From an uncultured Trueperaceae bacterium (GTDB lineage Bacteria; Deinococcota; Deinococci; Deinococcales; Trueperaceae): 64,000 nucleotides of DNA. Positions within the stretch are counted from its first letter, which is position 1; each line of letters opens with the position of its first letter. The stretch is taken from contig CAWCXJ010000005.1 of the NCBI GenBank assembly GCA_963799485.1, positions 64,001 to 128,000 of the forward strand, in the 5' to 3' direction. The position numbers and the translations under genes were made by a program. The notes beneath the pieces were generated by a model. The model made no database searches, was not told the origin of the DNA, and saw nothing but the letters and a program-made list of their open reading frames with translations. Positions 1-64,000 of this stretch are shown here, in pieces.

Positions 1-158
1 CCCAGCAGTTCGAACACGATGCCGAGGGCGAAGGCGAGTGCGGTAAAAGGAACGGCCAGGAGCAGGGTGCGCCGCCAACCCGGGTGAAGTACAGGGTCGC
101 GTTTGGCGTGGACATTTTGGTCTTGCCGGAAGCGGGATAACCACGCGGGTAAAGCCAT
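1..158 (-). CDS. N-terminal part of a membrane protein (runs off the window edge)
   Basis: ATG at 158, 6 nt after a TATCCT -10 box. Reads MALPAWLSRFRQDQNVHAKRDPVLHPGWRRTLLLAVPFTALAFALGIVFELL, with a hydrophobic helix. Confidence 0.6.
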   Translation of the reverse strand, partial: MALPAWLSRFRQDQNVHAKRDPVLHPGWRRTLLLAVPFTALAFALGIVFELL

Positions 159-177
159 ACTTTCAGGATAGACGCGC

Positions 178-197
178 GTTGTCACAAACTTCTTACA
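178..197 (-). promoter_or_regulatory. TGTAAGAA-type direct-repeat site upstream of the edge gene
   Basis: Minus strand reads TGTAAGAAGTTTGTGACAAC-N7-TATCCT-N6-ATG. Resembles the sites at 19619 and 20929. Confidence 0.5.
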
Positions 198-454
198 AAT
201 GGGTTTCGGGGATGGTCGCACGAGAAAAACACCGGCGGCGTCGTGCTCGAGCCTGGCTGTAGCTCTGCAAAATGGGCGGTTTTGAACGCTTATATGTCGG
301 ACATAGTGCGCTTCTCAGGGCTTGAAACCGTTCAAGCAACTAAAAGACGTGCGTGCGCTTCTCAAGCAGGTTGTGCTGATTCCAACGACCACCCCGAGGA
401 CGCCGACGGTTCCCAAAACCGAGTTAAACTGTCAACCGAACCTTAGGAGCCTTT

Positions 455-1228
455 ATGCTTAGATTTGCAACCTCGTCGTGGAGTTTGGACGGTCTTTTGA
501 GCGCGGGTTTGCCGCTTTTGGAGTTGCCTTCAGAGCTTCACAAGCACGGCATCGGGACGCTCGAGCTGTGTCACTTTCATCTGCCTTCGACCGAACCCGA
601 CTACCTGGCGGCGCTCCGCTCGCGTCTGGAAGCCGCCGATATAGAGCTGTTTAGCGTCCTGATCGACGCGGGCGACGTGGCTGCGCCCGACCCGGCGGTG
701 CTGGCAGCGGGTCTCGAGCTTATCCGCCGCTACATCCGCGCCGCCGCCGCCTTGGGCGCAGAACGTGTGCGGATTTCCGCCGGGCAGCAGCCCGCGACGC
801 CGCAAACATTGGCGCAGAGTGCGGCGCAGCTGACGGGTCTGATGACCTACGCTGCCGCCGCCGGGATTGCGGTCGGCACCGAAAACTGGCAGCTTACCGC
901 CCAACACCCTGAAGCCGTGCTGCACCTGCTGGACGCTTGCCCGGAAGGTTTAGGGCTTTGCGTCGATACCGGCAACGCCGAAGCTGCGACGAACAACTTG
1001 GCAGACAAATACGACACGCTGGCCCAACTCTTGCCGCGCGCGACCTCGGTGCATTTCAAGGCGCACACCACCCCGGCAGGACTCGACCTTGAAGACGCCG
1101 GGCGCTGCCTCGAGCTGCTTTGCGCCGCGTCGTTTACAGGGCCGCTGAGCCTCATCTACGACCGCAAACACAGTGAGTGGGAGGGGCTGGGAACGTTGCA
1201 AGCTGCGCTGCAAAGGCTCTTTGTGTGA
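455..1228 (+). CDS. Sugar-phosphate isomerase/epimerase (xylose isomerase-like TIM barrel)
   Basis: GTEN, CVDTGN and VHFK motifs; AGGAG RBS. Confidence 0.8.
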   Translation: MLRFATSSWSLDGLLSAGLPLLELPSELHKHGIGTLELCHFHLPSTEPDYLAALRSRLEAADIELFSVLIDAGDVAAPDPAVLAAGLELIRRYIRAAAALGAERVRISAGQQPATPQTLAQSAAQLTGLMTYAAAAGIAVGTENWQLTAQHPEAVLHLLDACPEGLGLCVDTGNAEAATNNLADKYDTLAQLLPRATSVHFKAHTTPAGLDLEDAGRCLELLCAASFTGPLSLIYDRKHSEWEGLGTLQAALQRLFV

Positions 1229-1286
1229 AGCCTAAAAACCGTGCCAGCCGGCTATTTTTTCGGTTGTTCCGGGGTAGCCTTGGAGT

Positions 1287-1748
1287 ATGTCAAACCTTCC
1301 CACACAAGCTTTCGTTCTCGGCGTCGCTTCTGGAATGCGCGCGAGCTTCGGTCTCGCCCTCGTCTCGCACCGGCTTAGTCAACACGCAAACCCCAAACTG
1401 GGCCGCCTGAACTTTATGCGCTCACCTAAAACGGCAACATTTTTCAAAATCGCTGCTGCTGGTGAGTTTATCGGTGACAAACTGCCCCAAACGCCCGCTC
1501 GTACTCAGCCGGGGGCGCTGGTCGGGCGGGCGCTGTCGGGGGCGCTTTGCGGCGCGGCACTAGGTCGTTCAGCCGGTCGGGGCGCGCGTTCCGGCGCAGC
1601 TGTCGGGGCACTCGGCGCGGTGGTCGGTGGCTACGCATTTTATTATCTGCGCCGCTACCTGACCCATGAACAGGGTTTGCCCGACTTGCCGGTTGCGCTA
1701 GCTGAAGATGCGCTCGCGCTCGGGGGCGGCGTGGCGGTGCTCGAGTAG
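1287..1748 (+). CDS. Small membrane protein (DUF4126-like)
   Basis: GMRA...GEFIGDKLPQTPART...ALAEDALA pattern with Gly/Ala-rich helices. Confidence 0.65.
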   Translation: MSNLPTQAFVLGVASGMRASFGLALVSHRLSQHANPKLGRLNFMRSPKTATFFKIAAAGEFIGDKLPQTPARTQPGALVGRALSGALCGAALGRSAGRGARSGAAVGALGAVVGGYAFYYLRRYLTHEQGLPDLPVALAEDALALGGGVAVLE

Positions 1749-1778
1749 CGTTTGGAGCTAGGACGGTAAGCTGTTTCT

Positions 1779-2399
1779 ATGGACGTTTCTACCCTCTCTT
1801 TCGGTGCGCGCGGCCTTATCCCGGTCGTCACCCAAGACGCCGCTACCGGGCAGGTCTTGATGCTGGCCTACGCCAACCAAGCAGCCGTTGACAAAACCCT
1901 CGAGACCCGCGAAGCCCACTACTACAGCCGCTCACGGGGCGAGCTCTGGCACAAGGGCGCGACGAGCGGACACATCCAAAATATCGTCGAAATCCGTTAC
2001 GACTGCGACGAAGACGCGCTGCTCTACCGCGTCACGCAGACCGGCGCGGCGTGTCACACGGGCGAGTACAGCTGTTTTTACCGCAGTTTGAGCGAGCCCA
2101 CACCGCCCGGTATCGGGGAGATGATGGGCACCTTGGAGCGCGTCGTCGAAGCGCGTTTACGTGAGCTACCCGCAGGCTCATACGTCGCTAAACTACACGA
2201 ACGGGGTCTCGGGTACGTGGCGCAAAAGGTCGTCGAGGAGGCGGGGGAGAGCATCGTCGCGGCTTTGGAGCATAAACCCGATGAACTCGTCGGTGAGGCT
2301 GCCGACCTGCTCTTTCACCTGACGGTCTTGCTCAACGAGAGCGGCGTGAGTTTGCAGGCGGTGGCGGCGAAACTCTCGGAGCGGCACCAGGGCAAATGA
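1779..2399 (+). CDS. hisIE: Bifunctional phosphoribosyl-AMP cyclohydrolase / phosphoribosyl-ATP pyrophosphatase
   Basis: [49 protein letters not shown]. Confidence 0.95.
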
Positions 2400-2452
2400 G
2401 GGTAGCCGAACCGCCAGGACATAACCGCCAGGACATATGCCCTTGACCCCTC

Positions 2453-3115
2453 ATGTCAGACTTCAGGGTAGTGACCCGGACCCAGCGCCTTACCCTGATT
2501 ACTGCCGTTGTCGTCATCGCCGTTACACTCGGTGCGTTTTTGTACCTGAGCCTCAGGCCGGGGCCGAATTTGAGTGTGCAAGATAGCGGTTACGAAGGCC
2601 AACCGACACTCGGCAACGCCCGTGCGCCCGTAAAACTCATCTTGTTCGAAAACTTTCTCTGTGAACGCTGCCAACTGTTTGAGACCGAGGTGTTCGGGCT
2701 ACTAAAACGCGACTATATCGACACCGGCAAAGTCGAGGTGTATTACGTCAACCTGGCGTGGGGCGACGAGACGGCGGTGACGGCGGGCCGGGCCGGAGAG
2801 TGCGCCTTTAGGCAAGACGAGACGGCTTTCTGGGCGTACAAAGATGCTCTTTTTGCGGCGCAAGGGACAGACGGTTGGGCCACGCTCGAGAAGGTAGTAG
2901 AGGTCGCCGAAGGGATTGAGGGGCTCGAGCCCTCTACCTTTAGAACCTGCATCACCGAGGGTCGGACCCAGGCCGAAGTCACGCGCGACCTGACCCTAGC
3001 CGACTACGTGGGCGTAACCGGTACACCGTCGGTCATTATCGGCAGTCAGGGCTTTGAAGCGCCGAGCTACGACGACCTGAAAGCCCAGCTCGACGCACAG
3101 CTAGCCTCTAGATAA
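2453..3115 (+). CDS. Membrane-anchored DsbA/thioredoxin-fold protein
   Basis: N-terminal TM helix, CERC (CxxC) motif, GVTGTP cis-Pro loop. Confidence 0.85.
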   Translation: MSDFRVVTRTQRLTLITAVVVIAVTLGAFLYLSLRPGPNLSVQDSGYEGQPTLGNARAPVKLILFENFLCERCQLFETEVFGLLKRDYIDTGKVEVYYVNLAWGDETAVTAGRAGECAFRQDETAFWAYKDALFAAQGTDGWATLEKVVEVAEGIEGLEPSTFRTCITEGRTQAEVTRDLTLADYVGVTGTPSVIIGSQGFEAPSYDDLKAQLDAQLASR

Positions 3116-3119
3116 TCCG

Positions 3120-4010
3120 TCAAGGCGTCTGCGTTTGAGATTGACGTGTTTGGGCCTGTCCTAGAAAGTAACGATAGGTCTGGTTTTGCGGCGCTAACTG
3201 ACTGGCCCGCCGGTACGCGGTTTCTGCCGCCGTAAAGTTCTTTGCTTCAAACGCCAAACGTCCTAAATACCCCCACGCAGCGGCGTAATCGGGGTTCAGC
3301 GCGGTGGCCCTGGAAAACTTGCGTTCGGCGGCCCCGAGGCGGCCCGCTTCGTAATCGCTGACGCCGCCGTAAAAAGCCTTGGCTGCGCCTAAACCGTATT
3401 CGACGCCTGCACGTGAAAGCTCGAGAAAATACGCCGCGCCTGCGTTGCCGGGTTGCAACTGCTGTACGCGTTGCCAGTAGGGGAGAGCGGCTTCGGGACG
3501 GTCTTGCTCGAGCAAAATTCGCCCCGCCCAGCGCTGCGCCCGCACGCTGCCGGGGACGAGCCGGGTGACGGTGCGGTAGGCTCTAAGCGCCCCGCCGAGG
3601 TCGTTCTGGGTGTAACGGGCGTAGCCGACTTGGGTACCGCTTTGGGCAATCTGGACGCGGGCAGCCGCGTCCAGGGGGCCGCCCGCGTCTGCAAACCTCT
3701 GCCAGATGGCAAACGCCGGGCCGTAAAACCCGGTGACGCCGTACACTTCTGCTAAAAACCGGAGCGCTTCGGGGTTTTCCGGGGCAAGCTTGACCGCCTT
3801 GCGGCCTAACCGGATGGCCTGACGAAAGAGCGGTTGGTCGGGGCGGTAATCGCCGTAAACGTCTAACGCTTCTCTGGCAACGCCCCGCGCTTCGCTCAGC
3901 ACGGCCTGCGCTTCTTGCGGGAGTGGATTTTCCAGTGAAGTGATCTGCGCTGTTACGGGCGCGCTTAAAACAAGCGTGCATAGAGTTGCCAAAACCCACT
4001 TAAATGTCAT
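3120..4010 (-). CDS. Secreted tetratricopeptide-repeat protein
   Basis: ATG at 4010 after an AAGGAG RBS; signal peptide; several TPR-like repeats (ALNPDYAAAWGYLG). Confidence 0.8.
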   Translation of the reverse strand: MTFKWVLATLCTLVLSAPVTAQITSLENPLPQEAQAVLSEARGVAREALDVYGDYRPDQPLFRQAIRLGRKAVKLAPENPEALRFLAEVYGVTGFYGPAFAIWQRFADAGGPLDAAARVQIAQSGTQVGYARYTQNDLGGALRAYRTVTRLVPGSVRAQRWAGRILLEQDRPEAALPYWQRVQQLQPGNAGAAYFLELSRAGVEYGLGAAKAFYGGVSDYEAGRLGAAERKFSRATALNPDYAAAWGYLGRLAFEAKNFTAAETAYRRASQLAPQNQTYRYFLGQAQTRQSQTQTP

Positions 4011-4029
4011 CTGCTTCTCCTTATTCTGG

Positions 4030-4632
4030 TCAAATTGCGCGTTTTTTGAACCAGTCTGAAAATTTTTGCAACGCGCGGGCGCGGTGGCTGACGGCGGCTT
4101 TGGCGTCGTCGCCTGCTTCACCGAAGGTCTGCTGCAAGTCGGTGCTGTAAAAAACCGGGTCGTAGCCGTGCCCGTTGCTGCCCCTTGCTACCCTGGTGAC
4201 ATGCCCGTCACAGCGGCCCTCGAAGGTCTCGGCGTCCCCTTCCGGGGTAACGAAACCCAAGACGCAGACGAACTGCGCGGTGCGGGCGGCTTCGGGGGTG
4301 GCCTCGAGCCGCGCCAGCAGATGCGCGGTGCGCGCCTCGTCCGCCCCAAAGCCCCCGAAACGCGCCGAGTAGAGGCCCGGTGCGCCGCCTAAAGCTTTGA
4401 CCTCGAGTCCTGAATCGTCGCCCAAGCTCGGCAGGCCCGTCGCCTGCATCACAAACGACGCTTTGGTCAGCGCGTTCGCGGCGTAGTTGCTGCCCGTTTC
4501 TTCGGGAAACGCCCCGACGCCCAAGTCACGCGCTGAAACGACCTCCAAGCTGCTGCTTGAAAGCGCCCGCCGAAACTCACGCACCTTGCCTTCGTTCAGG
4601 GTAGCCAGCACAATTGTCACAGGTTTTGTCAC
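4030..4632 (-). CDS. rdgB: Non-canonical purine NTP pyrophosphatase (HAM1 family)
   Basis: ATLNEGKVRE, DDSGLEV, PGLYSAR, GYDPVF, SHRARAL. Confidence 0.93.
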   Translation of the reverse strand: MTKPVTIVLATLNEGKVREFRRALSSSSLEVVSARDLGVGAFPEETGSNYAANALTKASFVMQATGLPSLGDDSGLEVKALGGAPGLYSARFGGFGADEARTAHLLARLEATPEAARTAQFVCVLGFVTPEGDAETFEGRCDGHVTRVARGSNGHGYDPVFYSTDLQQTFGEAGDDAKAAVSHRARALQKFSDWFKKRAI

Positions 4633-5336
4633 AGCGAGCCGCGCACCGTTTCCAAAACTTGCTGCACCGCGCCGATACCCTGCGCCACGAGCTGCACATA
4701 CGTCTCGGCGGGGACGGGTTTGCCCTCCGCGCCGCCCTGCACTTCGATGATGTCGCCGGCGGCGGTCGCCACGACGTTGAGGTCCAACTCGGCTTCGGAA
4801 TCCTCGCTGAACTCCAAATCAACCAGAACTTGGCCTTTGACGAGCCCGACACTGACGGCGGCCAACTCGTGCGTCAGCGGCCATTCGTCGAGCGTGCCGG
4901 CCTTGACGAGTTTGTCGGCGGCGTGGTGCAGCGCGGCGTAACCTGCCAAAATCCCGGCGCACCGGGTGCCGCCGTCGGCTTGCAACACGTCTACGTCAAT
5001 GAGGAGCGTTTTGCCGACAAAGAGCGACAGGTCAACGGTGCCGCGCAGACTCCGCCCGATCAGCCGCTGAATCTCTAATGACCGTCCGCCCGAGTAGAGG
5101 CGTTCGCGTTGTACCCGTTCGGGCGTGCTGCGCGGGAGCATCGCGTATTCCGCCGTGAGCCAGCCTTCACGAACTTTTTTGTTGCGCAGATGCGGCGGCA
5201 GTTTGTTCTCTACCGTGACGGTCGCCAGCACGTGTGTGTCGCCCCATTTGACGAGCGCGGAGCCTTCGGCGAAGCGGTTGAAACCGGGCGTGACGGTAAT
5301 CGGGCGGAGGTCGTTAGGGTTTCGGTCTTGTCTCAT
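4629..5336 (-). CDS. rph: Ribonuclease PH
   Basis: GWLTAEYAMLP, EIQRLIGRSLR, DVLQADGGTR. Confidence 0.95.
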   Translation of the reverse strand: MRQDRNPNDLRPITVTPGFNRFAEGSALVKWGDTHVLATVTVENKLPPHLRNKKVREGWLTAEYAMLPRSTPERVQRERLYSGGRSLEIQRLIGRSLRGTVDLSLFVGKTLLIDVDVLQADGGTRCAGILAGYAALHHAADKLVKAGTLDEWPLTHELAAVSVGLVKGQVLVDLEFSEDSEAELDLNVVATAAGDIIEVQGGAEGKPVPAETYVQLVAQGIGAVQQVLETVRGSL

Positions 5337-5343
5337 AGGTGGC

Positions 5344-6162
5344 TCACAAGGAACTTTCTAAAGTTTTGGGCTCGAGGCTTGTGCGGCTCATCGGGCCGTC
5401 CGGCCCACCCAGCAACCGGGCCGTATGACGATAACTCGGCAGGTCGCCAGTGACAAAATGTTTTACGGTGCCGCTGCCCGGTCGGGGTGTGTTCAGGCCG
5501 AGCCGGGTGAGGTCGGCGGCGACGTTTACGGCGGTCGCTTCAGCGGAATCGACCAGCACCGCGCCGCTCAAAACCTCGTACAAGATGGGTTTGAGCGCCG
5601 GGTAGTGGGTACAGCCTAAAATGACGGCGTCTAAGGGCGGGGCGTCGGCGAGATAGTGCGCTGCCACAAGCCGGGCAATTTTTGTGTCCGACACGCCCTC
5701 CTCGACAATCGGTACAAACAGCGGGCAGGGCTGAGCCCAGACGGTGCAACCGCCCGCTGCCAAACCCCGCTGATACGCCCCCGTGTGGAGCGTACCGACG
5801 GTGCCTAAAACACCGACGCGCCCACCCGGGGCGGCGCGTAAGGCGGCCTCTACGCCGGGTTCGATCACGCCCCAGACGGGGACGGGCAGCAGCGCTGCCA
5901 GGGCCGGCAGGCTCGCTGCCGAGGCGGTGTTACACGCGACGACGATACCTTTGACGCCGTAAGAGACCAGGTAACGGCCGATCTCGAGCGCAAACTCACG
6001 CACCATCTCCAGAGGTTTTGAACCGTACGGAACGCGCGCGGTGTCGCCCAGATAGACGAAGTCCTCGGCAGGCAGCTGTTTTTTGAGTGCGGAGAGAACC
6101 GTCAAGCCGCCGACACCGGAATCGAAGACGCCTAAGGGGGCCGAGTCGAGGGAAAACGCCAT
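5344..6162 (-). CDS. murI: Glutamate racemase
   Basis: FDSGVGGLTV, ACNTAS, LGCTHYP. Start reassigned to the ATG at 6162, downstream of TAAACT. Confidence 0.95.
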   Translation of the reverse strand: MAFSLDSAPLGVFDSGVGGLTVLSALKKQLPAEDFVYLGDTARVPYGSKPLEMVREFALEIGRYLVSYGVKGIVVACNTASAASLPALAALLPVPVWGVIEPGVEAALRAAPGGRVGVLGTVGTLHTGAYQRGLAAGGCTVWAQPCPLFVPIVEEGVSDTKIARLVAAHYLADAPPLDAVILGCTHYPALKPILYEVLSGAVLVDSAEATAVNVAADLTRLGLNTPRPGSGTVKHFVTGDLPSYRHTARLLGGPDGPMSRTSLEPKTLESSL

Positions 6163-6234
6163 GGGGAAGAGTTTAACACCGCAGCCGAGAGTTTTTACGG
6201 TACAGTGCGCTCTTTTGACGGCCAACCTAGGTAG

Positions 6235-7284
6235 CTAAAGCGACGCCTCGGCAAAGGTCGCCATCTCCGCGAGGGCACTAGCTGCACCTTCTAACAGGCC
6301 GAACGCCAGCACCGCGCCGGTGCCTTCGCCGAGCCGGAGGTTTAGGTCGAACAGAGGCTCCAGTCCCAAATACGCCAACTGCACCCGGTGCCCCCGCTCT
6401 TGCGACAGGTGCGAGGCGAACAGGTAATCTTTTACGGCGGGCTCGAGTTCCGCGGCTACGAGCGCCGCCGCCGTAGCGATAAACCCGTCCAGGACGACCG
6501 GCGTTTTAGCGGCTGCCGCGCCGAGATAGAACCCGGTCAGCGCTGCGATTTCAAAGCCGCCCAGACGGGCAAGTGCGTCTAGTGGGTCGGCGACGCTCTC
6601 CCGGTGTTTCGTCAGGGCTTTTTCAACGACCCCGATTTTACGGGCCAGACCTTCGTCGTCAACGCCCGTCCCGCGCCCGGTGACGGCTTCAGCACCGTAT
6701 CCTGTCAGGGGCCCCGTAAAAAAAGCGGTCAGGGCAGCGGCGGCGGTCGTGTTGCCGATGCCCATTTCGCCGCCTGCGAGCAGGTCGGCACCTTTTGAGG
6801 TGAGTTCTTGGGCGGCCCCAATCCCCACCTCACACGCCGCTTCAGCCTCGGCGCGGGTCATCGCCGGGCCGTCCAGCATGTTCTGCGTGCCGCGTGCAAT
6901 TTTACGCGACCAGAAGTTCGGATGCGGCGCAAAGTCGCCGTCCACCCCGACATCGACGATGAGTAGCTCGGCTCCGGCGCTTTTCGCAAGCGCGTTGACG
7001 GCTGCACCCCCCGCTAAAAAGTTCTGCACCATCCCGGCGGTTATCTCGCGCGGATAGGCCGACACACCCGTAACGCCGTGGTCGGCGGCAAAAACGGCGA
7101 TAGCTTTGTTCGTAATGACGGGTTTTACGGTGCCCTGAACGGCGGCGAGGCGGGCGCCGATCCCTTCGAGCCGCCCCAAACTCCCCGGCGGTTTGGTCAG
7201 GGTGGCGTGACGTTCCAGCGCTTTGTGGTAGACCTGCGCGTCGACCTTTTTAATCTGTGCGAGTGTTTGGGCGAGTTCAGTCAA
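6235..7284 (-). CDS. cobT: Nicotinate-nucleotide:dimethylbenzimidazole phosphoribosyltransferase
   Basis: TKPPGSLGRLE, FAADHGV, GEMGIGNTT, LRLGEGTGA. TTG start at 7284 after GGAGG. Confidence 0.95.
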   Translation of the reverse strand: MTELAQTLAQIKKVDAQVYHKALERHATLTKPPGSLGRLEGIGARLAAVQGTVKPVITNKAIAVFAADHGVTGVSAYPREITAGMVQNFLAGGAAVNALAKSAGAELLIVDVGVDGDFAPHPNFWSRKIARGTQNMLDGPAMTRAEAEAACEVGIGAAQELTSKGADLLAGGEMGIGNTTAAAALTAFFTGPLTGYGAEAVTGRGTGVDDEGLARKIGVVEKALTKHRESVADPLDALARLGGFEIAALTGFYLGAAAAKTPVVLDGFIATAAALVAAELEPAVKDYLFASHLSQERGHRVQLAYLGLEPLFDLNLRLGEGTGAVLAFGLLEGAASALAEMATFAEASL

Positions 7285-9301
7285 GAGAAACCTCCGGCAG
7301 TGTGCCTTTAAGCGTTTGCGGCAAGCCGACCACACAAAGCGCCACCGCGTCGGCGGCTGCGGCGACGCGGGCGTTGGCGAGACCCAGCGCGTCGCGGTAA
7401 AGACGGCCCAGTGGATAGGCCGGCACGACGCCGCTCCCGACTTCGTTGGTGACGATGACGAGCGTTTTACGGCCCGCACGAACCGTTTGAATGAGGTCGT
7501 TTACGGCGTCTAAAACGGTTTGAGTCACAGCTTCACCGTCATGTTCGTGCGCGAGCAAGATGTTCGACACCAGCCCCGAGAGGCAGTCGAGCAAAATCAC
7601 TTCTTCAGAGCTTTCGGCAATGGCGGCGGCGGGGGAGAAGGGGGTCTCGAGCGTCCGCCAGCTTTCAGGCCGCCGCGCCCGGTGCGTCTCGATCCGCCGC
7701 GTCATCTCGTCGTCGCCGGCGGCTAACGTTGCCAGATAGAGGGCGTTTTCGCCCCGGCCCAAAAAGTGTGTCACCAACGCCTCGGCGTAACGCGACTTGC
7801 CCGACCGCACGCCGCCTGTCACGAGAATGAGTTGTGAACGGCGTGGTTTTGAGGGTTTGAATACGGCGTCGGTTATTGTGTCCGTGTCGAGGTGCGCTTC
7901 TACATGGTCGGCGAGGGTCTCGAGCGTTTTGTCCAACGCCGCGGCCCGGTCGGTATCCGAGCTTTGAACCCCTAAAGCGCCCAGAAACGCCCGCCGAAAC
8001 GCCGTGTCTTCAAACAGCCCGTGCAGATAGACGCCCGTCACGTTTTTCCGCCGGAAGCCGAGACCGTCTGACAGATACGGTTTCGTCTCGCCCCGGGCGC
8101 GGCTCTGACCGTGGTGGATTTCGTAGCCTGACACCTTTACGTCAGCCGATAAAAGCTCAGCGGTGGTCTGCCGCGTGACTTTCTCGGTTTCCAAGGTCGT
8201 GTCGAGCCCCAACAGTCCCAAGCCCGCAAAACTGCTCCCTTCGCCCTCTTCAACGCCGTGCGGGTCGTTTACGCGTTCCCCGAGCAGTTGCAAGCCGCCG
8301 CACACGCCTAAAATCGGGGTTCCGGCTTGAGCATGTGCCTTGACCGTTTCGGAAAGTCCTGTGCGCCCCAGCCACGCAGCGTCGGCGGCGACGTGTTTCG
8401 ACCCCGGCAAGATGATGAGTCCGGCTCCGGTGAGCGCTTCGGGCGCGTCTACCCAGCGCAAAGACACGCCCGGTTCATGTGCCAGTGCGTCGAATTCGTC
8501 GAAGTTGGAGACGGTAGGCAGCTTGAGCACGGCGACCTGTAAGCCTGCGTCCGGCCCTGTGGTTGATTCGGTGCCGACCTGTAAGGTGTGCGCGTCTTCT
8601 TCGGGTAAAGTAAGTGGCAAGTACGGCACCACGCCGAGGGTTGGGACATTTGTCCGAGCCCTCAGCCACCCCGTCCCGCCCCCCAACAGCTTCGGGTCGC
8701 CGCGAAACTTGTTCAGCACGAAACCCAGCAGCGACGCCCTTTCGTCCTCGTCCAGACACGCCCACGTCCCTAAAAGGTGGGCGAACGCGCCGCCCCGGTC
8801 GATGTCGGCGCACAGCAGGACGCGGGCCTGGGCCTCGAGCGCCACCCGCATATTGACAATATCGCCCGCTTTCAAATTGACCTCAGCAGGACTGCCCGCA
8901 CCCTCGATGACGACCAGCTCGAACTCGCTTAACAAACTGTGAAGTGAACGTTGCACGACGGGCCACAGCGCCGTTTTACGGTCTGTCCAGGGCAATCTTG
9001 CCACCGTCTCGTCGCGTTTACCCAGCACCACGACCTGCGAACGGGTGTCGCCTTCGGGTTTGATCAACACCGGGTTCATCCGCACGTCGGGCGTGACACC
9101 GGCGGCGTGCGCCTGGGTGAGCTGGGCGCGGCCCATCTCCAGACCTGCCGGCGTCACCCCGGCGTTGTTGCTCATGTTCTGCGCCTTGAACGGCGCGACC
9201 CGGACGCCGCGCCGTGCGTAGATTCGGCACAAGGCTGCTGTCAGGTACGACTTGCCCGCGCTCGAGCTGCACCCCTGCACCATCAAAGCCCGCCCCGTCA
9301 C
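7277..9301 (-). CDS. cobQ-cobU: Fused cobyric acid synthase (CobQ) and adenosylcobinamide kinase/guanylyltransferase (CobU)
   Basis: N-terminal PFKAQNMSNN, EGAGSPAEVNL, GVCGGLQ, GYEIH; C-terminal LVTGGVRSGKS, HRARRP, VTNEVGSGVVP; one frame. GTG start overlaps the upstream stop. Confidence 0.9.
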   Translation of the reverse strand: MTGRALMVQGCSSSAGKSYLTAALCRIYARRGVRVAPFKAQNMSNNAGVTPAGLEMGRAQLTQAHAAGVTPDVRMNPVLIKPEGDTRSQVVVLGKRDETVARLPWTDRKTALWPVVQRSLHSLLSEFELVVIEGAGSPAEVNLKAGDIVNMRVALEAQARVLLCADIDRGGAFAHLLGTWACLDEDERASLLGFVLNKFRGDPKLLGGGTGWLRARTNVPTLGVVPYLPLTLPEEDAHTLQVGTESTTGPDAGLQVAVLKLPTVSNFDEFDALAHEPGVSLRWVDAPEALTGAGLIILPGSKHVAADAAWLGRTGLSETVKAHAQAGTPILGVCGGLQLLGERVNDPHGVEEGEGSSFAGLGLLGLDTTLETEKVTRQTTAELLSADVKVSGYEIHHGQSRARGETKPYLSDGLGFRRKNVTGVYLHGLFEDTAFRRAFLGALGVQSSDTDRAAALDKTLETLADHVEAHLDTDTITDAVFKPSKPRRSQLILVTGGVRSGKSRYAEALVTHFLGRGENALYLATLAAGDDEMTRRIETHRARRPESWRTLETPFSPAAAIAESSEEVILLDCLSGLVSNILLAHEHDGEAVTQTVLDAVNDLIQTVRAGRKTLVIVTNEVGSGVVPAYPLGRLYRDALGLANARVAAAADAVALCVVGLPQTLKGTLPEVSLD

Positions 9302-9909
9302 CGTAAACTCTCCGTCAGGTCTTCCAGGTGTGCCACGTCCCCCACCGTTTTGATAATCGCGCCCGCGTCGCCCAAAACGAGTTTGGTCAGGCTCGCCGCG
9401 CCGACCTCGAAACGCCATGCTTGACCGTTGGGGACGCCTGTCAGACCGTAAAGAACGGCCCGGATGGGGCCGCCGTGCGTAAAGGCGAGTACGCGGCCTG
9501 TTTGCGGCAACGCCCCGAGCCACGTCTGGACGCGGGTCTCTAGCTCCCCGTAAGTTTCGCCGTCTGTTGGAGCGTTGCGGTAAGGGTCTTCGTACCAGGC
9601 GTTTACGGCGTCCGCGTCGTTCTCAGCGACCTCTCCCCAGCTTCGGCCTTCCCAAGCGCCAAAGCCGAGTTCGCGTAAGCGGGTCTCGAGCGTGACGTTT
9701 ACGGCGGGAAGTGAGAGCTGCGCCGTTTCAATGGTCCGTTTGAGGTCAGAGCTGTAGACTGCCGTAAAAGATGTATGAGCCAGCCTCGGTGCCAGCTTTT
9801 GCGCCTGCACCCTGCCGGTTTCCGACAAGGGCGGGTCGCCCCAGCCCTGTACGCGGCCCTCGGTGTTCCACACGGTTGCGCCGTGCCGCACGAGCCAGAG
9901 TTCTAGCAT
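9298..9909 (-). CDS. cobC: Histidine phosphatase, probable alpha-ribazole phosphatase
   Basis: LVRHGAT, SSDLKR, ELGFGAWEG, THGGPIR; located in the cob operon. Confidence 0.8.
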   Translation of the reverse strand: MLELWLVRHGATVWNTEGRVQGWGDPPLSETGRVQAQKLAPRLAHTSFTAVYSSDLKRTIETAQLSLPAVNVTLETRLRELGFGAWEGRSWGEVAENDADAVNAWYEDPYRNAPTDGETYGELETRVQTWLGALPQTGRVLAFTHGGPIRAVLYGLTGVPNGQAWRFEVGAASLTKLVLGDAGAIIKTVGDVAHLEDLTESLR

Positions 9910-9916
9910 GGGTTCA

Positions 9917-10945
9917 TCACAGCGCCAACCACTCGAGCAACGCGCTGTTGTCTTCTCGACGTTGGGCGGCCAAGCGGACACAGGCCCTGAGGCCGAAGCT
10001 CGAGGCGTCCCGTACCCGAAACCCGGCGGCTTTCGCCCGCGCCGTAAACCCGGCGGCGTCCCCGACCGCTACGAGAAAAAAGCTCGCCGCACTCGCCCAC
10101 GTTTCAAAGCCCAGGTTTTGTACCCCTGTTTGAAACATTTGGCGAAGCTCGAGCAGCTCAGGAACCGTCTTTTCTACAAACGCTTGGCCTTCAGCACGGC
10201 ACCAGTGAACAGCCGCCGCAGCGGGCGTACTTACGGGCCAGGGCGGAGCTGCGCGGCGGAGGGTCTCAGCAATCTCGGGCGGCGCAGCGGCGTACCCGGC
10301 GCGAAGTCCGGCAATGCCAAAGGTTTTCGTTAAGGGAAAAAGCGTTACGGCAGCTTCGGGTATTTCCCGGGTGGCGGCGCTCAGCTCGAGATACGCCGCG
10401 TCAATCACCAGGAGGGCGTCGTGTTTTTGGCAGGTGTCAGCAACTTCTGCCAAAGATTCTTTACCCCAAGCGTGCCCGGTCGGGTTGTTCGGTTGACAGA
10501 GCCAAACCAGCGTAGGCCGGATGTTTTGAACGGCGTAAACGAGTGCGGCAACGTCCGGCTCAGCACCCTTCGCGTAAACGTTGCACATAGCTATCCTCGC
10601 ACCGTAAAGCTGCGCGGCCCGCACGTACTCGCCAAAACTCGGCGCGGCGACGAGGACACCTCTGCCGGGCTGCAAATAACACGCTGAGAGTCGGTAGATC
10701 AGCTCTGCAGCGCCGCCCAGCACGATATTTTCCAGAGGAACGCTATGAAAACGGGCTGCTGCTGTTCGCGCTTCGCCGTAACTCGGGTCGGGGTAGCTCG
10801 AGACCTCAACTGCTCCCAGCTGCCCCAGCAGTTCAGCAGGTGGCCCGAACGGGTTGCTGTTGACGCTAAAGTCGAACCGAACATGCGCGCCGTCCGGCCC
10901 GCCGTGCGCCGCGTAGGGTGGGAGCGTCAAGACGGGTTCAGGCAC
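9917..10945 (-). CDS. cobD: PLP-dependent threonine-phosphate decarboxylase
   Basis: HGG...DFSVNSNPFG, PNNPTG, LTKTFGIAGLRAGY. Confidence 0.85.
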   Translation of the reverse strand: MPEPVLTLPPYAAHGGPDGAHVRFDFSVNSNPFGPPAELLGQLGAVEVSSYPDPSYGEARTAAARFHSVPLENIVLGGAAELIYRLSACYLQPGRGVLVAAPSFGEYVRAAQLYGARIAMCNVYAKGAEPDVAALVYAVQNIRPTLVWLCQPNNPTGHAWGKESLAEVADTCQKHDALLVIDAAYLELSAATREIPEAAVTLFPLTKTFGIAGLRAGYAAAPPEIAETLRRAAPPWPVSTPAAAAVHWCRAEGQAFVEKTVPELLELRQMFQTGVQNLGFETWASAASFFLVAVGDAAGFTARAKAAGFRVRDASSFGLRACVRLAAQRREDNSALLEWLAL

Positions 10946-11867
10946 GCCTTAGCCTCGTAAGCGCGTACAGGCCGAAACCGAACAGGACGGTCAATTTAAT
11001 CACGTGTTTTGTCCGGTCGATGTCTGCGGCTGCCGGGGTGCGGCCCGTTTCGTTGAGGGTGTAGACGCCGCGCTTCTCGAGCCTTACCCCTAACCCTTTA
11101 GCGGTCAGCGCCATCGTCACACCTCCGTTTGGGCTCGGGGTACGGTTGCAGTCTCTGAGCATCAGCGCCCAGCTTCTACGCGCCGGTGCGCCGGTTAGGA
11201 GTAGCGCCGGGTAGAGCAGTGCCGCCGCGAGGCGGGCCGGAACAAAGTTCAGTACGTCGTCTGTGCGAGCGGCAAATTTGCCGAAATACTCCAACTCCGG
11301 CGTGCGGTAACCGAGTACGGCGTCGGCGGTGTTGACAAACCGGTAAACCGCCGCCCCCGGTAAGCCGAACAGCGCAAAATAAAAGAGCGGCGCAACGATG
11401 CTGTCGGTCAGGTTTTCAGCGAGCGAAGAGACAGCTGCCCCGGCAACCTCACCTTCAGAAAGCGCTGAAGTGTCGCGGCTGACGAGGTGCCACGCCAAGA
11501 GCCGCCGCGCTTCCGGTAAGTTTTCAGCAAGGAGTGCGTCCTGTACACTGTCTCCGGCTTCTAAAAGGGCCGAAAGACTGAAGAGGGGTTTGAGCATCAG
11601 CGCTGTGCCGAAGCCTTTTACGGGCCGGGGGAGACGGGCGAGTCCTTTTTCCACGGCCCAAGCCGCCGCGCCGCACGCCGCCGCGCCGATAAAGACGAAC
11701 CCTGCACCTGTCATAAACTGCTTGCGCGGGGACGAGGAGAGTTGCAACAACCAGTCCTTCAGCCCCAAATACTGCCCCATTCCCACAACCGGGTGAAACC
11801 GCGTCGGCGGTTCGCCAAAACGGGCGTCGATTAAAACGCTCAGCAGCGCCGCGCCACCCTTAGCCAT
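10938..11867 (-). CDS. cbiB: Adenosylcobinamide-phosphate synthase
   Basis: GEPP..FHPV, LVSRDT, SLAENLTD, YRFVNTADA, TPSPNGG. Confidence 0.93.
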   Translation of the reverse strand: MAKGGAALLSVLIDARFGEPPTRFHPVVGMGQYLGLKDWLLQLSSSPRKQFMTGAGFVFIGAAACGAAAWAVEKGLARLPRPVKGFGTALMLKPLFSLSALLEAGDSVQDALLAENLPEARRLLAWHLVSRDTSALSEGEVAGAAVSSLAENLTDSIVAPLFYFALFGLPGAAVYRFVNTADAVLGYRTPELEYFGKFAARTDDVLNFVPARLAAALLYPALLLTGAPARRSWALMLRDCNRTPSPNGGVTMALTAKGLGVRLEKRGVYTLNETGRTPAAADIDRTKHVIKLTVLFGFGLYALTRLRRA

Positions 11868-12433
11868 CAGTGTTCGATGCCGCGCTGCGCCGGAACATCG
11901 GCGTCGAAGGCGTGCTTGATTTTCTTCATCTCGGTGACGGTATCGGCGGCGGCAACCAGTTTTTCGTGTGCGTCGCGGCCTGTCAAGACGACGTGCAGCT
12001 TTTCCGGGCGTGACGCCAACGTTTCCACCACGTCGTCGGGACTAATCCAACCCCACGATACCGGATAGGTCACTTCGTCGAGGACAATCAGGTCGTACTG
12101 ACCGCTTAAGATAGCCGCCTTCGCCGCCTCCCAGCCGGCAACCGCGAGCGCCTGACTCTGATCCAAATCTTGTGAGCGCCACGAAAAACCGTCGCCGAGA
12201 CCTGCGAACGGAATACCCAGCTCGCTCAGCGCGCGGTGTTCGCCGAACTTGGCCCCTTCGTGCTTGATAAATTGAAACAGCCGCGTTTTGAGGCCGCGCC
12301 CGTGTGCGCGCATCAGTAGACCTAGCGCCGCCGTCGTCTTACCTTTGCCGTGCCCGGTATTGATGATGACCAGCCCGCGCCGTTCGCCCTGAGCTTTTAC
12401 GGTTTTACGGTCGGTGGGGGGTGTTTGGGACAT
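11867..12433 (-). CDS. cobO: Cob(I)alamin adenosyltransferase
   Basis: [28 protein letters not shown]. Confidence 0.93.
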
Positions 12434-12447
12434 CGTTTCTCCAATGT

Positions 12448-13141
12448 TTAGCTGGGGGTGAGAGCTGCTAACAGCGCTTTGTAGACCGTTTCGGCAACCA
12501 GAAAGCCGGGTGGGGTGGCGAGCCCGGCGTAAAGGCTGTAGGGGTTTGGGTTCAAGTTGATGATGGTTACTGTGTCGGTGGTCGTGCCGGTGGCGGTTTC
12601 GCCGAAACGGGTGGTAACGCCCGCTTTTCTGAAGGCAGCGGCTTTTGCTTCGGTGGCGCTCTGCACCGCGCCGATAAGGGCGGCGGGGCTCAGGCGACCC
12701 TCGAGCAACACAATGATATTGACTGTACCCGCAGGCTCTCCCAGCGTAAACCGTCCCCCCGCCGCTGCTGCGTTGCCGACGCCCGCCGTAACCAGGGCGT
12801 GAACCCGCCAGCCTGAACGCTCAGCCGTCACAACCTGCACATCAGCCATGCCGACCGCCGTGATGAGCCCGACGGTTGTTTCGGGCGAGAGTCCCAAACG
12901 CGCCACATACTGCGTCATATCGGCTTCGGGGTCGTCACTAGAATGGTCACTGTGCCAGTTTTTATCGACGCTCCGGTTGACGACGGCGCGGCGGAGGCCG
13001 AAACCGCCGTTTAGGGGGGCGCTCGAAGACCCCCTCACAAGCTTCGTCAAACGTGATGATTAGATGATGTCCCCGGCTCTCAGTCGGTAAGGTGCGCTCA
13101 ACCTTAACGCCGGGAATAGCCAGGTTTACGGCGTCGGTCAT
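12448..13141 (-). pseudogene. cbiZ: Adenosylcobinamide amidohydrolase with one frameshift near 13030-13040 (pseudogene or sequencing error)
   Basis: Starts MTDAVNLAIPG at 13141 (ATGA overlap with cobS). After a G5 run it continues in another frame as SSAPLNGG...GLITAV...TAGVGN...GTVNI...ATEAK...ATGTTTD. Confidence 0.85.
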
Positions 13142-13866
13142 AGGAGTACCGCGACGCTCAGCATAACGGCTTCGCTCGTCTCGATCAGTGCGCCGTAAGC
13201 GTCGCCGCCGAGCCCGCCTAGCCGGTTTGACAGCCACGGAGCGAGCAGCGAAATGGTAAAAAGTGCTGCGAACGTCAACCCCAAAAAAGCCGTCAGCGTT
13301 TGCGTCAGGACAGCTGCGCCAAGTCCCAGCGCCAAACCCAAGACGAGTGGAAACCACGCAGCAGCGAGTCCCGGTTGGGTGTTTTGTCCAAGTCGGCTCG
13401 AGCCGTGCGTCCTCCCCAGCGCCAGCGGTAATATGATAAGTGTCCGGCTCAAAAGCAAAGTGAGCAGGAGAAGGGCGGGTTGCACGCTCCCGAGCACCGC
13501 CGCCTTGACGAGTAACAGCACGCCACCTGCGGCAAGCGCAAACGCACCCAAATGCGGGTCTTTAGCGATCTTCTGACGTTCTTCGGGCGACTTGCTCGCG
13601 AACGCTGCGTCCGCCACGTCGCAAAATCCGTCGAAGTGGAGCGCGCCGGTCAAAAGTAGCGATGTGCCCAGCAGGAGCGCACCGCGTAGCGTGTCCGGCA
13701 GCGGCCCCAACATCCACGCTGCGCCCCACAAAATAGCGCCGAGCAGCAGCCCGACGAGCGGATACGCCCGCACGCTCCGCCGCGCGTCGCCCTCTCGCCA
13801 CACGTTTACGGGGGGCAGCGGCAGCGTCGTTAAAAACGTCAGGGCGACGTGCAGGGCGCGGACCAT
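13138..13866 (-). CDS. cobS: Adenosylcobinamide-GDP ribazoletransferase (cobalamin synthase)
   Basis: ALTFLTTLP, TGALHFDGFCDVAD, KDPHLGAF, GGLGGDAYGA. Confidence 0.93.
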   Translation of the reverse strand: MVRALHVALTFLTTLPLPPVNVWREGDARRSVRAYPLVGLLLGAILWGAAWMLGPLPDTLRGALLLGTSLLLTGALHFDGFCDVADAAFASKSPEERQKIAKDPHLGAFALAAGGVLLLVKAAVLGSVQPALLLLTLLLSRTLIILPLALGRTHGSSRLGQNTQPGLAAAWFPLVLGLALGLGAAVLTQTLTAFLGLTFAALFTISLLAPWLSNRLGGLGGDAYGALIETSEAVMLSVAVLL

Positions 13867-13872
13867 GTGAGG

Positions 13873-14760
13873 CTAGCGGGTTGCGGGACCGAATACGCTG
13901 GGATGGAGCGCCCGCGCAAAAAACGCTACCGCGTCGCCGATGCGTGGCCCCGGGCGGCTGATGGCGTCATTGATGACCGAATCTGTCGGAACGACGCGCT
14001 CATTTTTTACGGCGTCGATGCCCGCCCAACCGGGGCGCTCCGGCAGCGTTGCCGCGTCGCCTTCGCTGGTGATAATAACTTCGGGGTCGGCGGCGACAAT
14101 ATATTCGGGATCTAACTGCGGAAAGTCGCCTAAGCCTGCCGCGACGATGTTTTGGCCCCCGGCGCGGCTTAAGAGCACCCCGATAAACGAGTTCGGCCCG
14201 ACGCTGTAGGGGGTCGGGTCGATCTCGTAGTAGACCGAAACCGGCTCGAGCCCCTCGGCCCGCTCGCGTATCGCCCGGATACGCCCCTGAACTCGCCCGC
14301 TCAGGAGCGCCGCTTCGGTTTCACGGTTTAAGAGCGCACCCAGCACCGTAAACTTTTGGAACACTTCGCCAAAGGTCTGCGCGGTTCCGGCGTAGACGGG
14401 GATACCGAGTTGCCGCAGCGCCCCCGCGAGGTCGGACGATTCATCGACCAACACCAGGTCGGGGTTCAGGGCGACGATGGCCTCGAGGTTCGGTTCGAAC
14501 GCGCTGCCGAGTTTAGGCAACTCTTTAATACTTGCCGGAAAATTGCTGTAGGTATCGACGCCGACGAGTTTGTCGCAGGCGTTTAAGGCGCAGAGCGTTT
14601 CGGTATGACTCGGAATCATCGCCACGACGCGCGTCGGTTCGGCGGTGAGCGTCACTTCAAACCCCAAGTCGTCGGTGACCGTGTACGGATAGGTCGTTGC
14701 GTTAGCGACGAATCCAAACCATAAAACCACCGCAAATAAAACTTTGATAGAGCCCTTCAT
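13873..14760 (-). CDS. btuF: Cobalamin ABC transporter substrate-binding protein
   Basis: Signal peptide; PSHTETLCAL, LEAIVALNPDLV, SRPGPRI; first gene after the riboswitch. Confidence 0.85.
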   Translation of the reverse strand: MKGSIKVLFAVVLWFGFVANATTYPYTVTDDLGFEVTLTAEPTRVVAMIPSHTETLCALNACDKLVGVDTYSNFPASIKELPKLGSAFEPNLEAIVALNPDLVLVDESSDLAGALRQLGIPVYAGTAQTFGEVFQKFTVLGALLNRETEAALLSGRVQGRIRAIRERAEGLEPVSVYYEIDPTPYSVGPNSFIGVLLSRAGGQNIVAAGLGDFPQLDPEYIVAADPEVIITSEGDAATLPERPGWAGIDAVKNERVVPTDSVINDAISRPGPRIGDAVAFFARALHPSVFGPATR

Positions 14761-14894
14761 GGTGCCTCCTCGGGCACCCGAGCAGCGGCAATTTGTTGAG
14801 GGTTAGGCCGACACCGTAAAAGTGGCTACTGACAAGCAGCTACCGTCATACCGTGAGCGCCGCCCGCCTCGGTCCGCGCCAGGGGTGCGTCTAG

Positions 14895-15010
14895 CGTCAA
14901 CACGCCGGTATTCGGGCTTCGCCGCGAGGTTTTGCGTTAAGACCTGTAGACGTTACCGTTGCGGGACAGCGCCGGACTTTCACCGGACTTCCCCAGCGTG
15001 GTGCGTGAGG
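14895..15010 (-). ncRNA. Cobalamin riboswitch
   Basis: Minus strand GGGAAGTCCGGTGAAAGTCCGGCGCTGTCCCGCAACGGTAA...AAGCCCGAATACC, closed by ACGCTGG/CCGGCGT pairing; upstream of btuF-cob. Confidence 0.92.
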
Positions 15011-15522
15011 GAGTTTACGGCGAAGGGGGCGAGGTTGTCAATTACAGGTGTCGATTACAGGCGTTAATCAAGCCGGTTTTGCGGGAGAGAAACCGATATC
15101 GGGAGAACCGTCCGGTTCGGGACTCGAGCCCCCTCTTTAGAGGTCCGTGTACCCGACTCCGACCTTCATCAAAATATCGGGGGTAGTACGGTTGTGCGCC
15201 CCGGCGACTATCCTAAAACAAAATAAACGTGCGCGCAGACGTACTTTCTCGGCTACGGCAAGGCTCTGTGTGTACTGCTTTTCTGATACAGAAGTCCCTA
15301 TCTATTTACGTGTTTTAAGCTTACGGTGAAACACAAGTCACGTAGCTACCTGAACCGTCCGTGCAAATCAGGCCGAGGGCGTGTCGGGGCTACTGCCAGC
15401 GCATGAAAACATGATGGCAGTGTTGCAACGACCCCAGTGCGACGCTTTGGCGGTTTTGTAGCAGAGAGGCGTTTATCAAGCAAAACCAGGTCAGCGCCGT
15501 TTGGCAAGCCGAACCGCATCAG

Positions 15523-16602
15523 TTGCGGGCGATTCTCAAGGGTCTCGCCGAAGGTCTCGTGACCTTCGACTTGCGCGGCGACGTCCTCAACCTCAACGCG
15601 TCGGCGCGCCGTCTTTACGGTATCGGAGAAACGACCCGCAACCTTGCAGTTGCCGAGCTCGCGGCGTACTGGTATCCGGACGGGAACGCGGTTCCGGACG
15701 AGGCGACGCCCGCTGCGCGGGTGCTGCGCGGTGAGACCTTTACGGCGTATGAGCTGTGGACGCGCCCGCATCACGGTGCAAACGGAGGGACAAGTAGTGG
15801 CAGCGCGAGCAAGTCCGGGCGTAATGAGGGGCGGTGGTTGGGGGCGTACAGCGGTACTCAGGTCGAAGATTCGCAGACGCTCGGGGTGCTGACGGTAAGC
15901 GACGTCACCAGGGAGCGCGAGCTCGCGGCCCGCTTTAGAGCCGCTTTTACGGTCAACCCGACCGCTATCAGCATCCTCCGGCTTAGCGACCTGCGTTTCA
16001 ACGACGTCAACGAAAGTTTTCTCGAGCTGACCGGCTACACCCGCGACGAGGTGGTCGGCAAGACCGCTGCCGACCTCAAGCTGTTTTTGGAGTACGGCAA
16101 ACGCGACGCCGCGCTCCGGCAGATGCGGCGCAACCGCAGCGACCAGGTTACCGAACACGAGGCGAGCTTGCAAACGAAAACCGGCGAGCAGCGCGAGGTT
16201 TCAAGTGAAGGCCGGGTGATTTTCTTCGACAGCGACCCGCACCTGATCGACACCTATATAGATATTACCGACCGTAAACGCTCCGAGCGCGAGCTGATGC
16301 AGGCGATTCAGGCGACGATGAGCGACACCTCGTGGTTTACCCGCGTGGTGATGGAAAAGCTTGCCGAGATACGCGCGGGTGGCGGGGTGCAACCGGGTCT
16401 CGAGCAGCTCACCAGGCGTGAACAAGGAGTCCTGGAGCTGCTCGCCCAGGGCTACGGCAATGAGCAGATTGCCCGCGAGTTGGGTTTGTCGAAACACACC
16501 GTCCGCAACTACGTGGCGACCATCTACAGCAAGCTCGAGGTCAAGTCGCGGGCCGAGGCGGTGGTCTGGGCGCGCGAGCGCGGGCTTATCTTTCCGGTCT
16601 AG
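15523..16602 (+). CDS. PAS-domain LuxR-family transcriptional regulator
   Basis: Two PAS-like segments (VNESFLELTGYTRDEVVGK) and a C-terminal HTH (LTRREQGVLELLAQGYGNEQIARELGLSKHTVRNY). Start codon uncertain. Confidence 0.88.
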   Translation: MRAILKGLAEGLVTFDLRGDVLNLNASARRLYGIGETTRNLAVAELAAYWYPDGNAVPDEATPAARVLRGETFTAYELWTRPHHGANGGTSSGSASKSGRNEGRWLGAYSGTQVEDSQTLGVLTVSDVTRERELAARFRAAFTVNPTAISILRLSDLRFNDVNESFLELTGYTRDEVVGKTAADLKLFLEYGKRDAALRQMRRNRSDQVTEHEASLQTKTGEQREVSSEGRVIFFDSDPHLIDTYIDITDRKRSERELMQAIQATMSDTSWFTRVVMEKLAEIRAGGGVQPGLEQLTRREQGVLELLAQGYGNEQIARELGLSKHTVRNYVATIYSKLEVKSRAEAVVWARERGLIFPV

Positions 16603-16660
16603 ACTACAACCCGGTTCACGTGACAGACAGTGCTGCTATACCCCGAACCGACCGGGAACC

Positions 16661-16744
16661 GGTGGTGCGCAGCTAAACTGGTAGTGCGCAGCTAAACCCA
16701 CAGTTGTGTATCTAAACCTGTAGTTGTGTATCTAAACCTATAGT
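16661..16744 (+). repeat. Four degenerate ~20-bp tandem repeats
   Basis: ggtggtgcgcagctaaact / ggtagtgcgcagctaaaccc / acagttgtgtatctaaacct / gtagttgtgtatctaaacct. Confidence 0.85.
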
Positions 16745-16818
16745 GAAGCTGTGCTCACAGGCGGAGACTACACGAGCCTCGCGCGTAACTCGAGGTTTGT
16801 GCCAAGAAAGGAATCATC

Positions 16819-17373
16819 GTGAGCACACCCGCCAAGAAACCGACGAGCCGCCCCAGCGACGAGGCCGACGAAACACAGCTTCAGCAGGCCAAAGCCGAAG
16901 GTCAGGCGTATGTAAAATCTCTGGACTACATGGCAAACGAGGTCGCCGATACGGGCGGCAAACAGCGCGCGGGTGAATACCTGATCGGCTTCGCGCAGGA
17001 GCGAGCCGAGGGGATGTATCGCCTGAAAGAGGGGGGGCTCGAGTGGGTAGAGCCTCGTGACGAAAACTGCCATATCGAAATTGCCGTCGTAGACGCCACC
17101 GACCACCGCTTTATTCCTTACCTGGACATCGACGTTACGGTGACGAATGCGAGCGGCAACGAGGTGACAACCTTCAAGCCGGAGTTTTTATGGCACCCCG
17201 GTTTGTTTCACTACGGCAAAGATATAAAACTTCCGGGTGACGGCGCGTACAACCTGCACGTCAAGATCGCCGCGCCGAACTTTCCGCGTCACGACAAGGT
17301 AAACGGCAAACGTTACGCCGAACCCGCCCAAGTGACGTTCGAGGGCGTGCAGATAAAAACGGGGCAGGAGTAA
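16819..17373 (+). CDS. P19/Tp34-like metal (Fe2+) transport family protein without a signal peptide
   Basis: HIEIAV..RFIPYLDI, FLWHPGLFHYGKDIKLPGDGAY, FPRHDK motifs. Confidence 0.7.
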   Translation: MSTPAKKPTSRPSDEADETQLQQAKAEGQAYVKSLDYMANEVADTGGKQRAGEYLIGFAQERAEGMYRLKEGGLEWVEPRDENCHIEIAVVDATDHRFIPYLDIDVTVTNASGNEVTTFKPEFLWHPGLFHYGKDIKLPGDGAYNLHVKIAAPNFPRHDKVNGKRYAEPAQVTFEGVQIKTGQE

Positions 17374-17383
17374 GATTGCCGAG

Positions 17384-18619
17384 GTGCTTGTGACCTCGTT
17401 TTACACAGCGTTGACCTTGATCGGCGGTCTTTTGCTGCTTTTAGGCGTTACTTCCGGCCTGATTAAAAGAGACCTGTACCTGTCCGAGCCGCTCGTCGCG
17501 CTGCTTTTGGGGGTGCTGATCGGGCCGGGTGTTCTCGGTTTTATCCAGGTCGCCAACTGGGGCGATGAGACCGTCGTCTTGCAAGAGGCCGCCCGGTTTA
17601 CGCTGGCTATCTCGCTCATGGGTGTAGCGTTGCGGTTGCCACGGCGCTACATCTTCGAGAACTGGCGACCGCTCGGGGTGTTACTCGGAGCTATCATGCC
17701 GCTGATGTGGCTCGTAAGCAGCCTGCTCGTCTACCTCATTTTGCCCTTGCCCCCACTTGTTGCGCTGCTTGTCGGGGCGGCGCTGACCCCGACCGACCCG
17801 GTGGTGGCGTCGTCTATCGTGAGCGGGCGGCTGGCAGAAAAAAATATTCCTGCGCGCCTGCGAAACGTGTTGTCGGCAGAATCCGGAGCGAACGACGGCC
17901 TCGCGCTGCCGTTTGTGATGCTGCCCCTTTTACTCCTCGAGGCCACCCCCCGCGACGCCTTCACGGAGTGGCTGGGCCGCACCGTCTTGTGGGAAGTCGG
18001 CGTCGCGACGCTGCTCGGGGCGCTGCTGGGGTTTCTGGCAACGCGCCTGCTGCACTGGTCGTGGACACGGCAGGTCGGTGAAAAGGTACCGCTTTTGGCC
18101 GTTGTACTCTCGCTCTCGCTGACGGTGCTGGGGGTCAGCAGGCTTCTGGAAAGCGACGCGGTGCTGGCTGTTTTCGTGTCGGGCGTAGCCTTTAATCGCA
18201 CCTATCGGGGGGAGGGTGAGGGTCTGGAGCATTTTGCCGGGGTACAGGAGATCGTCACCCGTTTTTTCGAGTTACCCGTTTTCGTGTTGTTCGGCGCAGC
18301 ACTGCCGTGGGCGGCGTGGCTGACTTTGGGTTGGCGGGGCCTGCTGCTGGCAGCAGCCGTGCTGCTACTGCGCCGCCTGCCCGGCTTTTTGTTACTGGGC
18401 CGCTTTATCGGACCGCTACATACTGCCAGGGACGTGCGGCTCCTCGGCTGGTTCGGCCCCATCGGGATTTCTGCGCTCTTTTACGGGGCGCTCAGCTTAA
18501 ACCAAGGCGCAGCGGAAGCTGTTTGGACGGTTGTCAGCCTGGTCACGTTCGTGTCGGTTCTCGCGTTCGGCGTAACGGCGACGCCGCTGACCCGCGCCTA
18601 CGGGCAAAGTACCCGGTAG
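17384..18619 (+). CDS. Cation:proton antiporter (CPA1/NhaP-like)
   Basis: PTDPVVAS, ESGANDG, GWFGPIG; about 12 TM helices. Confidence 0.9.
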   Translation: MLVTSFYTALTLIGGLLLLLGVTSGLIKRDLYLSEPLVALLLGVLIGPGVLGFIQVANWGDETVVLQEAARFTLAISLMGVALRLPRRYIFENWRPLGVLLGAIMPLMWLVSSLLVYLILPLPPLVALLVGAALTPTDPVVASSIVSGRLAEKNIPARLRNVLSAESGANDGLALPFVMLPLLLLEATPRDAFTEWLGRTVLWEVGVATLLGALLGFLATRLLHWSWTRQVGEKVPLLAVVLSLSLTVLGVSRLLESDAVLAVFVSGVAFNRTYRGEGEGLEHFAGVQEIVTRFFELPVFVLFGAALPWAAWLTLGWRGLLLAAAVLLLRRLPGFLLLGRFIGPLHTARDVRLLGWFGPIGISALFYGALSLNQGAAEAVWTVVSLVTFVSVLAFGVTATPLTRAYGQSTR

Positions 18620-18632
18620 GTATCTGCATAAA

Positions 18633-18860
18633 CTAGGCTGTGTTGACAATTCACCGTAACCAGATGAGCGCCGAAGCGAAGTGCAAGAAGCTGAGGTAGT
18701 TACGAGCGAACTTATCAAACCTTGAGAAGCAGCGCCTATACTGCTTGAGCTTGTTGAAAAAGCACTCGCCCAAGTGGCGCTCCTGATACAGTTCCTCGTC
18801 GTAGTCCCGTTGCTCTTCGCGGTTGGATTGGGGCGGAATCACCGCTTCAGCCCCAACCCA
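18633..18860 (-). mobile_element. IS5-family remnant (transposase C-terminus plus one end)
   Basis: AVIPP..NR...YQERHLGECFFNKLKQYRR..RFDK.ARNYL..LIWLR, followed by an end-like sequence (plus strand CTAGGCTGTGTTGACAATT). N-terminus absent. Confidence 0.85.
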
Positions 18861-18883
18861 CCCTAAAAAACCGCGTAACAAGC

Positions 18884-19462
18884 TCACCCCCGTAAAAAGT
18901 CCGTCGGCGCGTCCTCTAAAGGCGGCAAATCGTCCAGCGACCGTAAACCGAACTCCAAGAGAAACCTGCCCGTCGTCCCGTACAACAGCGGCCTGCCGAG
19001 AACGTCTTTACGGCCCACCACCTTGATGAGTTCACGTTCTTGCAAGGTCTCCAGCGTCGAAGAACACGAACTGCCCCGGGCGGCCTCGAGCTCCCCCCTT
19101 GTGATCGGCTGCTGATACGCCACGAGCGCCAAAGTCTCCAGAGCTGCCGCCGAGAGTTGCGGCAACGGCGGCGGCGAGAGGAGCGCCCCCAAGTCGGGCG
19201 TTAGTACCGGGTCAACAATCAGCCGGTAACCCCCCGCCACCTCTTCTAATACCAGCCCCAGATGCGCTTCTCGCAACGTGCCCCGCAGGTCTTGCACCGC
19301 AGCCTCGAGTTCGGCAGGGGACTCGAGCCCCAAAAGCACGACGAGTTCACGGGGTAAAAGCGGCCTCCCCGCACCCAAAAGCCCGGCACACAGGAGCGCC
19401 CGCCGACGCAAGTTAGCAACGTCTGGACGGTCTAAAATCTCGAGAACAGAAAGTGCGGACAC
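18884..19462 (-). CDS. scpB: SMC-Scp complex subunit ScpB
   Basis: LSAAALETLALVAYQQPITR, GRPLLYGTT..FL..FGL.SL.DLP. Confidence 0.93.
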   Translation of the reverse strand: MSALSVLEILDRPDVANLRRRALLCAGLLGAGRPLLPRELVVLLGLESPAELEAAVQDLRGTLREAHLGLVLEEVAGGYRLIVDPVLTPDLGALLSPPPLPQLSAAALETLALVAYQQPITRGELEAARGSSCSSTLETLQERELIKVVGRKDVLGRPLLYGTTGRFLLEFGLRSLDDLPPLEDAPTDFLRG

Positions 19463-19498
19463 CTACAAGCGTAACACGGGAGGTTTCGCAATGAGGCG

Positions 19499-19565
19499 AA
19501 AGCAACGAGCAGCGCGTAAAAGCTTTTGGTTTTCCCTCATTGCCCACTGCTCGGCACTCATTGCT
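19499..19565 (-). repeat. Dispersed ~67-bp repeat, copy A
   Basis: Reverse complement agcaatgagtgccgagcagtgggcaatgagggaaaaccaaaagcttttacgcgctgctc aligns with 26638-26705. Confidence 0.8.
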
Positions 19566-19618
19566 GCTGTCCCACTTATTGCTGTTGAGTTTTCAACACG
19601 TGCTGCACCCGCTTTTTC

Positions 19619-19652
19619 TGTAAGAATTTTGTAAGAACTTACTGAGTATTCT
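19619..19652 (+). promoter_or_regulatory. Pilin promoter: direct-repeat site plus -10 box
   Basis: TGTAAGAATTTTGTAAGAAC-N8-TATTCT. Confidence 0.65.
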
Positions 19653-19753
19653 CACTACAGCGAACGAAGAAAGGTTCGCAAAGCACTAAAAAGAGCAACC
19701 GGCCATCCCAAATCCCATCATCCGGGCGCTCGCCAACCCAAAGGAGCAACACC

Positions 19754-20135
19754 ATGCGTAACCGTAAGCAAAACCAGGGCTTCACCCTCATCGAGCTTCT
19801 CATCGTCATCGCCATCATCGGCATCCTGGCAGCGGTTCTCATCCCGAACCTGCTTTCGCACGGCCCGCGCAAACGAACACTGCCGCAAGCCTACATCCGC
19901 AACTGCGTACACAGCTGTTGAAACTGAACCGCGATCCCAGTAACACAAGCCCTCGCCCGCCGACGGTGATTGGACGGTGATCAGCTCGACGGCCTCCGCT
20001 ATCACAGACCACCCCAGCTGCTGTGGACGGCGCTGGCACCTTCGAGTCTGACGGTACCGGTGGCTTCTCGTGACTGCAACAAGCATTACCGGCACTGGGT
20101 TCACCTTCAACGGCTCAACTATGACAGCAAACTAA
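19754..20135 (+). pseudogene. pilA: Major type IV pilin, multiply frameshifted after the N-terminal helix
   Basis: AAGGAG RBS; MRNRKQNQG|FTLIELLIVIAIIGILAAVLIPNLL; in-frame stop at 19919-19921. Pilin-like pieces (AYIRNC, FTFNGSTMTAN*) continue to the TAA at 20135, followed by a terminator. Confidence 0.85.
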
Positions 20136-20152
20136 GCCAACCGCTTAATCCC

Positions 20153-20180
20153 AAGGCGAGCCTAACCGCTCGCCTTTTCT
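20153..20180 (+). terminator. Intrinsic terminator after the pilin gene
   Basis: AAGGCGAGC-ctaacc-GCTCGCCTT-TTCT. Confidence 0.8.
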
Positions 20181-20198
20181 CTATTGAAAGGCTCATCT

Positions 20199-20417
20199 AT
20201 GCTTACGGTTTTACGCGTCTTTTCAATCGCCTCTATTATCCTCGGGGTGTTCTGGGGCACTTACGCCCTCGCCAACGGCTTCCGCGCTCCCAACGGCGAC
20301 CCCTTTTACTTCATCCCGCAAGCCGCGGGCTTTCTGGTGCTGGGCGCAGCACTCTGGGCGGTGTTCGGGGCGCTGGCGCAGATTTTACGGCGGCTCGAGA
20401 AACTCGAAACGCCTTGA
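20199..20417 (+). CDS. Small two-TM hypothetical protein
   Basis: MLTVLRVFSIASIILGVFWG...FLVLGAALWAVFGALAQILRRLEK. Confidence 0.6.
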   Translation: MLTVLRVFSIASIILGVFWGTYALANGFRAPNGDPFYFIPQAAGFLVLGAALWAVFGALAQILRRLEKLETP

Positions 20418-20838
20418 CCGAACGTGAGAGGTACACTTTAGCTGAGGAGCCTATATCGACGCTGTTTTGGAGTTTGCCGCAAAACAGTTTGCCGTAAAAC
20501 CGGGCGCGCAGACATAAAGAAACTCCCACACATGGCCGGGGGTGAACATGTGCGGAGTTGTCTTGAGAAACGCAGCGCAGACCCGTTTGGACGCAAGCTG
20601 TTTCAACGTGACGCGGGTCTTGGCGAGCGTCACTACAAGTAACGCCGTAAAGCCGCGTTTGAATGCACGGCTAAATCCTGAACCATTTCTGCCGGAATGA
20701 CGCGCCGCACCGACTGTGCAGTTTTTTACATGAAGAAAGCTTTGCCTAATCTTAAGCTTTCCTTAAGCTTTGGTGAGCATCATAAAAGACGCGCCAGGGA
20801 AAATGCCGGGGCGTGCGTAAAAAGGGGAGGCCAACCCC

Positions 20839-20871
20839 AGCCCGTGTGAAGGTACCACGGGCTACTTTTTT
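20839..20871 (+). terminator. Intrinsic terminator ending a possible small RNA
   Basis: AGCCCGTG-tgaaggtac-CACGGGCT-ac-TTTTTT. Confidence 0.7.
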
Positions 20872-20928
20872 GCCGTGCTGCCGCCTGCGTGGTCAAAACG
20901 GTTCGTGAGACGCTCCGTAAGAATTGGG

Positions 20929-20962
20929 TGTAAGAATTTTGTCAGAACCCGTTTTATAGATT
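20929..20962 (+). promoter_or_regulatory. comZ-operon promoter: direct-repeat site plus -10 box
   Basis: TGTAAGAATTTTGTCAGAAC-N8-TAGATT; 19/20 identical to the pilin site. Confidence 0.65.
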
Positions 20963-20979
20963 GGTGCAGAAGGAGACTT

Positions 20980-23043
20980 ATGCAACCCCGCCCCACCTCA
21001 CCCGTTTTACCTAAAAACCTACCGGCTCAAAAGCCGAAATTCTCTCAGCGCCGGGGGCGGCAGGGTTTTACGCTGGATGATATGCCGGTTTCTCGCCCTA
21101 CACGTACCCGTCAGACGCAGGGAATTGCGCTCGTTATCGTGCTCTTGTCGGCGATGATTTTAATGGTTTCGCTGCTAGCTATCAGCGCGACGATGACGAT
21201 CTCGAGCCAGCGCACGACGGCTGACCAGGGTGTAACCCTGCAAGCGCAGTACGCTGCCGAGGCAGGTTTGGCACGTGCCACCAATAATTTTCTAGAGATT
21301 CAATCTGTGATGCAGCAGCTTCGCGTCAGCTCAGGACAAAATGCCAACAACGTCAACACCCACATTGACAAGTTTTGTGACACCAAAGCAGCAAATTTGC
21401 CGTCAAAATATAGTGACTACAGCAACTGGACAGCAGACGAAAAGAAAGACGGGCTTCCGCTCTGCACCGCCATCAACCTTAACAGTAACGGGAATAGCCG
21501 GTATTCACTTTTTACGGCGTATGTACCTAGCAAAGCTTACCCAAACGGCGCTTCGCCCGGTCAGTACTGGCGGCAGGCTTTCTCGAGTGGTACGGACAAC
21601 ACAGCTACAACAAGAATCGCTGTTGACGCCAAGAGTGGAGCCGAAACCTGGTACACCGTGACGTATGGGCTAATGCCGAAAGGCGTAAGGCTTATGGCAC
21701 CCGACTACTTCCGCTTTTCGTTTGTGGTCACTGTAACAGAATCCGTGGGTGAGGTTCGCGTAGGGCCGCGCGTCGTCGCACGTCGAAAGATCGTACTAGG
21801 CGCTGTTGAAAATCAGTATGTCGATATTGCCCTACCTTCGCTGGCGTCTTACGCGCTGTTTCGTAACAACACCAAATCACTCACCGGCGGGCAGCTATAT
21901 TTTGCGGGCGGCGAAGTGTTTGACGGGCCGGTTCACACCAACGGCACGCCGGGGTTTTATAAGGTAAGCGGCAAAACTCCTATTTTCAAAGACGCTTTTA
22001 CCTCTGAAGCAAAATCCGGCACGTACTTTGGTTATGGCAACACAGCTGACTACGATAGTACGTTTCAAAAATCCGTTGAGTTTGATACAAATAAAATTGA
22101 GCTCCCCAAGAATAGCAACAATCAGCTCCGCGCATCATTTGGCGGAGACGCGCGAGACGGCAAGGAAGTCAAAAACGAAGAACTAAGAGACGCCTGGAAC
22201 CTTGACGAAGGCAAAAAGACGAATAAGGATCCGATGCCAACTGGCGTCTACTACAGCAAAGGCGACGGCAAAAAAGCGAACTATCAAAGCAACTGGGCAG
22301 ATAACGACGACAGCGACGGTATAACCAACAAAGGTGGCATTTATATCAGTGGAGACGTGTCTCAGCTTAAGTTTTCCACGCAGAGCGACCGTCAGGTCAT
22401 CGAGATTACTCAGAGTTCGAAGAAAACGCGTTTTGAAGAAAACGCTAACGGCACCTGGACGGTTAAAGAAAACGGTACAACGGTCAAAACGCTCTCCGGC
22501 ACCTTCAATGGCATGATCTATGTTGATGGCAATGTCCTTGACTTAAGTGGTGACGGTTCTTCAGCTGCCGATGTTGCCAAAAACTCTCAGCTCACTCTTG
22601 CTAGTACCGGCGGCATGACGATCAAGCAAGACATCACCTACGCGCAAGACCCACGTACCGACACCTCAGCGACCAATGTTTTAGGACTGTACTCGAGCAA
22701 CGGCAGCATCTTGGCAGACGGCCCCTCGAGCAAAGACTTGAACATCCACGCCACCATCATGGCCTCGGCGGACAAAGAAGGATTTGGAACAGTCGACTAC
22801 ACAGTCAAAAGGCTATTCAGCAGTCAACAAGCGCGTATCAACTTACTGGGCGGCATCATCGAAGACACATCTCAGGCTGTAGGCACTACAAGTGGTGGCG
22901 GTTACGCGCGTAACTATGTTTACGACCGCAGGTTTCGTTCAGGGTTTAGGCCGCCATACTTTCCTACGCAGCAGGTTTGGCAAACAAACACGAGCCCACT
23001 TGCCAACAAGTCAGGGGTATGGCAACCCGTAGCGGGTTACTGA
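20980..23043 (+). CDS. Large PilX/ComZ-like pilin-tip protein (DUF4900-like)
   Basis: QG|IALVIVLL...AQYAAEAGL PilX-type N-terminus; FDGPVHTNG; FNGMIYVDG; YDRRF..GFRPPYFP; AGGAG RBS. Confidence 0.8.
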   Translation: MQPRPTSPVLPKNLPAQKPKFSQRRGRQGFTLDDMPVSRPTRTRQTQGIALVIVLLSAMILMVSLLAISATMTISSQRTTADQGVTLQAQYAAEAGLARATNNFLEIQSVMQQLRVSSGQNANNVNTHIDKFCDTKAANLPSKYSDYSNWTADEKKDGLPLCTAINLNSNGNSRYSLFTAYVPSKAYPNGASPGQYWRQAFSSGTDNTATTRIAVDAKSGAETWYTVTYGLMPKGVRLMAPDYFRFSFVVTVTESVGEVRVGPRVVARRKIVLGAVENQYVDIALPSLASYALFRNNTKSLTGGQLYFAGGEVFDGPVHTNGTPGFYKVSGKTPIFKDAFTSEAKSGTYFGYGNTADYDSTFQKSVEFDTNKIELPKNSNNQLRASFGGDARDGKEVKNEELRDAWNLDEGKKTNKDPMPTGVYYSKGDGKKANYQSNWADNDDSDGITNKGGIYISGDVSQLKFSTQSDRQVIEITQSSKKTRFEENANGTWTVKENGTTVKTLSGTFNGMIYVDGNVLDLSGDGSSAADVAKNSQLTLASTGGMTIKQDITYAQDPRTDTSATNVLGLYSSNGSILADGPSSKDLNIHATIMASADKEGFGTVDYTVKRLFSSQQARINLLGGIIEDTSQAVGTTSGGGYARNYVYDRRFRSGFRPPYFPTQQVWQTNTSPLANKSGVWQPVAGY

Positions 23044-23474
23044 TGCGGAAGGGTTTTACCGTGCTCGAGCTGCTCATCGTCTGCGCAATTATCGGGATTC
23101 TTATAGCCGTGGGCTTCGTATCGTTTCGCGGCGCGATAGACCGTTCACGCCTGTCCGAAGCGAGCGCCCAAGTCGTCGCCGACTTGCAGCGGGTGAGGAG
23201 CGCCGCACAACGCTACAACCAGAACGCTTCGTTTACGACGGCAGGAAAAACCGTTACCAGCTATACCGTTTCGCTCGGCGGTCAAAACCTTACCTATACG
23301 TTACCGGCGGGTACGCAGCTGGCCTCGAGCGACAAACTCAACCTCACGTATAGCGCACCTTTCGGCGAAGTTGGCATGACCAACACCGACTTGACCCTTT
23401 CACTCCAGAAGCAGCCCACCCAAACCAGAGTCATCAAAGTGTTGGGCGTGACCGGAAAGGTTTATCTAAAGTGA
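23043..23474 (+). CDS. Minor pilin (FimT/GspH-like)
   Basis: MRKG|FTVLELLIV prepilin motif. Confidence 0.85.
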   Translation: MRKGFTVLELLIVCAIIGILIAVGFVSFRGAIDRSRLSEASAQVVADLQRVRSAAQRYNQNASFTTAGKTVTSYTVSLGGQNLTYTLPAGTQLASSDKLNLTYSAPFGEVGMTNTDLTLSLQKQPTQTRVIKVLGVTGKVYLK

Positions 23475-23962
23475 AGTCAGCGCGCGGTTTTACCCTTATC
23501 GAAATGCTGGCGGCGACAGTTATTCTGGGCGTTATCATTACGGTTGTCCTCGGGCCGCTAAGCCAACTGTTCCAGAACACCAGTCGCAGTGACAGATCGC
23601 TGCAAGCCACAACACAAGCCCAAGAACTCGTCGAGCATATCCGGGGCCAGTGGCAGTCTTATCCGGTCAACCTCGATCCGACAACTTCAGCAGACCTCAA
23701 CGCAGCTAAACGGACCGAGAGTTTGGACAAGTACGACAAAACCTGTTATACCCCGCTTCCCAGCGTAGCCGGCCTAACCCGCATCATCGAAGTGCGTGCG
23801 CTCGACCGTGATGCGGTCGCGGGTAGTGCCCTCACTTTAAATACGAATTGTGCAACGACCACCGCAAGCTCGAGCCCGCCACCTATGAAGCGCGTCAGTG
23901 TTACCGTAAAAACTGCCGACGGGAATCAGAGCGTGCTTACCCTAGACGTACCAAGACCATGA
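23471..23962 (+). CDS. Minor pilin (PilV-like)
   Basis: RG|FTLIEMLAA prepilin motif. Confidence 0.85.
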   Translation: MKSARGFTLIEMLAATVILGVIITVVLGPLSQLFQNTSRSDRSLQATTQAQELVEHIRGQWQSYPVNLDPTTSADLNAAKRTESLDKYDKTCYTPLPSVAGLTRIIEVRALDRDAVAGSALTLNTNCATTTASSSPPPMKRVSVTVKTADGNQSVLTLDVPRP

Positions 23963-24795
23963 ACCGGGTAAGGACGAATAAGTCCACGCTTAACTGTGCC
24001 GGCTTCACCCTGCTAGAACTCCTCGTCAGCATGGTGATTTTAGGTATTCTGATGCTTGCATTCACACAGATTTTTGGCGGCTCACTTAAAGCAGCAGGCC
24101 AGATCAACGGTCGGAACGAGCTCGTCACTGAGGGCCAGGTCGCACAGCAGCTTATTGCTGCCAGGTTACAAAGTGCTGCTTACGTTTACCCAGCAGGTAC
24201 AACCATGCAGCTGAGTAGTAGTGGACTGACCTCTAAAAACACCGTAGGCCCGAGCAGTGGTCAAAACTGGAAGGTTGGAACCGACCCGATTCTGGCGATG
24301 GTCTTGCCTCCCAAGGCGACAGGAACCTGCAACAACAGTACCGACGTCAACAAAGACGCTTGCTTTACGTTTTACGCTTATTATCCCTACAAAAGGGGGT
24401 CACTTACCAGTAGTGGTTTGGCAGAAGCACCTACAGAGAACCCGGCAAACGACGATCAGTGGGTACTTATGCAGTACAAGAGCTACATTTATGACGGTAT
24501 CACGCGCTCTTCCTTGTCGACTACGCCGCCTTCAGCCTGGTCGTACACGTCTATCCTGAGTGGTGGATCCCCCAATATACGCAGCCAGCCTGCAAACGTT
24601 TTGGTTGATTACCTGCAACCCGCAACCAGTGCTCCAACCTACACGATGTTTGCCATAGACGCGACTAGTGCCACAAAAAGTGTAACACTCAACTTACGCT
24701 TTTTACAGATGAGGGGCACAAAGGCGCTGAGGGTACCCGCCGCAACGGGCTCAGCGCCGCTGAGTACCAGGGTCTATCCGCGTAACTGGTACTAG
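23959..24795 (+). CDS. Minor pilin (PilW-like)
   Basis: AG|FTLLELLVSM prepilin motif; ends VYPRNWY. Confidence 0.85.
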   Translation: MNRVRTNKSTLNCAGFTLLELLVSMVILGILMLAFTQIFGGSLKAAGQINGRNELVTEGQVAQQLIAARLQSAAYVYPAGTTMQLSSSGLTSKNTVGPSSGQNWKVGTDPILAMVLPPKATGTCNNSTDVNKDACFTFYAYYPYKRGSLTSSGLAEAPTENPANDDQWVLMQYKSYIYDGITRSSLSTTPPSAWSYTSILSGGSPNIRSQPANVLVDYLQPATSAPTYTMFAIDATSATKSVTLNLRFLQMRGTKALRVPAATGSAPLSTRVYPRNWY

Positions 24796-24810
24796 CGGTT
24801 TTGTAAAAAC

Positions 24811-26598
24811 TTACTCCCCGCTCGAGAGCACCGCCAAAAACGCCTCTTGCGGCACCTCGACCGTCCCTAACTGCTTCATCCGCTCTTTACCCTTTTTCTG
24901 TTTCTCCAAAAGCTTGCGTTTACGCGTGATGTCACCGCCGTAGCACTTGGCAGTCACGTCTTTGCGGAAGGCGCGGACGGTGGCGCGGGCTAACACCTTG
25001 CTGCCAATCGCGGCCTGAATCGGGACGGCGAACATCTGCCGGGGGATGACCTCGGCCATCTTATCGACGATTTTTCGGCCCAGCGCGTACGCCTTGTCGC
25101 GGTGAACGATGACCGCAAGCGCGTCCACTTTTTCGTCGTTGACCATGATGTCTACCTTGACGAGGTTACCCTCGCGGTACTCCAAGGACTCGTAGTCCAT
25201 GCTGGCGTAGCCGCGCGTCAACGATTTGAGGCGGTCGTGAAAGTCGTACAAGATTTCGCCGAAGGGGATTTCGTAGCGCAGCTCGACGCGCCGCCCGTGA
25301 TAGATCATGTTTTTCATCTCGCCGCGCCGCTCTTGCAACAAGCCCATCATATTGCCGACGTACTCTTCGGGCACGTAGATGTTGAGCTTGACGTAAGGCT
25401 CTAAAATCCGGGCAATTTTGCCGGGGTCGGGCAGGTCGGCGGGGTTTTGGATGCGCTCCGAGGAGCCGTCGGTGCGTTCGATTTCGTAAATGACTGCCGG
25501 GGCGGTGGCAATCAGGCCCAGGTCGAACTCGCGCTCGAGCCTAGCCTGCACGATGTCCGCGTGCAGCAGCCCTAAAAAGCCGCACCGAAACCCGAACCCC
25601 AACGCTTCCGAAGTCTCAGGTTCAAAGGTAAAGGCCGCGTCGTTTAACGAGAGTTTCTCGAGTGCCTCGCGGAGTTTCGGGTAATCTTCCGAATCGGTCG
25701 GGTAAAGCCCCGAGAACACCACCGGTTGCGCGGGCTTAAAACCGGGGATGATGTTCTCTGTCGGGCGGGTTGCGCCCGTAATGGTGTCGCCGATCTGCGT
25801 GTCCGAGATGTCTTTGATGGCCGCTGTAAGCCAGCCCACCTCACCGGGGCCGAGCTGCTCGGACACAGTGGGCGCTGGCGAAAAGAACCCGACTTTATCG
25901 ACCGTAAAGGTCTTGCCGGTGCTGACGATTTTGATGGCGTCGCCCTCTTTAACCGTGCCGTCGAATACCCGGACAAACGAAATTACGCCCTGATACGAAT
26001 CGAACACGGCGTCGAAAATCAGGCACGAAAGGGGCGCTTTGGCGTCGCCTTGCGGCGGCGGCAGGTGGGCAACGATGCCTTCTAAAATCGCCTCGACGTT
26101 TTCGCCGGTCTTGGCTGAGACCGCGACTGCGAAGTCGCCGGGGATGCCGACGACTTCCTCCAATTCTTCAATCGCGCCGGCAGGGTCCGCGTTGGGCAGG
26201 TCGATTTTGTTGACCACCGGCAAGACTTCCAAGCCGTTGTCGGTTGCCAGATACGCGTTTTGGATGGTCTGCGCCTCGACCCCTTGCGACGCGTCGATGA
26301 CGAGCAGGACGCCTTCACACGCCCGCAGCGAGCGCGACACTTCATAGTTGAAATCGACGTGACCGGGGGTGTCGATGAGGTTAAACATATACGGCGCGCC
26401 GTTTTTGGCGGTGTAGGTCAGGCGCATCGGGGTGGCTTTGATGGTGATGCCCCGTTCGCGCTCGAGCTCTAGCGTGTCCAACATCTGATCGCGGCGGCCC
26501 CGCTCGGAGACGGCCTGCGTCAGCTCCAAGATGCGGTCGGCAAGGGTCGATTTGCCGTGGTCCACATGTGCGATGATCGAAAAGTTACGGATTTCCAC
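24811..26598 (-). CDS. lepA: Translation elongation factor 4
   Basis: [41 protein letters not shown]. Confidence 0.98.
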
Positions 26599-26637
26599 AG
26601 GTCATTGTAGCCCGGACAGGTAGCGCAATAGGTGTTG

Positions 26638-26705
26638 AGCAATGAGCAGAAAGCTAGTAGGCCATGAGGGAAAATCAAAAGCTTTTACGCGTTGCTCATG
26701 ACTTA
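26638..26705 (+). repeat. Dispersed ~67-bp repeat, copy B (inverted relative to copy A)
   Basis: agcaatgagcagaaagctagtaggccatgagggaaaatcaaaagcttttacgcgttgctc. Confidence 0.8.
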
Positions 26706-26754
26706 TTGCTGCTTCATACCTTCTTGTCTCCAGCTTCGTGTCACGATCAGAACC

Positions 26755-27555
26755 GTGGACATTTCCAACCTTTACGGCAGCCCCCGGCATCAGGGGTTTG
26801 TACTCGGTCAAAGCAAACGGCGTGCGCTGCTCTTGCACGGCTTTCCCGGTACACCCGCTGAGATGTTGCCGCTCGCCGAGGCGCTGACCGAGGGGGGGCT
26901 CGAGGTTCACGGCCCGCTCTTGCCCGGTTTCGGCCTGGACATAGAAAATCTGGGCAAAACGCGCTGGCAGGACTGGGTAAGGGCGGCGCAAACGGCCTGG
27001 ACGCAAGTTCAAAACGGCGCAGAGACGACCTTGCTGCTGGGGTTTTCAATGGGTGGGGCGGTGGCGCTCAACCTGACGGCGAACCCCGACCGGCTTGTGC
27101 TCATCGCCCCGTTTTGGCGTTTTACCGACCCGCGTGCGAAACTCTTGCCTGTTGCCCGTTTTGTCTTGCCGCAACTCAAGCCGTTTCAAAACGCGGACTT
27201 CAGCGCCGAGGTGGTGCGTTCGCAGTTCCGGCGGCTCGAGCCCGCCCTCGACTTGGACGACCCCGAGGTTCAAAAAGAGCTTAAGGAAAAGGTCGTCTTG
27301 CCCACCTCGTCTTTGGTAGAACTTCAGCGGCTCGGTAAGCAGGCGTACCGGGCCGCGCCACGGGTCAAGGCTCCCGTGCTCGTGCTTCAGGGCCGGTGCG
27401 ACCGGACCGTCGCTCTTACCGATACCCGCCGCCTGGCCGCACGCCTGGGCAGTCCCCTCAGCTTGCTCGAGCTTGACGGCACACACGAGCTGATCAGCCC
27501 GAACGCGGCGGGGTTTGAAGGGGTAGTGGGGCGACTCAAAACGTTTCTAGGCTGA
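26755..27555 (+). CDS. Alpha/beta hydrolase (carboxylesterase-like)
   Basis: LLHGFPG, GFSMGG nucleophile elbow, QGRCD, TH. Confidence 0.88.
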   Translation: MDISNLYGSPRHQGFVLGQSKRRALLLHGFPGTPAEMLPLAEALTEGGLEVHGPLLPGFGLDIENLGKTRWQDWVRAAQTAWTQVQNGAETTLLLGFSMGGAVALNLTANPDRLVLIAPFWRFTDPRAKLLPVARFVLPQLKPFQNADFSAEVVRSQFRRLEPALDLDDPEVQKELKEKVVLPTSSLVELQRLGKQAYRAAPRVKAPVLVLQGRCDRTVALTDTRRLAARLGSPLSLLELDGTHELISPNAAGFEGVVGRLKTFLG

Positions 27556-27803
27556 CGCCGGGCGGGTCTGACGAGGCTGCCCCCGTCAGGAACAGCTCAC
27601 CCTTCTAAAACGTCGGTGTGAGCTGTAGCAAAACTCATCGCCGGATTTCCAGAAGCTGAGATACACGCTCCGAAGGGGCCAACTGTGAGCGTTTCACGGC
27701 CTCGTGCGCCGATAAACCCGAGGCTGGCCGCGAGCTGTTTTAACGCCTGCTCAGCCATATCGTTTTCTCCAGCGGTCACTTGCTGCAAAACTCGGCACAA
27801 AAC

Positions 27804-28901
27804 TCAACTGAGTGCTCGCCATTCGCGTTCCAAAATTGCAAACACCACGTTGTCCGCCCATTCGCCTTTGAACCACAAGTCTTCTTTATGGTGCGCTTCT
27901 TGCCGCATTCCGAGGCGTTCCATGAGTTTGATTGAAGGCAGGTTACGCGGGTCGGTAACGCCCCGGATGCGGTGCAGCCCTTTTTCGGTAAAGGCGTGAT
28001 GAAAAAGCGCTTTTACGGCTTCGGTCGCCAGACCTCGCCCCTGAAATCTGGGGTCGAAGGTGTAACCGATTTCCGCTTGTTTGCCCGCTTCGTCCATTTT
28101 GAAATAGAGGTCGCCGATAAGCGCGTCGGTACTTTTTAGCGCCACTCCGAACTGAAACCAGTTTCCGGCAGAAAAGGGCTCGAGCACCTTGCAACCGTTT
28201 ATCAGCTCACGCGCTTCTTCGGCGGTGTAGCTTTCCCACAGCTGCATCCAGGCGACTTCGCTCAGGTTGCGGTAGGCGACGAGCGCGTCCAAATCGTTAT
28301 CGCGTAAACGGCGAAGCGTGAGGCGTTCGGTTTCGACGGCCCTAAACGTCGTGCGTGTTTGCCGGGCCCGGTAGTCGGGTGCTAACAAACTCATCTTGAC
28401 AGCGTTGTGATACTCCCCGTTCCAAAACAGTACATCGCGTAAAATACCTTCTTGCACAAAGCCGAGTTTTTTGTAAAGGTGCTGCGCGCGTGGGTTGAAC
28501 GTGAAAACTTCCAGGCCGACGCGGTGGAGTTCCAGCACCTCGAACGCGTGCTTGAGCAGCAGTTCGGCCGCTTCGCTGCCGTAACCTTTGCCGCGATTTT
28601 CCGGCCCGCTTATCGCAATGCGAAAATGCGCCGACTTGTTCGTCCAGTCGATCTCATTTAAGACGATCTCGCCCCGGTAGCGCGGGTCGTCCGACAGGGT
28701 GACGGCGTAATCCAGGCGGTCGTCGGCCCCGGCAACGCACGCACAAAACGCCCTGACTTGCGCCAGCGTAAAGTTTTCTTGCGTGCCGGTCAGCTTCAGC
28801 GCTTCTTCGTCGCCGAGACCGGCAAATATTGCTTCGGCGTCCTCGGCGGTGATGGGCCGCAGCGCGATAGTCTTGCCTTTCAAAATAGGTTTGTCGAGCA
28901 T
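27804..28901 (-). CDS. Tandem-domain GNAT (RimJ/RimL-type) acetyltransferase
   Basis: Two domains: RGKGYGSEA...NPRAQHLYKKLGF and QGRGLATEA...NLPSIKLMERLGM. Confidence 0.9.
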   Translation of the reverse strand: MLDKPILKGKTIALRPITAEDAEAIFAGLGDEEALKLTGTQENFTLAQVRAFCACVAGADDRLDYAVTLSDDPRYRGEIVLNEIDWTNKSAHFRIAISGPENRGKGYGSEAAELLLKHAFEVLELHRVGLEVFTFNPRAQHLYKKLGFVQEGILRDVLFWNGEYHNAVKMSLLAPDYRARQTRTTFRAVETERLTLRRLRDNDLDALVAYRNLSEVAWMQLWESYTAEEARELINGCKVLEPFSAGNWFQFGVALKSTDALIGDLYFKMDEAGKQAEIGYTFDPRFQGRGLATEAVKALFHHAFTEKGLHRIRGVTDPRNLPSIKLMERLGMRQEAHHKEDLWFKGEWADNVVFAILEREWRALS

Positions 28902-29301
28902 AGCGTACTCCCTTTTGCCCTGACTCGAGCCGGCTGCGGTGTGTTTTCTCTTTCGAGCCTACAAGTACAGATTATTTAAGGACAAGTGCGATAACTGTCG
29001 GGACAAACTGCCGGCTTATAGCCGAAGTGGAGCCTGGTACACGGGACGAACCGCTCCAACACGCACAGCTGTTTGCGGGCCGTAAACGCCACTACTGTCG
29101 CCACGCGTGCCTTCAAGGATAGTTAAGGATATGACGTAAGCGACTGTAAGAAATCAGAGCCGTAGGCGGGCAAACCGTCGTCATACTTGACCAAACTGTG
29201 GACTCCAGAAAGCCGAATTTCCTCTAGAATATCCCCGCACCCCGAACGACCACATGCGAGCACTTTTGGAAAAAGTTCCAAGTGCCCGCCCGCCGGTTTC
29301 G

Positions 29302-29330
29302 TTGACACCTACAAAGCAGGTTGCTATGCT
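29302..29330 (+). promoter_or_regulatory. Sigma70-type promoter of the V/A-ATPase operon
   Basis: TTGACA-N17-TATGCT. Confidence 0.8.
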
Positions 29331-29471
29331 GAAACGCGTAAAGCGCGATAGGTCTACTTCGCGTTTTTTTATGCCGTAAGATGCAACCCTTGTCCCGGCT
29401 TCGGCTGTGGTTCCCGAACTGTGCCGAAATCCGGTAAAGGTGTGTCTTTACTCATAGGGAAGGAGGATCGC

Positions 29472-29792
29472 TTGGAAGCTCAGGGTGAAAAACTGTTGCA
29501 ACGTCTCGCCGACGAAGAGCAGCAACTCCTCGAGAAAATCGACCGGGCCAAAGAGGAAGCGTCGCGGATCGTTGCCGAAGCGGAGCAAAGGGCCGAGAGC
29601 ATCCGTCAGGGAGCGGCTGAACGTGCGGATAAAGCTGCTCAGGAGCGGCGCGACGAAGCCGAACGTGAAAGCAGCGCCGCCCGCGACGAGGTGCTAAAAC
29701 GCGCCGAAAGGGACGTTGCCGAGGCCAAGGCGAGAGCGCAAAAAAGGCGGGACGGGGCCGTCAAACGAATTCTGGAGCAGGTGCTACCGTGA
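29472..29792 (+). CDS. V/A-type ATP synthase subunit G/H
   Basis: Charged coiled coil ending ILEQVLP; TTG start after AGGAGG; first gene of the operon. Confidence 0.85.
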   Translation: MEAQGEKLLQRLADEEQQLLEKIDRAKEEASRIVAEAEQRAESIRQGAAERADKAAQERRDEAERESSAARDEVLKRAERDVAEAKARAQKRRDGAVKRILEQVLP

Positions 29793-29817
29793 GACGGCGT
29801 TTACGGGTGATCTCGCT

Positions 29818-31812
29818 GTGATTTCTACGATGGATCAGCTGCTCGTCGTCGGACGCCGGGGTATCGCCAAAGAGGTACTCGCTACGCTGCAGCAACTTGG
29901 CGTCGTGCAACTCGTCCCGGTTCGCAGCGACGCACTCGGGCAGTTCGCCGTCGGCGACACCGACAAAGAGACCGAAGAAGCGTGGGACGCAGCGGTGGCC
30001 CGTAGTGAAGGGCTGATTGCAAGTTTTGGGCTCGAGGCTACCCCGACGCCGAAAATGAGCAACAAAGACCGTGACCGCCTGCCGAGCAGTCTTAGCGACA
30101 TTCAAGACTACCTCGCCGAGGTCGGCGCACAGGCCGACCGCCTGATCGCCGAACGCGCGCAAATCGCCGACGAGCAAGACGTCATCAACGTCTATCTGCC
30201 GCAGTTTCGTGAGCTTGCGCCGCTCCTCGCCCCGTTAGAAGACAGCCGTTATCTGAGTAGCGCCGCCTTTTTGATTCCCAACGAGGACACGTTGGAGAAG
30301 ACCCGGGCAGCACTCTCCGAAACGCTTTCCGAACGTTACGAGTTGGCGCTCAAAGCGCAGGGCAAAAGCTTTGTTGCCGTCGTCGCGGTTATGAAAGCCG
30401 ATCAGCCGGAGCTGCTGGCGACGCTTTCGCGTTTGGGTCTCGGGGAGCTGCGTTTGCCCGAACGTTACGAAGGCGAAGGGGTTGCTAAAGCCGTTCACCT
30501 GATGACGGAGCGCGCGCAGTCCTTACCCAAACGCCGCCAAACCATCGACCAAGAACTCGCTGAACTCGGTAAAGCAAACGGTGCGAAACTCCTGCTGGTG
30601 CGCGATACGGCGCTCACCTACCGGGCGCGCTACGACGCACTCGGTGGTCTGGCGGGGGGCCGTTACAGCTTCGCCTTGCAAGGCTGGGTGCCATCGGACG
30701 AGCGCGCGCGCGTCGTTGCTGCCCTCGAGAAACAGTTCGCTTCGGGTATCGCCGTAGAGAGCCGCCGCGCCGACGATCACCACGACGAAGGGGTGCCGGT
30801 GAAGCTCGATAACCCCGGCTGGGTCAAACCTTTCGAGGGGCTCTTGTCGCTTTTTGCGCCCCCTAAATACGGCTACTTCGACCCTGCCTGGACGCTGGCA
30901 GTTTTCTTTCCGCTCTTTTTTGGCCTGGTCGTCGGCGATATCGGCTTCGGCCTGATCTTCCTGGCGCTCGGTCTCTGGTTACGGATACGCGGTAAAGCCG
31001 GTAAATCCCTGAGCCTCGGCCCTATCGGAATTACTCTGCAACCCGCCGCGATGCCGTCAATTGGCACCGTCATCAACTGGTGCGCGGCGTGGTCAATCTT
31101 TTGGGGCTTTCTCTACGGTGAGTTCTTCGGGAACTTTTTAGAACTTTGGCCGCGCAACAGCCCTGTCTTCTACGTCCCGGGCCACAGTGGACATGGTCTT
31201 ATCCCTATCGTCTTGTTCCGCGTCGAGGTGTTTCAGCCGCTACTACTGATTTCGCTCGGTTTCGGGATTTTTCAGGTGCTGTTCGGCTGGGCCATCCGCG
31301 CCTACTACGGCTTTCGTCACGGCGACAAGAAGCACCTGTGGGAAGGTATCGGGATGTTCAGCGGTCTTAGCGCCGTCGTCATTTTCTCCTACGGCTTTTT
31401 AACGCAGTCGAATAACGCGTTTACCTGGTTTCTCATCATCGCTGGTTTTGCAATTTTTATCGTAGCTGTCGTACTTTCGCGTATCCCGCTGATGATCGTC
31501 GAACTGATCTCCAACTCAGGCGCGATTTTGTCCTACTTACGACTTTTCGCCGTCGGTTTGTCGGCCGCACTCGTCGCTAACCTGGCGACCGACCTAGGCT
31601 TTGCTATCGGGGGCGTTGCGCCCGTTATCGGGCCTGTTCTCGGAGTTATCGTCGCCCTGGCTGTTCATACGTTGGCCCTCGCCCTGACGATTATCGGGCA
31701 TACGCTGCAACCTTTACGTCTTCAATACGTCGAGTTTTTTACCAGATTCGGGTTTTACGAAGAAGATGGTACGCCGTACCGTCCGTTTCGCACTCTTGGA
31801 GGAAAAGCATGA
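29818..31812 (+). CDS. atpI: V/A-type ATP synthase subunit I
   Basis: FFGLVVGDIGFG, ILSYLRLFAVGLS, LRLQYVEFF. Confidence 0.95.
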   Translation: MISTMDQLLVVGRRGIAKEVLATLQQLGVVQLVPVRSDALGQFAVGDTDKETEEAWDAAVARSEGLIASFGLEATPTPKMSNKDRDRLPSSLSDIQDYLAEVGAQADRLIAERAQIADEQDVINVYLPQFRELAPLLAPLEDSRYLSSAAFLIPNEDTLEKTRAALSETLSERYELALKAQGKSFVAVVAVMKADQPELLATLSRLGLGELRLPERYEGEGVAKAVHLMTERAQSLPKRRQTIDQELAELGKANGAKLLLVRDTALTYRARYDALGGLAGGRYSFALQGWVPSDERARVVAALEKQFASGIAVESRRADDHHDEGVPVKLDNPGWVKPFEGLLSLFAPPKYGYFDPAWTLAVFFPLFFGLVVGDIGFGLIFLALGLWLRIRGKAGKSLSLGPIGITLQPAAMPSIGTVINWCAAWSIFWGFLYGEFFGNFLELWPRNSPVFYVPGHSGHGLIPIVLFRVEVFQPLLLISLGFGIFQVLFGWAIRAYYGFRHGDKKHLWEGIGMFSGLSAVVIFSYGFLTQSNNAFTWFLIIAGFAIFIVAVVLSRIPLMIVELISNSGAILSYLRLFAVGLSAALVANLATDLGFAIGGVAPVIGPVLGVIVALAVHTLALALTIIGHTLQPLRLQYVEFFTRFGFYEEDGTPYRPFRTLGGKA

Positions 31813-32123
31813 AAAAAGTTCTCGTTTTAGTCGCTCTCTTTACGCTCATCAGTTTGGGTTTTGCTCAAGAACCAGGAGTAGCGGCAGCAACTCCTGGTGG
31901 TACTATCGGAGACGGCCTTATCGCTATCGGCGCGGCCCTCGCAGTTGGTCTCGCTGCTATCGGGGTAGGGATCGCGCAGGCGTCAATCGGGAGTGCCGGA
32001 GCTGGAACCCTGGCTGAGCGCCCGCAAGCTTTCGGTCAGATTCTTATCTACCTCGTGATTCCGGAAACGCTCATCATCTTCGGTTTCGTGATCGCCTTCT
32101 TCCTTAACGCTCAGATAGGCTAA
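31809..32123 (+). CDS. atpK: V/A-type ATP synthase proteolipid subunit K (with signal peptide)
   Basis: GIAQASIGSAGAG, IPETLIIFG with the conserved Glu. Confidence 0.95.
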   Translation: MKKVLVLVALFTLISLGFAQEPGVAAATPGGTIGDGLIAIGAALAVGLAAIGVGIAQASIGSAGAGTLAERPQAFGQILIYLVIPETLIIFGFVIAFFLNAQIG

Positions 32124-32126
32124 ACC

Positions 32127-32783
32127 ATGGCCAATCTTTCGGCTCTGCTTGACAAAGAAGCGGGCGCGGAGATAGAAAGCATCCTCTCCGAGGCGCGCAA
32201 GCGTGCCTCGGAGATCGTCGCTAAGGCCGAAGAAGATGCCAAGGCGATGACGGCCCAACGCGAACGCCTGTCGCAGTCTCAGGGTGAGGCGGCGCAGGTA
32301 CGCGCGCGCAGCGCGGCGCAGCTAGAAGCGTCGTCGCTGAAGTTGCGCGCGCAGCACAGCGTGGTCGAAGATGTTTTCGGGTCGGCAGAAGCCGAACTTC
32401 GCAAGCTCAGCAAAGATAAAAAACGCTACCCTCCGGTGTTGGCGGCGCTCCTCGGGGAAGCCGTCGACGCACTTGGAGGCAAGGACAACGTAAGCAAAGT
32501 CATCGTCAACCCGGACGATGAGCAAGCCGGGAAAGAGGCGGCGCAAAAGTACGGCTTGGACGATAAGCTGGGGACCAGCAAAACCGTCGAGGGTGGTGTC
32601 AAGGTCAAGGCGACCTCGAACATCACGATTGAAAACAGCCTTTTCGACCGACTGCGGGCTGCACGCGAAGATTTGGCGTCGGAGGTTTCGCAGATGCTGG
32701 GCGCGGGGGTAGACCAGCCCCAAGCCGAGTCGGCGTCGGCTAAGTCAGAATCTGCCGAATCGAAATCCAAGTCGGACGCGTAA
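32127..32783 (+). CDS. atpE: V/A-type ATP synthase subunit E
   Basis: Coiled-coil N-terminus, GGVKV...IENSLFDRL; operon position. Confidence 0.9.
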   Translation: MANLSALLDKEAGAEIESILSEARKRASEIVAKAEEDAKAMTAQRERLSQSQGEAAQVRARSAAQLEASSLKLRAQHSVVEDVFGSAEAELRKLSKDKKRYPPVLAALLGEAVDALGGKDNVSKVIVNPDDEQAGKEAAQKYGLDDKLGTSKTVEGGVKVKATSNITIENSLFDRLRAAREDLASEVSQMLGAGVDQPQAESASAKSESAESKSKSDA

Positions 32784-33793
32784 TGCCCGCTGATTTCGGT
32801 TATATCAACGCCCGCGTGCGCGGCCTTAAAGCCAGGCTTTTAGGCGACGAGTTCTACGCCGCCGCACTCGGCGATTCGGACTTCGGCGCGTTTTTGAGCA
32901 GCTTTTCGCAGACTGCTTATGCGCGCGAGGCCGATGAAGCGCAGGCGCGTTACGGCAGCGACCTGCGCGCGGTAGACGACGCGCTCGCCCGCAACTTTTA
33001 CACGACGACCCGGACGCTCCTAAACGTCTCGGACGGGCTTCCGGAGCGGCTCTTAAGACTGCTGCTCTTGCGCTACGACCTCGGCAACCTCAAGACGATT
33101 GCGCGCGCTAAAAGTGCGGGCCGCGAACCTGACGAGGTGCAGGCGGGGTTGTTGCCCGCCGGCGAACTCAAACCGGCGGTTTTAGAGTCCATTGCGCAGG
33201 CGAGCGATTTGCCGGCGGCGGCGCAGGCGGTCGCCGTAACCGGGCATCCGCTCGGGGGCGCTTTTACCCGCGCGGTCGCCAAGTTCACTTCGGACAATGA
33301 TTTGTACGACCTCGAGCTGACCCTAGACCGCGCTTACTACGAAGCGCTCAGTGAAGAGGTGGCGAAGGGCGGTTTTCCCAAAGACTTCGCCCGCTACGTT
33401 CAGCGTGAAATCGACGCGACGAACATCCGCACGGCGCTTAAACTGCGCGGCGCGGAAGATGCCGACGCCGACGCCCTGTTCATCAAGGGGGGTAAAGAGG
33501 TGCGGCGCACGACCTTTGATACGCTCCTGACCGGCGACTTACAGGCGCTCGCGAGTACAACCTTCGCCGAAGTCGCCGAAACCGACGACCTGAGCCGCGC
33601 CGAAGAGATCTTACGCGAAAGTCTCGACGCACAGGCCCGCAAATTGGCGCTCCGCGACCCGCTCGGCGTCGGCGTGATCCTCAACTACTTGCGCCTTAAA
33701 GAAAATGAGACCGCCCGCCTCAGGCTGTTAGCGCGGGGCAAGTTTTACGGCGTCCCCAGAAACCGCTTAGAACAGGAGCTTGGTCGTGCCTAG
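32783..33793 (+). CDS. atpC: V/A-type ATP synthase subunit C
   Basis: DFGYINARVRG, EIDATNIRTALK, RLRLLARGK. Confidence 0.92.
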   Translation: MPADFGYINARVRGLKARLLGDEFYAAALGDSDFGAFLSSFSQTAYAREADEAQARYGSDLRAVDDALARNFYTTTRTLLNVSDGLPERLLRLLLLRYDLGNLKTIARAKSAGREPDEVQAGLLPAGELKPAVLESIAQASDLPAAAQAVAVTGHPLGGAFTRAVAKFTSDNDLYDLELTLDRAYYEALSEEVAKGGFPKDFARYVQREIDATNIRTALKLRGAEDADADALFIKGGKEVRRTTFDTLLTGDLQALASTTFAEVAETDDLSRAEEILRESLDAQARKLALRDPLGVGVILNYLRLKENETARLRLLARGKFYGVPRNRLEQELGRA

Positions 33794-34115
33794 AATGGTT
33801 ATTTTGACCGACAGCGAAACGGCGACCGGGTTTCGTCTGGCGGGCGTCGAGGTGCGCGAAGCCGACCCGGAAGGCGCGCAGAGTGCGCTCGAGGACTTGA
33901 TCGCGTCGAACGATTTCGGTCTGGTCGCCGTCGATGAGTCGCTCATCGCCGATCCGAACCGCTCGTCGGCGCGCGCCATGCGGGGCCGCGAACTACCGGT
34001 CTTGCTCACTATGCCGAGCCTCGGGGCCGCGTTCGACGAGGAGAGCGGTGACGCCGCCGAGTACATGAAACAGCTCGTCCGCAGCGCGATAGGTTTTGAC
34101 GTCAAGCTCGAGTAA
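33786..34115 (+). CDS. atpF: V/A-type ATP synthase subunit F
   Basis: DSETATGFRLAG, LVRSAIGFDVKL. Confidence 0.92.
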   Translation: MPRMVILTDSETATGFRLAGVEVREADPEGAQSALEDLIASNDFGLVAVDESLIADPNRSSARAMRGRELPVLLTMPSLGAAFDEESGDAAEYMKQLVRSAIGFDVKLE

Positions 34116-34185
34116 TTCGTACGCCAACTCCGTGCGGGCAGCCCCGGCGCGGTCTACACTAGAATAGACTACCAAAGGAGGAACT

Positions 34186-35925
34186 GTGGCGATTGAAGGA
34201 AAAGTACAGCGTATCTCCGGCCCGGCGGTTATCGCCGAGGGGATGATGGGCGCGCGGATGTTCGACATCGTGCGCGTCGGTCAAGAAAACTTGATTGGTG
34301 AGATTATTCGCTTGGACGGCGACACGGCCTTCGTCCAGGTTTATGAAGATACCGGCGGTCTGACGATCGGTGAACCGGTCGTTTCGACCGAGCTGCCGCT
34401 CGCCGTCGAACTCGGGCCGGGGATGCTCAACGGTATCTTCGACGGGATTCAGCGCCCCCTAGACAAAATCAATGAGGCTTCGGGAACCTATATCGACCGG
34501 GGCATTACCGTCAACTCGCTTTCACGCGAAGCCAAATGGCCTTTTACGCCGACTGCCAAAGTGGGTGACGAGGTGAAAGGCGGTCAGGTTCTCGGGACGG
34601 TACCCGAATTTTCGTTTACCCACAAGATTCTCGTACCGCCGAACAAGTCGGGCAAGCTCAAAACGCTCGCCGACGCCGGGGACTACACCGTAGAAGACGT
34701 AATCGGGACGCTCGAGGACGGCACCGAGCTCCGGCTCTACCACCCGTGGGCCGTGCGCCAACCCCGCCCGGTCGAACAAAAACTCGACCCGGTAACGCCG
34801 TTTCTGACCGGAATGCGGATTTTAGATGTGCTTTTTCCGCTCGCCATGGGCGGCACCGCCGCGATTCCGGGGCCGTTCGGTTCGGGCAAAACCGTGACGC
34901 AGCAGTCGATTGCCAAATACGGCAACGCCGATATCGTCGTCTACGTCGGTTGCGGTGAGCGCGGCAACGAGATGACGGATGTGCTCATCGAGTTTCCGGA
35001 ACTTGAAGACCCGCAGACCGGCAACCCGCTCATGCACCGCACGGTGCTCATTGCCAACACCTCGAATATGCCGGTCGCCGCACGTGAAGCCTCGATCTAT
35101 ACGGGCATCACCTTGGCTGAGTACTTCCGCGATCAGGGCTACGCCGTATCGGTCATGGCCGACTCGACCAGCCGCTGGGCCGAAGCGCTCCGCGAAATCT
35201 CCTCACGACTCGAGGAAATGCCCGCAGAAGAGGGGTATCCGCCGTATCTCGCGTCCCGCCTCGCAGCGTTTTACGAACGCGGGGGCCGCGTCACGACACT
35301 CGCCGGTGAACCGGGCGCGGTGTCGATTATCGGCGCAGTTTCACCTGCCGGGGGGGATTTCTCCGAACCCGTCACGCAGTCGACGCTCCGGATTACGGGC
35401 TGCTTCTGGGCGCTCGACGCGTCCCTGGCGCGCCGCCGCCACTTCCCGGCGATCAACTGGAACCGCTCGTACTCGCTATTTACGGGGATTCTCGAGGACT
35501 GGTACGCCGAAAACGTCGCGCCCGACTTTAGCGAACTCCGCGACCGCGCCGTAACGCTTCTCCAACGCGAAGCTGAACTCCAAGAGGTCGTGCAGCTCGT
35601 CGGCCCGGACGCCCTGCAAGACCAGGAGCGTTTGGTCATCGAAGTGGGCCGGATTTTGCGGCAGGACTTCTTGCAGCAAAACGGCTTCGACCCCGTAGAC
35701 GCGTCGTGTTCGATGCCCAAAGCGTATGGGCTGTTGCAGCTGATGATTACGCTTAACGACCAGGCCCGGCGTGCGCTAGACGGTGGCGCGACCGTCGACG
35801 ACATCCTTAAAAATGAGGTCGTCGAAAAGGTCAGCCGCGCCCGTTATGTGCCCGAAGACGAGTTCGAGGCGTATAAAACGGACACGCTTAAAGAACTCGA
35901 CAACGCCTTTGCGGTTCCCGCGTAA
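34186..35925 (+). CDS. atpA: V/A-type ATP synthase subunit A
   Basis: [32 protein letters not shown]. Confidence 0.98.
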
Positions 35926-35937
35926 AGGAGGGGAGAC

Positions 35938-37395
<1,458 letters not shown>

Positions 37396-37396
37396 C

Positions 37397-38077
37397 GTGG
37401 CCGAGCAAGTTGCCCCGACCCGTTCGAACCTGCTCCAGCGGCGCGACCAGCTCAAGCTCGCCAACCGCGGCGCTGACCTCTTAAAGCGCAAACGCGACGC
37501 GCTCATCGGCGAGTTTTTCAGTCTGGTGCAGGAATCACTCAAGGCGCGGCGGGCGCTTAACAGCAGCTCCCGCGAGGCGTACTTCAGCCTCTTTTTGGCT
37601 AAAGCGTGGGACGGTCCTGAAGCGGTCGAAAGTTTGTCTTTGGCAGGGGACAAGCAGCTCGAGCTTGACCTCAAGGTGCAAAACCTGTTCGGCGTCAAGG
37701 TGCCGCAGGTGCAGCCGCCCAAGTTCGACACCAACTTACCTTTTTCGCCCGTCGGCGCGGGTGCGCGCACCTTAGACGCCGCCGCGCAGTTCCGGGCGCT
37801 GACCGAAGCCATCGTTCAGGTTGCGGCGACTGAAACGCGCCTTCGGCTAGTTGGCGAAGAGATTAAAAAGACCTCTCGGCGTGTGAACGCTTTGGAGCAG
37901 ATCGTGATTCCCGGCGTGCAGGCGCAAATTCGCGATATCCGCAGTGTGCTCGACCAGCGGGCACTAGAAGAGACTACGGTCTTAAAACGCATCAAAGCCA
38001 AACTCGACGCCCGTGAAGAAGCCGAAGCTGAAGACGCGCTTAAAAAACAAGCGTCGATGGCGGGAACGTCGGCTTAG
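37397..38077 (+). CDS. atpD: V/A-type ATP synthase subunit D
   Basis: PTRSNLL..LLKRKRDAL, KTSRRVNALE. Confidence 0.96.
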   Translation: MAEQVAPTRSNLLQRRDQLKLANRGADLLKRKRDALIGEFFSLVQESLKARRALNSSSREAYFSLFLAKAWDGPEAVESLSLAGDKQLELDLKVQNLFGVKVPQVQPPKFDTNLPFSPVGAGARTLDAAAQFRALTEAIVQVAATETRLRLVGEEIKKTSRRVNALEQIVIPGVQAQIRDIRSVLDQRALEETTVLKRIKAKLDAREEAEAEDALKKQASMAGTSA

Positions 38078-38104
38078 CCGTAACTTCAGTGTCTTCCACC
38101 TGTT

Positions 38105-38130
38105 GCAGCCCTGACCTTCAGGGCTGCTTT
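38105..38130 (+). terminator. Terminator of the ATPase operon
   Basis: GCAGCCCTGA-cct-TCAGGGCTGC-TTT. Confidence 0.75.
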
Positions 38131-38353
38131 AGTTTGGAGCCACAAAGCAAGCTGCCGCCGGTCGCTACGTCGGCGCTTTGTAAAAAGCCCGGTTATGAAG
38201 ACCGATCATAATAAATCCCGCTTGCGAGCTGAGCCTCTCAACCACGCGGTCTGGCTGTCCCCAAGAAGCGTGCCCCAGGTCAACGTACCGGCGTACAAAG
38301 AGTCGTCCCACACTTCTTTTTTAATTCATATGCGCTGTATTGTATGCGCCGCT

Positions 38354-38373
38354 CTTGTAAACTTCTTTACAAG
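38354..38373. promoter_or_regulatory. Palindromic operator (Rex-box-like) upstream of the amino-acid ABC operon
   Basis: CTTGTAAA-cttc-TTTACAAG perfect inverted repeat, followed by TACTAT. Confidence 0.55.
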
Positions 38374-38447
38374 CCTACGTTTTTACGGGTACTATACAGG
38401 AAGCCTTTGTCCGGCCCAACAGCACAACTCATCTAAAGGGAGACACC

Positions 38448-39464
38448 ATGCGTAAATGGATCGTACTTATCGCCGTTACAACCTTACTATTAGGAAACGC
38501 CTACGCCCAGGGCGGCAAGCTCGCTGAAGTCAAGCAGCGCGGCGAGCTGATCTGCGGCGTCAACGACCAGCTGCCGGGGTTCGGGAGCGTCAACGACGCC
38601 GGTGAATTCGTCGGCTTCGACGTGGACTTTTGCCGCGCAATTGCCGCTGCGGTGCTCGGCGACGCCCAAGCGGTGCGCTTTCGCCCGCTTTCCGCGCAGG
38701 AACGCTTTACCGCCGTACAAACCGGTGAGGTCGATGTTCTGGTTCGTAACACCACCTGGACGAGCAGCCGCGACAGCGACGTCGGGCTGGACTTTGCGCC
38801 CGTCAACTTCTTCGACGGTCAGGGCTTTATGGTACGCACCGACTCGGGGATCAGTACGCTGCAAGACTTGGAGGGCCTCCGTATCGGCGTGCAGTCCGGA
38901 ACCACGACCGAACTCAACTTGGCCGACGTGATGGGCGCACTGAACATTCAGTACGAGCCGGTGATTTTCGAACAGGCCGACCAGCTCGTACGCGCCTACG
39001 ACCAAGGTGCCGTCGACGCCTGGACGACGGACAAGTCGGGTTTGGCGAGCTATTTGCCGACCCTGCAAGACCCCGGCGCGCATAAAATCCTCGAGGCGAC
39101 CATCTCGAAAGAACCGCTTGCACCCGCCGTGCTGCAGGGCGACAGCCAGTGGCGCGACGCCGTAAGCTGGGTTTTGTACGGCCTCTTCAGCGCCGAAGAG
39201 TACGGCATCACCTCGGAAAACGCGGCACAGATGGCTGAAACCTCGCAGATCCCCGATGTGCAGCGTTTGCTCGGCGTCGAACCCGAACCGCTTCAGCAAC
39301 TCGGCCTCGAGCCCACCGCGCTGCTCACTGCTATCCAAGCTACCGGTAACTACGGTGAAATCTACAACCGCAACCTGGGCCCGGACACGCAGTTTAATAT
39401 TCCGCGCGGCCTCAACGCGCAGTGGAGCGAAGGTGGTCTGCTCTACGGGATGCCCTTCCGCTAA
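38448..39464 (+). CDS. aapJ: General L-amino-acid ABC transporter substrate-binding protein (AapJ/BztA)
   Basis: GFDVDFCRAIAAA, RNTTWTSSRD, ISKEPL, GNYGEIYNRNLG. Confidence 0.92.
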   Translation: MRKWIVLIAVTTLLLGNAYAQGGKLAEVKQRGELICGVNDQLPGFGSVNDAGEFVGFDVDFCRAIAAAVLGDAQAVRFRPLSAQERFTAVQTGEVDVLVRNTTWTSSRDSDVGLDFAPVNFFDGQGFMVRTDSGISTLQDLEGLRIGVQSGTTTELNLADVMGALNIQYEPVIFEQADQLVRAYDQGAVDAWTTDKSGLASYLPTLQDPGAHKILEATISKEPLAPAVLQGDSQWRDAVSWVLYGLFSAEEYGITSENAAQMAETSQIPDVQRLLGVEPEPLQQLGLEPTALLTAIQATGNYGEIYNRNLGPDTQFNIPRGLNAQWSEGGLLYGMPFR

Positions 39465-39542
39465 ACGCCAAGGCTTTGCCGGGGGTGGTTCAGCCACCCC
39501 CTATTTTTATAGAGAGCTTTTTATTTTTGTTAGGAGGTCAAG

Positions 39543-41474
39543 GTGGCGACGCGCGCGCGCACGTTACAAACCAAGTCGGAGCGAATACCTTTTTACCGTA
39601 ACGTCAAGGTACTCGGTACGTTGGCACAGGTTATTTTTGTAATCGCGCTTGTTTTGGGTATTTTAGTCATGTACCTTAACGTCACCTCGGCGCTCGAGCG
39701 TTCACGTATCCCCGCAAGTTTCGGCTTTCTGGATTCGCGCGCGGGTATCCCCATCGGGGAGTCGCTGATCACTTACAGCCCCAGCGACACCTTTGCACGG
39801 GCGCTATTAGTCGGCGTCCTCAACACCTTGCGGGTCGCTCTCATCGGCGTCGTTTTGGCAACTTTGCTCGGCATCTTGGTCGGGGTGATGCGGCTTTCAA
39901 GAAACTGGCTGTTGCGTCAGATTGCCCTCGTTTACGTCGAGACCATTCGCAACACGCCGCTTGCGGTGCAACTCGTTTTCTGGTTTTACGCGATTCTTAT
40001 CCCCTTGCCGCCCCTTATCAGTAACCCCGTCGAGCTGCCCTTCGGTGCGTATTTTAGTCAGGTCGGCTTGGCGCTCCCGTGGCTTTATCCGAGCTACAGC
40101 TTTAATGCGTGGTTGCCGTGGTTGGGCGGTGCGCTGGTTCTTTTTATCTTGCTCTACATCGTCCGCCGGATTCAGATACGCCGTTCGGAGCGTCCGGGGA
40201 ACGCGTGGTTGTTGCCGCTCGTGGCAGCTCTGGTCGTCGCCGGGATCGGGTTTCCGCTGGCGTCGCAACCGCTGCCGGCGGGGACGACGACGGACTTTAA
40301 TGCAAGTCGTGGGCGCGGCACGGTTTTTGTCGATGCGAACGGGAACGGCGTTCAGGATACGGGCGAACGCGCGCTCCCTTACGCCAGGGTGCAAATCAGT
40401 GTCCCGGAGGCCATACTCGCAGAAAACACTCAGTCTATCGTCGAGTCGCGGCGGCGGGTACAAAGTGCTTTTCGTTTTGCGGCGTTAAGAGAAAGTCAGT
40501 TCAGCAGCGCCGAGGTGACGTTTGCCAACCCCGAGGCGGCGCAAGGCCTCGCCATTCACTACTTTAACTTTCCTTCGTCCGGTATTATCTACCGTGACCG
40601 TAACGGCAACGGCGAGTACGACGCAGACGAAGAGCGCAACCTCGAGAACCCCAATCAGGGCGGCTTTAACGGGGTTCCTTTACGCCTCGGCGTCGAGGGT
40701 TTTGAAGAGACCCTGACGGCTGATCGCACCGGGCAATTCCGACTGCCACCGTTTCAGTCGCTCGCAGAGCTCGACGCCGCGACTGCTGCTACAGCTGCCT
40801 CGGCAGCTGCGCCCGAAGGTGAAACGGACGGTGCAGCCCCTAGCGACGGGGGAACCTCGAGTCCCGCCGGTCTTTTCGGCGGTGGGGGTAACAGTAGCGC
40901 GGGCGGGGACACCTCGAGCCCTGCCGGTCTTTTCGGCGGTGGGGGCGAAGAAACCACCACCGACGTCCCCGGTATCGACGCGAGCGTCACCATCTTGCCG
41001 AGCGGCCCACTCGTCGCCAGTTTCCCGACCGTCCCGCTGACCAGTTATGAAGGCGGCGTACAGCTCTCTGCCCCGTTTTTGGCTTTGCTGTTGGGGTTGG
41101 TTATCTACACCGCGTCGTTTATCTCTGAAATTGTCCGCGGCGGTATTCAAGCGGTCAACAAAGGCCAGCGCGAGGCGGCCAAATCGGTCGGGCTCAGCGA
41201 CACCCAGACGTTCAACCTGATCGTCTTTCCGCAGGCACTCCGCATCATCTTGCCGCCGCTTTTAAGCCAGTACCTCAACCTCATCAAGAACTCGTCATTG
41301 GCGCTGCTGATTACCTTTATCGACTTTTTTGCTATCGGCCGGATTATCGGCAACCAGACCGGGGCGACGGTGCCGATTATCGTCATCATCATCGGAGGCT
41401 ACCTGCTCGTGAGTTTTATCTTTGCCTTTATCCTTAACGTGGTCAACGCCCGGTTTGCGCTGGTCGAACGGTGA
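39543..41474 (+). CDS. aapQ: Amino-acid ABC permease (AapQ/BztB) with a large soluble insertion
   Basis: YVETIRNTPL, SEIVRGGIQAV.KGQREAA, YLNLIKNSSL; about 240 aa inserted. Confidence 0.88.
   Translation: MATRARTLQTKSERIPFYRNVKVLGTLAQVIFVIALVLGILVMYLNVTSALERSRIPASFGFLDSRAGIPIGESLITYSPSDTFARALLVGVLNTLRVALIGVVLATLLGILVGVMRLSRNWLLRQIALVYVETIRNTPLAVQLVFWFYAILIPLPPLISNPVELPFGAYFSQVGLALPWLYPSYSFNAWLPWLGGALVLFILLYIVRRIQIRRSERPGNAWLLPLVAALVVAGIGFPLASQPLPAGTTTDFNASRGRGTVFVDANGNGVQDTGERALPYARVQISVPEAILAENTQSIVESRRRVQSAFRFAALRESQFSSAEVTFANPEAAQGLAIHYFNFPSSGIIYRDRNGNGEYDADEERNLENPNQGGFNGVPLRLGVEGFEETLTADRTGQFRLPPFQSLAELDAATAATAASAAAPEGETDGAAPSDGGTSSPAGLFGGGGNSSAGGDTSSPAGLFGGGGEETTTDVPGIDASVTILPSGPLVASFPTVPLTSYEGGVQLSAPFLALLLGLVIYTASFISEIVRGGIQAVNKGQREAAKSVGLSDTQTFNLIVFPQALRIILPPLLSQYLNLIKNSSLALLITFIDFFAIGRIIGNQTGATVPIIVIIIGGYLLVSFIFAFILNVVNARFALVER
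40854..40945 (+). repeat. Intragenic direct repeat (TSSPAGLFGGGG x2)
   Basis: ACCTCGAG(T/C)CC(C/T)GCCGGTCTTTTCGGCGGTGGGGG twice, 57 bp apart. Confidence 0.85.
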
Positions 41475-42690
41475 TCGAGGCGCGTCGCCCCCCTACCTTG
41501 GAGACAGGCGCACCGGCGTGGCTCCGCCGCAACCTGTTTAATTCGCCCCTCAGCAGCGTCGCCACGGTTCTTATCGCGGCCGCAGTGGTCTTTGTCCTTT
41601 ATGAACTGCTCAGCTGGGTGATTTTCGCTGCGAACTGGCAGCAACTCTGGAACAACCTCAAACTGTTCGCCGTTTACCGCTATCCGGCAGACCTGCTCAG
41701 TCGGCCGCTGTCGGTTACGGCGATGTTCATGACGCTTTTAGGCGTTACGGCGGGCGCGTCTCAGGGCGGTACCGGGCGCATCGTTCGCGGCGTTTTTTTT
41801 CAGTTCTTGATTCTGGTCGCCGTTTTAACCGTGCTGGGGCTGCTCTACTGGGAGGCGGTGCGTTGGGGCTGGCTGGCGGTCGGCGTTTCGGCGCTCGTCG
41901 GTTTCGGGTTTGGTCGGTTTAACCCTCGTGTTCTGCCGGGCTGATGTGGGCGTGGCTCGGCGCACTCGTCGTCGGCATCTTTCTGCTCTACGGTCTGCCG
42001 GGTGTTCGCAGCGGCGAGTGGCGCGTCGTCCCGACCCGCGACTGGGGCGGCTTTATGTTGACGCTCATCTTGTCGGTCGTCGGGATTGCGGTGAGTTTCC
42101 CGCTCGGTATCGCGCTCGCGCTTGGTCGCCGGAGCCGTTTACCGGCCATCAAGTATGTCTGCATCGCCTTTATCGAGGTCATTCGCGGCGCACCTCTCAT
42201 CACCTGGCTGTACATCGCCTCACTAATGGTGCCGCTGCTCTTGAACATCGATACCGACCGCATCAGCGCCTTAAACAAAGCGCTCGTTGCGCTCACGCTC
42301 TTTTCGTCGGCTTACATGGCGGAAAACGTACGCGGAGGGCTTCAGGCCGTCGCCAAAGGCCAAGGGGAAGCGGCGCGCGCACTCGGGCTTTCGGGGTGGC
42401 AGTCGATGCAGCTGATTATCTTGCCGCAAGCGCTTAAAGCGGTGATTCCGGCGATTGTCGGGCAGTCTATCGGGCTCTTCAAAGACACCTCGCTCGTGCT
42501 TATCGTCGGACTGCAAGACTTTTTTCAGGTTCACAACATCGTCGCGCAACAACCGGCGTCTTTGCAGGTGCAGGGCGGGGTGAGGCTCGAGCTGTCCCTC
42601 TTTTTAGCCCTGATCTACTGGTTTTTCGCCTTCCGGATGAGCCGCGCGAGTCGGCAGCTCGAGGCCGAACTCGGCGTCGGGACACGTTAG
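41471..42690 (+). CDS. aapM: Amino-acid ABC permease (AapM/BztC), split into two ORFs at ~41940
   Basis: [10 protein letters not shown]-terminal ORF plus a WGGFMLTL...[19 protein letters not shown]. One extra G in ccgggctgatg would fuse them. Confidence 0.85.
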
Positions 42691-42700
42691 GAGATTTTGG

Positions 42701-43504
42701 ATGACTGTGACCGTAAATAAAAATAGTGATACCGTCCGGGCTGACGCACCGCAGGGCGGACAAAAGATTATCGAAATTGACGATCTCAACAAGTGGTTCG
42801 GTGAGTTTCACGTGCTTAAAGACATCAGCTTGTCGGTCAACAAAGCTGAAGTCGTCGTGATTATCGGACCTTCAGGCTCAGGCAAGTCAACCTTGATTCG
42901 CTGCGTGAACCGGCTCGAGGAACACCAGCAGGGCCGTATTACCGTAGACGGCGTTGAACTGACCGACGACGTTAAAAAGATCGACCAGATTCGCCGCGAA
43001 ACCGGGATGGTCTTTCAGCAGTTCAACCTGTTTCCGCACCTCACAGTGATGGAAAACATCGTCTTAGCGCCTATCCGCGTACGGAAGTGGAAACGCTCCA
43101 AAGCCGAGGAGCGGGCACGTTACTTTTTAGATAAAGTCGGGATTCCCGAACAGGCCGACAAATACCCCGGTCAGCTTTCGGGCGGTCAGCAGCAGCGCGT
43201 GGCGATTGCGCGGGCGCTGACGATGGAACCCAAAGTGATGCTCTTCGACGAGCCCACCTCCGCTTTGGACCCCGAGGTCATCGGTGAGGTTTTAGAGGTC
43301 ATGGTCAACCTCGCCAAAGAGGGCATCACCATGATCGTGGTCACACACGAGATGGGCTTTGCCCGTGAGGTCGGCGACCGGGTGATCTTTATGGACAGGG
43401 GGCAAATTGTCGAGGTCGGCAGCCCCGAGCACTTCTTTACCAACCCGCAAGAAGAGCGCACCAAGTCGTTTTTGTCGAAGATTTTGAAAGCTGCCAAAGA
43501 TTAG
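42701..43504 (+). CDS. aapP: Amino-acid ABC transporter ATP-binding protein (AapP/GlnQ)
   Basis: [35 protein letters not shown]. Confidence 0.93.
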
Positions 43505-43510
43505 TTCAGG

Positions 43511-43948
43511 GTGCCGGAAATGACCCGGCAAAATGCCGTGCTCGTTCCGGTAGAGAAGGCGACAAACCGTATCCTCGTCCAAGACAGACGCTACCATAAG
43601 CCCCCACCGTGGGGGTTTTTTGGTGGCGGTATTGAACCGGACGAGACACCGTTAGAAGCGGTTCTTCGTGAGGCTGCTGAAGAGCTGACATTGACGTTAG
43701 CACCGGCTGAGCTGGGATTTTACGGCACCTTTGCCGGGTGTTACGGCGACCTCGAGCTTACACTTCACGCTTTTTTGTGGCCCTTCGACGGCGATCTCAG
43801 CAGTTTTGTGCAACGCGAGGGTGCAGGGATGGAACTCGTTTCTGTGGCTGAAATGCTTGAGCGAACCGAACCCGGCGGCCCCGATTATGCTTTGGCAAAG
43901 GGGCTCGAGCGCCTTTTACGGGCGTCTACACCATACTTAAAACGTTAG
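43511..43948 (+). CDS. NUDIX hydrolase
   Basis: [22 protein letters not shown]udix box. Confidence 0.9.
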
Positions 43949-45278
43949 GCTTCCGCGCTACCGACCCGACCACGTCACCCGTCAAATCATAAGCCGTTGC
44001 CCCCGTAATCTTCACCTTGACGATGTCACCGATTTTTACGGTGCCGTCGCTCGTTGCAAAAACGTTGCCGTCAATTCCCGGCGCGTCGGCTTTGCTGCGC
44101 CCCACGAGGTCGCCGGGAAACTCGCCGTAATCGTCTACGATGACCTCGAGCACCCGCCCAACTTTGCCCCGGTTAATATCCAAGCTAATCTCTTGCTGCG
44201 TCGCCATCAGCCGCTCGAACCGCTCCTGCTTGACCTCTTCAGGCACCTGGTCGGGAAAACTGTTCGCCGCTGCGCCCGGAACCTCGCTGTAGGTAAACGC
44301 GCCGACACGCTCGAGCCTCGCTTCCCGTAAAAAGTCCAAAAGCTGCTGGAAGTCGTCCTCGGTCTCACCGGGAAAACCGACGATAAAGGTTGAGCGAATC
44401 GCCAGTTCCGGGCAGATGTCGCGCCACGCTTGGATGGTCTCCAAGTGACTCTTAGCACCACCGGGCCGCCGCATCGCCTTCAGGATTTTCGGACTGGCGT
44501 GCTGCAAGGGTACGTCCAGATAGGGAAGAAGCTTGCCCTCCGCCATCAGTGGAATCAGGTTTTTGACGTGCGGATATGGGTAGACGTAGTGGAGCCGCAC
44601 CCATACGCCCATCTCGGCGAGTTCTGTGACTAGCGGGCCAAGATGCGCCTCGACCTGCCGCCCCTGAAACTCGCTTTTACGGTGCCCGATATCCGAGCCG
44701 TAAGCCGACGAGTCTTGCGCGATGACCACAAGCTCTTTAGTGCCGCTTGCTGCCAGCCGGTACGCTTCGTAAAGGATGTTGCCGGCGTCTCTCAAGTCTT
44801 GCAACCCGCGCATCTGCGGGATGATGCAAAACGCACATTTGTGGTTGCAGCCTTCGGCAATCTTCAGGTACGAATAGTGACGTGGCGTGAGCTTGACGCC
44901 TTGCGGCGGGACGAGGCTGGTAAAAGGGTTGTCGTCACGCGGCAGGGTATGGTGAACCGCCGCCATCACACCGTCTACGTCGGCCTGTCCGGTCACAGCC
45001 AACACGCTCGGGTGACGCGCCATAATCTCGTCCGGACGTTCGCCCAAGCAACCTGTCACGATGACCTTGCCGTTTTGCTCCAAGGCTTCACCGATGGCAC
45101 CCAAAGACTCTTCGACCGCCGGGGTGATAAAGCCGCAGGTGTTGACGACGACCAGCTCGGCCTCGTCGTAACTGGGGACGACGCTGTAGCCCTCGGCGCG
45201 GAGCTGGGTGAGGATGCGTTCGCTATCGACGAGGGCTTTGGGGCAGCCCAGACTTACAAAACCGACTTTGCCAGACAT
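43926..45278 (-). CDS. rimO: Ribosomal protein S12 methylthiotransferase
   Basis: [39 protein letters not shown] domain. Confidence 0.97.
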
Positions 45279-45360
45279 TTAAGACTCCAAGCGGGTTAAT
45301 CAATCGATTAACACAACTTCTTACTATATCGTGGAGTATCACTTAATGCGTTTTGTATAA

Positions 45361-46291
45361 TAGACCTCCGGCGAAAGAAGCTTAAAGATGGCAGACTGTA
45401 AGAATGTGAGAGCAAACCGTGCGAAGTCTAGCATTGGTAAGACCGGCAATGAGGTTAAAGCGTAGGGCAAAGCGTTTGCGTCTATTACGACAGGTCTAAG
45501 GATGCACCAGATTTTGAACGAGCGAATCACGTGTTCAACAGTGATACGAAAGCGACCAAGCGCTTGGTTGTGAGCTTTTTGTTCAGCGCCCAGTTCTTCG
45601 CCTCTGGGCTTTTTGAAAGGCGAGCAGCTTTGCGGGTGTCTAGTGGCAAGCCCTTGATAGCCGCTATCGGCGACGTCTCCCGCCTTTGGCGGAAGCCTAC
45701 GGAACCAGCTCTCAGGTTGGCACCTTGGCGCGGTGTCTTTGAACAGGGCATAATCGTGCTTCGGCCCTTTGGCATGAGCCACAGAGAGGATTTTGTAGCT
45801 GCTCGCGTCAACGAGTACTTGACTCTTTAGCGTGTGGCACCGCTTTTTTCCGCTGTAGTAATGTCGTTGCTTCTTTGGACCGTTCAATGGGTGTTTCAGT
45901 TACATCCACGAGTACCACCGTCCACTCGGTCTCGGTGACTTCACGCCGCTTGGGTAAGCTGAACTTGTCGGATTTGATCAGCACGTCCTCGACGTGGATG
46001 ATGCGGTTCGCGGTTGGCTCGTGGACGCCGTAGCTCGCCGCTATACGAAACTGTGTCCGATATTCTCGCCGGTACGACATTGCCAACCATAGCTTGTCGT
46101 CTGGGCAAGGTTTGCTTGTGCGCCCCGCTTTCTTGTTGCGCTCTGCCTCACGCAAAACCGCCACTATCTCAGCAAACACTTGCGGTCTCACGCCTGTCAA
46201 CCGTTTGAACGCCTCCGGCTTCAGCCCTTTAACCTCTTCATATCGCATATTCTACTTTCAACCTTATGAACCTACTTTCGCACGAGGTCTA
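45361..46291 (-). mobile_element. IS5-family (ISL2/IS702-like) insertion sequence with a degenerate transposase
   Basis: Imperfect 20-bp terminal IRs TAGACCTCCGGCGAAAGAAG / CTACTTTCGCACGAGGTCTA. Motifs FKRLTGV, DVTETPIER, YYSGKK, ADSGYQG, RITVEHVIR lie in broken frames. Confidence 0.92.
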
Positions 46292-46358
46292 ACTTCTGTT
46301 AGCTCATAGCGATGAACTCACCTAAAGCCACCTACGTCCAAAGGGTATACTGTCCTGC

Positions 46359-47141
46359 GTGCAACTTGTCGCCCTCATCACTCCCGACCACGCGCTCCGC
46401 AACGCTTTAGCGCAGTTTCGTAAACCCGCCCTCGGGGTACTTATGCATCCCGTCACACCGACTGAATTCAGCGCTGTCGCCGGGAGCCTGGCACCGCTCG
46501 AGTTTCGCGGCGCACTCGTTTTAGACGAACACTTTCATGAGGCCGCCTTCCGGGTCGCGCAGCGCTCGTCGCTCGTTGCGCAGGAGACCGGCACCGCCGA
46601 CGCGCTGACCGTTTCCTACGGCGGACTCATCGCCGAATACACGCTCGGGCGGGCTGTGGTAACGGCCTTGCAGAGTAAAGGGTGGGACGCGCGCGGAGCG
46701 CGGGCGGTGGTGGTGGGTTCAGGGCCACTCGCGCGGGCGGTGTGCCGTGAGGTCTCGTCGTTGGGCGCAGCGCATATTACCCTCCTGGCGAGCGACAGCC
46801 CGACCGCCGAACGTACTCTCGGCTCACTTGCAGCAAGCACCGAATGTAGCGCCCGGTCGTACCGCGACCCGCTCATTCCAAGTTACCTGATGCGGGCTGA
46901 CCTGCTCATCCGGCTCGACCCGGCTTTCGACGTGCCGAGCGCCTCGGTCGGGCCGCACCTGAGCGTCGTCGATCTCGCTGCCGAACCGCTCAGTGGGCTT
47001 CGGCAGCAAGCGGCGAGCGTCGGGGCAACTGCAATCGGGCCGCGCGACGTGCAAGCGCAGCAGCTAGCGCTCGGGCTAGAGAATATCCTCGGGGCGCGGG
47101 TCAATGCCGGTGATTTTCTCGGGGTGCTTCATTCGCTTTAG
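46359..47141 (+). CDS. Divergent shikimate-dehydrogenase-like protein
   Basis: AVVVGSGPLARAV Rossmann motif and AroE-like layout, but the catalytic motifs are not recognisable; leaderless TATACT-N7-GTG. Confidence 0.65.
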   Translation: MQLVALITPDHALRNALAQFRKPALGVLMHPVTPTEFSAVAGSLAPLEFRGALVLDEHFHEAAFRVAQRSSLVAQETGTADALTVSYGGLIAEYTLGRAVVTALQSKGWDARGARAVVVGSGPLARAVCREVSSLGAAHITLLASDSPTAERTLGSLAASTECSARSYRDPLIPSYLMRADLLIRLDPAFDVPSASVGPHLSVVDLAAEPLSGLRQQAASVGATAIGPRDVQAQQLALGLENILGARVNAGDFLGVLHSL

Positions 47142-48819
47142 TCGGCTCTCGATCCTCTTGCTTGGGGTGCTGCTCGCGTCGCCGGCGCTGGCAGGGCCGT
47201 ATTATGCGCTGCCGGGAGCGCAGCCGCTGACGAGCGCTGAACCGGCGTTCAGCTATGGGGGCGAACGCTACACCTACGCTGCCGGCTTAGGCTGGTTGGG
47301 GCTTGCTCCCGGTTTAAGTGCGCCGCGCCTGGATGCAAGCCGGGTATACGTTCGAGAAGACGTGCTGGAAGCACTCGGCGTATCGTTACCCCGGCTGACG
47401 GGGGTGCGCTCGAGTGGTGGCGGTACGGTGCGCGTGGTGTTTGATTTTGCCGGTCTGGACGCTGCTGCTCTGGAACCGTCCAAACAAACCGGGACAGCGA
47501 CGCCCGAACGCCCGCTAACGGTGCGGCTTCCGCCGCTGCTTCTGCCGGAGACGCTTCCGGGAAGGCTTGAGAACCTCACCTTCGGCTGGTCTCAGGCGAG
47601 TAGTACGGTGCTGCGCCTTACCGGGCCGGAAGCTTCGGGGTCGCTGCGTTTCGACGTGTTTCCGCTTTCTAATCCGACACGCCTGGTGGTCGACCTAAAA
47701 GCAGACCCTACCGTTCAGCTTACGGGAGGTGAGTCGAATGACGCAGCGCTCGACCTCCGAGAGCGGCTACTGAACCGACTTTCGGGAACTCGGACGGGTG
47801 AGCGCGACCTCGGCGGCGGCGCGACGCTGCGCTCATTTAGCATTCCTACGCTCGCCGGACAAAGCCAGGTCGACCTCGTAGAGATCGCGCCGGGTCGGGG
47901 ATTGTTTGCCGTCCGCGGGGGTTCGGCGGCGCTGCAAACACCCTCTGAACTGACCGGGGGCGCGCTTGTCGGACTCAACGCCTCGTACTTCGACCCGGCG
48001 AGTGGGCGGAGCATCGGGCTACTCAAACATCGCGGCGTGGTGGAATCCCTGCCGAGCCGGAACCGGGCGGCTGTGGGTTTCGGTTTCGGATATCCGTTTG
48101 TCGGTCGCCCCGAAAGCGAGCTGAGCGTCACGGTCAACGGCGCAGCGCGGACGCAGCTCAGCTTGGAAGATGAACGCATCACGCTCTATACGGCCTCCGG
48201 TACAGGCGCAGGTACGGCGGTGGGAAGTCCGCGTCAGGGAGCTATCGTGGTTTCAGCGACGGGGCGGGTACTCGAGAACAAGGTCGGGCCGCGCCGTGTG
48301 CCGACGGGCGGCTTCGTCCTCACGTATTTGCCAGAGGTGCGTCCACTCGCACTCGTCAATGCAGGGGACACGCTGAGGTACGGGCTCGAGACCACCCCAA
48401 GCATCTGGCGTTTTGTTCCCGAAGCGGTCGAGGCGGGGCCGCTGCTCGTGGCAGGGGGCCGAAGCGCCTTTAGACCCGCCTTGGAAGCGTTCGATACTCT
48501 AGACCGGGAGAGCAACATCAACCGCCGCACGACCCGCGCCGCGCTCGGCGTCCGCGAGGACGGCACGGTTTTGCTGCTCGTGGCAACCAACCTGAGTGCC
48601 GGGGAACTCGTGCCGCTATTCTTGGACCTCCGCGCCGAGAGCGCCCTGCAACTCGATTCAGGCGGGAGCAGCACGCTTGTGGTGGGCGGCGAGGTCGTCA
48701 ACCGTCCGGCGGGGTTGCAGCGCAAGGTCGCGACGGTGATTACCTACACACCGGCCTACCAAACGGGTTTATCTAAAGATCAGCCCCGACAGCGTGCGGC
48801 GTCTAGGCGTGTGCACTAG
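47104..48819 (+). CDS. Secreted phosphodiester glycosidase (NAGPA-like) family protein
   Basis: LNASYFD, AGPLLV, RAALG, LDSGGSSTL; signal peptide. Confidence 0.85.
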   Translation: MPVIFSGCFIRFSRLSILLLGVLLASPALAGPYYALPGAQPLTSAEPAFSYGGERYTYAAGLGWLGLAPGLSAPRLDASRVYVREDVLEALGVSLPRLTGVRSSGGGTVRVVFDFAGLDAAALEPSKQTGTATPERPLTVRLPPLLLPETLPGRLENLTFGWSQASSTVLRLTGPEASGSLRFDVFPLSNPTRLVVDLKADPTVQLTGGESNDAALDLRERLLNRLSGTRTGERDLGGGATLRSFSIPTLAGQSQVDLVEIAPGRGLFAVRGGSAALQTPSELTGGALVGLNASYFDPASGRSIGLLKHRGVVESLPSRNRAAVGFGFGYPFVGRPESELSVTVNGAARTQLSLEDERITLYTASGTGAGTAVGSPRQGAIVVSATGRVLENKVGPRRVPTGGFVLTYLPEVRPLALVNAGDTLRYGLETTPSIWRFVPEAVEAGPLLVAGGRSAFRPALEAFDTLDRESNINRRTTRAALGVREDGTVLLLVATNLSAGELVPLFLDLRAESALQLDSGGSSTLVVGGEVVNRPAGLQRKVATVITYTPAYQTGLSKDQPRQRAASRRVH

Positions 48820-49014
48820 ACTCGAGAAGGTGAACGTAGCGAATTGTACAGGTGCCGGGCGCGCGTCAGGTTGGAAAACTGTGACCGTGCAAGCAGACAG
48901 GGACGCCACCAACAACTCCGGGGTGGACGGTGCCGGAGCCGAAACAAGTGAGAACGTTTCTCTGCGTCCCGGCTTGGTCGGCGGCAGCGTCGGCTCGAGG
49001 CGCGCCGTAACCTT

Positions 49015-49605
49015 ATGACGTTATTTGCCGAGGTCACGCAAAAGCTGCGGCAGGGTGAACTGCTGCAGAGCTTTGCCGCTATTTTAGTAATCCTTATATT
49101 GGCACTTGCGTTCAGCTGGCCGGGAGCCGGTGCGCCGAACGACGCGTGGTACGGCGTCGCGCAGGTGCGGAGCGTGCTGTTTATGCTCTTTGCCGCCGGG
49201 TTCGGGGCGTTTGCGGGTGCGGCGCGTAGGGGCGGCCTCGAGACCCTCGTGGCGTGGTGGCTCTTGGTGCTGCTGGGCCTGCCTCTTGAAGCGTTCGCCT
49301 ACGCCGCCTCGTACCCGGACGTGCCGGTATGGTGGTTTGTGGCGCAACCGCTGCTCGACGTCGGCGCGTATTTCGGCTTCGGCCTGATGCTCGGACGACC
49401 TCTCCGGCGACTTCCCGCTCTGTTGCCCCTCGTTCCGCTTTTCGTTTTCGCCGGGTTGTTCGGCCTCAGTACGACCTTCGCGTTGCCGCTGCTCAATCCT
49501 CTGGCGACCGCCCAGCTCTCCTGGGTTCACCTCGTTACGACCGCCCTCTTAAGCGCGGCGACGCTTGTATTTTGCAGCCGGAGTAGACTAAGGGATGCAG
49601 ATTAG
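49015..49605 (+). CDS. Multi-pass membrane hypothetical protein
   Basis: About 6 hydrophobic helices; overlaps the next gene. Confidence 0.7.
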   Translation: MTLFAEVTQKLRQGELLQSFAAILVILILALAFSWPGAGAPNDAWYGVAQVRSVLFMLFAAGFGAFAGAARRGGLETLVAWWLLVLLGLPLEAFAYAASYPDVPVWWFVAQPLLDVGAYFGFGLMLGRPLRRLPALLPLVPLFVFAGLFGLSTTFALPLLNPLATAQLSWVHLVTTALLSAATLVFCSRSRLRDAD

Positions 49606-51109
49606 AGCATCTCAGCGGCGGGCAGCGGCCCGCGTGACGCGCCCGCACACGGTTTTAGCACACCGTTGGGCGCTCCAGCGGCGTCTTTTAACGGGCGGCG
49701 CGCTTGCACTCGCCGTATCGGTCTTGGCGTGGCTTTTCGGATTTTCGTTACCCTTTCATCTGGGACTTGTTGCAGTCGGTTTTACGTTCGGGTTTTTTTG
49801 GCGCTTTGCGCGTGTGAGCCGCCGCGCCGAAAGCTGGGCGTTCTCGTGGATCGAGGCGCGCGCGGGCCTGTCGTATCTGACTGCACACGAACTTTCCGGC
49901 GCTGACGCTGCTGATGCGGACGGTTTCGCTGCAGCGGTGCGGACACGGGCCGCGCAGGTCGGCAGGCTCGAGACCCCCTCGCTGCAACCGTGGGCGCTCC
50001 CGCTCATCGTCTTGGCGCTCGCCCTCGCCGCCATTCCTCACCTCGTCTTGCCCACGCTGCGGGCACCCTTCGCCCCGCTGACCGAACGGCTGCCGGGAGC
50101 CTTGCCCGAACCTTCGGTATTCGAGACGCCCGCGCCGGACGCGAGTACACCTGACCCCGAACCGGAGGTCGCTTCGCCCGAGCAGGCTGCTACCCCGGAG
50201 ACAGGTACCGTACCCGAAACAGGCACGGCGACCCCCACAGAAGACGCTTTGGCAAACGATCCCAACGCGGGTAATCCAGGTGTCGGGAGGAGTTTCGACG
50301 ACGCGGGTACTGTGCCCGAAGGGGGCAGCGCTGAGGGCGAAAGGGCAGCTTTAGACCGCTTTCTCGAGCAAAACGGAGCTTCACAAGCCACGCCTCGGCC
50401 TGCCGAGGCCGACGCGGAGGCAGGGGGCACGAATGAACCCGGTGAAACCGGCTCACCGCAAGAATCCCAGGCAGGGCAAAACACCCCGAACGCGACCGCC
50501 GACGATCAAGGTGCGGGGGCTGAAAGCAAAGCCGGCGCAGGCAGCCCCGCCGGACAGGAAACGGCGCAGAACCCGAACACCGGACAAGCAGGCGGCTCCG
50601 GGCAGGAGTCTCAAACCGAAGCGCCCGGCAGCGAAGGTGACGACACCGGGCAGGCGGGTTCCGAACCAAACGCCCCGCAAGCCGACCCGGGCAGCGAGGA
50701 GCAGCGCGCCCAGTCGGCGCTCGAGCAAACGGGCCGTCAGGACGACCCGGCGGCGCGCGCAGGCGGGTCGGCAGGCCAGCGCGTCGCCGCACCGAATGAT
50801 GGCGCCGAAATGCCCGAAGACCCTCAGGGCCCCAGCAGTGAACGTGCCGGGACGAGCCCCGGGAGTGACGTCGAGAGCAGCCGCGAGCGGTTGGGCAGGG
50901 CGTCGCAGAGCGCGCCCCAGCAGCTTTCCGGCGCACGCGGCGACGGCCCGATCAACTTTGCCGGCGAAGCCTTGCGGCAAGGCGACGCACCCGACACGCT
51001 GCCGCAAACCGGCGACGCTGCAAGCTACCGGCGAGCCGCCGAAGAGGTCATCCGTGAAGGGCGAATACCCCTGGAGTATCAAGAGGTCATCCGCGACTAT
51101 TTCCGCTAG
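49595..51109 (+). CDS. Membrane protein with a long acidic low-complexity tail
   Basis: N-terminal TM helices, Pro/Gly/Glu-rich region, C-terminal RIPLEYQEVIRDYF. Confidence 0.75.
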   Translation: MQIRASQRRAAARVTRPHTVLAHRWALQRRLLTGGALALAVSVLAWLFGFSLPFHLGLVAVGFTFGFFWRFARVSRRAESWAFSWIEARAGLSYLTAHELSGADAADADGFAAAVRTRAAQVGRLETPSLQPWALPLIVLALALAAIPHLVLPTLRAPFAPLTERLPGALPEPSVFETPAPDASTPDPEPEVASPEQAATPETGTVPETGTATPTEDALANDPNAGNPGVGRSFDDAGTVPEGGSAEGERAALDRFLEQNGASQATPRPAEADAEAGGTNEPGETGSPQESQAGQNTPNATADDQGAGAESKAGAGSPAGQETAQNPNTGQAGGSGQESQTEAPGSEGDDTGQAGSEPNAPQADPGSEEQRAQSALEQTGRQDDPAARAGGSAGQRVAAPNDGAEMPEDPQGPSSERAGTSPGSDVESSRERLGRASQSAPQQLSGARGDGPINFAGEALRQGDAPDTLPQTGDAASYRRAAEEVIREGRIPLEYQEVIRDYFR

Positions 51110-51243
51110 CACGGCGTGAGGTTTCGGCTTTTTGGGTGTCGACTTGCGCCTGTGTCCCGTAAGCTCTCACAGTACAAGGGCCGGGTTTTGCAGCGAAGGT
51201 GTCTTGCAGTTGGCTGGACGGGCAAAGAGACTGAGCACTGCCA

Positions 51244-51384
51244 AGCCTCGAGCCCGGTGGCAGTATCTTCGGCGACGGCAGCGCCATTATGATGCACACC
51301 GAGGGCGACGATTACAGCACCGACCCTTCAAGAGCGGCGACCGGCTCGCGTGCGGCGTTATCAAACAGGCGAGCGGCAACTAGC
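51244..51384 (+). pseudogene. sodC: Cu/Zn superoxide dismutase C-terminal remnant
   Basis: SLEPGGSIFGDGSAIMMHTEGDDYSTDPS, then after a frameshift SGDRLACGVI. Confidence 0.8.
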
Positions 51385-51424
51385 TCGGGTCGGCCCGTAA
51401 AAAACGGGGCAAAGATTTACGGCG

Positions 51425-51472
51425 TTTTACGGCGCGTTGAAACTACAAAACCGACTGCAAAGCGCCGTAAAA
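51425..51472. terminator. Inverted pair of GCCGTAAAA motifs between convergent genes
   Basis: TTTTACGGCGC (51425-51435) and GCGCCGTAAAA (51462-51472) form a perfect 11-bp inverted repeat. Confidence 0.55.
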
Positions 51473-51487
51473 GCGGGACTCTCGCGG

Positions 51488-53617
51488 CTAGCTCGAGAGT
51501 CCTTCTAATACCTCGAGCCGTCCGAGTTCCCTCAAAGACCCGCTGACCTCATCTAGTAGCGCCAGCCGGTTGCGGCGCACGGCGTTGTCGTCTACCATCA
51601 CCAGCACGTTGTCTAAAAAGGCGTCGAGCGGCGCTTTGAGCGCCAAGATGTCGGGCAGACCGGGCAGCGCCGTCAGCTCACGCGCGGGGCCAACGCCCAA
51701 ATCCCACGGCGTCAGCTCTTGCCGCACTGCCGCTAAAAGCTCCTCCAAGGCACCCTTGGCTTCTGGAATCGCGTCGTAAAGGGGCTGCTCGAAGGGGCTC
51801 GAGAAACGCTTGGGGTTGATTTCGGTTTCGCCGCCCAACTGCTTGGCGAGGTTGGCGGCGCGTTTGTAGAGCTGCAGCAGGCTTTCAAACTCCGCTTCCC
51901 GGCTGAGCGTTTCAAGCAGGTGGGCGCGCCTGCTCGCGGTGATGACCGGGGGCGCGTCGGCGGTCACGGCCCGGACGAGCGCCTGTGGGACACCCTCTTG
52001 CTCGAGCAGTCCGGCAACTCTGTCCCAGACGAAAGCCGTGACGTTGGCGACCGTTTCCTCCGTTACGGCGGGCGTGTCGCCTTCGTAAGCGGTCGCGGCG
52101 GCGCTTACGATACTGCTTAAACCGACGCGCCACCCCTGCGCGTTCAGGATGCGGGCGACGGCAACGGCGTCACGGCGCAGCCCGAACGGGTCGGCTGAAC
52201 CCGAAGGCCTTTGACCGAGCGCAAAAAAACCGAGCAGTTTGTCCAGACGGTCGGCGAGTGAGAGCACCGCCCCTACCGCCGAACCGGGCAACGGGCCACC
52301 GGAGTTTACGGGCCGGACGCCGGACTCGAGCGCCTCGGCGACCTCTTGGGCTTGCCCTTCAGCGAGCGCGTAGGCACGTCCGATGACGCCCTCTAACTCC
52401 GGCAACTCGTCAACCATCTGCGTGGCGAGGTCGGCTTTGTAGATCGGCAGCGCCCCGCTCAGCGTCTCTTTTTCGGGGCTGCTCAGCGCCAGCAGGTCGG
52501 CCAGCGCGAGCGCGGCGGTGTGCGTCCGGGCTACCTTGTCGGCCATCGTCCCCAAACCTTTGTGAAAGCCGACGCCGGAGAGCGCCCAGGCGTGTTGCGA
52601 CAACGAGCGGCTGCGGTCGGCGTCCCAAAAAAACTGCGCGTCGGAGAGTCGCGGGTTGAGCGCCCCTTCGTAGCCGCGCCGGACGAGTGCCCGGTCAGGC
52701 ACGTCGTTGTTCGACACCCCGACGAAGTACGGGGCTAACGTCCCGCCCTCCCGGCGCGTCGGAAAAAAGCGCTGATGGTGAATCATGGTGGTCGCCAAGA
52801 CCTCTTCGGGCAGCGACAGGTAGCGCTCGTCGAAGTGACCCAGGACGGCAAAGGGAGCCTCGAGCAAATCCGCCACCTCGCCCAGCAGACCCGGTTCGTT
52901 TAGCAGCGTCAAGCCTTCCGCCCCGGCAGCCGCTTCCGCGGCGCGTAAGGTGGCGGCGCGGCGTTCGTCTTGGTCGGCAATCACCGACGCTCGCCGTAAA
53001 ACCGTTTCGTAATCCGAGGCTTGGGGTAGCTGGGGTGCTCCCTCACTCAAGAAGCGGTGTCCGCGCGTGATGCGGCTCGAGCTGACGCCCGCCACCGAAA
53101 CCGGGATTATGGCGTCGTCTAGCAGCGCGACCAGCCACGCCACCGGGCGCAAAAAGGGCGTCTCGACCTCGCCCCAGCGCATTTTACGCGGCGCGGGCAA
53201 ATCGCGCACGAGCGCTTCCAAGAGGGCCGGGAGCAGCTCAGCCGCGTTCTCGCCGCCGAGCTGTTTACGGACGAAGACGTAGGTTCCCTTGTCGGTTTCC
53301 TGAGTGAACAGTTCGGACGGGTCAACGCCGTTCGCCTTGGCAAAGCCTTCGGCGGCGCGGGTCGGTTTGCCGTCCGCGCCGAACGCGGCGCTCACCGCCG
53401 GGCCGCGCTTCAACTCTTCACGCGCTGTGCTCTGCTCCGAAAGCCCTTCGACCAAGACCGCCAGACGGCGCGGTGTGCCGAAGCTGCGGATTGCGTCAAA
53501 CGTCAACCCTGCCGCTTTGAGCCGTTCACCTGCAAGCCGTGCCAGTCCGGTTCGCCCCGGCGACACGTACCAGCTCGGCAGCTCTTCGGTGCCGATTTCA
53601 AACAGCAAGGTCGCCAT
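51488..53617 (-). CDS. glyS: Glycine-tRNA ligase beta subunit
   Basis: LLFEIGTEELP, TPRRLA, GSADPFGLRR, VRRNRLALL. Confidence 0.97.
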   Translation of the reverse strand: MATLLFEIGTEELPSWYVSPGRTGLARLAGERLKAAGLTFDAIRSFGTPRRLAVLVEGLSEQSTAREELKRGPAVSAAFGADGKPTRAAEGFAKANGVDPSELFTQETDKGTYVFVRKQLGGENAAELLPALLEALVRDLPAPRKMRWGEVETPFLRPVAWLVALLDDAIIPVSVAGVSSSRITRGHRFLSEGAPQLPQASDYETVLRRASVIADQDERRAATLRAAEAAAGAEGLTLLNEPGLLGEVADLLEAPFAVLGHFDERYLSLPEEVLATTMIHHQRFFPTRREGGTLAPYFVGVSNNDVPDRALVRRGYEGALNPRLSDAQFFWDADRSRSLSQHAWALSGVGFHKGLGTMADKVARTHTAALALADLLALSSPEKETLSGALPIYKADLATQMVDELPELEGVIGRAYALAEGQAQEVAEALESGVRPVNSGGPLPGSAVGAVLSLADRLDKLLGFFALGQRPSGSADPFGLRRDAVAVARILNAQGWRVGLSSIVSAAATAYEGDTPAVTEETVANVTAFVWDRVAGLLEQEGVPQALVRAVTADAPPVITASRRAHLLETLSREAEFESLLQLYKRAANLAKQLGGETEINPKRFSSPFEQPLYDAIPEAKGALEELLAAVRQELTPWDLGVGPARELTALPGLPDILALKAPLDAFLDNVLVMVDDNAVRRNRLALLDEVSGSLRELGRLEVLEGLSS

Positions 53618-54486
53618 TACGCCGCCTCCGACTTGCCGACTGTGCCGGAGAGACTCTCGAGATACCGCCGCGCCGTCCCCTCGGAAAGCCGCCGTAAACG
53701 CTGCACGTAGTTTTGCCGCTCCATATGCGACAGCACGCCGCGTGCGTCGAGCAAATTAAAGGCGTGCGAGGCTTTCATCACGAATTCGTAAGCGGGATAG
53801 ATAAGTCCCAGCTCCAAAAGCCGCTGCGCCTCCCCTTCAAACGACCCGAACAGCTCACGCTGCAAAGGCGCATTGACCTGCGTGAAGTTGTAGGTGCAGC
53901 TCTGAATCTCAAAGTCGCGGCGCAGGTCGCCGATGGTCACGCCGGGCGCGTACTCGATGTCGAAGCCGTGCGCAGCCCCCTGCAAATACATCGCTAAACG
54001 TTCTAAGCCGTAGGTCAGCTCGACTGACACGGGCTTCAAATCAACGCCGCCGACCTGCTGAAAGTAGGTGAACTGCGTGACCTCCATCCCGTCCATCTGC
54101 ACCTCCCAGCCGAGGCCCCACGCGCCTAGAGACGGCTGCTCCCAGTTGTCCTCGACGAAACGGATGTCGTGGTCGTGATAATCGATACCGAGGGCGTACA
54201 AGGACTCCAAATAAAGCCCCTGCACGTCACTCGGTGAGGGTTTTAAGACGACCTGATACTGAAAGTAATACTGAAAACGGTACGGATTTTCGCCGTAACG
54301 CCCGTCGGCGGGGCGACGTGAGGGCGCAACATACGCCGCCCGCCACGGCTCCGGGCCGAGCGCCTTGAGAAACGTCGAGGGGTAAAACGTCCCCGCGCCG
54401 ACCTCGGTGTCGTAAGGCTGAACGACCACGCAGCCGCGCTCCGCCCAGTAGCTCGTCAACTTTGAAATCATCTCCTGAAAAACCAT
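53617..54486 (-). CDS. glyQ: Glycine-tRNA ligase alpha subunit
   Basis: [41 protein letters not shown]. Confidence 0.98.
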
Positions 54487-54826
54487 AGCTTACCTTTCGG
54501 CCGAGTTGGGCTCGAGTGTTCCTATAAAATAGCCCTGCAGTAAAACCTGAACCACCTTAGATGAACCCCGTATGAAGGTCTGCTTAAGCACCCGCCCGCG
54601 TCTTGTAAGAAACCTGCGAGAGCAGAGGGGTTAAAATAAAGGGAGGCTCGAGCATAGAGGGTTCACGCAGCTGAAGGGCCGTTCGGCCCGGACGGTGCAG
54701 AACGTAATGGGCGACCTTCCCGGTCTCCCGTTGACCGCGTAGTATAACATTATGAATGATACGTTCTTGCTGCGTTTTAAGAGCACGGGTTATGACGCAG
54801 ACGCCTGAGTTTGAAAGGGGCGACCT

Positions 54827-57031
<2,205 letters not shown>

Positions 57032-57060
57032 GTGCATCTAAAAAGTACGTTTGACGTATA

Positions 57061-57083
57061 GCGGGCCGAATTTCGGCCCGTTT
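57061..57083. terminator. Hairpin terminator after clpC
   Basis: GCGGGCCGAA-t-TTCGGCCCGT-TT. Confidence 0.7.
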
Positions 57084-57306
57084 AGCTTTGGTTACGCTTG
57101 CTACCTAAAACACTCAGCGGGATAGGGATTGAAGCTGCTTTTCTCCTGCGCTTACGAGCGATAGCGCAAACGATATAGTTGTGCGCCAGATTGATATCCC
57201 AGGCAAGCGAAGAAAGATTTGGACGCCGGTTATGAGGGTGGTTTCGACCTAGATAAATACCGATGGGCGAAAGATTGCGACTTCTCACCTCTTGCTATGC
57301 CTGACC

Positions 57307-58608
57307 TCACCCCAACAGCCAAGGCCTAGCCAACACCGCAAACCCCAAGAACGACGCAAACCCCAGCACGTCGGTCACCGTCGTCAGGATGATATTCGAC
57401 GACTGCGCCGGGTCTTGCCCGAGCCGCTCCATGATGATAGGAATCCCGGCCCCGGCAACGCCCGCCACGAGCAGATTGACGGTCATGGCTGAGGCGACGA
57501 CAACCCCGAGCGCGACGTTACCGCTAAAAAGCGACGCGGCGAGTCCGGCGACGACGCCGGTCGCCGCGCCGTTGACCGCACCTACGACGCCTTCTTTGAG
57601 CAGCACCTTGCGTGAACGTCCGATGTCTACGTCTTCCAACGCGAGTGAGCGGAGCATGACCGCTTGCGCCTGTGCGCCTGCGTTTCCGCCCTGACCGGCG
57701 ACGACCGGCAGAAAGGCCGCTAAAATCGTAATCTGCGCGATGATGCCGTCGAACGCACCGACGACCGCCGCCGCCAAAAACGCAGTCAGCAGGTTGACCT
57801 GCATCCACGGCAGGCGTTTGCGAATCGAAAACCCCGCTGAGGACGACGCGTGTTCGTCCGAACCGGCCCCGAACATCTTCTGCGCGTCCTCGAAACCCTC
57901 TTCTTGCAGCTCACTAACGAGCTGCGTCGCCAGGATGACCCCGCGCAAGTGCTCTCTTTCATCGACCACCGGCACTGAAAGGAGGTTGCGCTCCAGGAGC
58001 GCGTCACGTACCTCGTCGAGCGGGTCGTCCGCGTAGACGCGCATGACGTCGGCAACCATGACGCGGGAGAGCGGTGTGCGGGGCAGATTAAGCACGAGGT
58101 CGCGCATCAGCAGGACGCCTTTAAGCGCGCGCACCTCGTCGATAACGTAAACGTAGTTGACCTCACGCCCGACGAGCGCGAGGCGGCGCAAACGCGTCAG
58201 CGCGTCGGCAACCGTCGCACCTTCGCGGAGCGCCACGTAGTCGGGCGACATGATGCTGCCGGCGGTGTCTTCTTCGTAGTCGGCGAGTTCCTCCAACTCT
58301 TCGACGTGTGCGCTCGGCAGCCGGTCTAGCAGCGCTTGCCGTTCGCGTTCGGGCAGATATTCGAAGATGTCGTTGGTGTCTTCAAAAGGCAGTTCACGAA
58401 CGAGCTGCGCGGCCTCTTCGGGGGGCAATTCTTGCAACACGCGGGCGGCAAAATCCGGGGAGAACCACTCGAGCACCGGCGCGCGCAGCTCGCTGTCGAA
58501 ATGCGACAACTCTTCTATCACCTCACGGGGCTCGAGCCGTTCTAAGATGCGGGCCGCCTCGAGTGGGTGCGTTTCGATTAAAGCGCGGGCAAGGTCGTCG
58601 CTGATCAT
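57307..58608 (-). CDS. mgtE: Magnesium transporter MgtE
   Basis: MgtE-N repeats, CBS pair (TAGSIM), GQGGNAGAQ, DPA...TTVTD. Confidence 0.93.
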   Translation of the reverse strand: MISDDLARALIETHPLEAARILERLEPREVIEELSHFDSELRAPVLEWFSPDFAARVLQELPPEEAAQLVRELPFEDTNDIFEYLPERERQALLDRLPSAHVEELEELADYEEDTAGSIMSPDYVALREGATVADALTRLRRLALVGREVNYVYVIDEVRALKGVLLMRDLVLNLPRTPLSRVMVADVMRVYADDPLDEVRDALLERNLLSVPVVDEREHLRGVILATQLVSELQEEGFEDAQKMFGAGSDEHASSSAGFSIRKRLPWMQVNLLTAFLAAAVVGAFDGIIAQITILAAFLPVVAGQGGNAGAQAQAVMLRSLALEDVDIGRSRKVLLKEGVVGAVNGAATGVVAGLAASLFSGNVALGVVVASAMTVNLLVAGVAGAGIPIIMERLGQDPAQSSNIILTTVTDVLGFASFLGFAVLARPWLLG

Positions 58609-58687
58609 GTTCCTATTGTGACCCACGACCGGCCTTTTAAGGTACCGACGCCGCCAGAACCGTAAATACGCTATGCTACAAAACCGC

Positions 58688-59868
58688 ATGTCCAAACACT
58701 CCGACACCTACGCCCACGCGCTCGAGTGGCTTTTCGCCCAGACCCGGGGCGGTGCCCCGCGCGACGCCGAGCGGATGCGGAGGCTGATGGCGAGCCTGGG
58801 GCTGCGCTCACCTCCAAACGTCGTTCACATCGTCGGCACGAACGGCAAGGGCAGCGTGACGGCGATGCTCGCGGCTGCTTACAGCGCCGCCGGCAAGAAG
58901 ACCGGGCGCTTTATCTCACCGCATGTTGAAAGTTTCCGGGAACGTATCTCGGTTGATGGAACGTGGATTGCTGAAGCTGAGGTTCTAGAATTCGTTCAAA
59001 GCCTGCCCGAACTCGACCCCAAACCGGCGTTCTTCGAGCTGACGCTGGCGTTGGCATTAGCCCATTTTGCCCGTAAAGGGGTCGAGATGGCGATTGTTGA
59101 AGCGGGTGTCGGGGCCAAAAACGATGCAACGCGGACCCTAGACCATGTTCGGGCCCTCATCATCACCAACATCGGACGCGACCATCTAGACACGCTCGGC
59201 CCGACCTTGCGAGACGTTGCCGAAGACAAGGCCGACGCCATCCGGCCCGGTGTTCCGACCTTGACCGGGGCGACCGGCGAAGCGTTAGAACTGATTACCG
59301 GAGTTGCCGCGCGGCGGCGTAGCCCACTTTTTTTCAGAACGCCGCAGAGCCCGCTCTTCCGGTTGCCGGAAGGGTTGGTCCCAAGCACACCGACCGTAAC
59401 GCACAATCAGCAGCTGGCAGCGGCAACGTTGCGGCTACAAGGGGTATCTGAGCCTGCCATCTGTCAAGGACTTAGAGCTTTATTGCCTGCAAGGGCCGAA
59501 CGGTTTTTACTAGGAGACAAAGAGGTTCTGCTCGACGGGGGTCACAACCCGGACGCGGCGCGCGCACTGCTGGAGCACACCCGTCCGCCGTTTGTGCTGC
59601 TTTTTGGCGCACTGCCAAAAAAACTCGGTGCGGAAACACTGGCAGTTTTGGAATCTTACGCCGAGCGCGTCATCCTGACGAACGCCGTACCCGGCGAAAC
59701 GAGTTTGCAGACTGGATTTACGTTTTTTCCGGAACCTGAAACGGCACTTCAGGCAGCTTTGACACTTTGTCAGAAAGTGGGCAGGTCGTGATCGCCGGGT
59801 CGTTTTACCTGGCAGGACAACTTAGACCACTACTTTTAGAAACGACAAATGACCCTTGCTCCGGCTGA
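58688..59868 (+). CDS. folC: Folylpolyglutamate/dihydrofolate synthase, frameshifted near 59775
   Basis: HIVGTNGKGS, SPHVESFRERI, DGGHNPDA. The terminal VIAGSFYLAG motif lies in another frame, ending at the TGA at 59868. Confidence 0.9.
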
Positions 59869-60761
59869 TCTGACTTTCTCAGCAGGTTTACGGTTGGAAC
59901 GACGCTGAAATCACAACACTTCACGAAGGCGAAAACCAGACCTACGCCGTAACGACTGCAACGGTAAAATATGTCGTACGGCGCTACCGTAAAAACGGCT
60001 ATACCCCCGCTCAGGTGAACGCCGAACTCGAGTGGTTAAGCGTTGCAAGACGCCGTTCGGGTCGTTCCAGCCTTGAGGACACGCGGCGGAGCGCGTTACG
60101 CCGAAGGAACCAGGCTTTACGCGGCGTTTCCTTACCTCACCGGAGCTGAACCCGACCCGCCGACACCTGAAGCATTTTAGACGTTTGGGACAACTTTTAC
60201 GGCAACTGCACGGTGCGGCGTCGCACGTTTCGGCAACAAAACCTGAACATTGGACAGGCCGTCAAAGGCCGACGTACGACTTGCAAATTGTAGCGGGGGC
60301 GCTCGAGTCCCTGCCTCGAAACATCTCTTTTAGAAGCCGCCGACAAACGGCGTTGTCTAGCTTTGGCAGAGCAGCTGAGGGAGCTTTACGCCTTCTGTAA
60401 CCCCCACAAAAGTTTCGTCCACGCCGACCCTCACTTCGGCAACGTGCTTGTAAACGGTGACGTGTGGACGCTGCTCGACTTTGACGAGTGCGGTTTCGGT
60501 TTCGCCGCGTTCGACCTCGGTACGGTGCGTTTTCACGCTCGAGCGCGGGGACAAGACGAAGGTTGGAAAGCGTTTCTCGCGGGTTACGGCGAACCGCTGC
60601 CCACCGCCCCCGAACTTGAACTCGGTACGGCGATGAGAATCTTTTTTGCGGCGGGCAAACTGCCGCTGCGTCTGGATATTCCTGAAGTGCGAAACCACGC
60701 GGCTGAACTTACGCAAAAGTATCTGACGATGACCGAACACGAACTGACGGGCGCACCGTAA
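59849..60761 (+). pseudogene. APH/homoserine kinase type II-like phosphotransferase with about 3 frameshifts
   Basis: GENQTY..YVVRRYR..AELEWL, LGQLLRQLH, VHADPHFGNVL, LLDFDECGFG..AFDL spread across frames. Confidence 0.85.
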
Positions 60762-60785
60762 AGGTCGCTAGAGGTCTCTGAGGGG

Positions 60786-61544
60786 TCAGCGCCCGCCGGA
60801 AACATCGATAAAGGTTCCGGTAACGTAAGCCGCTTCTTCTGAGAGCAACCAGAGAACGGCGTGAGCGACCTCCCCCGGTTGTCCGCCCCGCCCCAGCGGA
60901 ACCGTTGGCGCAAGCCGGTTTATGCGCGCCGGTTCACCGCCCTGCGCGTGGATGTCGGTATCAATGATGCCCGGTCTGACGCCGCCCACCCGGATACCCT
61001 CCCCCGCGACTTCATGTGCGAGCCCGACCGTCATGGTGTCGAGTGCGCCTTTGCTGGCGGCGTAGTCGATGTATTCCCCCGGCGACCCGGTACGCGCCGC
61101 GACCGACGAGACGTTGACGATTGCGCCCCCCGCGCCGCCGTAACGCCGTGACATTCGCCGCACCGCCTCCCGCGCGCAGAGAAATGCGCCGAAAACGTTG
61201 GTTGAAAAAACGCGCGTCAGGCGGGCCATATCCAGAGCCTCGAGCCGAGTTTGCCGCTCGAGCGTCGCGGCATTATTGACAAGGGCGCGGAGCGTACCGA
61301 AATCGTCCACCGCCGTAAAAAGCCGTAAAACTTCCGCCTCAACCGAAACGTCCGCTTGAACCGCCACGGCGTCCGCCCCGCTCGCTCGCAATTCCGAGAC
61401 GAGCGCGTCGGCCTCCTCGCGCCGTTGCCGATAGTTGAGGCACACCGCGTAACCTCGAGCCGCCGCCAATCGCGCGGTCGCTGCGCCGATACCGCGACCG
61501 CCGCCGGTTATCAGTACCACTTTGCGTTCGGAAGAGACAGTCAT
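60786..61544 (-). CDS. Short-chain dehydrogenase/reductase
   Basis: TGGGRGIG, NNA, YAASKG. Confidence 0.93.
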   Translation of the reverse strand: MTVSSERKVVLITGGGRGIGAATARLAAARGYAVCLNYRQRREEADALVSELRASGADAVAVQADVSVEAEVLRLFTAVDDFGTLRALVNNAATLERQTRLEALDMARLTRVFSTNVFGAFLCAREAVRRMSRRYGGAGGAIVNVSSVAARTGSPGEYIDYAASKGALDTMTVGLAHEVAGEGIRVGGVRPGIIDTDIHAQGGEPARINRLAPTVPLGRGGQPGEVAHAVLWLLSEEAAYVTGTFIDVSGGR

Positions 61545-61553
61545 GTACGCAGT

Positions 61554-62453
61554 TTACCGAGCAGCAGCCAAGATAAGCGCCAGCCGCGCCGCCGCTGCAA
61601 CCGGCTCGGCTTCTACCACCCTGACGGGCGTGTTTAGGTGAGCCTCGAGCCCCTCCCACACCACTTCACTCAGGCGCGTAATTCCCCCGGCAAACGCGAC
61701 GGGTAAAGGTGCGCCCAACCGCCCCTGCACGTCCCGCACAAGCCGCGCAAGTTCAGCCCCAGCCTGTTCCAGAATGGCCTTCGCCATTTTATCTCCGGCA
61801 CGTTCGGCTTCCGCGACTGCCGGGGCCAGCGACGCGACGAACTCGCGGCCTCCCTCGTAGACAACCGGCATAATCTCGGGCCATTCGCGGCTACCAAGTC
61901 GCGCGTAAAAAAGCTCTGCCAACGGTGTTTCAGGCGGTTGACTCGCCGCGTCGAAGAGCCGCAAGAGTGCCCTGAGTCCCTGACGCCCAAGCCAGTACCC
62001 GGCCCCGGCGTCGTCGATGAGGTAGCCGTAACCTCCGGCCCGGACGACCTCACCCGCAAGGGTCTCGTGATAGGCGACGCTGCCCGTCCCCGCGTAAACG
62101 AGGACACCTTCACCCGGCCTGAAAACGCTGGCAAACGCGACGTGCATGTCGTTAGCAAGGAGGGTGCGCTCCGGCGTCAGACCTAAAACGTCTTTTACGG
62201 CGCGGGCCAACAGCTCTGCAGCGACCGTTCGCGGATGCAAGCCGGTAATTCCGGCAACGAGCGCGTCCGGGGCACCAACAGCTTTAGCCGCTGCTAAGAT
62301 GCCGACAAATTGCGCCAGCCGCACGTCGTTTTGGCTGAAAATATGCCCGGTCAGCGGCCCGGTGCGCCCCTGACCCAAAATAGCGCCGCGACTCGAGCGT
62401 AAAAGCCAGCGGGTACTCGAGCCCCCCGCATCAATCCCCAAGCCTACGACCAC
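61554..62453 (-). CDS. BadF/BadG/BcrA/BcrD ATPase family (N-acetylglucosamine kinase-like)
   Basis: GIDAGGSST, AGTGSV, RAGGYGYLIDDAGAGYWLG. Confidence 0.9.
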   Translation of the reverse strand: MVVGLGIDAGGSSTRWLLRSSRGAILGQGRTGPLTGHIFSQNDVRLAQFVGILAAAKAVGAPDALVAGITGLHPRTVAAELLARAVKDVLGLTPERTLLANDMHVAFASVFRPGEGVLVYAGTGSVAYHETLAGEVVRAGGYGYLIDDAGAGYWLGRQGLRALLRLFDAASQPPETPLAELFYARLGSREWPEIMPVVYEGGREFVASLAPAVAEAERAGDKMAKAILEQAGAELARLVRDVQGRLGAPLPVAFAGGITRLSEVVWEGLEAHLNTPVRVVEAEPVAAAARLALILAAAR

Positions 62454-62562
62454 ACGCCCAGCTTATACGGATTTACAAAAATAGGCGAGCACACCGGGGC
62501 GTCCGCCTGGGTACTCGAGCACACTCCCGCCAACGCTCGCCCAAATCTGCTAAACTCTCCGC

Positions 62563-63210
62563 GTGAGTTTGTCCGATTTAGACGTTCGCATCTTGGGTAC
62601 ACTCCTAGAAAAAGAGCGCACTACCCCCGAAAATTACCCGCTTTCTATCAACGCGCTCGTTTTGGCGTGCAATCAAAAGACCAGCCGCGTCCCGGTCACA
62701 GACTACAGCCAACGCGAGGTTGAGACCGCCCTGCAAGGGCTCCGCGACCGGGGTTTGGTCAGCTCGGAACAGGGGATGACCGAACGGGTCGTCAAGCATC
62801 AGCACCGACTCGGTGAGGCGTTCGACCTGAACCAGCAAGACTTCGCCGTTCTCGCCGTCCTGATGCTGCGCGGCCCGCAAACTGCCGGGGAGTTGCGGAG
62901 CCGCACGGAGCGCTACACGACTTTCCCCGATGTATCCGCTGTAGACGCGAGTTTACACCGCCTCGCCGCCTACAAACCGCCCCTGGCCCGCGATGAAGGC
63001 CGTGCCCCCGGTCAGAGTCAGACGCGCTGGACGCATCTGCTCGGCCCCGACCCGGAACGGCTCAAACCGAGAGTACGTCCGGCAGCAGAAGGAGCCGCAC
63101 CCATTCCTAAAACTGAACCGGGAACGCTCGAGTCTCTCCGGCGCGACGTCGAGACGCTTAAGGTGCAGGTCGCCGAGCTTAGAGAACATCTGGGATTCAC
63201 CGGCGATTGA
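62563..63210 (+). CDS. yceH: YceH/DUF480 family protein
   Basis: LLEKERTTPENYPLSINAL..ACNQKTSR.PV, LRGPQTAGELR. Confidence 0.9.
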   Translation: MSLSDLDVRILGTLLEKERTTPENYPLSINALVLACNQKTSRVPVTDYSQREVETALQGLRDRGLVSSEQGMTERVVKHQHRLGEAFDLNQQDFAVLAVLMLRGPQTAGELRSRTERYTTFPDVSAVDASLHRLAAYKPPLARDEGRAPGQSQTRWTHLLGPDPERLKPRVRPAAEGAAPIPKTEPGTLESLRRDVETLKVQVAELREHLGFTGD

Positions 63211-63263
63211 CCCGGCTCTAAGCTGCTGAGGTGGTAGCCTGAACGGACTACAGGAGGCCACAC

Positions 63264-63452
63264 GTGAGGCTCGGATTCTGGGAAATTGTACTGATTGTCA
63301 TCGTTATCGTTTTGCTTTTTAGCGGTAACCGCATCGCGCGGCTGATGGGCGCGTTTCGGCGCTCCAAGACGGAGTATAGCGCGGGGCTCGAGGAACCCGT
63401 AGACGCGGAGTTTAAGGACGTGTCAGAGGAAAAGGTCGAGCAAAAAAGGTAA
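63264..63452 (+). CDS. tatA: Twin-arginine translocase TatA/E family subunit
   Basis: LGFWEIVLIVIVIVLLFSG..IARL amphipathic helix; AGGAGG RBS. Confidence 0.75.
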   Translation: MRLGFWEIVLIVIVIVLLFSGNRIARLMGAFRRSKTEYSAGLEEPVDAEFKDVSEEKVEQKR

Positions 63453-63562
63453 GCAGTTCCGTTTGTGAAGTAGAGACGCTAAAAATCCGTAGCGATGTTT
63501 TGCAAGCTAAACCGCGACAAGGTCACCGGCTAAAGGATTTGCAGTAGCGTTGCCGAGCCACG

Positions 63563-63705
63563 CGAGCGGCGCTAAACTTCCGGCGACGGCGCTGGATTGG
63601 GTCGGGGTAACAGGGCGCAGCAGCACGCCCAAAGCAGGTTTGCGAAACTGCGTCAGGGCTTGCCGGAGGGCGTGGTCGGGAGTGATGAGAGTGGCAAGTT
63701 GTACT
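63563..63705 (-). pseudogene. Diverged fragment of the 5' end of the 46359 aroE-like gene
   Basis: VQLATLITPDHALRQALTQFRKPALGVLLRPVTPTQSSAVAGSLAPL versus MQLVALITPDHALRNALAQFRKPALGVLMHPVTPTEFSAVAGSLAPL. Confidence 0.85.
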
Positions 63706-64000
63706 TGGGGGAGTGCAACTTGAGGCCGAGCGCCAAAGCTAAACATCTGCTGGTTTACGGTCTGTGGTTCATAAAAGCGGTGTTTCGCAGCGTTTCAGGG
63801 TGTGAGCGTACCTGGAGCGTTCCAGGGGCCAAAAAATATGCTACCTTGGTCTTATGTACGCCGCGCCGCACCCATTATTTACGTTTTACGCTTGCGGTTT
63901 TGTGGCACGAACGTCCCTGCACGCCCGCTAACCCACCCAACCTGATACAGTTTTTATATCTTTGCGGCCCCGGAACATCTGCGCCGTAAACTCGTCCGCT

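Follow-up and report, generated by a model that had tools for sequence, protein, structure and literature searches.

A short word, CCGTAAA (TTTACGG on the other strand), recurs throughout the 64,000-nucleotide stretch of DNA analyzed here (the window), and the question raised by this locus is what has multiplied the word and what, if anything, reads it. The pattern is best known from Neisseria and Haemophilus, in which such words are "self" tags for the recognition of own DNA, and the original prediction, based on a hand count of about 75 copies (34 plus, 43 minus) against about 5-6 expected, had accordingly suggested a DNA-uptake signal. An exact scan of both strands found 78 copies (34 plus, 44 minus), close to that count; 100 dinucleotide-preserving shuffles of the window averaged 10.01 copies (sd 3.54, maximum 22) and none of the 100 reached 78, and thus the earlier expectation was slightly low while the conclusion of over-representation still holds. 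The clusters and pairs listed earlier do exist, with most positions given one base too low. The copies are dense where they had been described as dense (2.6-16.3 kb, about 35 copies) and sparse in the V-ATPase operon (four copies in 29716-38077) and clpC (none in 54827-57031), again as described. The features referred to in the text are:

2628..63990, both strands: all CCGTAAA/TTTACGG copies (n = 78), with the 9-mer CGCCGTAAA in 26 and GCCGTAAAA in 20
2628..16278: dense stretch, 35 copies (2.55 per kb), with thioredoxin-like, TPR, RNase PH and racemase genes plus a cobalamin salvage operon
12396..12410, minus strand: same-strand pair, 8 bp apart, within the corrinoid adenosyltransferase gene
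20875..24795, plus strand: minor-pilin operon (context only), the receptor locus proposed earlier
45300..51380: copy-free 6-kb stretch (0 copies), with a transposase-type HTH gene, hypothetical genes and a phosphodiester glycosidase-like gene
51395..51471, both strands: four-copy cluster (plus, minus, minus, plus) in the spacer separating two convergent genes
61313..61329, plus strand: same-strand pair, 10 bp apart (starts 61313 and 61323), within a short-chain dehydrogenase gene

One inverted pair in the four-copy cluster could form a 13-bp stem; the folding of the cluster is no better than that of shuffled sequences (z-score -0.8), and the sole terminator-like site in 51000-51600 lies outside it (51387-51370, minus strand; shuffles give 0.6 ± 0.7).

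The whole genome (designated G000; 3.66 Mb in 15 contigs, from an uncultured Trueperaceae bacterium) carries 3,274 copies (1,667 plus and 1,607 minus), i.e., about one per kb, where Markov models of order 0, 1, 2, and 3 predict 331, 553, 724, and 961, respectively, an excess of 3.4-9.9 times. In its extended form the word reads (C)(G)CCGTAAA(A), with flanking information confined to positions -2, -1, and +7, and the 9-mer CGCCGTAAA occurs 1,113 times against 29-165 expected (order 0-3; 38-fold over order 0). Codon-aware null models were run on 3,410 self-called genes. The genic 7-mer count of 2,693 compares with 732 ± 26 after per-gene synonymous shuffling (3.7-fold), with 524 when codons are permuted, and with 1,154 when the synonymous shuffle also preserves dinucleotides; the corresponding figures for the genic 9-mer are 939 observed versus 119 (7.9-fold), 67, and 267. 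Loss of the enrichment under codon- and dipeptide-preserving shuffles, which would have spoken against the original prediction, is therefore not seen. In a ranking of all 7-mers, only CTCGAGC stands above CCGTAAA under the plain synonymous null, and only two CTCGAG words do so under the dinucleotide-preserving one. Control words that strand symmetry would match in abundance are 2.7-4.2 times rarer (CGGTAAA, 1,231; CGGCGTAAA, 267).

The word is a DNA-level signal, and whatever reads it would act on the DNA word rather than on codons or peptides. All five stop-free reading frames are occupied, by 401-683 copies each, and codon choice is shifted toward the word in every frame: TTA makes up 27% of leucine codons before CGG (7.5% overall), CGT 47.5% of arginine codons before AAA (18% overall) and TTT 93% of phenylalanine codons before ACG (61.5% overall). 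Although 82% of the copies are genic, the density outside genes (0.98 per kb) is similar to that inside (0.87 per kb), and the spacers alone hold 540 copies versus 60-148 expected. A promoter or terminator role was rejected, as the density profile near gene starts and stops is flat, with no increase at gene ends, and close inverted pairs (60 bp or less) are not enriched (103 inverted versus 164 direct). The copies are clumped, with an excess of short gaps and over-dispersed counts per 10 kb (variance 21.7, mean 9.0). A dispersed repeat of the REP or MITE kind was ruled out by the absence of information beyond positions -2 to +7; in aligned relatives the commonest states keep the length of the word, contain no gap and differ by substitution, and a few sites are gapped.

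When related genomes were compared, the excess proved to be confined to a small clade. Only three of the 128 Trueperaceae species show a strong excess of GCCGTAAAA (832, 702, and 365 copies; reversed-word controls 85, 78, and 98), namely G000, G005, and G001, whose LepA proteins are 96% identical. The synonymous-shuffle ratio is 3.7, 2.7, and 2.2 in these three genomes, 1.18 in the congener G002, and 1.00 in G041, which has a similar GC content to theirs (57-59%, versus 68.5% in G002). At the sites aligned with the motif-poor G002 the word is conserved in 2 of 171, versus 11% for words of the same composition; the G002 states, taken as ancestral, are diverse (the commonest, CCGTAGA, accounts for 21 of 171), with 2.69 substitutions at sites versus 2.10 at control words. 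As these alignments show, the sites arose by a wide variety of substitutions once the lineage had separated from the motif-poor congener. At sites whose encoded peptide is identical, G005 retains the word in 78 of 119 cases (control 0.406, p = 5.5e-8) and G001 in 51 of 108 (control 0.340, p = 0.006); among sites that differ, an amino-acid change is more frequent than at controls (60 of 101 and 96 of 153). We are highly confident that the excess exists, that it concerns this particular sequence at the level of DNA, and that it is restricted to this clade.

Foreign DNA is poor in the word. On the phage-like contigs C2 and C3 it occurs at 0.25-0.27 per kb, versus 0.66-1.10 per kb on nine contigs longer than 70 kb; this is the codon-expected baseline, i.e., the word is not avoided there, and the density of CTCGAG on the same two contigs is normal. 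A 24-kb stretch of 66% GC holds no copy at all.

A second word, AAGAGGT/ACCTCTT, takes its place in a sister lineage. It is present in 5,851 and 6,219 copies in two Trueperaceae genomes of the other lineage (reversed-word controls 713 and 645), equally on both strands and in spacers as in genes, with a synonymous-shuffle ratio of 3.8. The two words match in family, density and behavior, but they are unrelated in sequence, and the frames of AAGAGGT are more uneven (209, 110, 31, 27, 21, and 13). They are mutually exclusive: the CCGTAAA ratio is 1.0 in G041, and in G000 AAGAGGT exceeds its control only about 3-fold.

Something reading the DNA word would have favored sequence changes that create or keep it, and this would have taken place in the one small Trueperaceae clade of G000, G005, and G001 after it left its motif-poor congeners. 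Our tentative leading guess, and the likeliest of the mechanisms considered, is a bias in DNA uptake or recombination, by analogy with known systems. The competence machinery would prefer to bind or import DNA bearing the word, and recombination of the imported DNA would slowly enrich the chromosome for it, a molecular drive resembling those proposed for the DUS of Neisseriaceae and the USS of Pasteurellaceae. Like these, CCGTAAA is short and non-palindromic, occurs about once per kb equally on both strands and in genes and spacers, is lacking in foreign DNA, is common to related species, is located where protein sequences vary and shifts the use of codons and peptides. According to PMC2817400, the uptake sequences of H. 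influenzae, A. pleuropneumoniae, and N. meningitidis (1,471, 765, and 1,892 copies) bend codon and peptide usage likewise and are placed at poorly conserved residues, which the amino-acid changes at differing CCGTAAA sites parallel. The use of another word by a neighboring lineage is loosely reminiscent of the DUS dialects (PMC3630211), except that the second Trueperaceae word is unrelated in sequence to the first.

Several observations speak against an uptake signal. The core of CCGTAAA is shorter than DUS or USS (7 bases, or 9-10 with flanks), it lacks their inverted terminator pairs, and it is found in only three of 128 species of the family. For the Haemophilus 9-mer and the Neisseria 10-mer the excess over chance reaches two to three orders of magnitude, and the codon-aware excess of CCGTAAA, 4- to 8-fold, falls far under those figures. 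When the strong/weak pattern is kept in codon shuffling, the remaining excess is only 1.5-fold for the 7-mer and 2.35-fold for the 9-mer, although this null is very conservative because many of the word's own bases become immovable. Haemophilus uptake sequences are spaced more evenly than random, whereas CCGTAAA is clumped, and the G000-G005 conservation of the word (0.42) is within what individual control words show (95th percentile 0.47). Thermus and Deinococcus are not known to prefer any sequence in the DNA that they take up, and no uptake sequence has been described in Deinococcota as far as the literature was searched. The uptake idea draws on the equal strands, the use of all frames, the parity of spacers and genes, the scarcity in foreign DNA and the presence of ComEC, DprA and a minor-pilin operon, and loses on inverted pairs, clumping, low fold-excess and the poor conservation of the ComZ/minor-pilin locus. 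ComEC and DprA are encoded in G000 and equally in the motif-poor G002 and in G041, so that their presence does not discriminate. The locus at 20875..24795 encodes a DUF4900 protein of 722 aa, whose N-terminal helix resembles that of pilins, plus three proteins with the N-termini of type IV pilins; none of these matched any PDB sequence. The cluster is 47-55% identical in G005 and 39-51% in G002, and it is replaced in G001; because it is diverged or replaced among genomes that share the motif, its membership in the CCGTAAA feature is not supported by this comparison, which covers one receptor candidate, the minor-pilin/DUF4900 cluster of the window.

A footprint of a clade-specific DNA modification, repair or defense system is an unlikely alternative, under which a type IIL, type III, or BREX-kind enzyme would read the asymmetric 7-mer and new sites would be generated or preserved by an associated bias of repair or conversion (compare the methyltransferase link proposed for HIP1); a mixed form, in which methylated words act as a "self" mark in transformation, is possible. 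It gains from the fact that the targets of such enzymes are typically asymmetric words of 6-7 bp, and the wholly different AAGAGGT of the sister lineage is as expected if the reader is a swappable specificity module. Palindromes are strongly avoided (GGCGCC, CGGCCG, CCGCGG, GCCGGC, and CGTACG words at roughly 0.06-0.3 of expectation), which points to heavy restriction pressure. We know of no mechanism, however, that multiplies an asymmetric restriction site; no single-mismatch neighbor of the word is strongly depleted, unlike the pattern of very-short-patch repair, and the baseline density on the phage-like contigs shows no avoidance. Methyltransferase-family matches to PF02384/PF01555/PF00145, which are not copy numbers, are more frequent in the three motif-rich genomes (G000, 6/1/3; G001, 11/4/3; G005, 10/2/1) than in the two motif-poor genomes tested (G002, 2/0/0; G003, 3/0/0), yet with four Pfam families tested no methyltransferase common to all three motif-rich genomes was found. 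An intact MmeI-family enzyme is encoded in G000 (contig C5, 165411-168350), whereas G001 and G005 show only fragments of 31-32% identity; a 1,084-aa N6/N4 methylase of G000 was matched only in G001 (in two pieces in separate open frames, one in-frame TAA being seen there in the Pfam scan) and not found in G005; a shared D12-class enzyme was not found, and the C5 methylases of G000 sit on phage-like contigs. In favor of such an enzyme, a 2024 preprint (10.1101/2024.09.10.611283) describes a methylation-dependent improvement of transformation by HIP1.

A neutral by-product of context-dependent mutation bias, with the word as a low-mutability "sink" and no reader during the fall in GC content from about 68% (G002) to 57-59%, is improbable. 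The GC difference itself fits, GC-to-AT transitions separate the commonest G002 states (CCGTAGA, CCGCAAG, and CCGCAAA) from the word, the synonymous shuffle shows a general enrichment of words ending in TAAA, the 1.5-fold residue under the strong/weak null is small, and any time-dependent process would fit the low density in foreign DNA. Against this, G041 (58.8% GC, third-position 0.74) has an excess of TCTAAA/CTAAAA and none of CCGTAAA, the G002 ratio is likewise low, and among the sharers the densest genome, G000, is the most GC-rich. The specificity spans 7-10 bases, with symmetric controls rarer as given above; the sites carry more substitutions relative to G002 than controls, many of them protein-altering, and silent positions within the word are retained above control among the sharers. 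This retention, together with the clumping and the uniform distribution relative to genes on both strands, would also suit selected sites for an abundant clade-specific chromosomal protein (a nucleoid-associated or genome-maintenance factor), thousands of sites being kept for chromosome organization or repair. We hold this to be similarly improbable: no candidate was identified, no bacterial nucleoid protein that needs thousands of exact 7-mers is known to us, and the rapid turnover of sites across the three genomes fits a drive better than site-by-site selection. A strand-polarized signal for recombination or segregation, of the Chi or KOPS/AIMS kind, which is likewise a short, asymmetric, over-represented word varying between lineages, is very improbable and close to refuted, since those words are co-oriented with replication and CCGTAAA is not. 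Regions of positive GC skew hold 940 plus and 975 minus copies and those of negative skew 677 and 589, and the strands remain balanced on either side of the only clear skew switch, which lies in contig C7 (142/149 and 130/99). GC skew is weak in this genome and blurs the replichores, hence the contig-level ratios carry most weight; a contig within one replichore would still show a bias, and all 10 contig stretches examined have plus fractions of 0.42-0.57. The absence of polarity agrees with the original prediction, which had set the word apart from Chi and KOPS.

Beside the uptake sequences, the cyanobacterial palindrome HIP1 (GCGATCGC) offers a further comparison, as it too is short, hyper-abundant, and spread over all frames and spacers. 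A link of HIP1 and other iterated palindromes to a methyltransferase and to transformation is possible (PMC4390886, PMC5861425, and 10.1101/2024.09.10.611283), and HIP1 is reported to be over-represented 15- to 300-fold (PMC5861425). CCGTAAA differs in being non-palindromic and in that no cognate methyltransferase was found; the closer analogue of HIP1 in G000 is the family-wide excess of CTCGAG.

The word CCGTAAA (reverse complement TTTACGG), of which the original prediction had counted about 75 copies by hand, occurs 78 times in the window (34 plus, 44 minus), compared with 10.0 ± 3.5 copies and a maximum of 22 in 100 dinucleotide-preserving shuffles. The predicted crowding between 2.6 and 16.3 kb (35 copies) and sparseness in the V-ATPase operon (four copies) and clpC (none) were also confirmed, and the stretch from 45.3 to 51.4 kb holds no copy. 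Across G000, the genome holding the window (3.66 Mb, 15 contigs, 59% GC), there are 3,274 copies (1,667 plus, 1,607 minus), or about 0.9 per kb, against Markov expectations of 331, 553, 724 and 961 at orders 0, 1, 2 and 3, respectively. Strand-symmetry controls, for which equal abundance would be expected, are far less frequent (CGGTAAA 1,231, CGGCGTAAA 267), and CCGTAAA tops all 128 words composed of three strong bases followed by four weak bases, the runner-up having 1,967 copies. C is preferred at -2 (0.50), G at -1 (0.54) and A at +7 (0.47), with no further flank preference out to ±15; the full word is thus (C)(G)CCGTAAA(A), and is neither a dispersed repeat element nor accompanied by a second half-site. 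Its 9-mer CGCCGTAAA is found 1,113 times in G000, with 29 (order 0) to 165 (order 3) expected. A REP/MITE repeat element was ruled out by the flank logo and by alignments in which the differences are mostly same-length substitutions, and a bipartite type I target by the absence of a second half-site within 15 bp.

Genes were called by a self-trained codon model (3,410 genes, 85% of G000), and the excess, which the original prediction proposed to check by codon- and dipeptide-preserving shuffles, remains under all three gene-wise nulls:

Copies in genes of G000, observed and expected under per-gene shuffles
Synonymous shuffle: CCGTAAA 2,693 observed, 732 ± 26 expected; CGCCGTAAA 939 observed, 119 expected
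Codon permutation: CCGTAAA 2,693 observed, 524 expected; CGCCGTAAA 939 observed, 67 expected
Dinucleotide-preserving synonymous shuffle: CCGTAAA 2,693 observed, 1,154 expected; CGCCGTAAA 939 observed, 267 expected

Among all 7-mers, only CTCGAGC scores above CCGTAAA under the plain synonymous null, and only two CTCGAG words do so under the dinucleotide-preserving null. The word is found in all five stop-free reading frames (401-683 copies each), its density is similar outside and inside genes (0.98 and 0.87 per kb), and spacers alone contain 540 copies where 60-148 are expected. Codon choice is shifted towards CCGTAAA in each frame: TTA makes up 27% of Leu codons before CGG (7.5% overall), CGT 47.5% of Arg codons before AAA (18% overall), and TTT 93% of Phe codons before ACG (61.5% overall). 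When the null also freezes the strong/weak pattern of each codon, the 7-mer keeps a 1.5-fold and the 9-mer a 2.35-fold excess, values to be read as lower bounds since such a null cannot change most of the word's own bases. A codon or dipeptide artefact is therefore ruled out by the shuffles, the frame counts and the spacer counts together.

The strands are balanced in regions of positive GC skew (940 plus, 975 minus) and of negative GC skew (677 plus, 589 minus), and the plus fraction stays at 0.42-0.57 in each of 10 contig stretches, including both sides of the skew switch in contig C7, the only clear switch in the genome. As GC skew is weak in G000, the contig-level balance is the stronger argument against polarity. 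The check for strand bias attached to the original prediction thus came out in its favor; with Chi/KOPS polarity ruled out by the balanced counts, a polar word of that kind is close to excluded as an explanation of CCGTAAA. The density profile is flat over gene starts, gene ends and gene deciles, and the copies are clumped (variance of 21.7 and mean of 9.0 for counts per 10 kb). The original prediction had pointed to inverted pairs in terminators as a known trait of the uptake sequences of Neisseriaceae (DUS) and Pasteurellaceae (USS); for CCGTAAA, close inverted pairs (103) are fewer than close direct pairs (164), with no rise at gene ends. In the four-copy cluster at 51395-51471 two copies could pair as a 13-bp stem, and the fold is no better than that of shuffled sequences (z-score -0.8). 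The gene-end profiles, the pair statistics and this fold rule out a promoter or terminator element.

Among 128 Trueperaceae species genomes, with a concordant 41-genome scan, a strong excess of GCCGTAAAA over its reversed-word control was found only in G000 (832/85) and two other genomes, G005 (702/78) and G001 (365/98); it is mildly raised in G022 (65 vs 15 control) and also in G120, a genome that supports none of the conclusions drawn here. LepA is 96% identical among these three sharers and 90-92% identical to that of the motif-poor congeners G002-G004. In 400-kb samples the synonymous-shuffle ratio of CCGTAAA is 2.7 in G005, 2.2 in G001, 1.18 in G002 and 1.00 in G041, a more distant Trueperaceae genome. 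G041 serves as a control: its GC is close to that of G000 (58.8%) and TCTAAA and CTAAAA are in family-wide excess there too, but CCGTAAA is not, so the word did not arise as a side effect of AT drift or of A-runs; a general TAAA/A-run excess was rejected as its source because it is present in 5/5 genomes tested and the CCGTAAA excess in 3/5. TCTAAA and CTAAAA, which reach 2.3-5.7 times their synonymous-shuffle expectation in G000, G001, G002, G005 and G041 irrespective of GC, add another word bias shared across the family.

Aligned DNA is 79.6% identical to G000 in G005, 77.9% in G001 and 72.8% in G002. Sites of G000 are identical at 89/211 positions in G005 (same-composition control words 0.27) and 58/231 in G001 (control 0.21), and at only 2/171 in G002 (control 0.11), from which they are separated by 2.69 substitutions versus 2.10 at control words. 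The G002 states are diverse (the commonest, CCGTAGA, accounts for 21/171), and together with the two conserved sites this indicates that a wide variety of substitutions created the sites once the lineage had separated from G002. At sites with an unchanged peptide, CCGTAAA is kept in 78/119 cases in G005 (control 0.406, p = 5.5e-8) and 51/108 in G001 (control 0.340, p = 0.006); where the word differs, the protein also differs at 60/101 sites (control 0.442) and 96/153 sites (control 0.462). One study (PMC2817400) reports that uptake sequences occupy poorly conserved residues and are absent from genes without homologues, and the protein-level change at differing CCGTAAA sites echoes the placement described there. 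Aligned segments that are more similar between genomes have a higher CCGTAAA density when G000 is compared with G005 (rho 0.34, where the word ranks 7 of 400) or G001 (rho 0.275, ranking 1 of 400), but not when it is compared with G002 (rank 232); this fits gene flow among the sharers and, equally well, foreign replacement of some segments, and is counted for neither reading. Synteny is highly scrambled in the GTDB genus, lepA-centred 400-kb stretches mapping to at least five different G000 contigs, and the 400-kb samples from different genomes coincide on only about 2.7-22 kb of G000.

Outside the window, contigs C2 (88 kb) and C3 (53 kb) have phage-like layouts with many small genes and C5 methylases; they could be phage or plasmid DNA resident in the host, or sequence wrongly binned from a relative (genome contamination is estimated at 4.6%). 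They carry 0.25-0.27 CCGTAAA per kb, which equals the codon-expected baseline, with CTCGAG at its normal, family-typical density; CCGTAAA is missing altogether from a 24-kb stretch with 66% GC. As a practical use, word density tells native DNA from phage-like or recently acquired DNA in these metagenome-derived genomes.

CCGTAAA is a real, sequence-specific, DNA-level, young and clade-specific word with many, not all, hallmarks of uptake sequences. Among known processes, the one that would account for these properties together is the drive by uptake and recombination behind DUS and USS; we rank a drive of this kind first, as an explanation that is possible rather than probable. G000 encodes ComEC, DprA and a minor-pilin operon, ComEC and DprA being equally present in G002 and G041. 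Unlike what DUS and USS would lead one to expect, the word is without terminator pairs and its spacing is not even; the excess of DUS and USS over chance is also far above that of CCGTAAA. The proposed tie to a minor-pilin/ComZ-like locus was not supported: the minor-pilin/DUF4900 cluster adjoining lepA (window 20875-24795) is only 47-55% identical in G005 and is replaced in G001. In the papers searched on Truepera, Trueperaceae and Meiothermus, neither an uptake sequence nor an over-represented word such as CCGTAAA is described.

The main rival, a reader linked to modification or defence, seems unlikely. It would suit the size and asymmetry of the word, which resemble those of type IIL, type III and BREX targets, and G000 avoids many palindromes and has an intact MmeI-family enzyme, with more methyltransferase matches in the motif-rich genomes; however, searches by PF02384, PF01555, PF00145, PF02086 and two G000 protein queries found no methyltransferase common to the three sharers, no single-mismatch neighbour of the word is strongly depleted, and CCGTAAA is not avoided in resident phage-like DNA. 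The lack of a strongly depleted neighbour also led to the rejection of a very-short-patch-like sink, and a neutral mutational sink is quite improbable in our judgment. We give similarly little credence to the copies being sites of an unknown DNA-binding protein.

A second asymmetric word, AAGAGGT(C), reaches about 1.3-1.45 per kb in two related Trueperaceae genomes with LepA at 87-88% identity, G041 and G042. AAGAGGT numbers 5,851 and 6,219 copies (reversed-word controls 713 and 645), with equal strands, a density in spacers (1.25 per kb) matching that in genes (1.24 per kb), a synonymous-shuffle ratio of 3.8 and a more uneven frame use. The presence of two unrelated words in adjacent lineages suggests that one process, with an exchangeable specificity, operates across the family. 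The most over-represented word of G000 is CTCGAG, extended to GCTCGAGC (7,252 sites, 120 of them in the window, 3.5 times the synonymous shuffle), and TCGA-containing words are generally enriched. CTCGAG is enriched, with some 0.5-3 copies per kb, in nearly every Trueperaceae-type locus examined (37-75% GC) and is nearly absent from the Deinococcus loci; it is a family-wide palindrome resembling HIP1, the iterated palindrome of cyanobacteria. Neither CTCGAG nor the genera Thermus and Deinococcus come up in the text of Elhai 2015 (PMC4390886) that was searched.

We tentatively propose, and consider doubtful, that each Trueperaceae lineage has its own "self" word (CCGTAAA, AAGAGGT), read by a swappable specificity determinant of transformation or recombination, possibly via methylation. 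To our knowledge, Neisseriaceae and Pasteurellaceae are the only families with established sequence-specific uptake of DNA. If true, this would be its first occurrence outside Proteobacteria, a third and independent case showing that tagging of "self" DNA evolves repeatedly, and switches between unrelated words would act as gene-flow barriers between young lineages. Such a case would be young, confined to three species and placed beside a lineage with an unrelated word, so that the origin of the tag could be dated and its reader found by comparison of close genomes. If the word is instead read by a chromosomal protein, or by a system for DNA modification or repair, this would still explain clade-specific, hyper-abundant words beyond codon usage, which distort codon choice and even protein sequence.

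Several loci of G000 were recorded in passing. The minor-pilin operon (20875-24795) is hypervariable: it shows 39-55% identity among congeners (G005, G002) with LepA at 90-96% identity, and in G001 its place is taken by an unrelated cassette. The cluster has no sequence match to solved structures in the PDB, and the ComZ identity of its 722-aa protein was rejected since only DUF4900 was matched. An intact MmeI-family type IIL restriction-modification enzyme of 979 aa, with N-terminal, helicase-spacer, methylase and target-recognition domains, lies at C5:165411-168350, 37 kb past the window end; searches of G001 and G005 yielded no intact orthologue. A defence-like cluster at C4:100470-110583 encodes a ResIII helicase (1,076 aa), an N6/N4 methylase (1,084 aa; matched by two pieces in G001, none found in G005), a PIN protein and an SNF2 helicase (966 aa). 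The gene sequences of G000 are strongly depleted in six-base palindromes (GGCGCC, CGGCCG, CCGCGG, GCCGGC and CGTACG words at about 0.06-0.3 of the synonymous-shuffle expectation), which suggests heavy restriction pressure, past or present.
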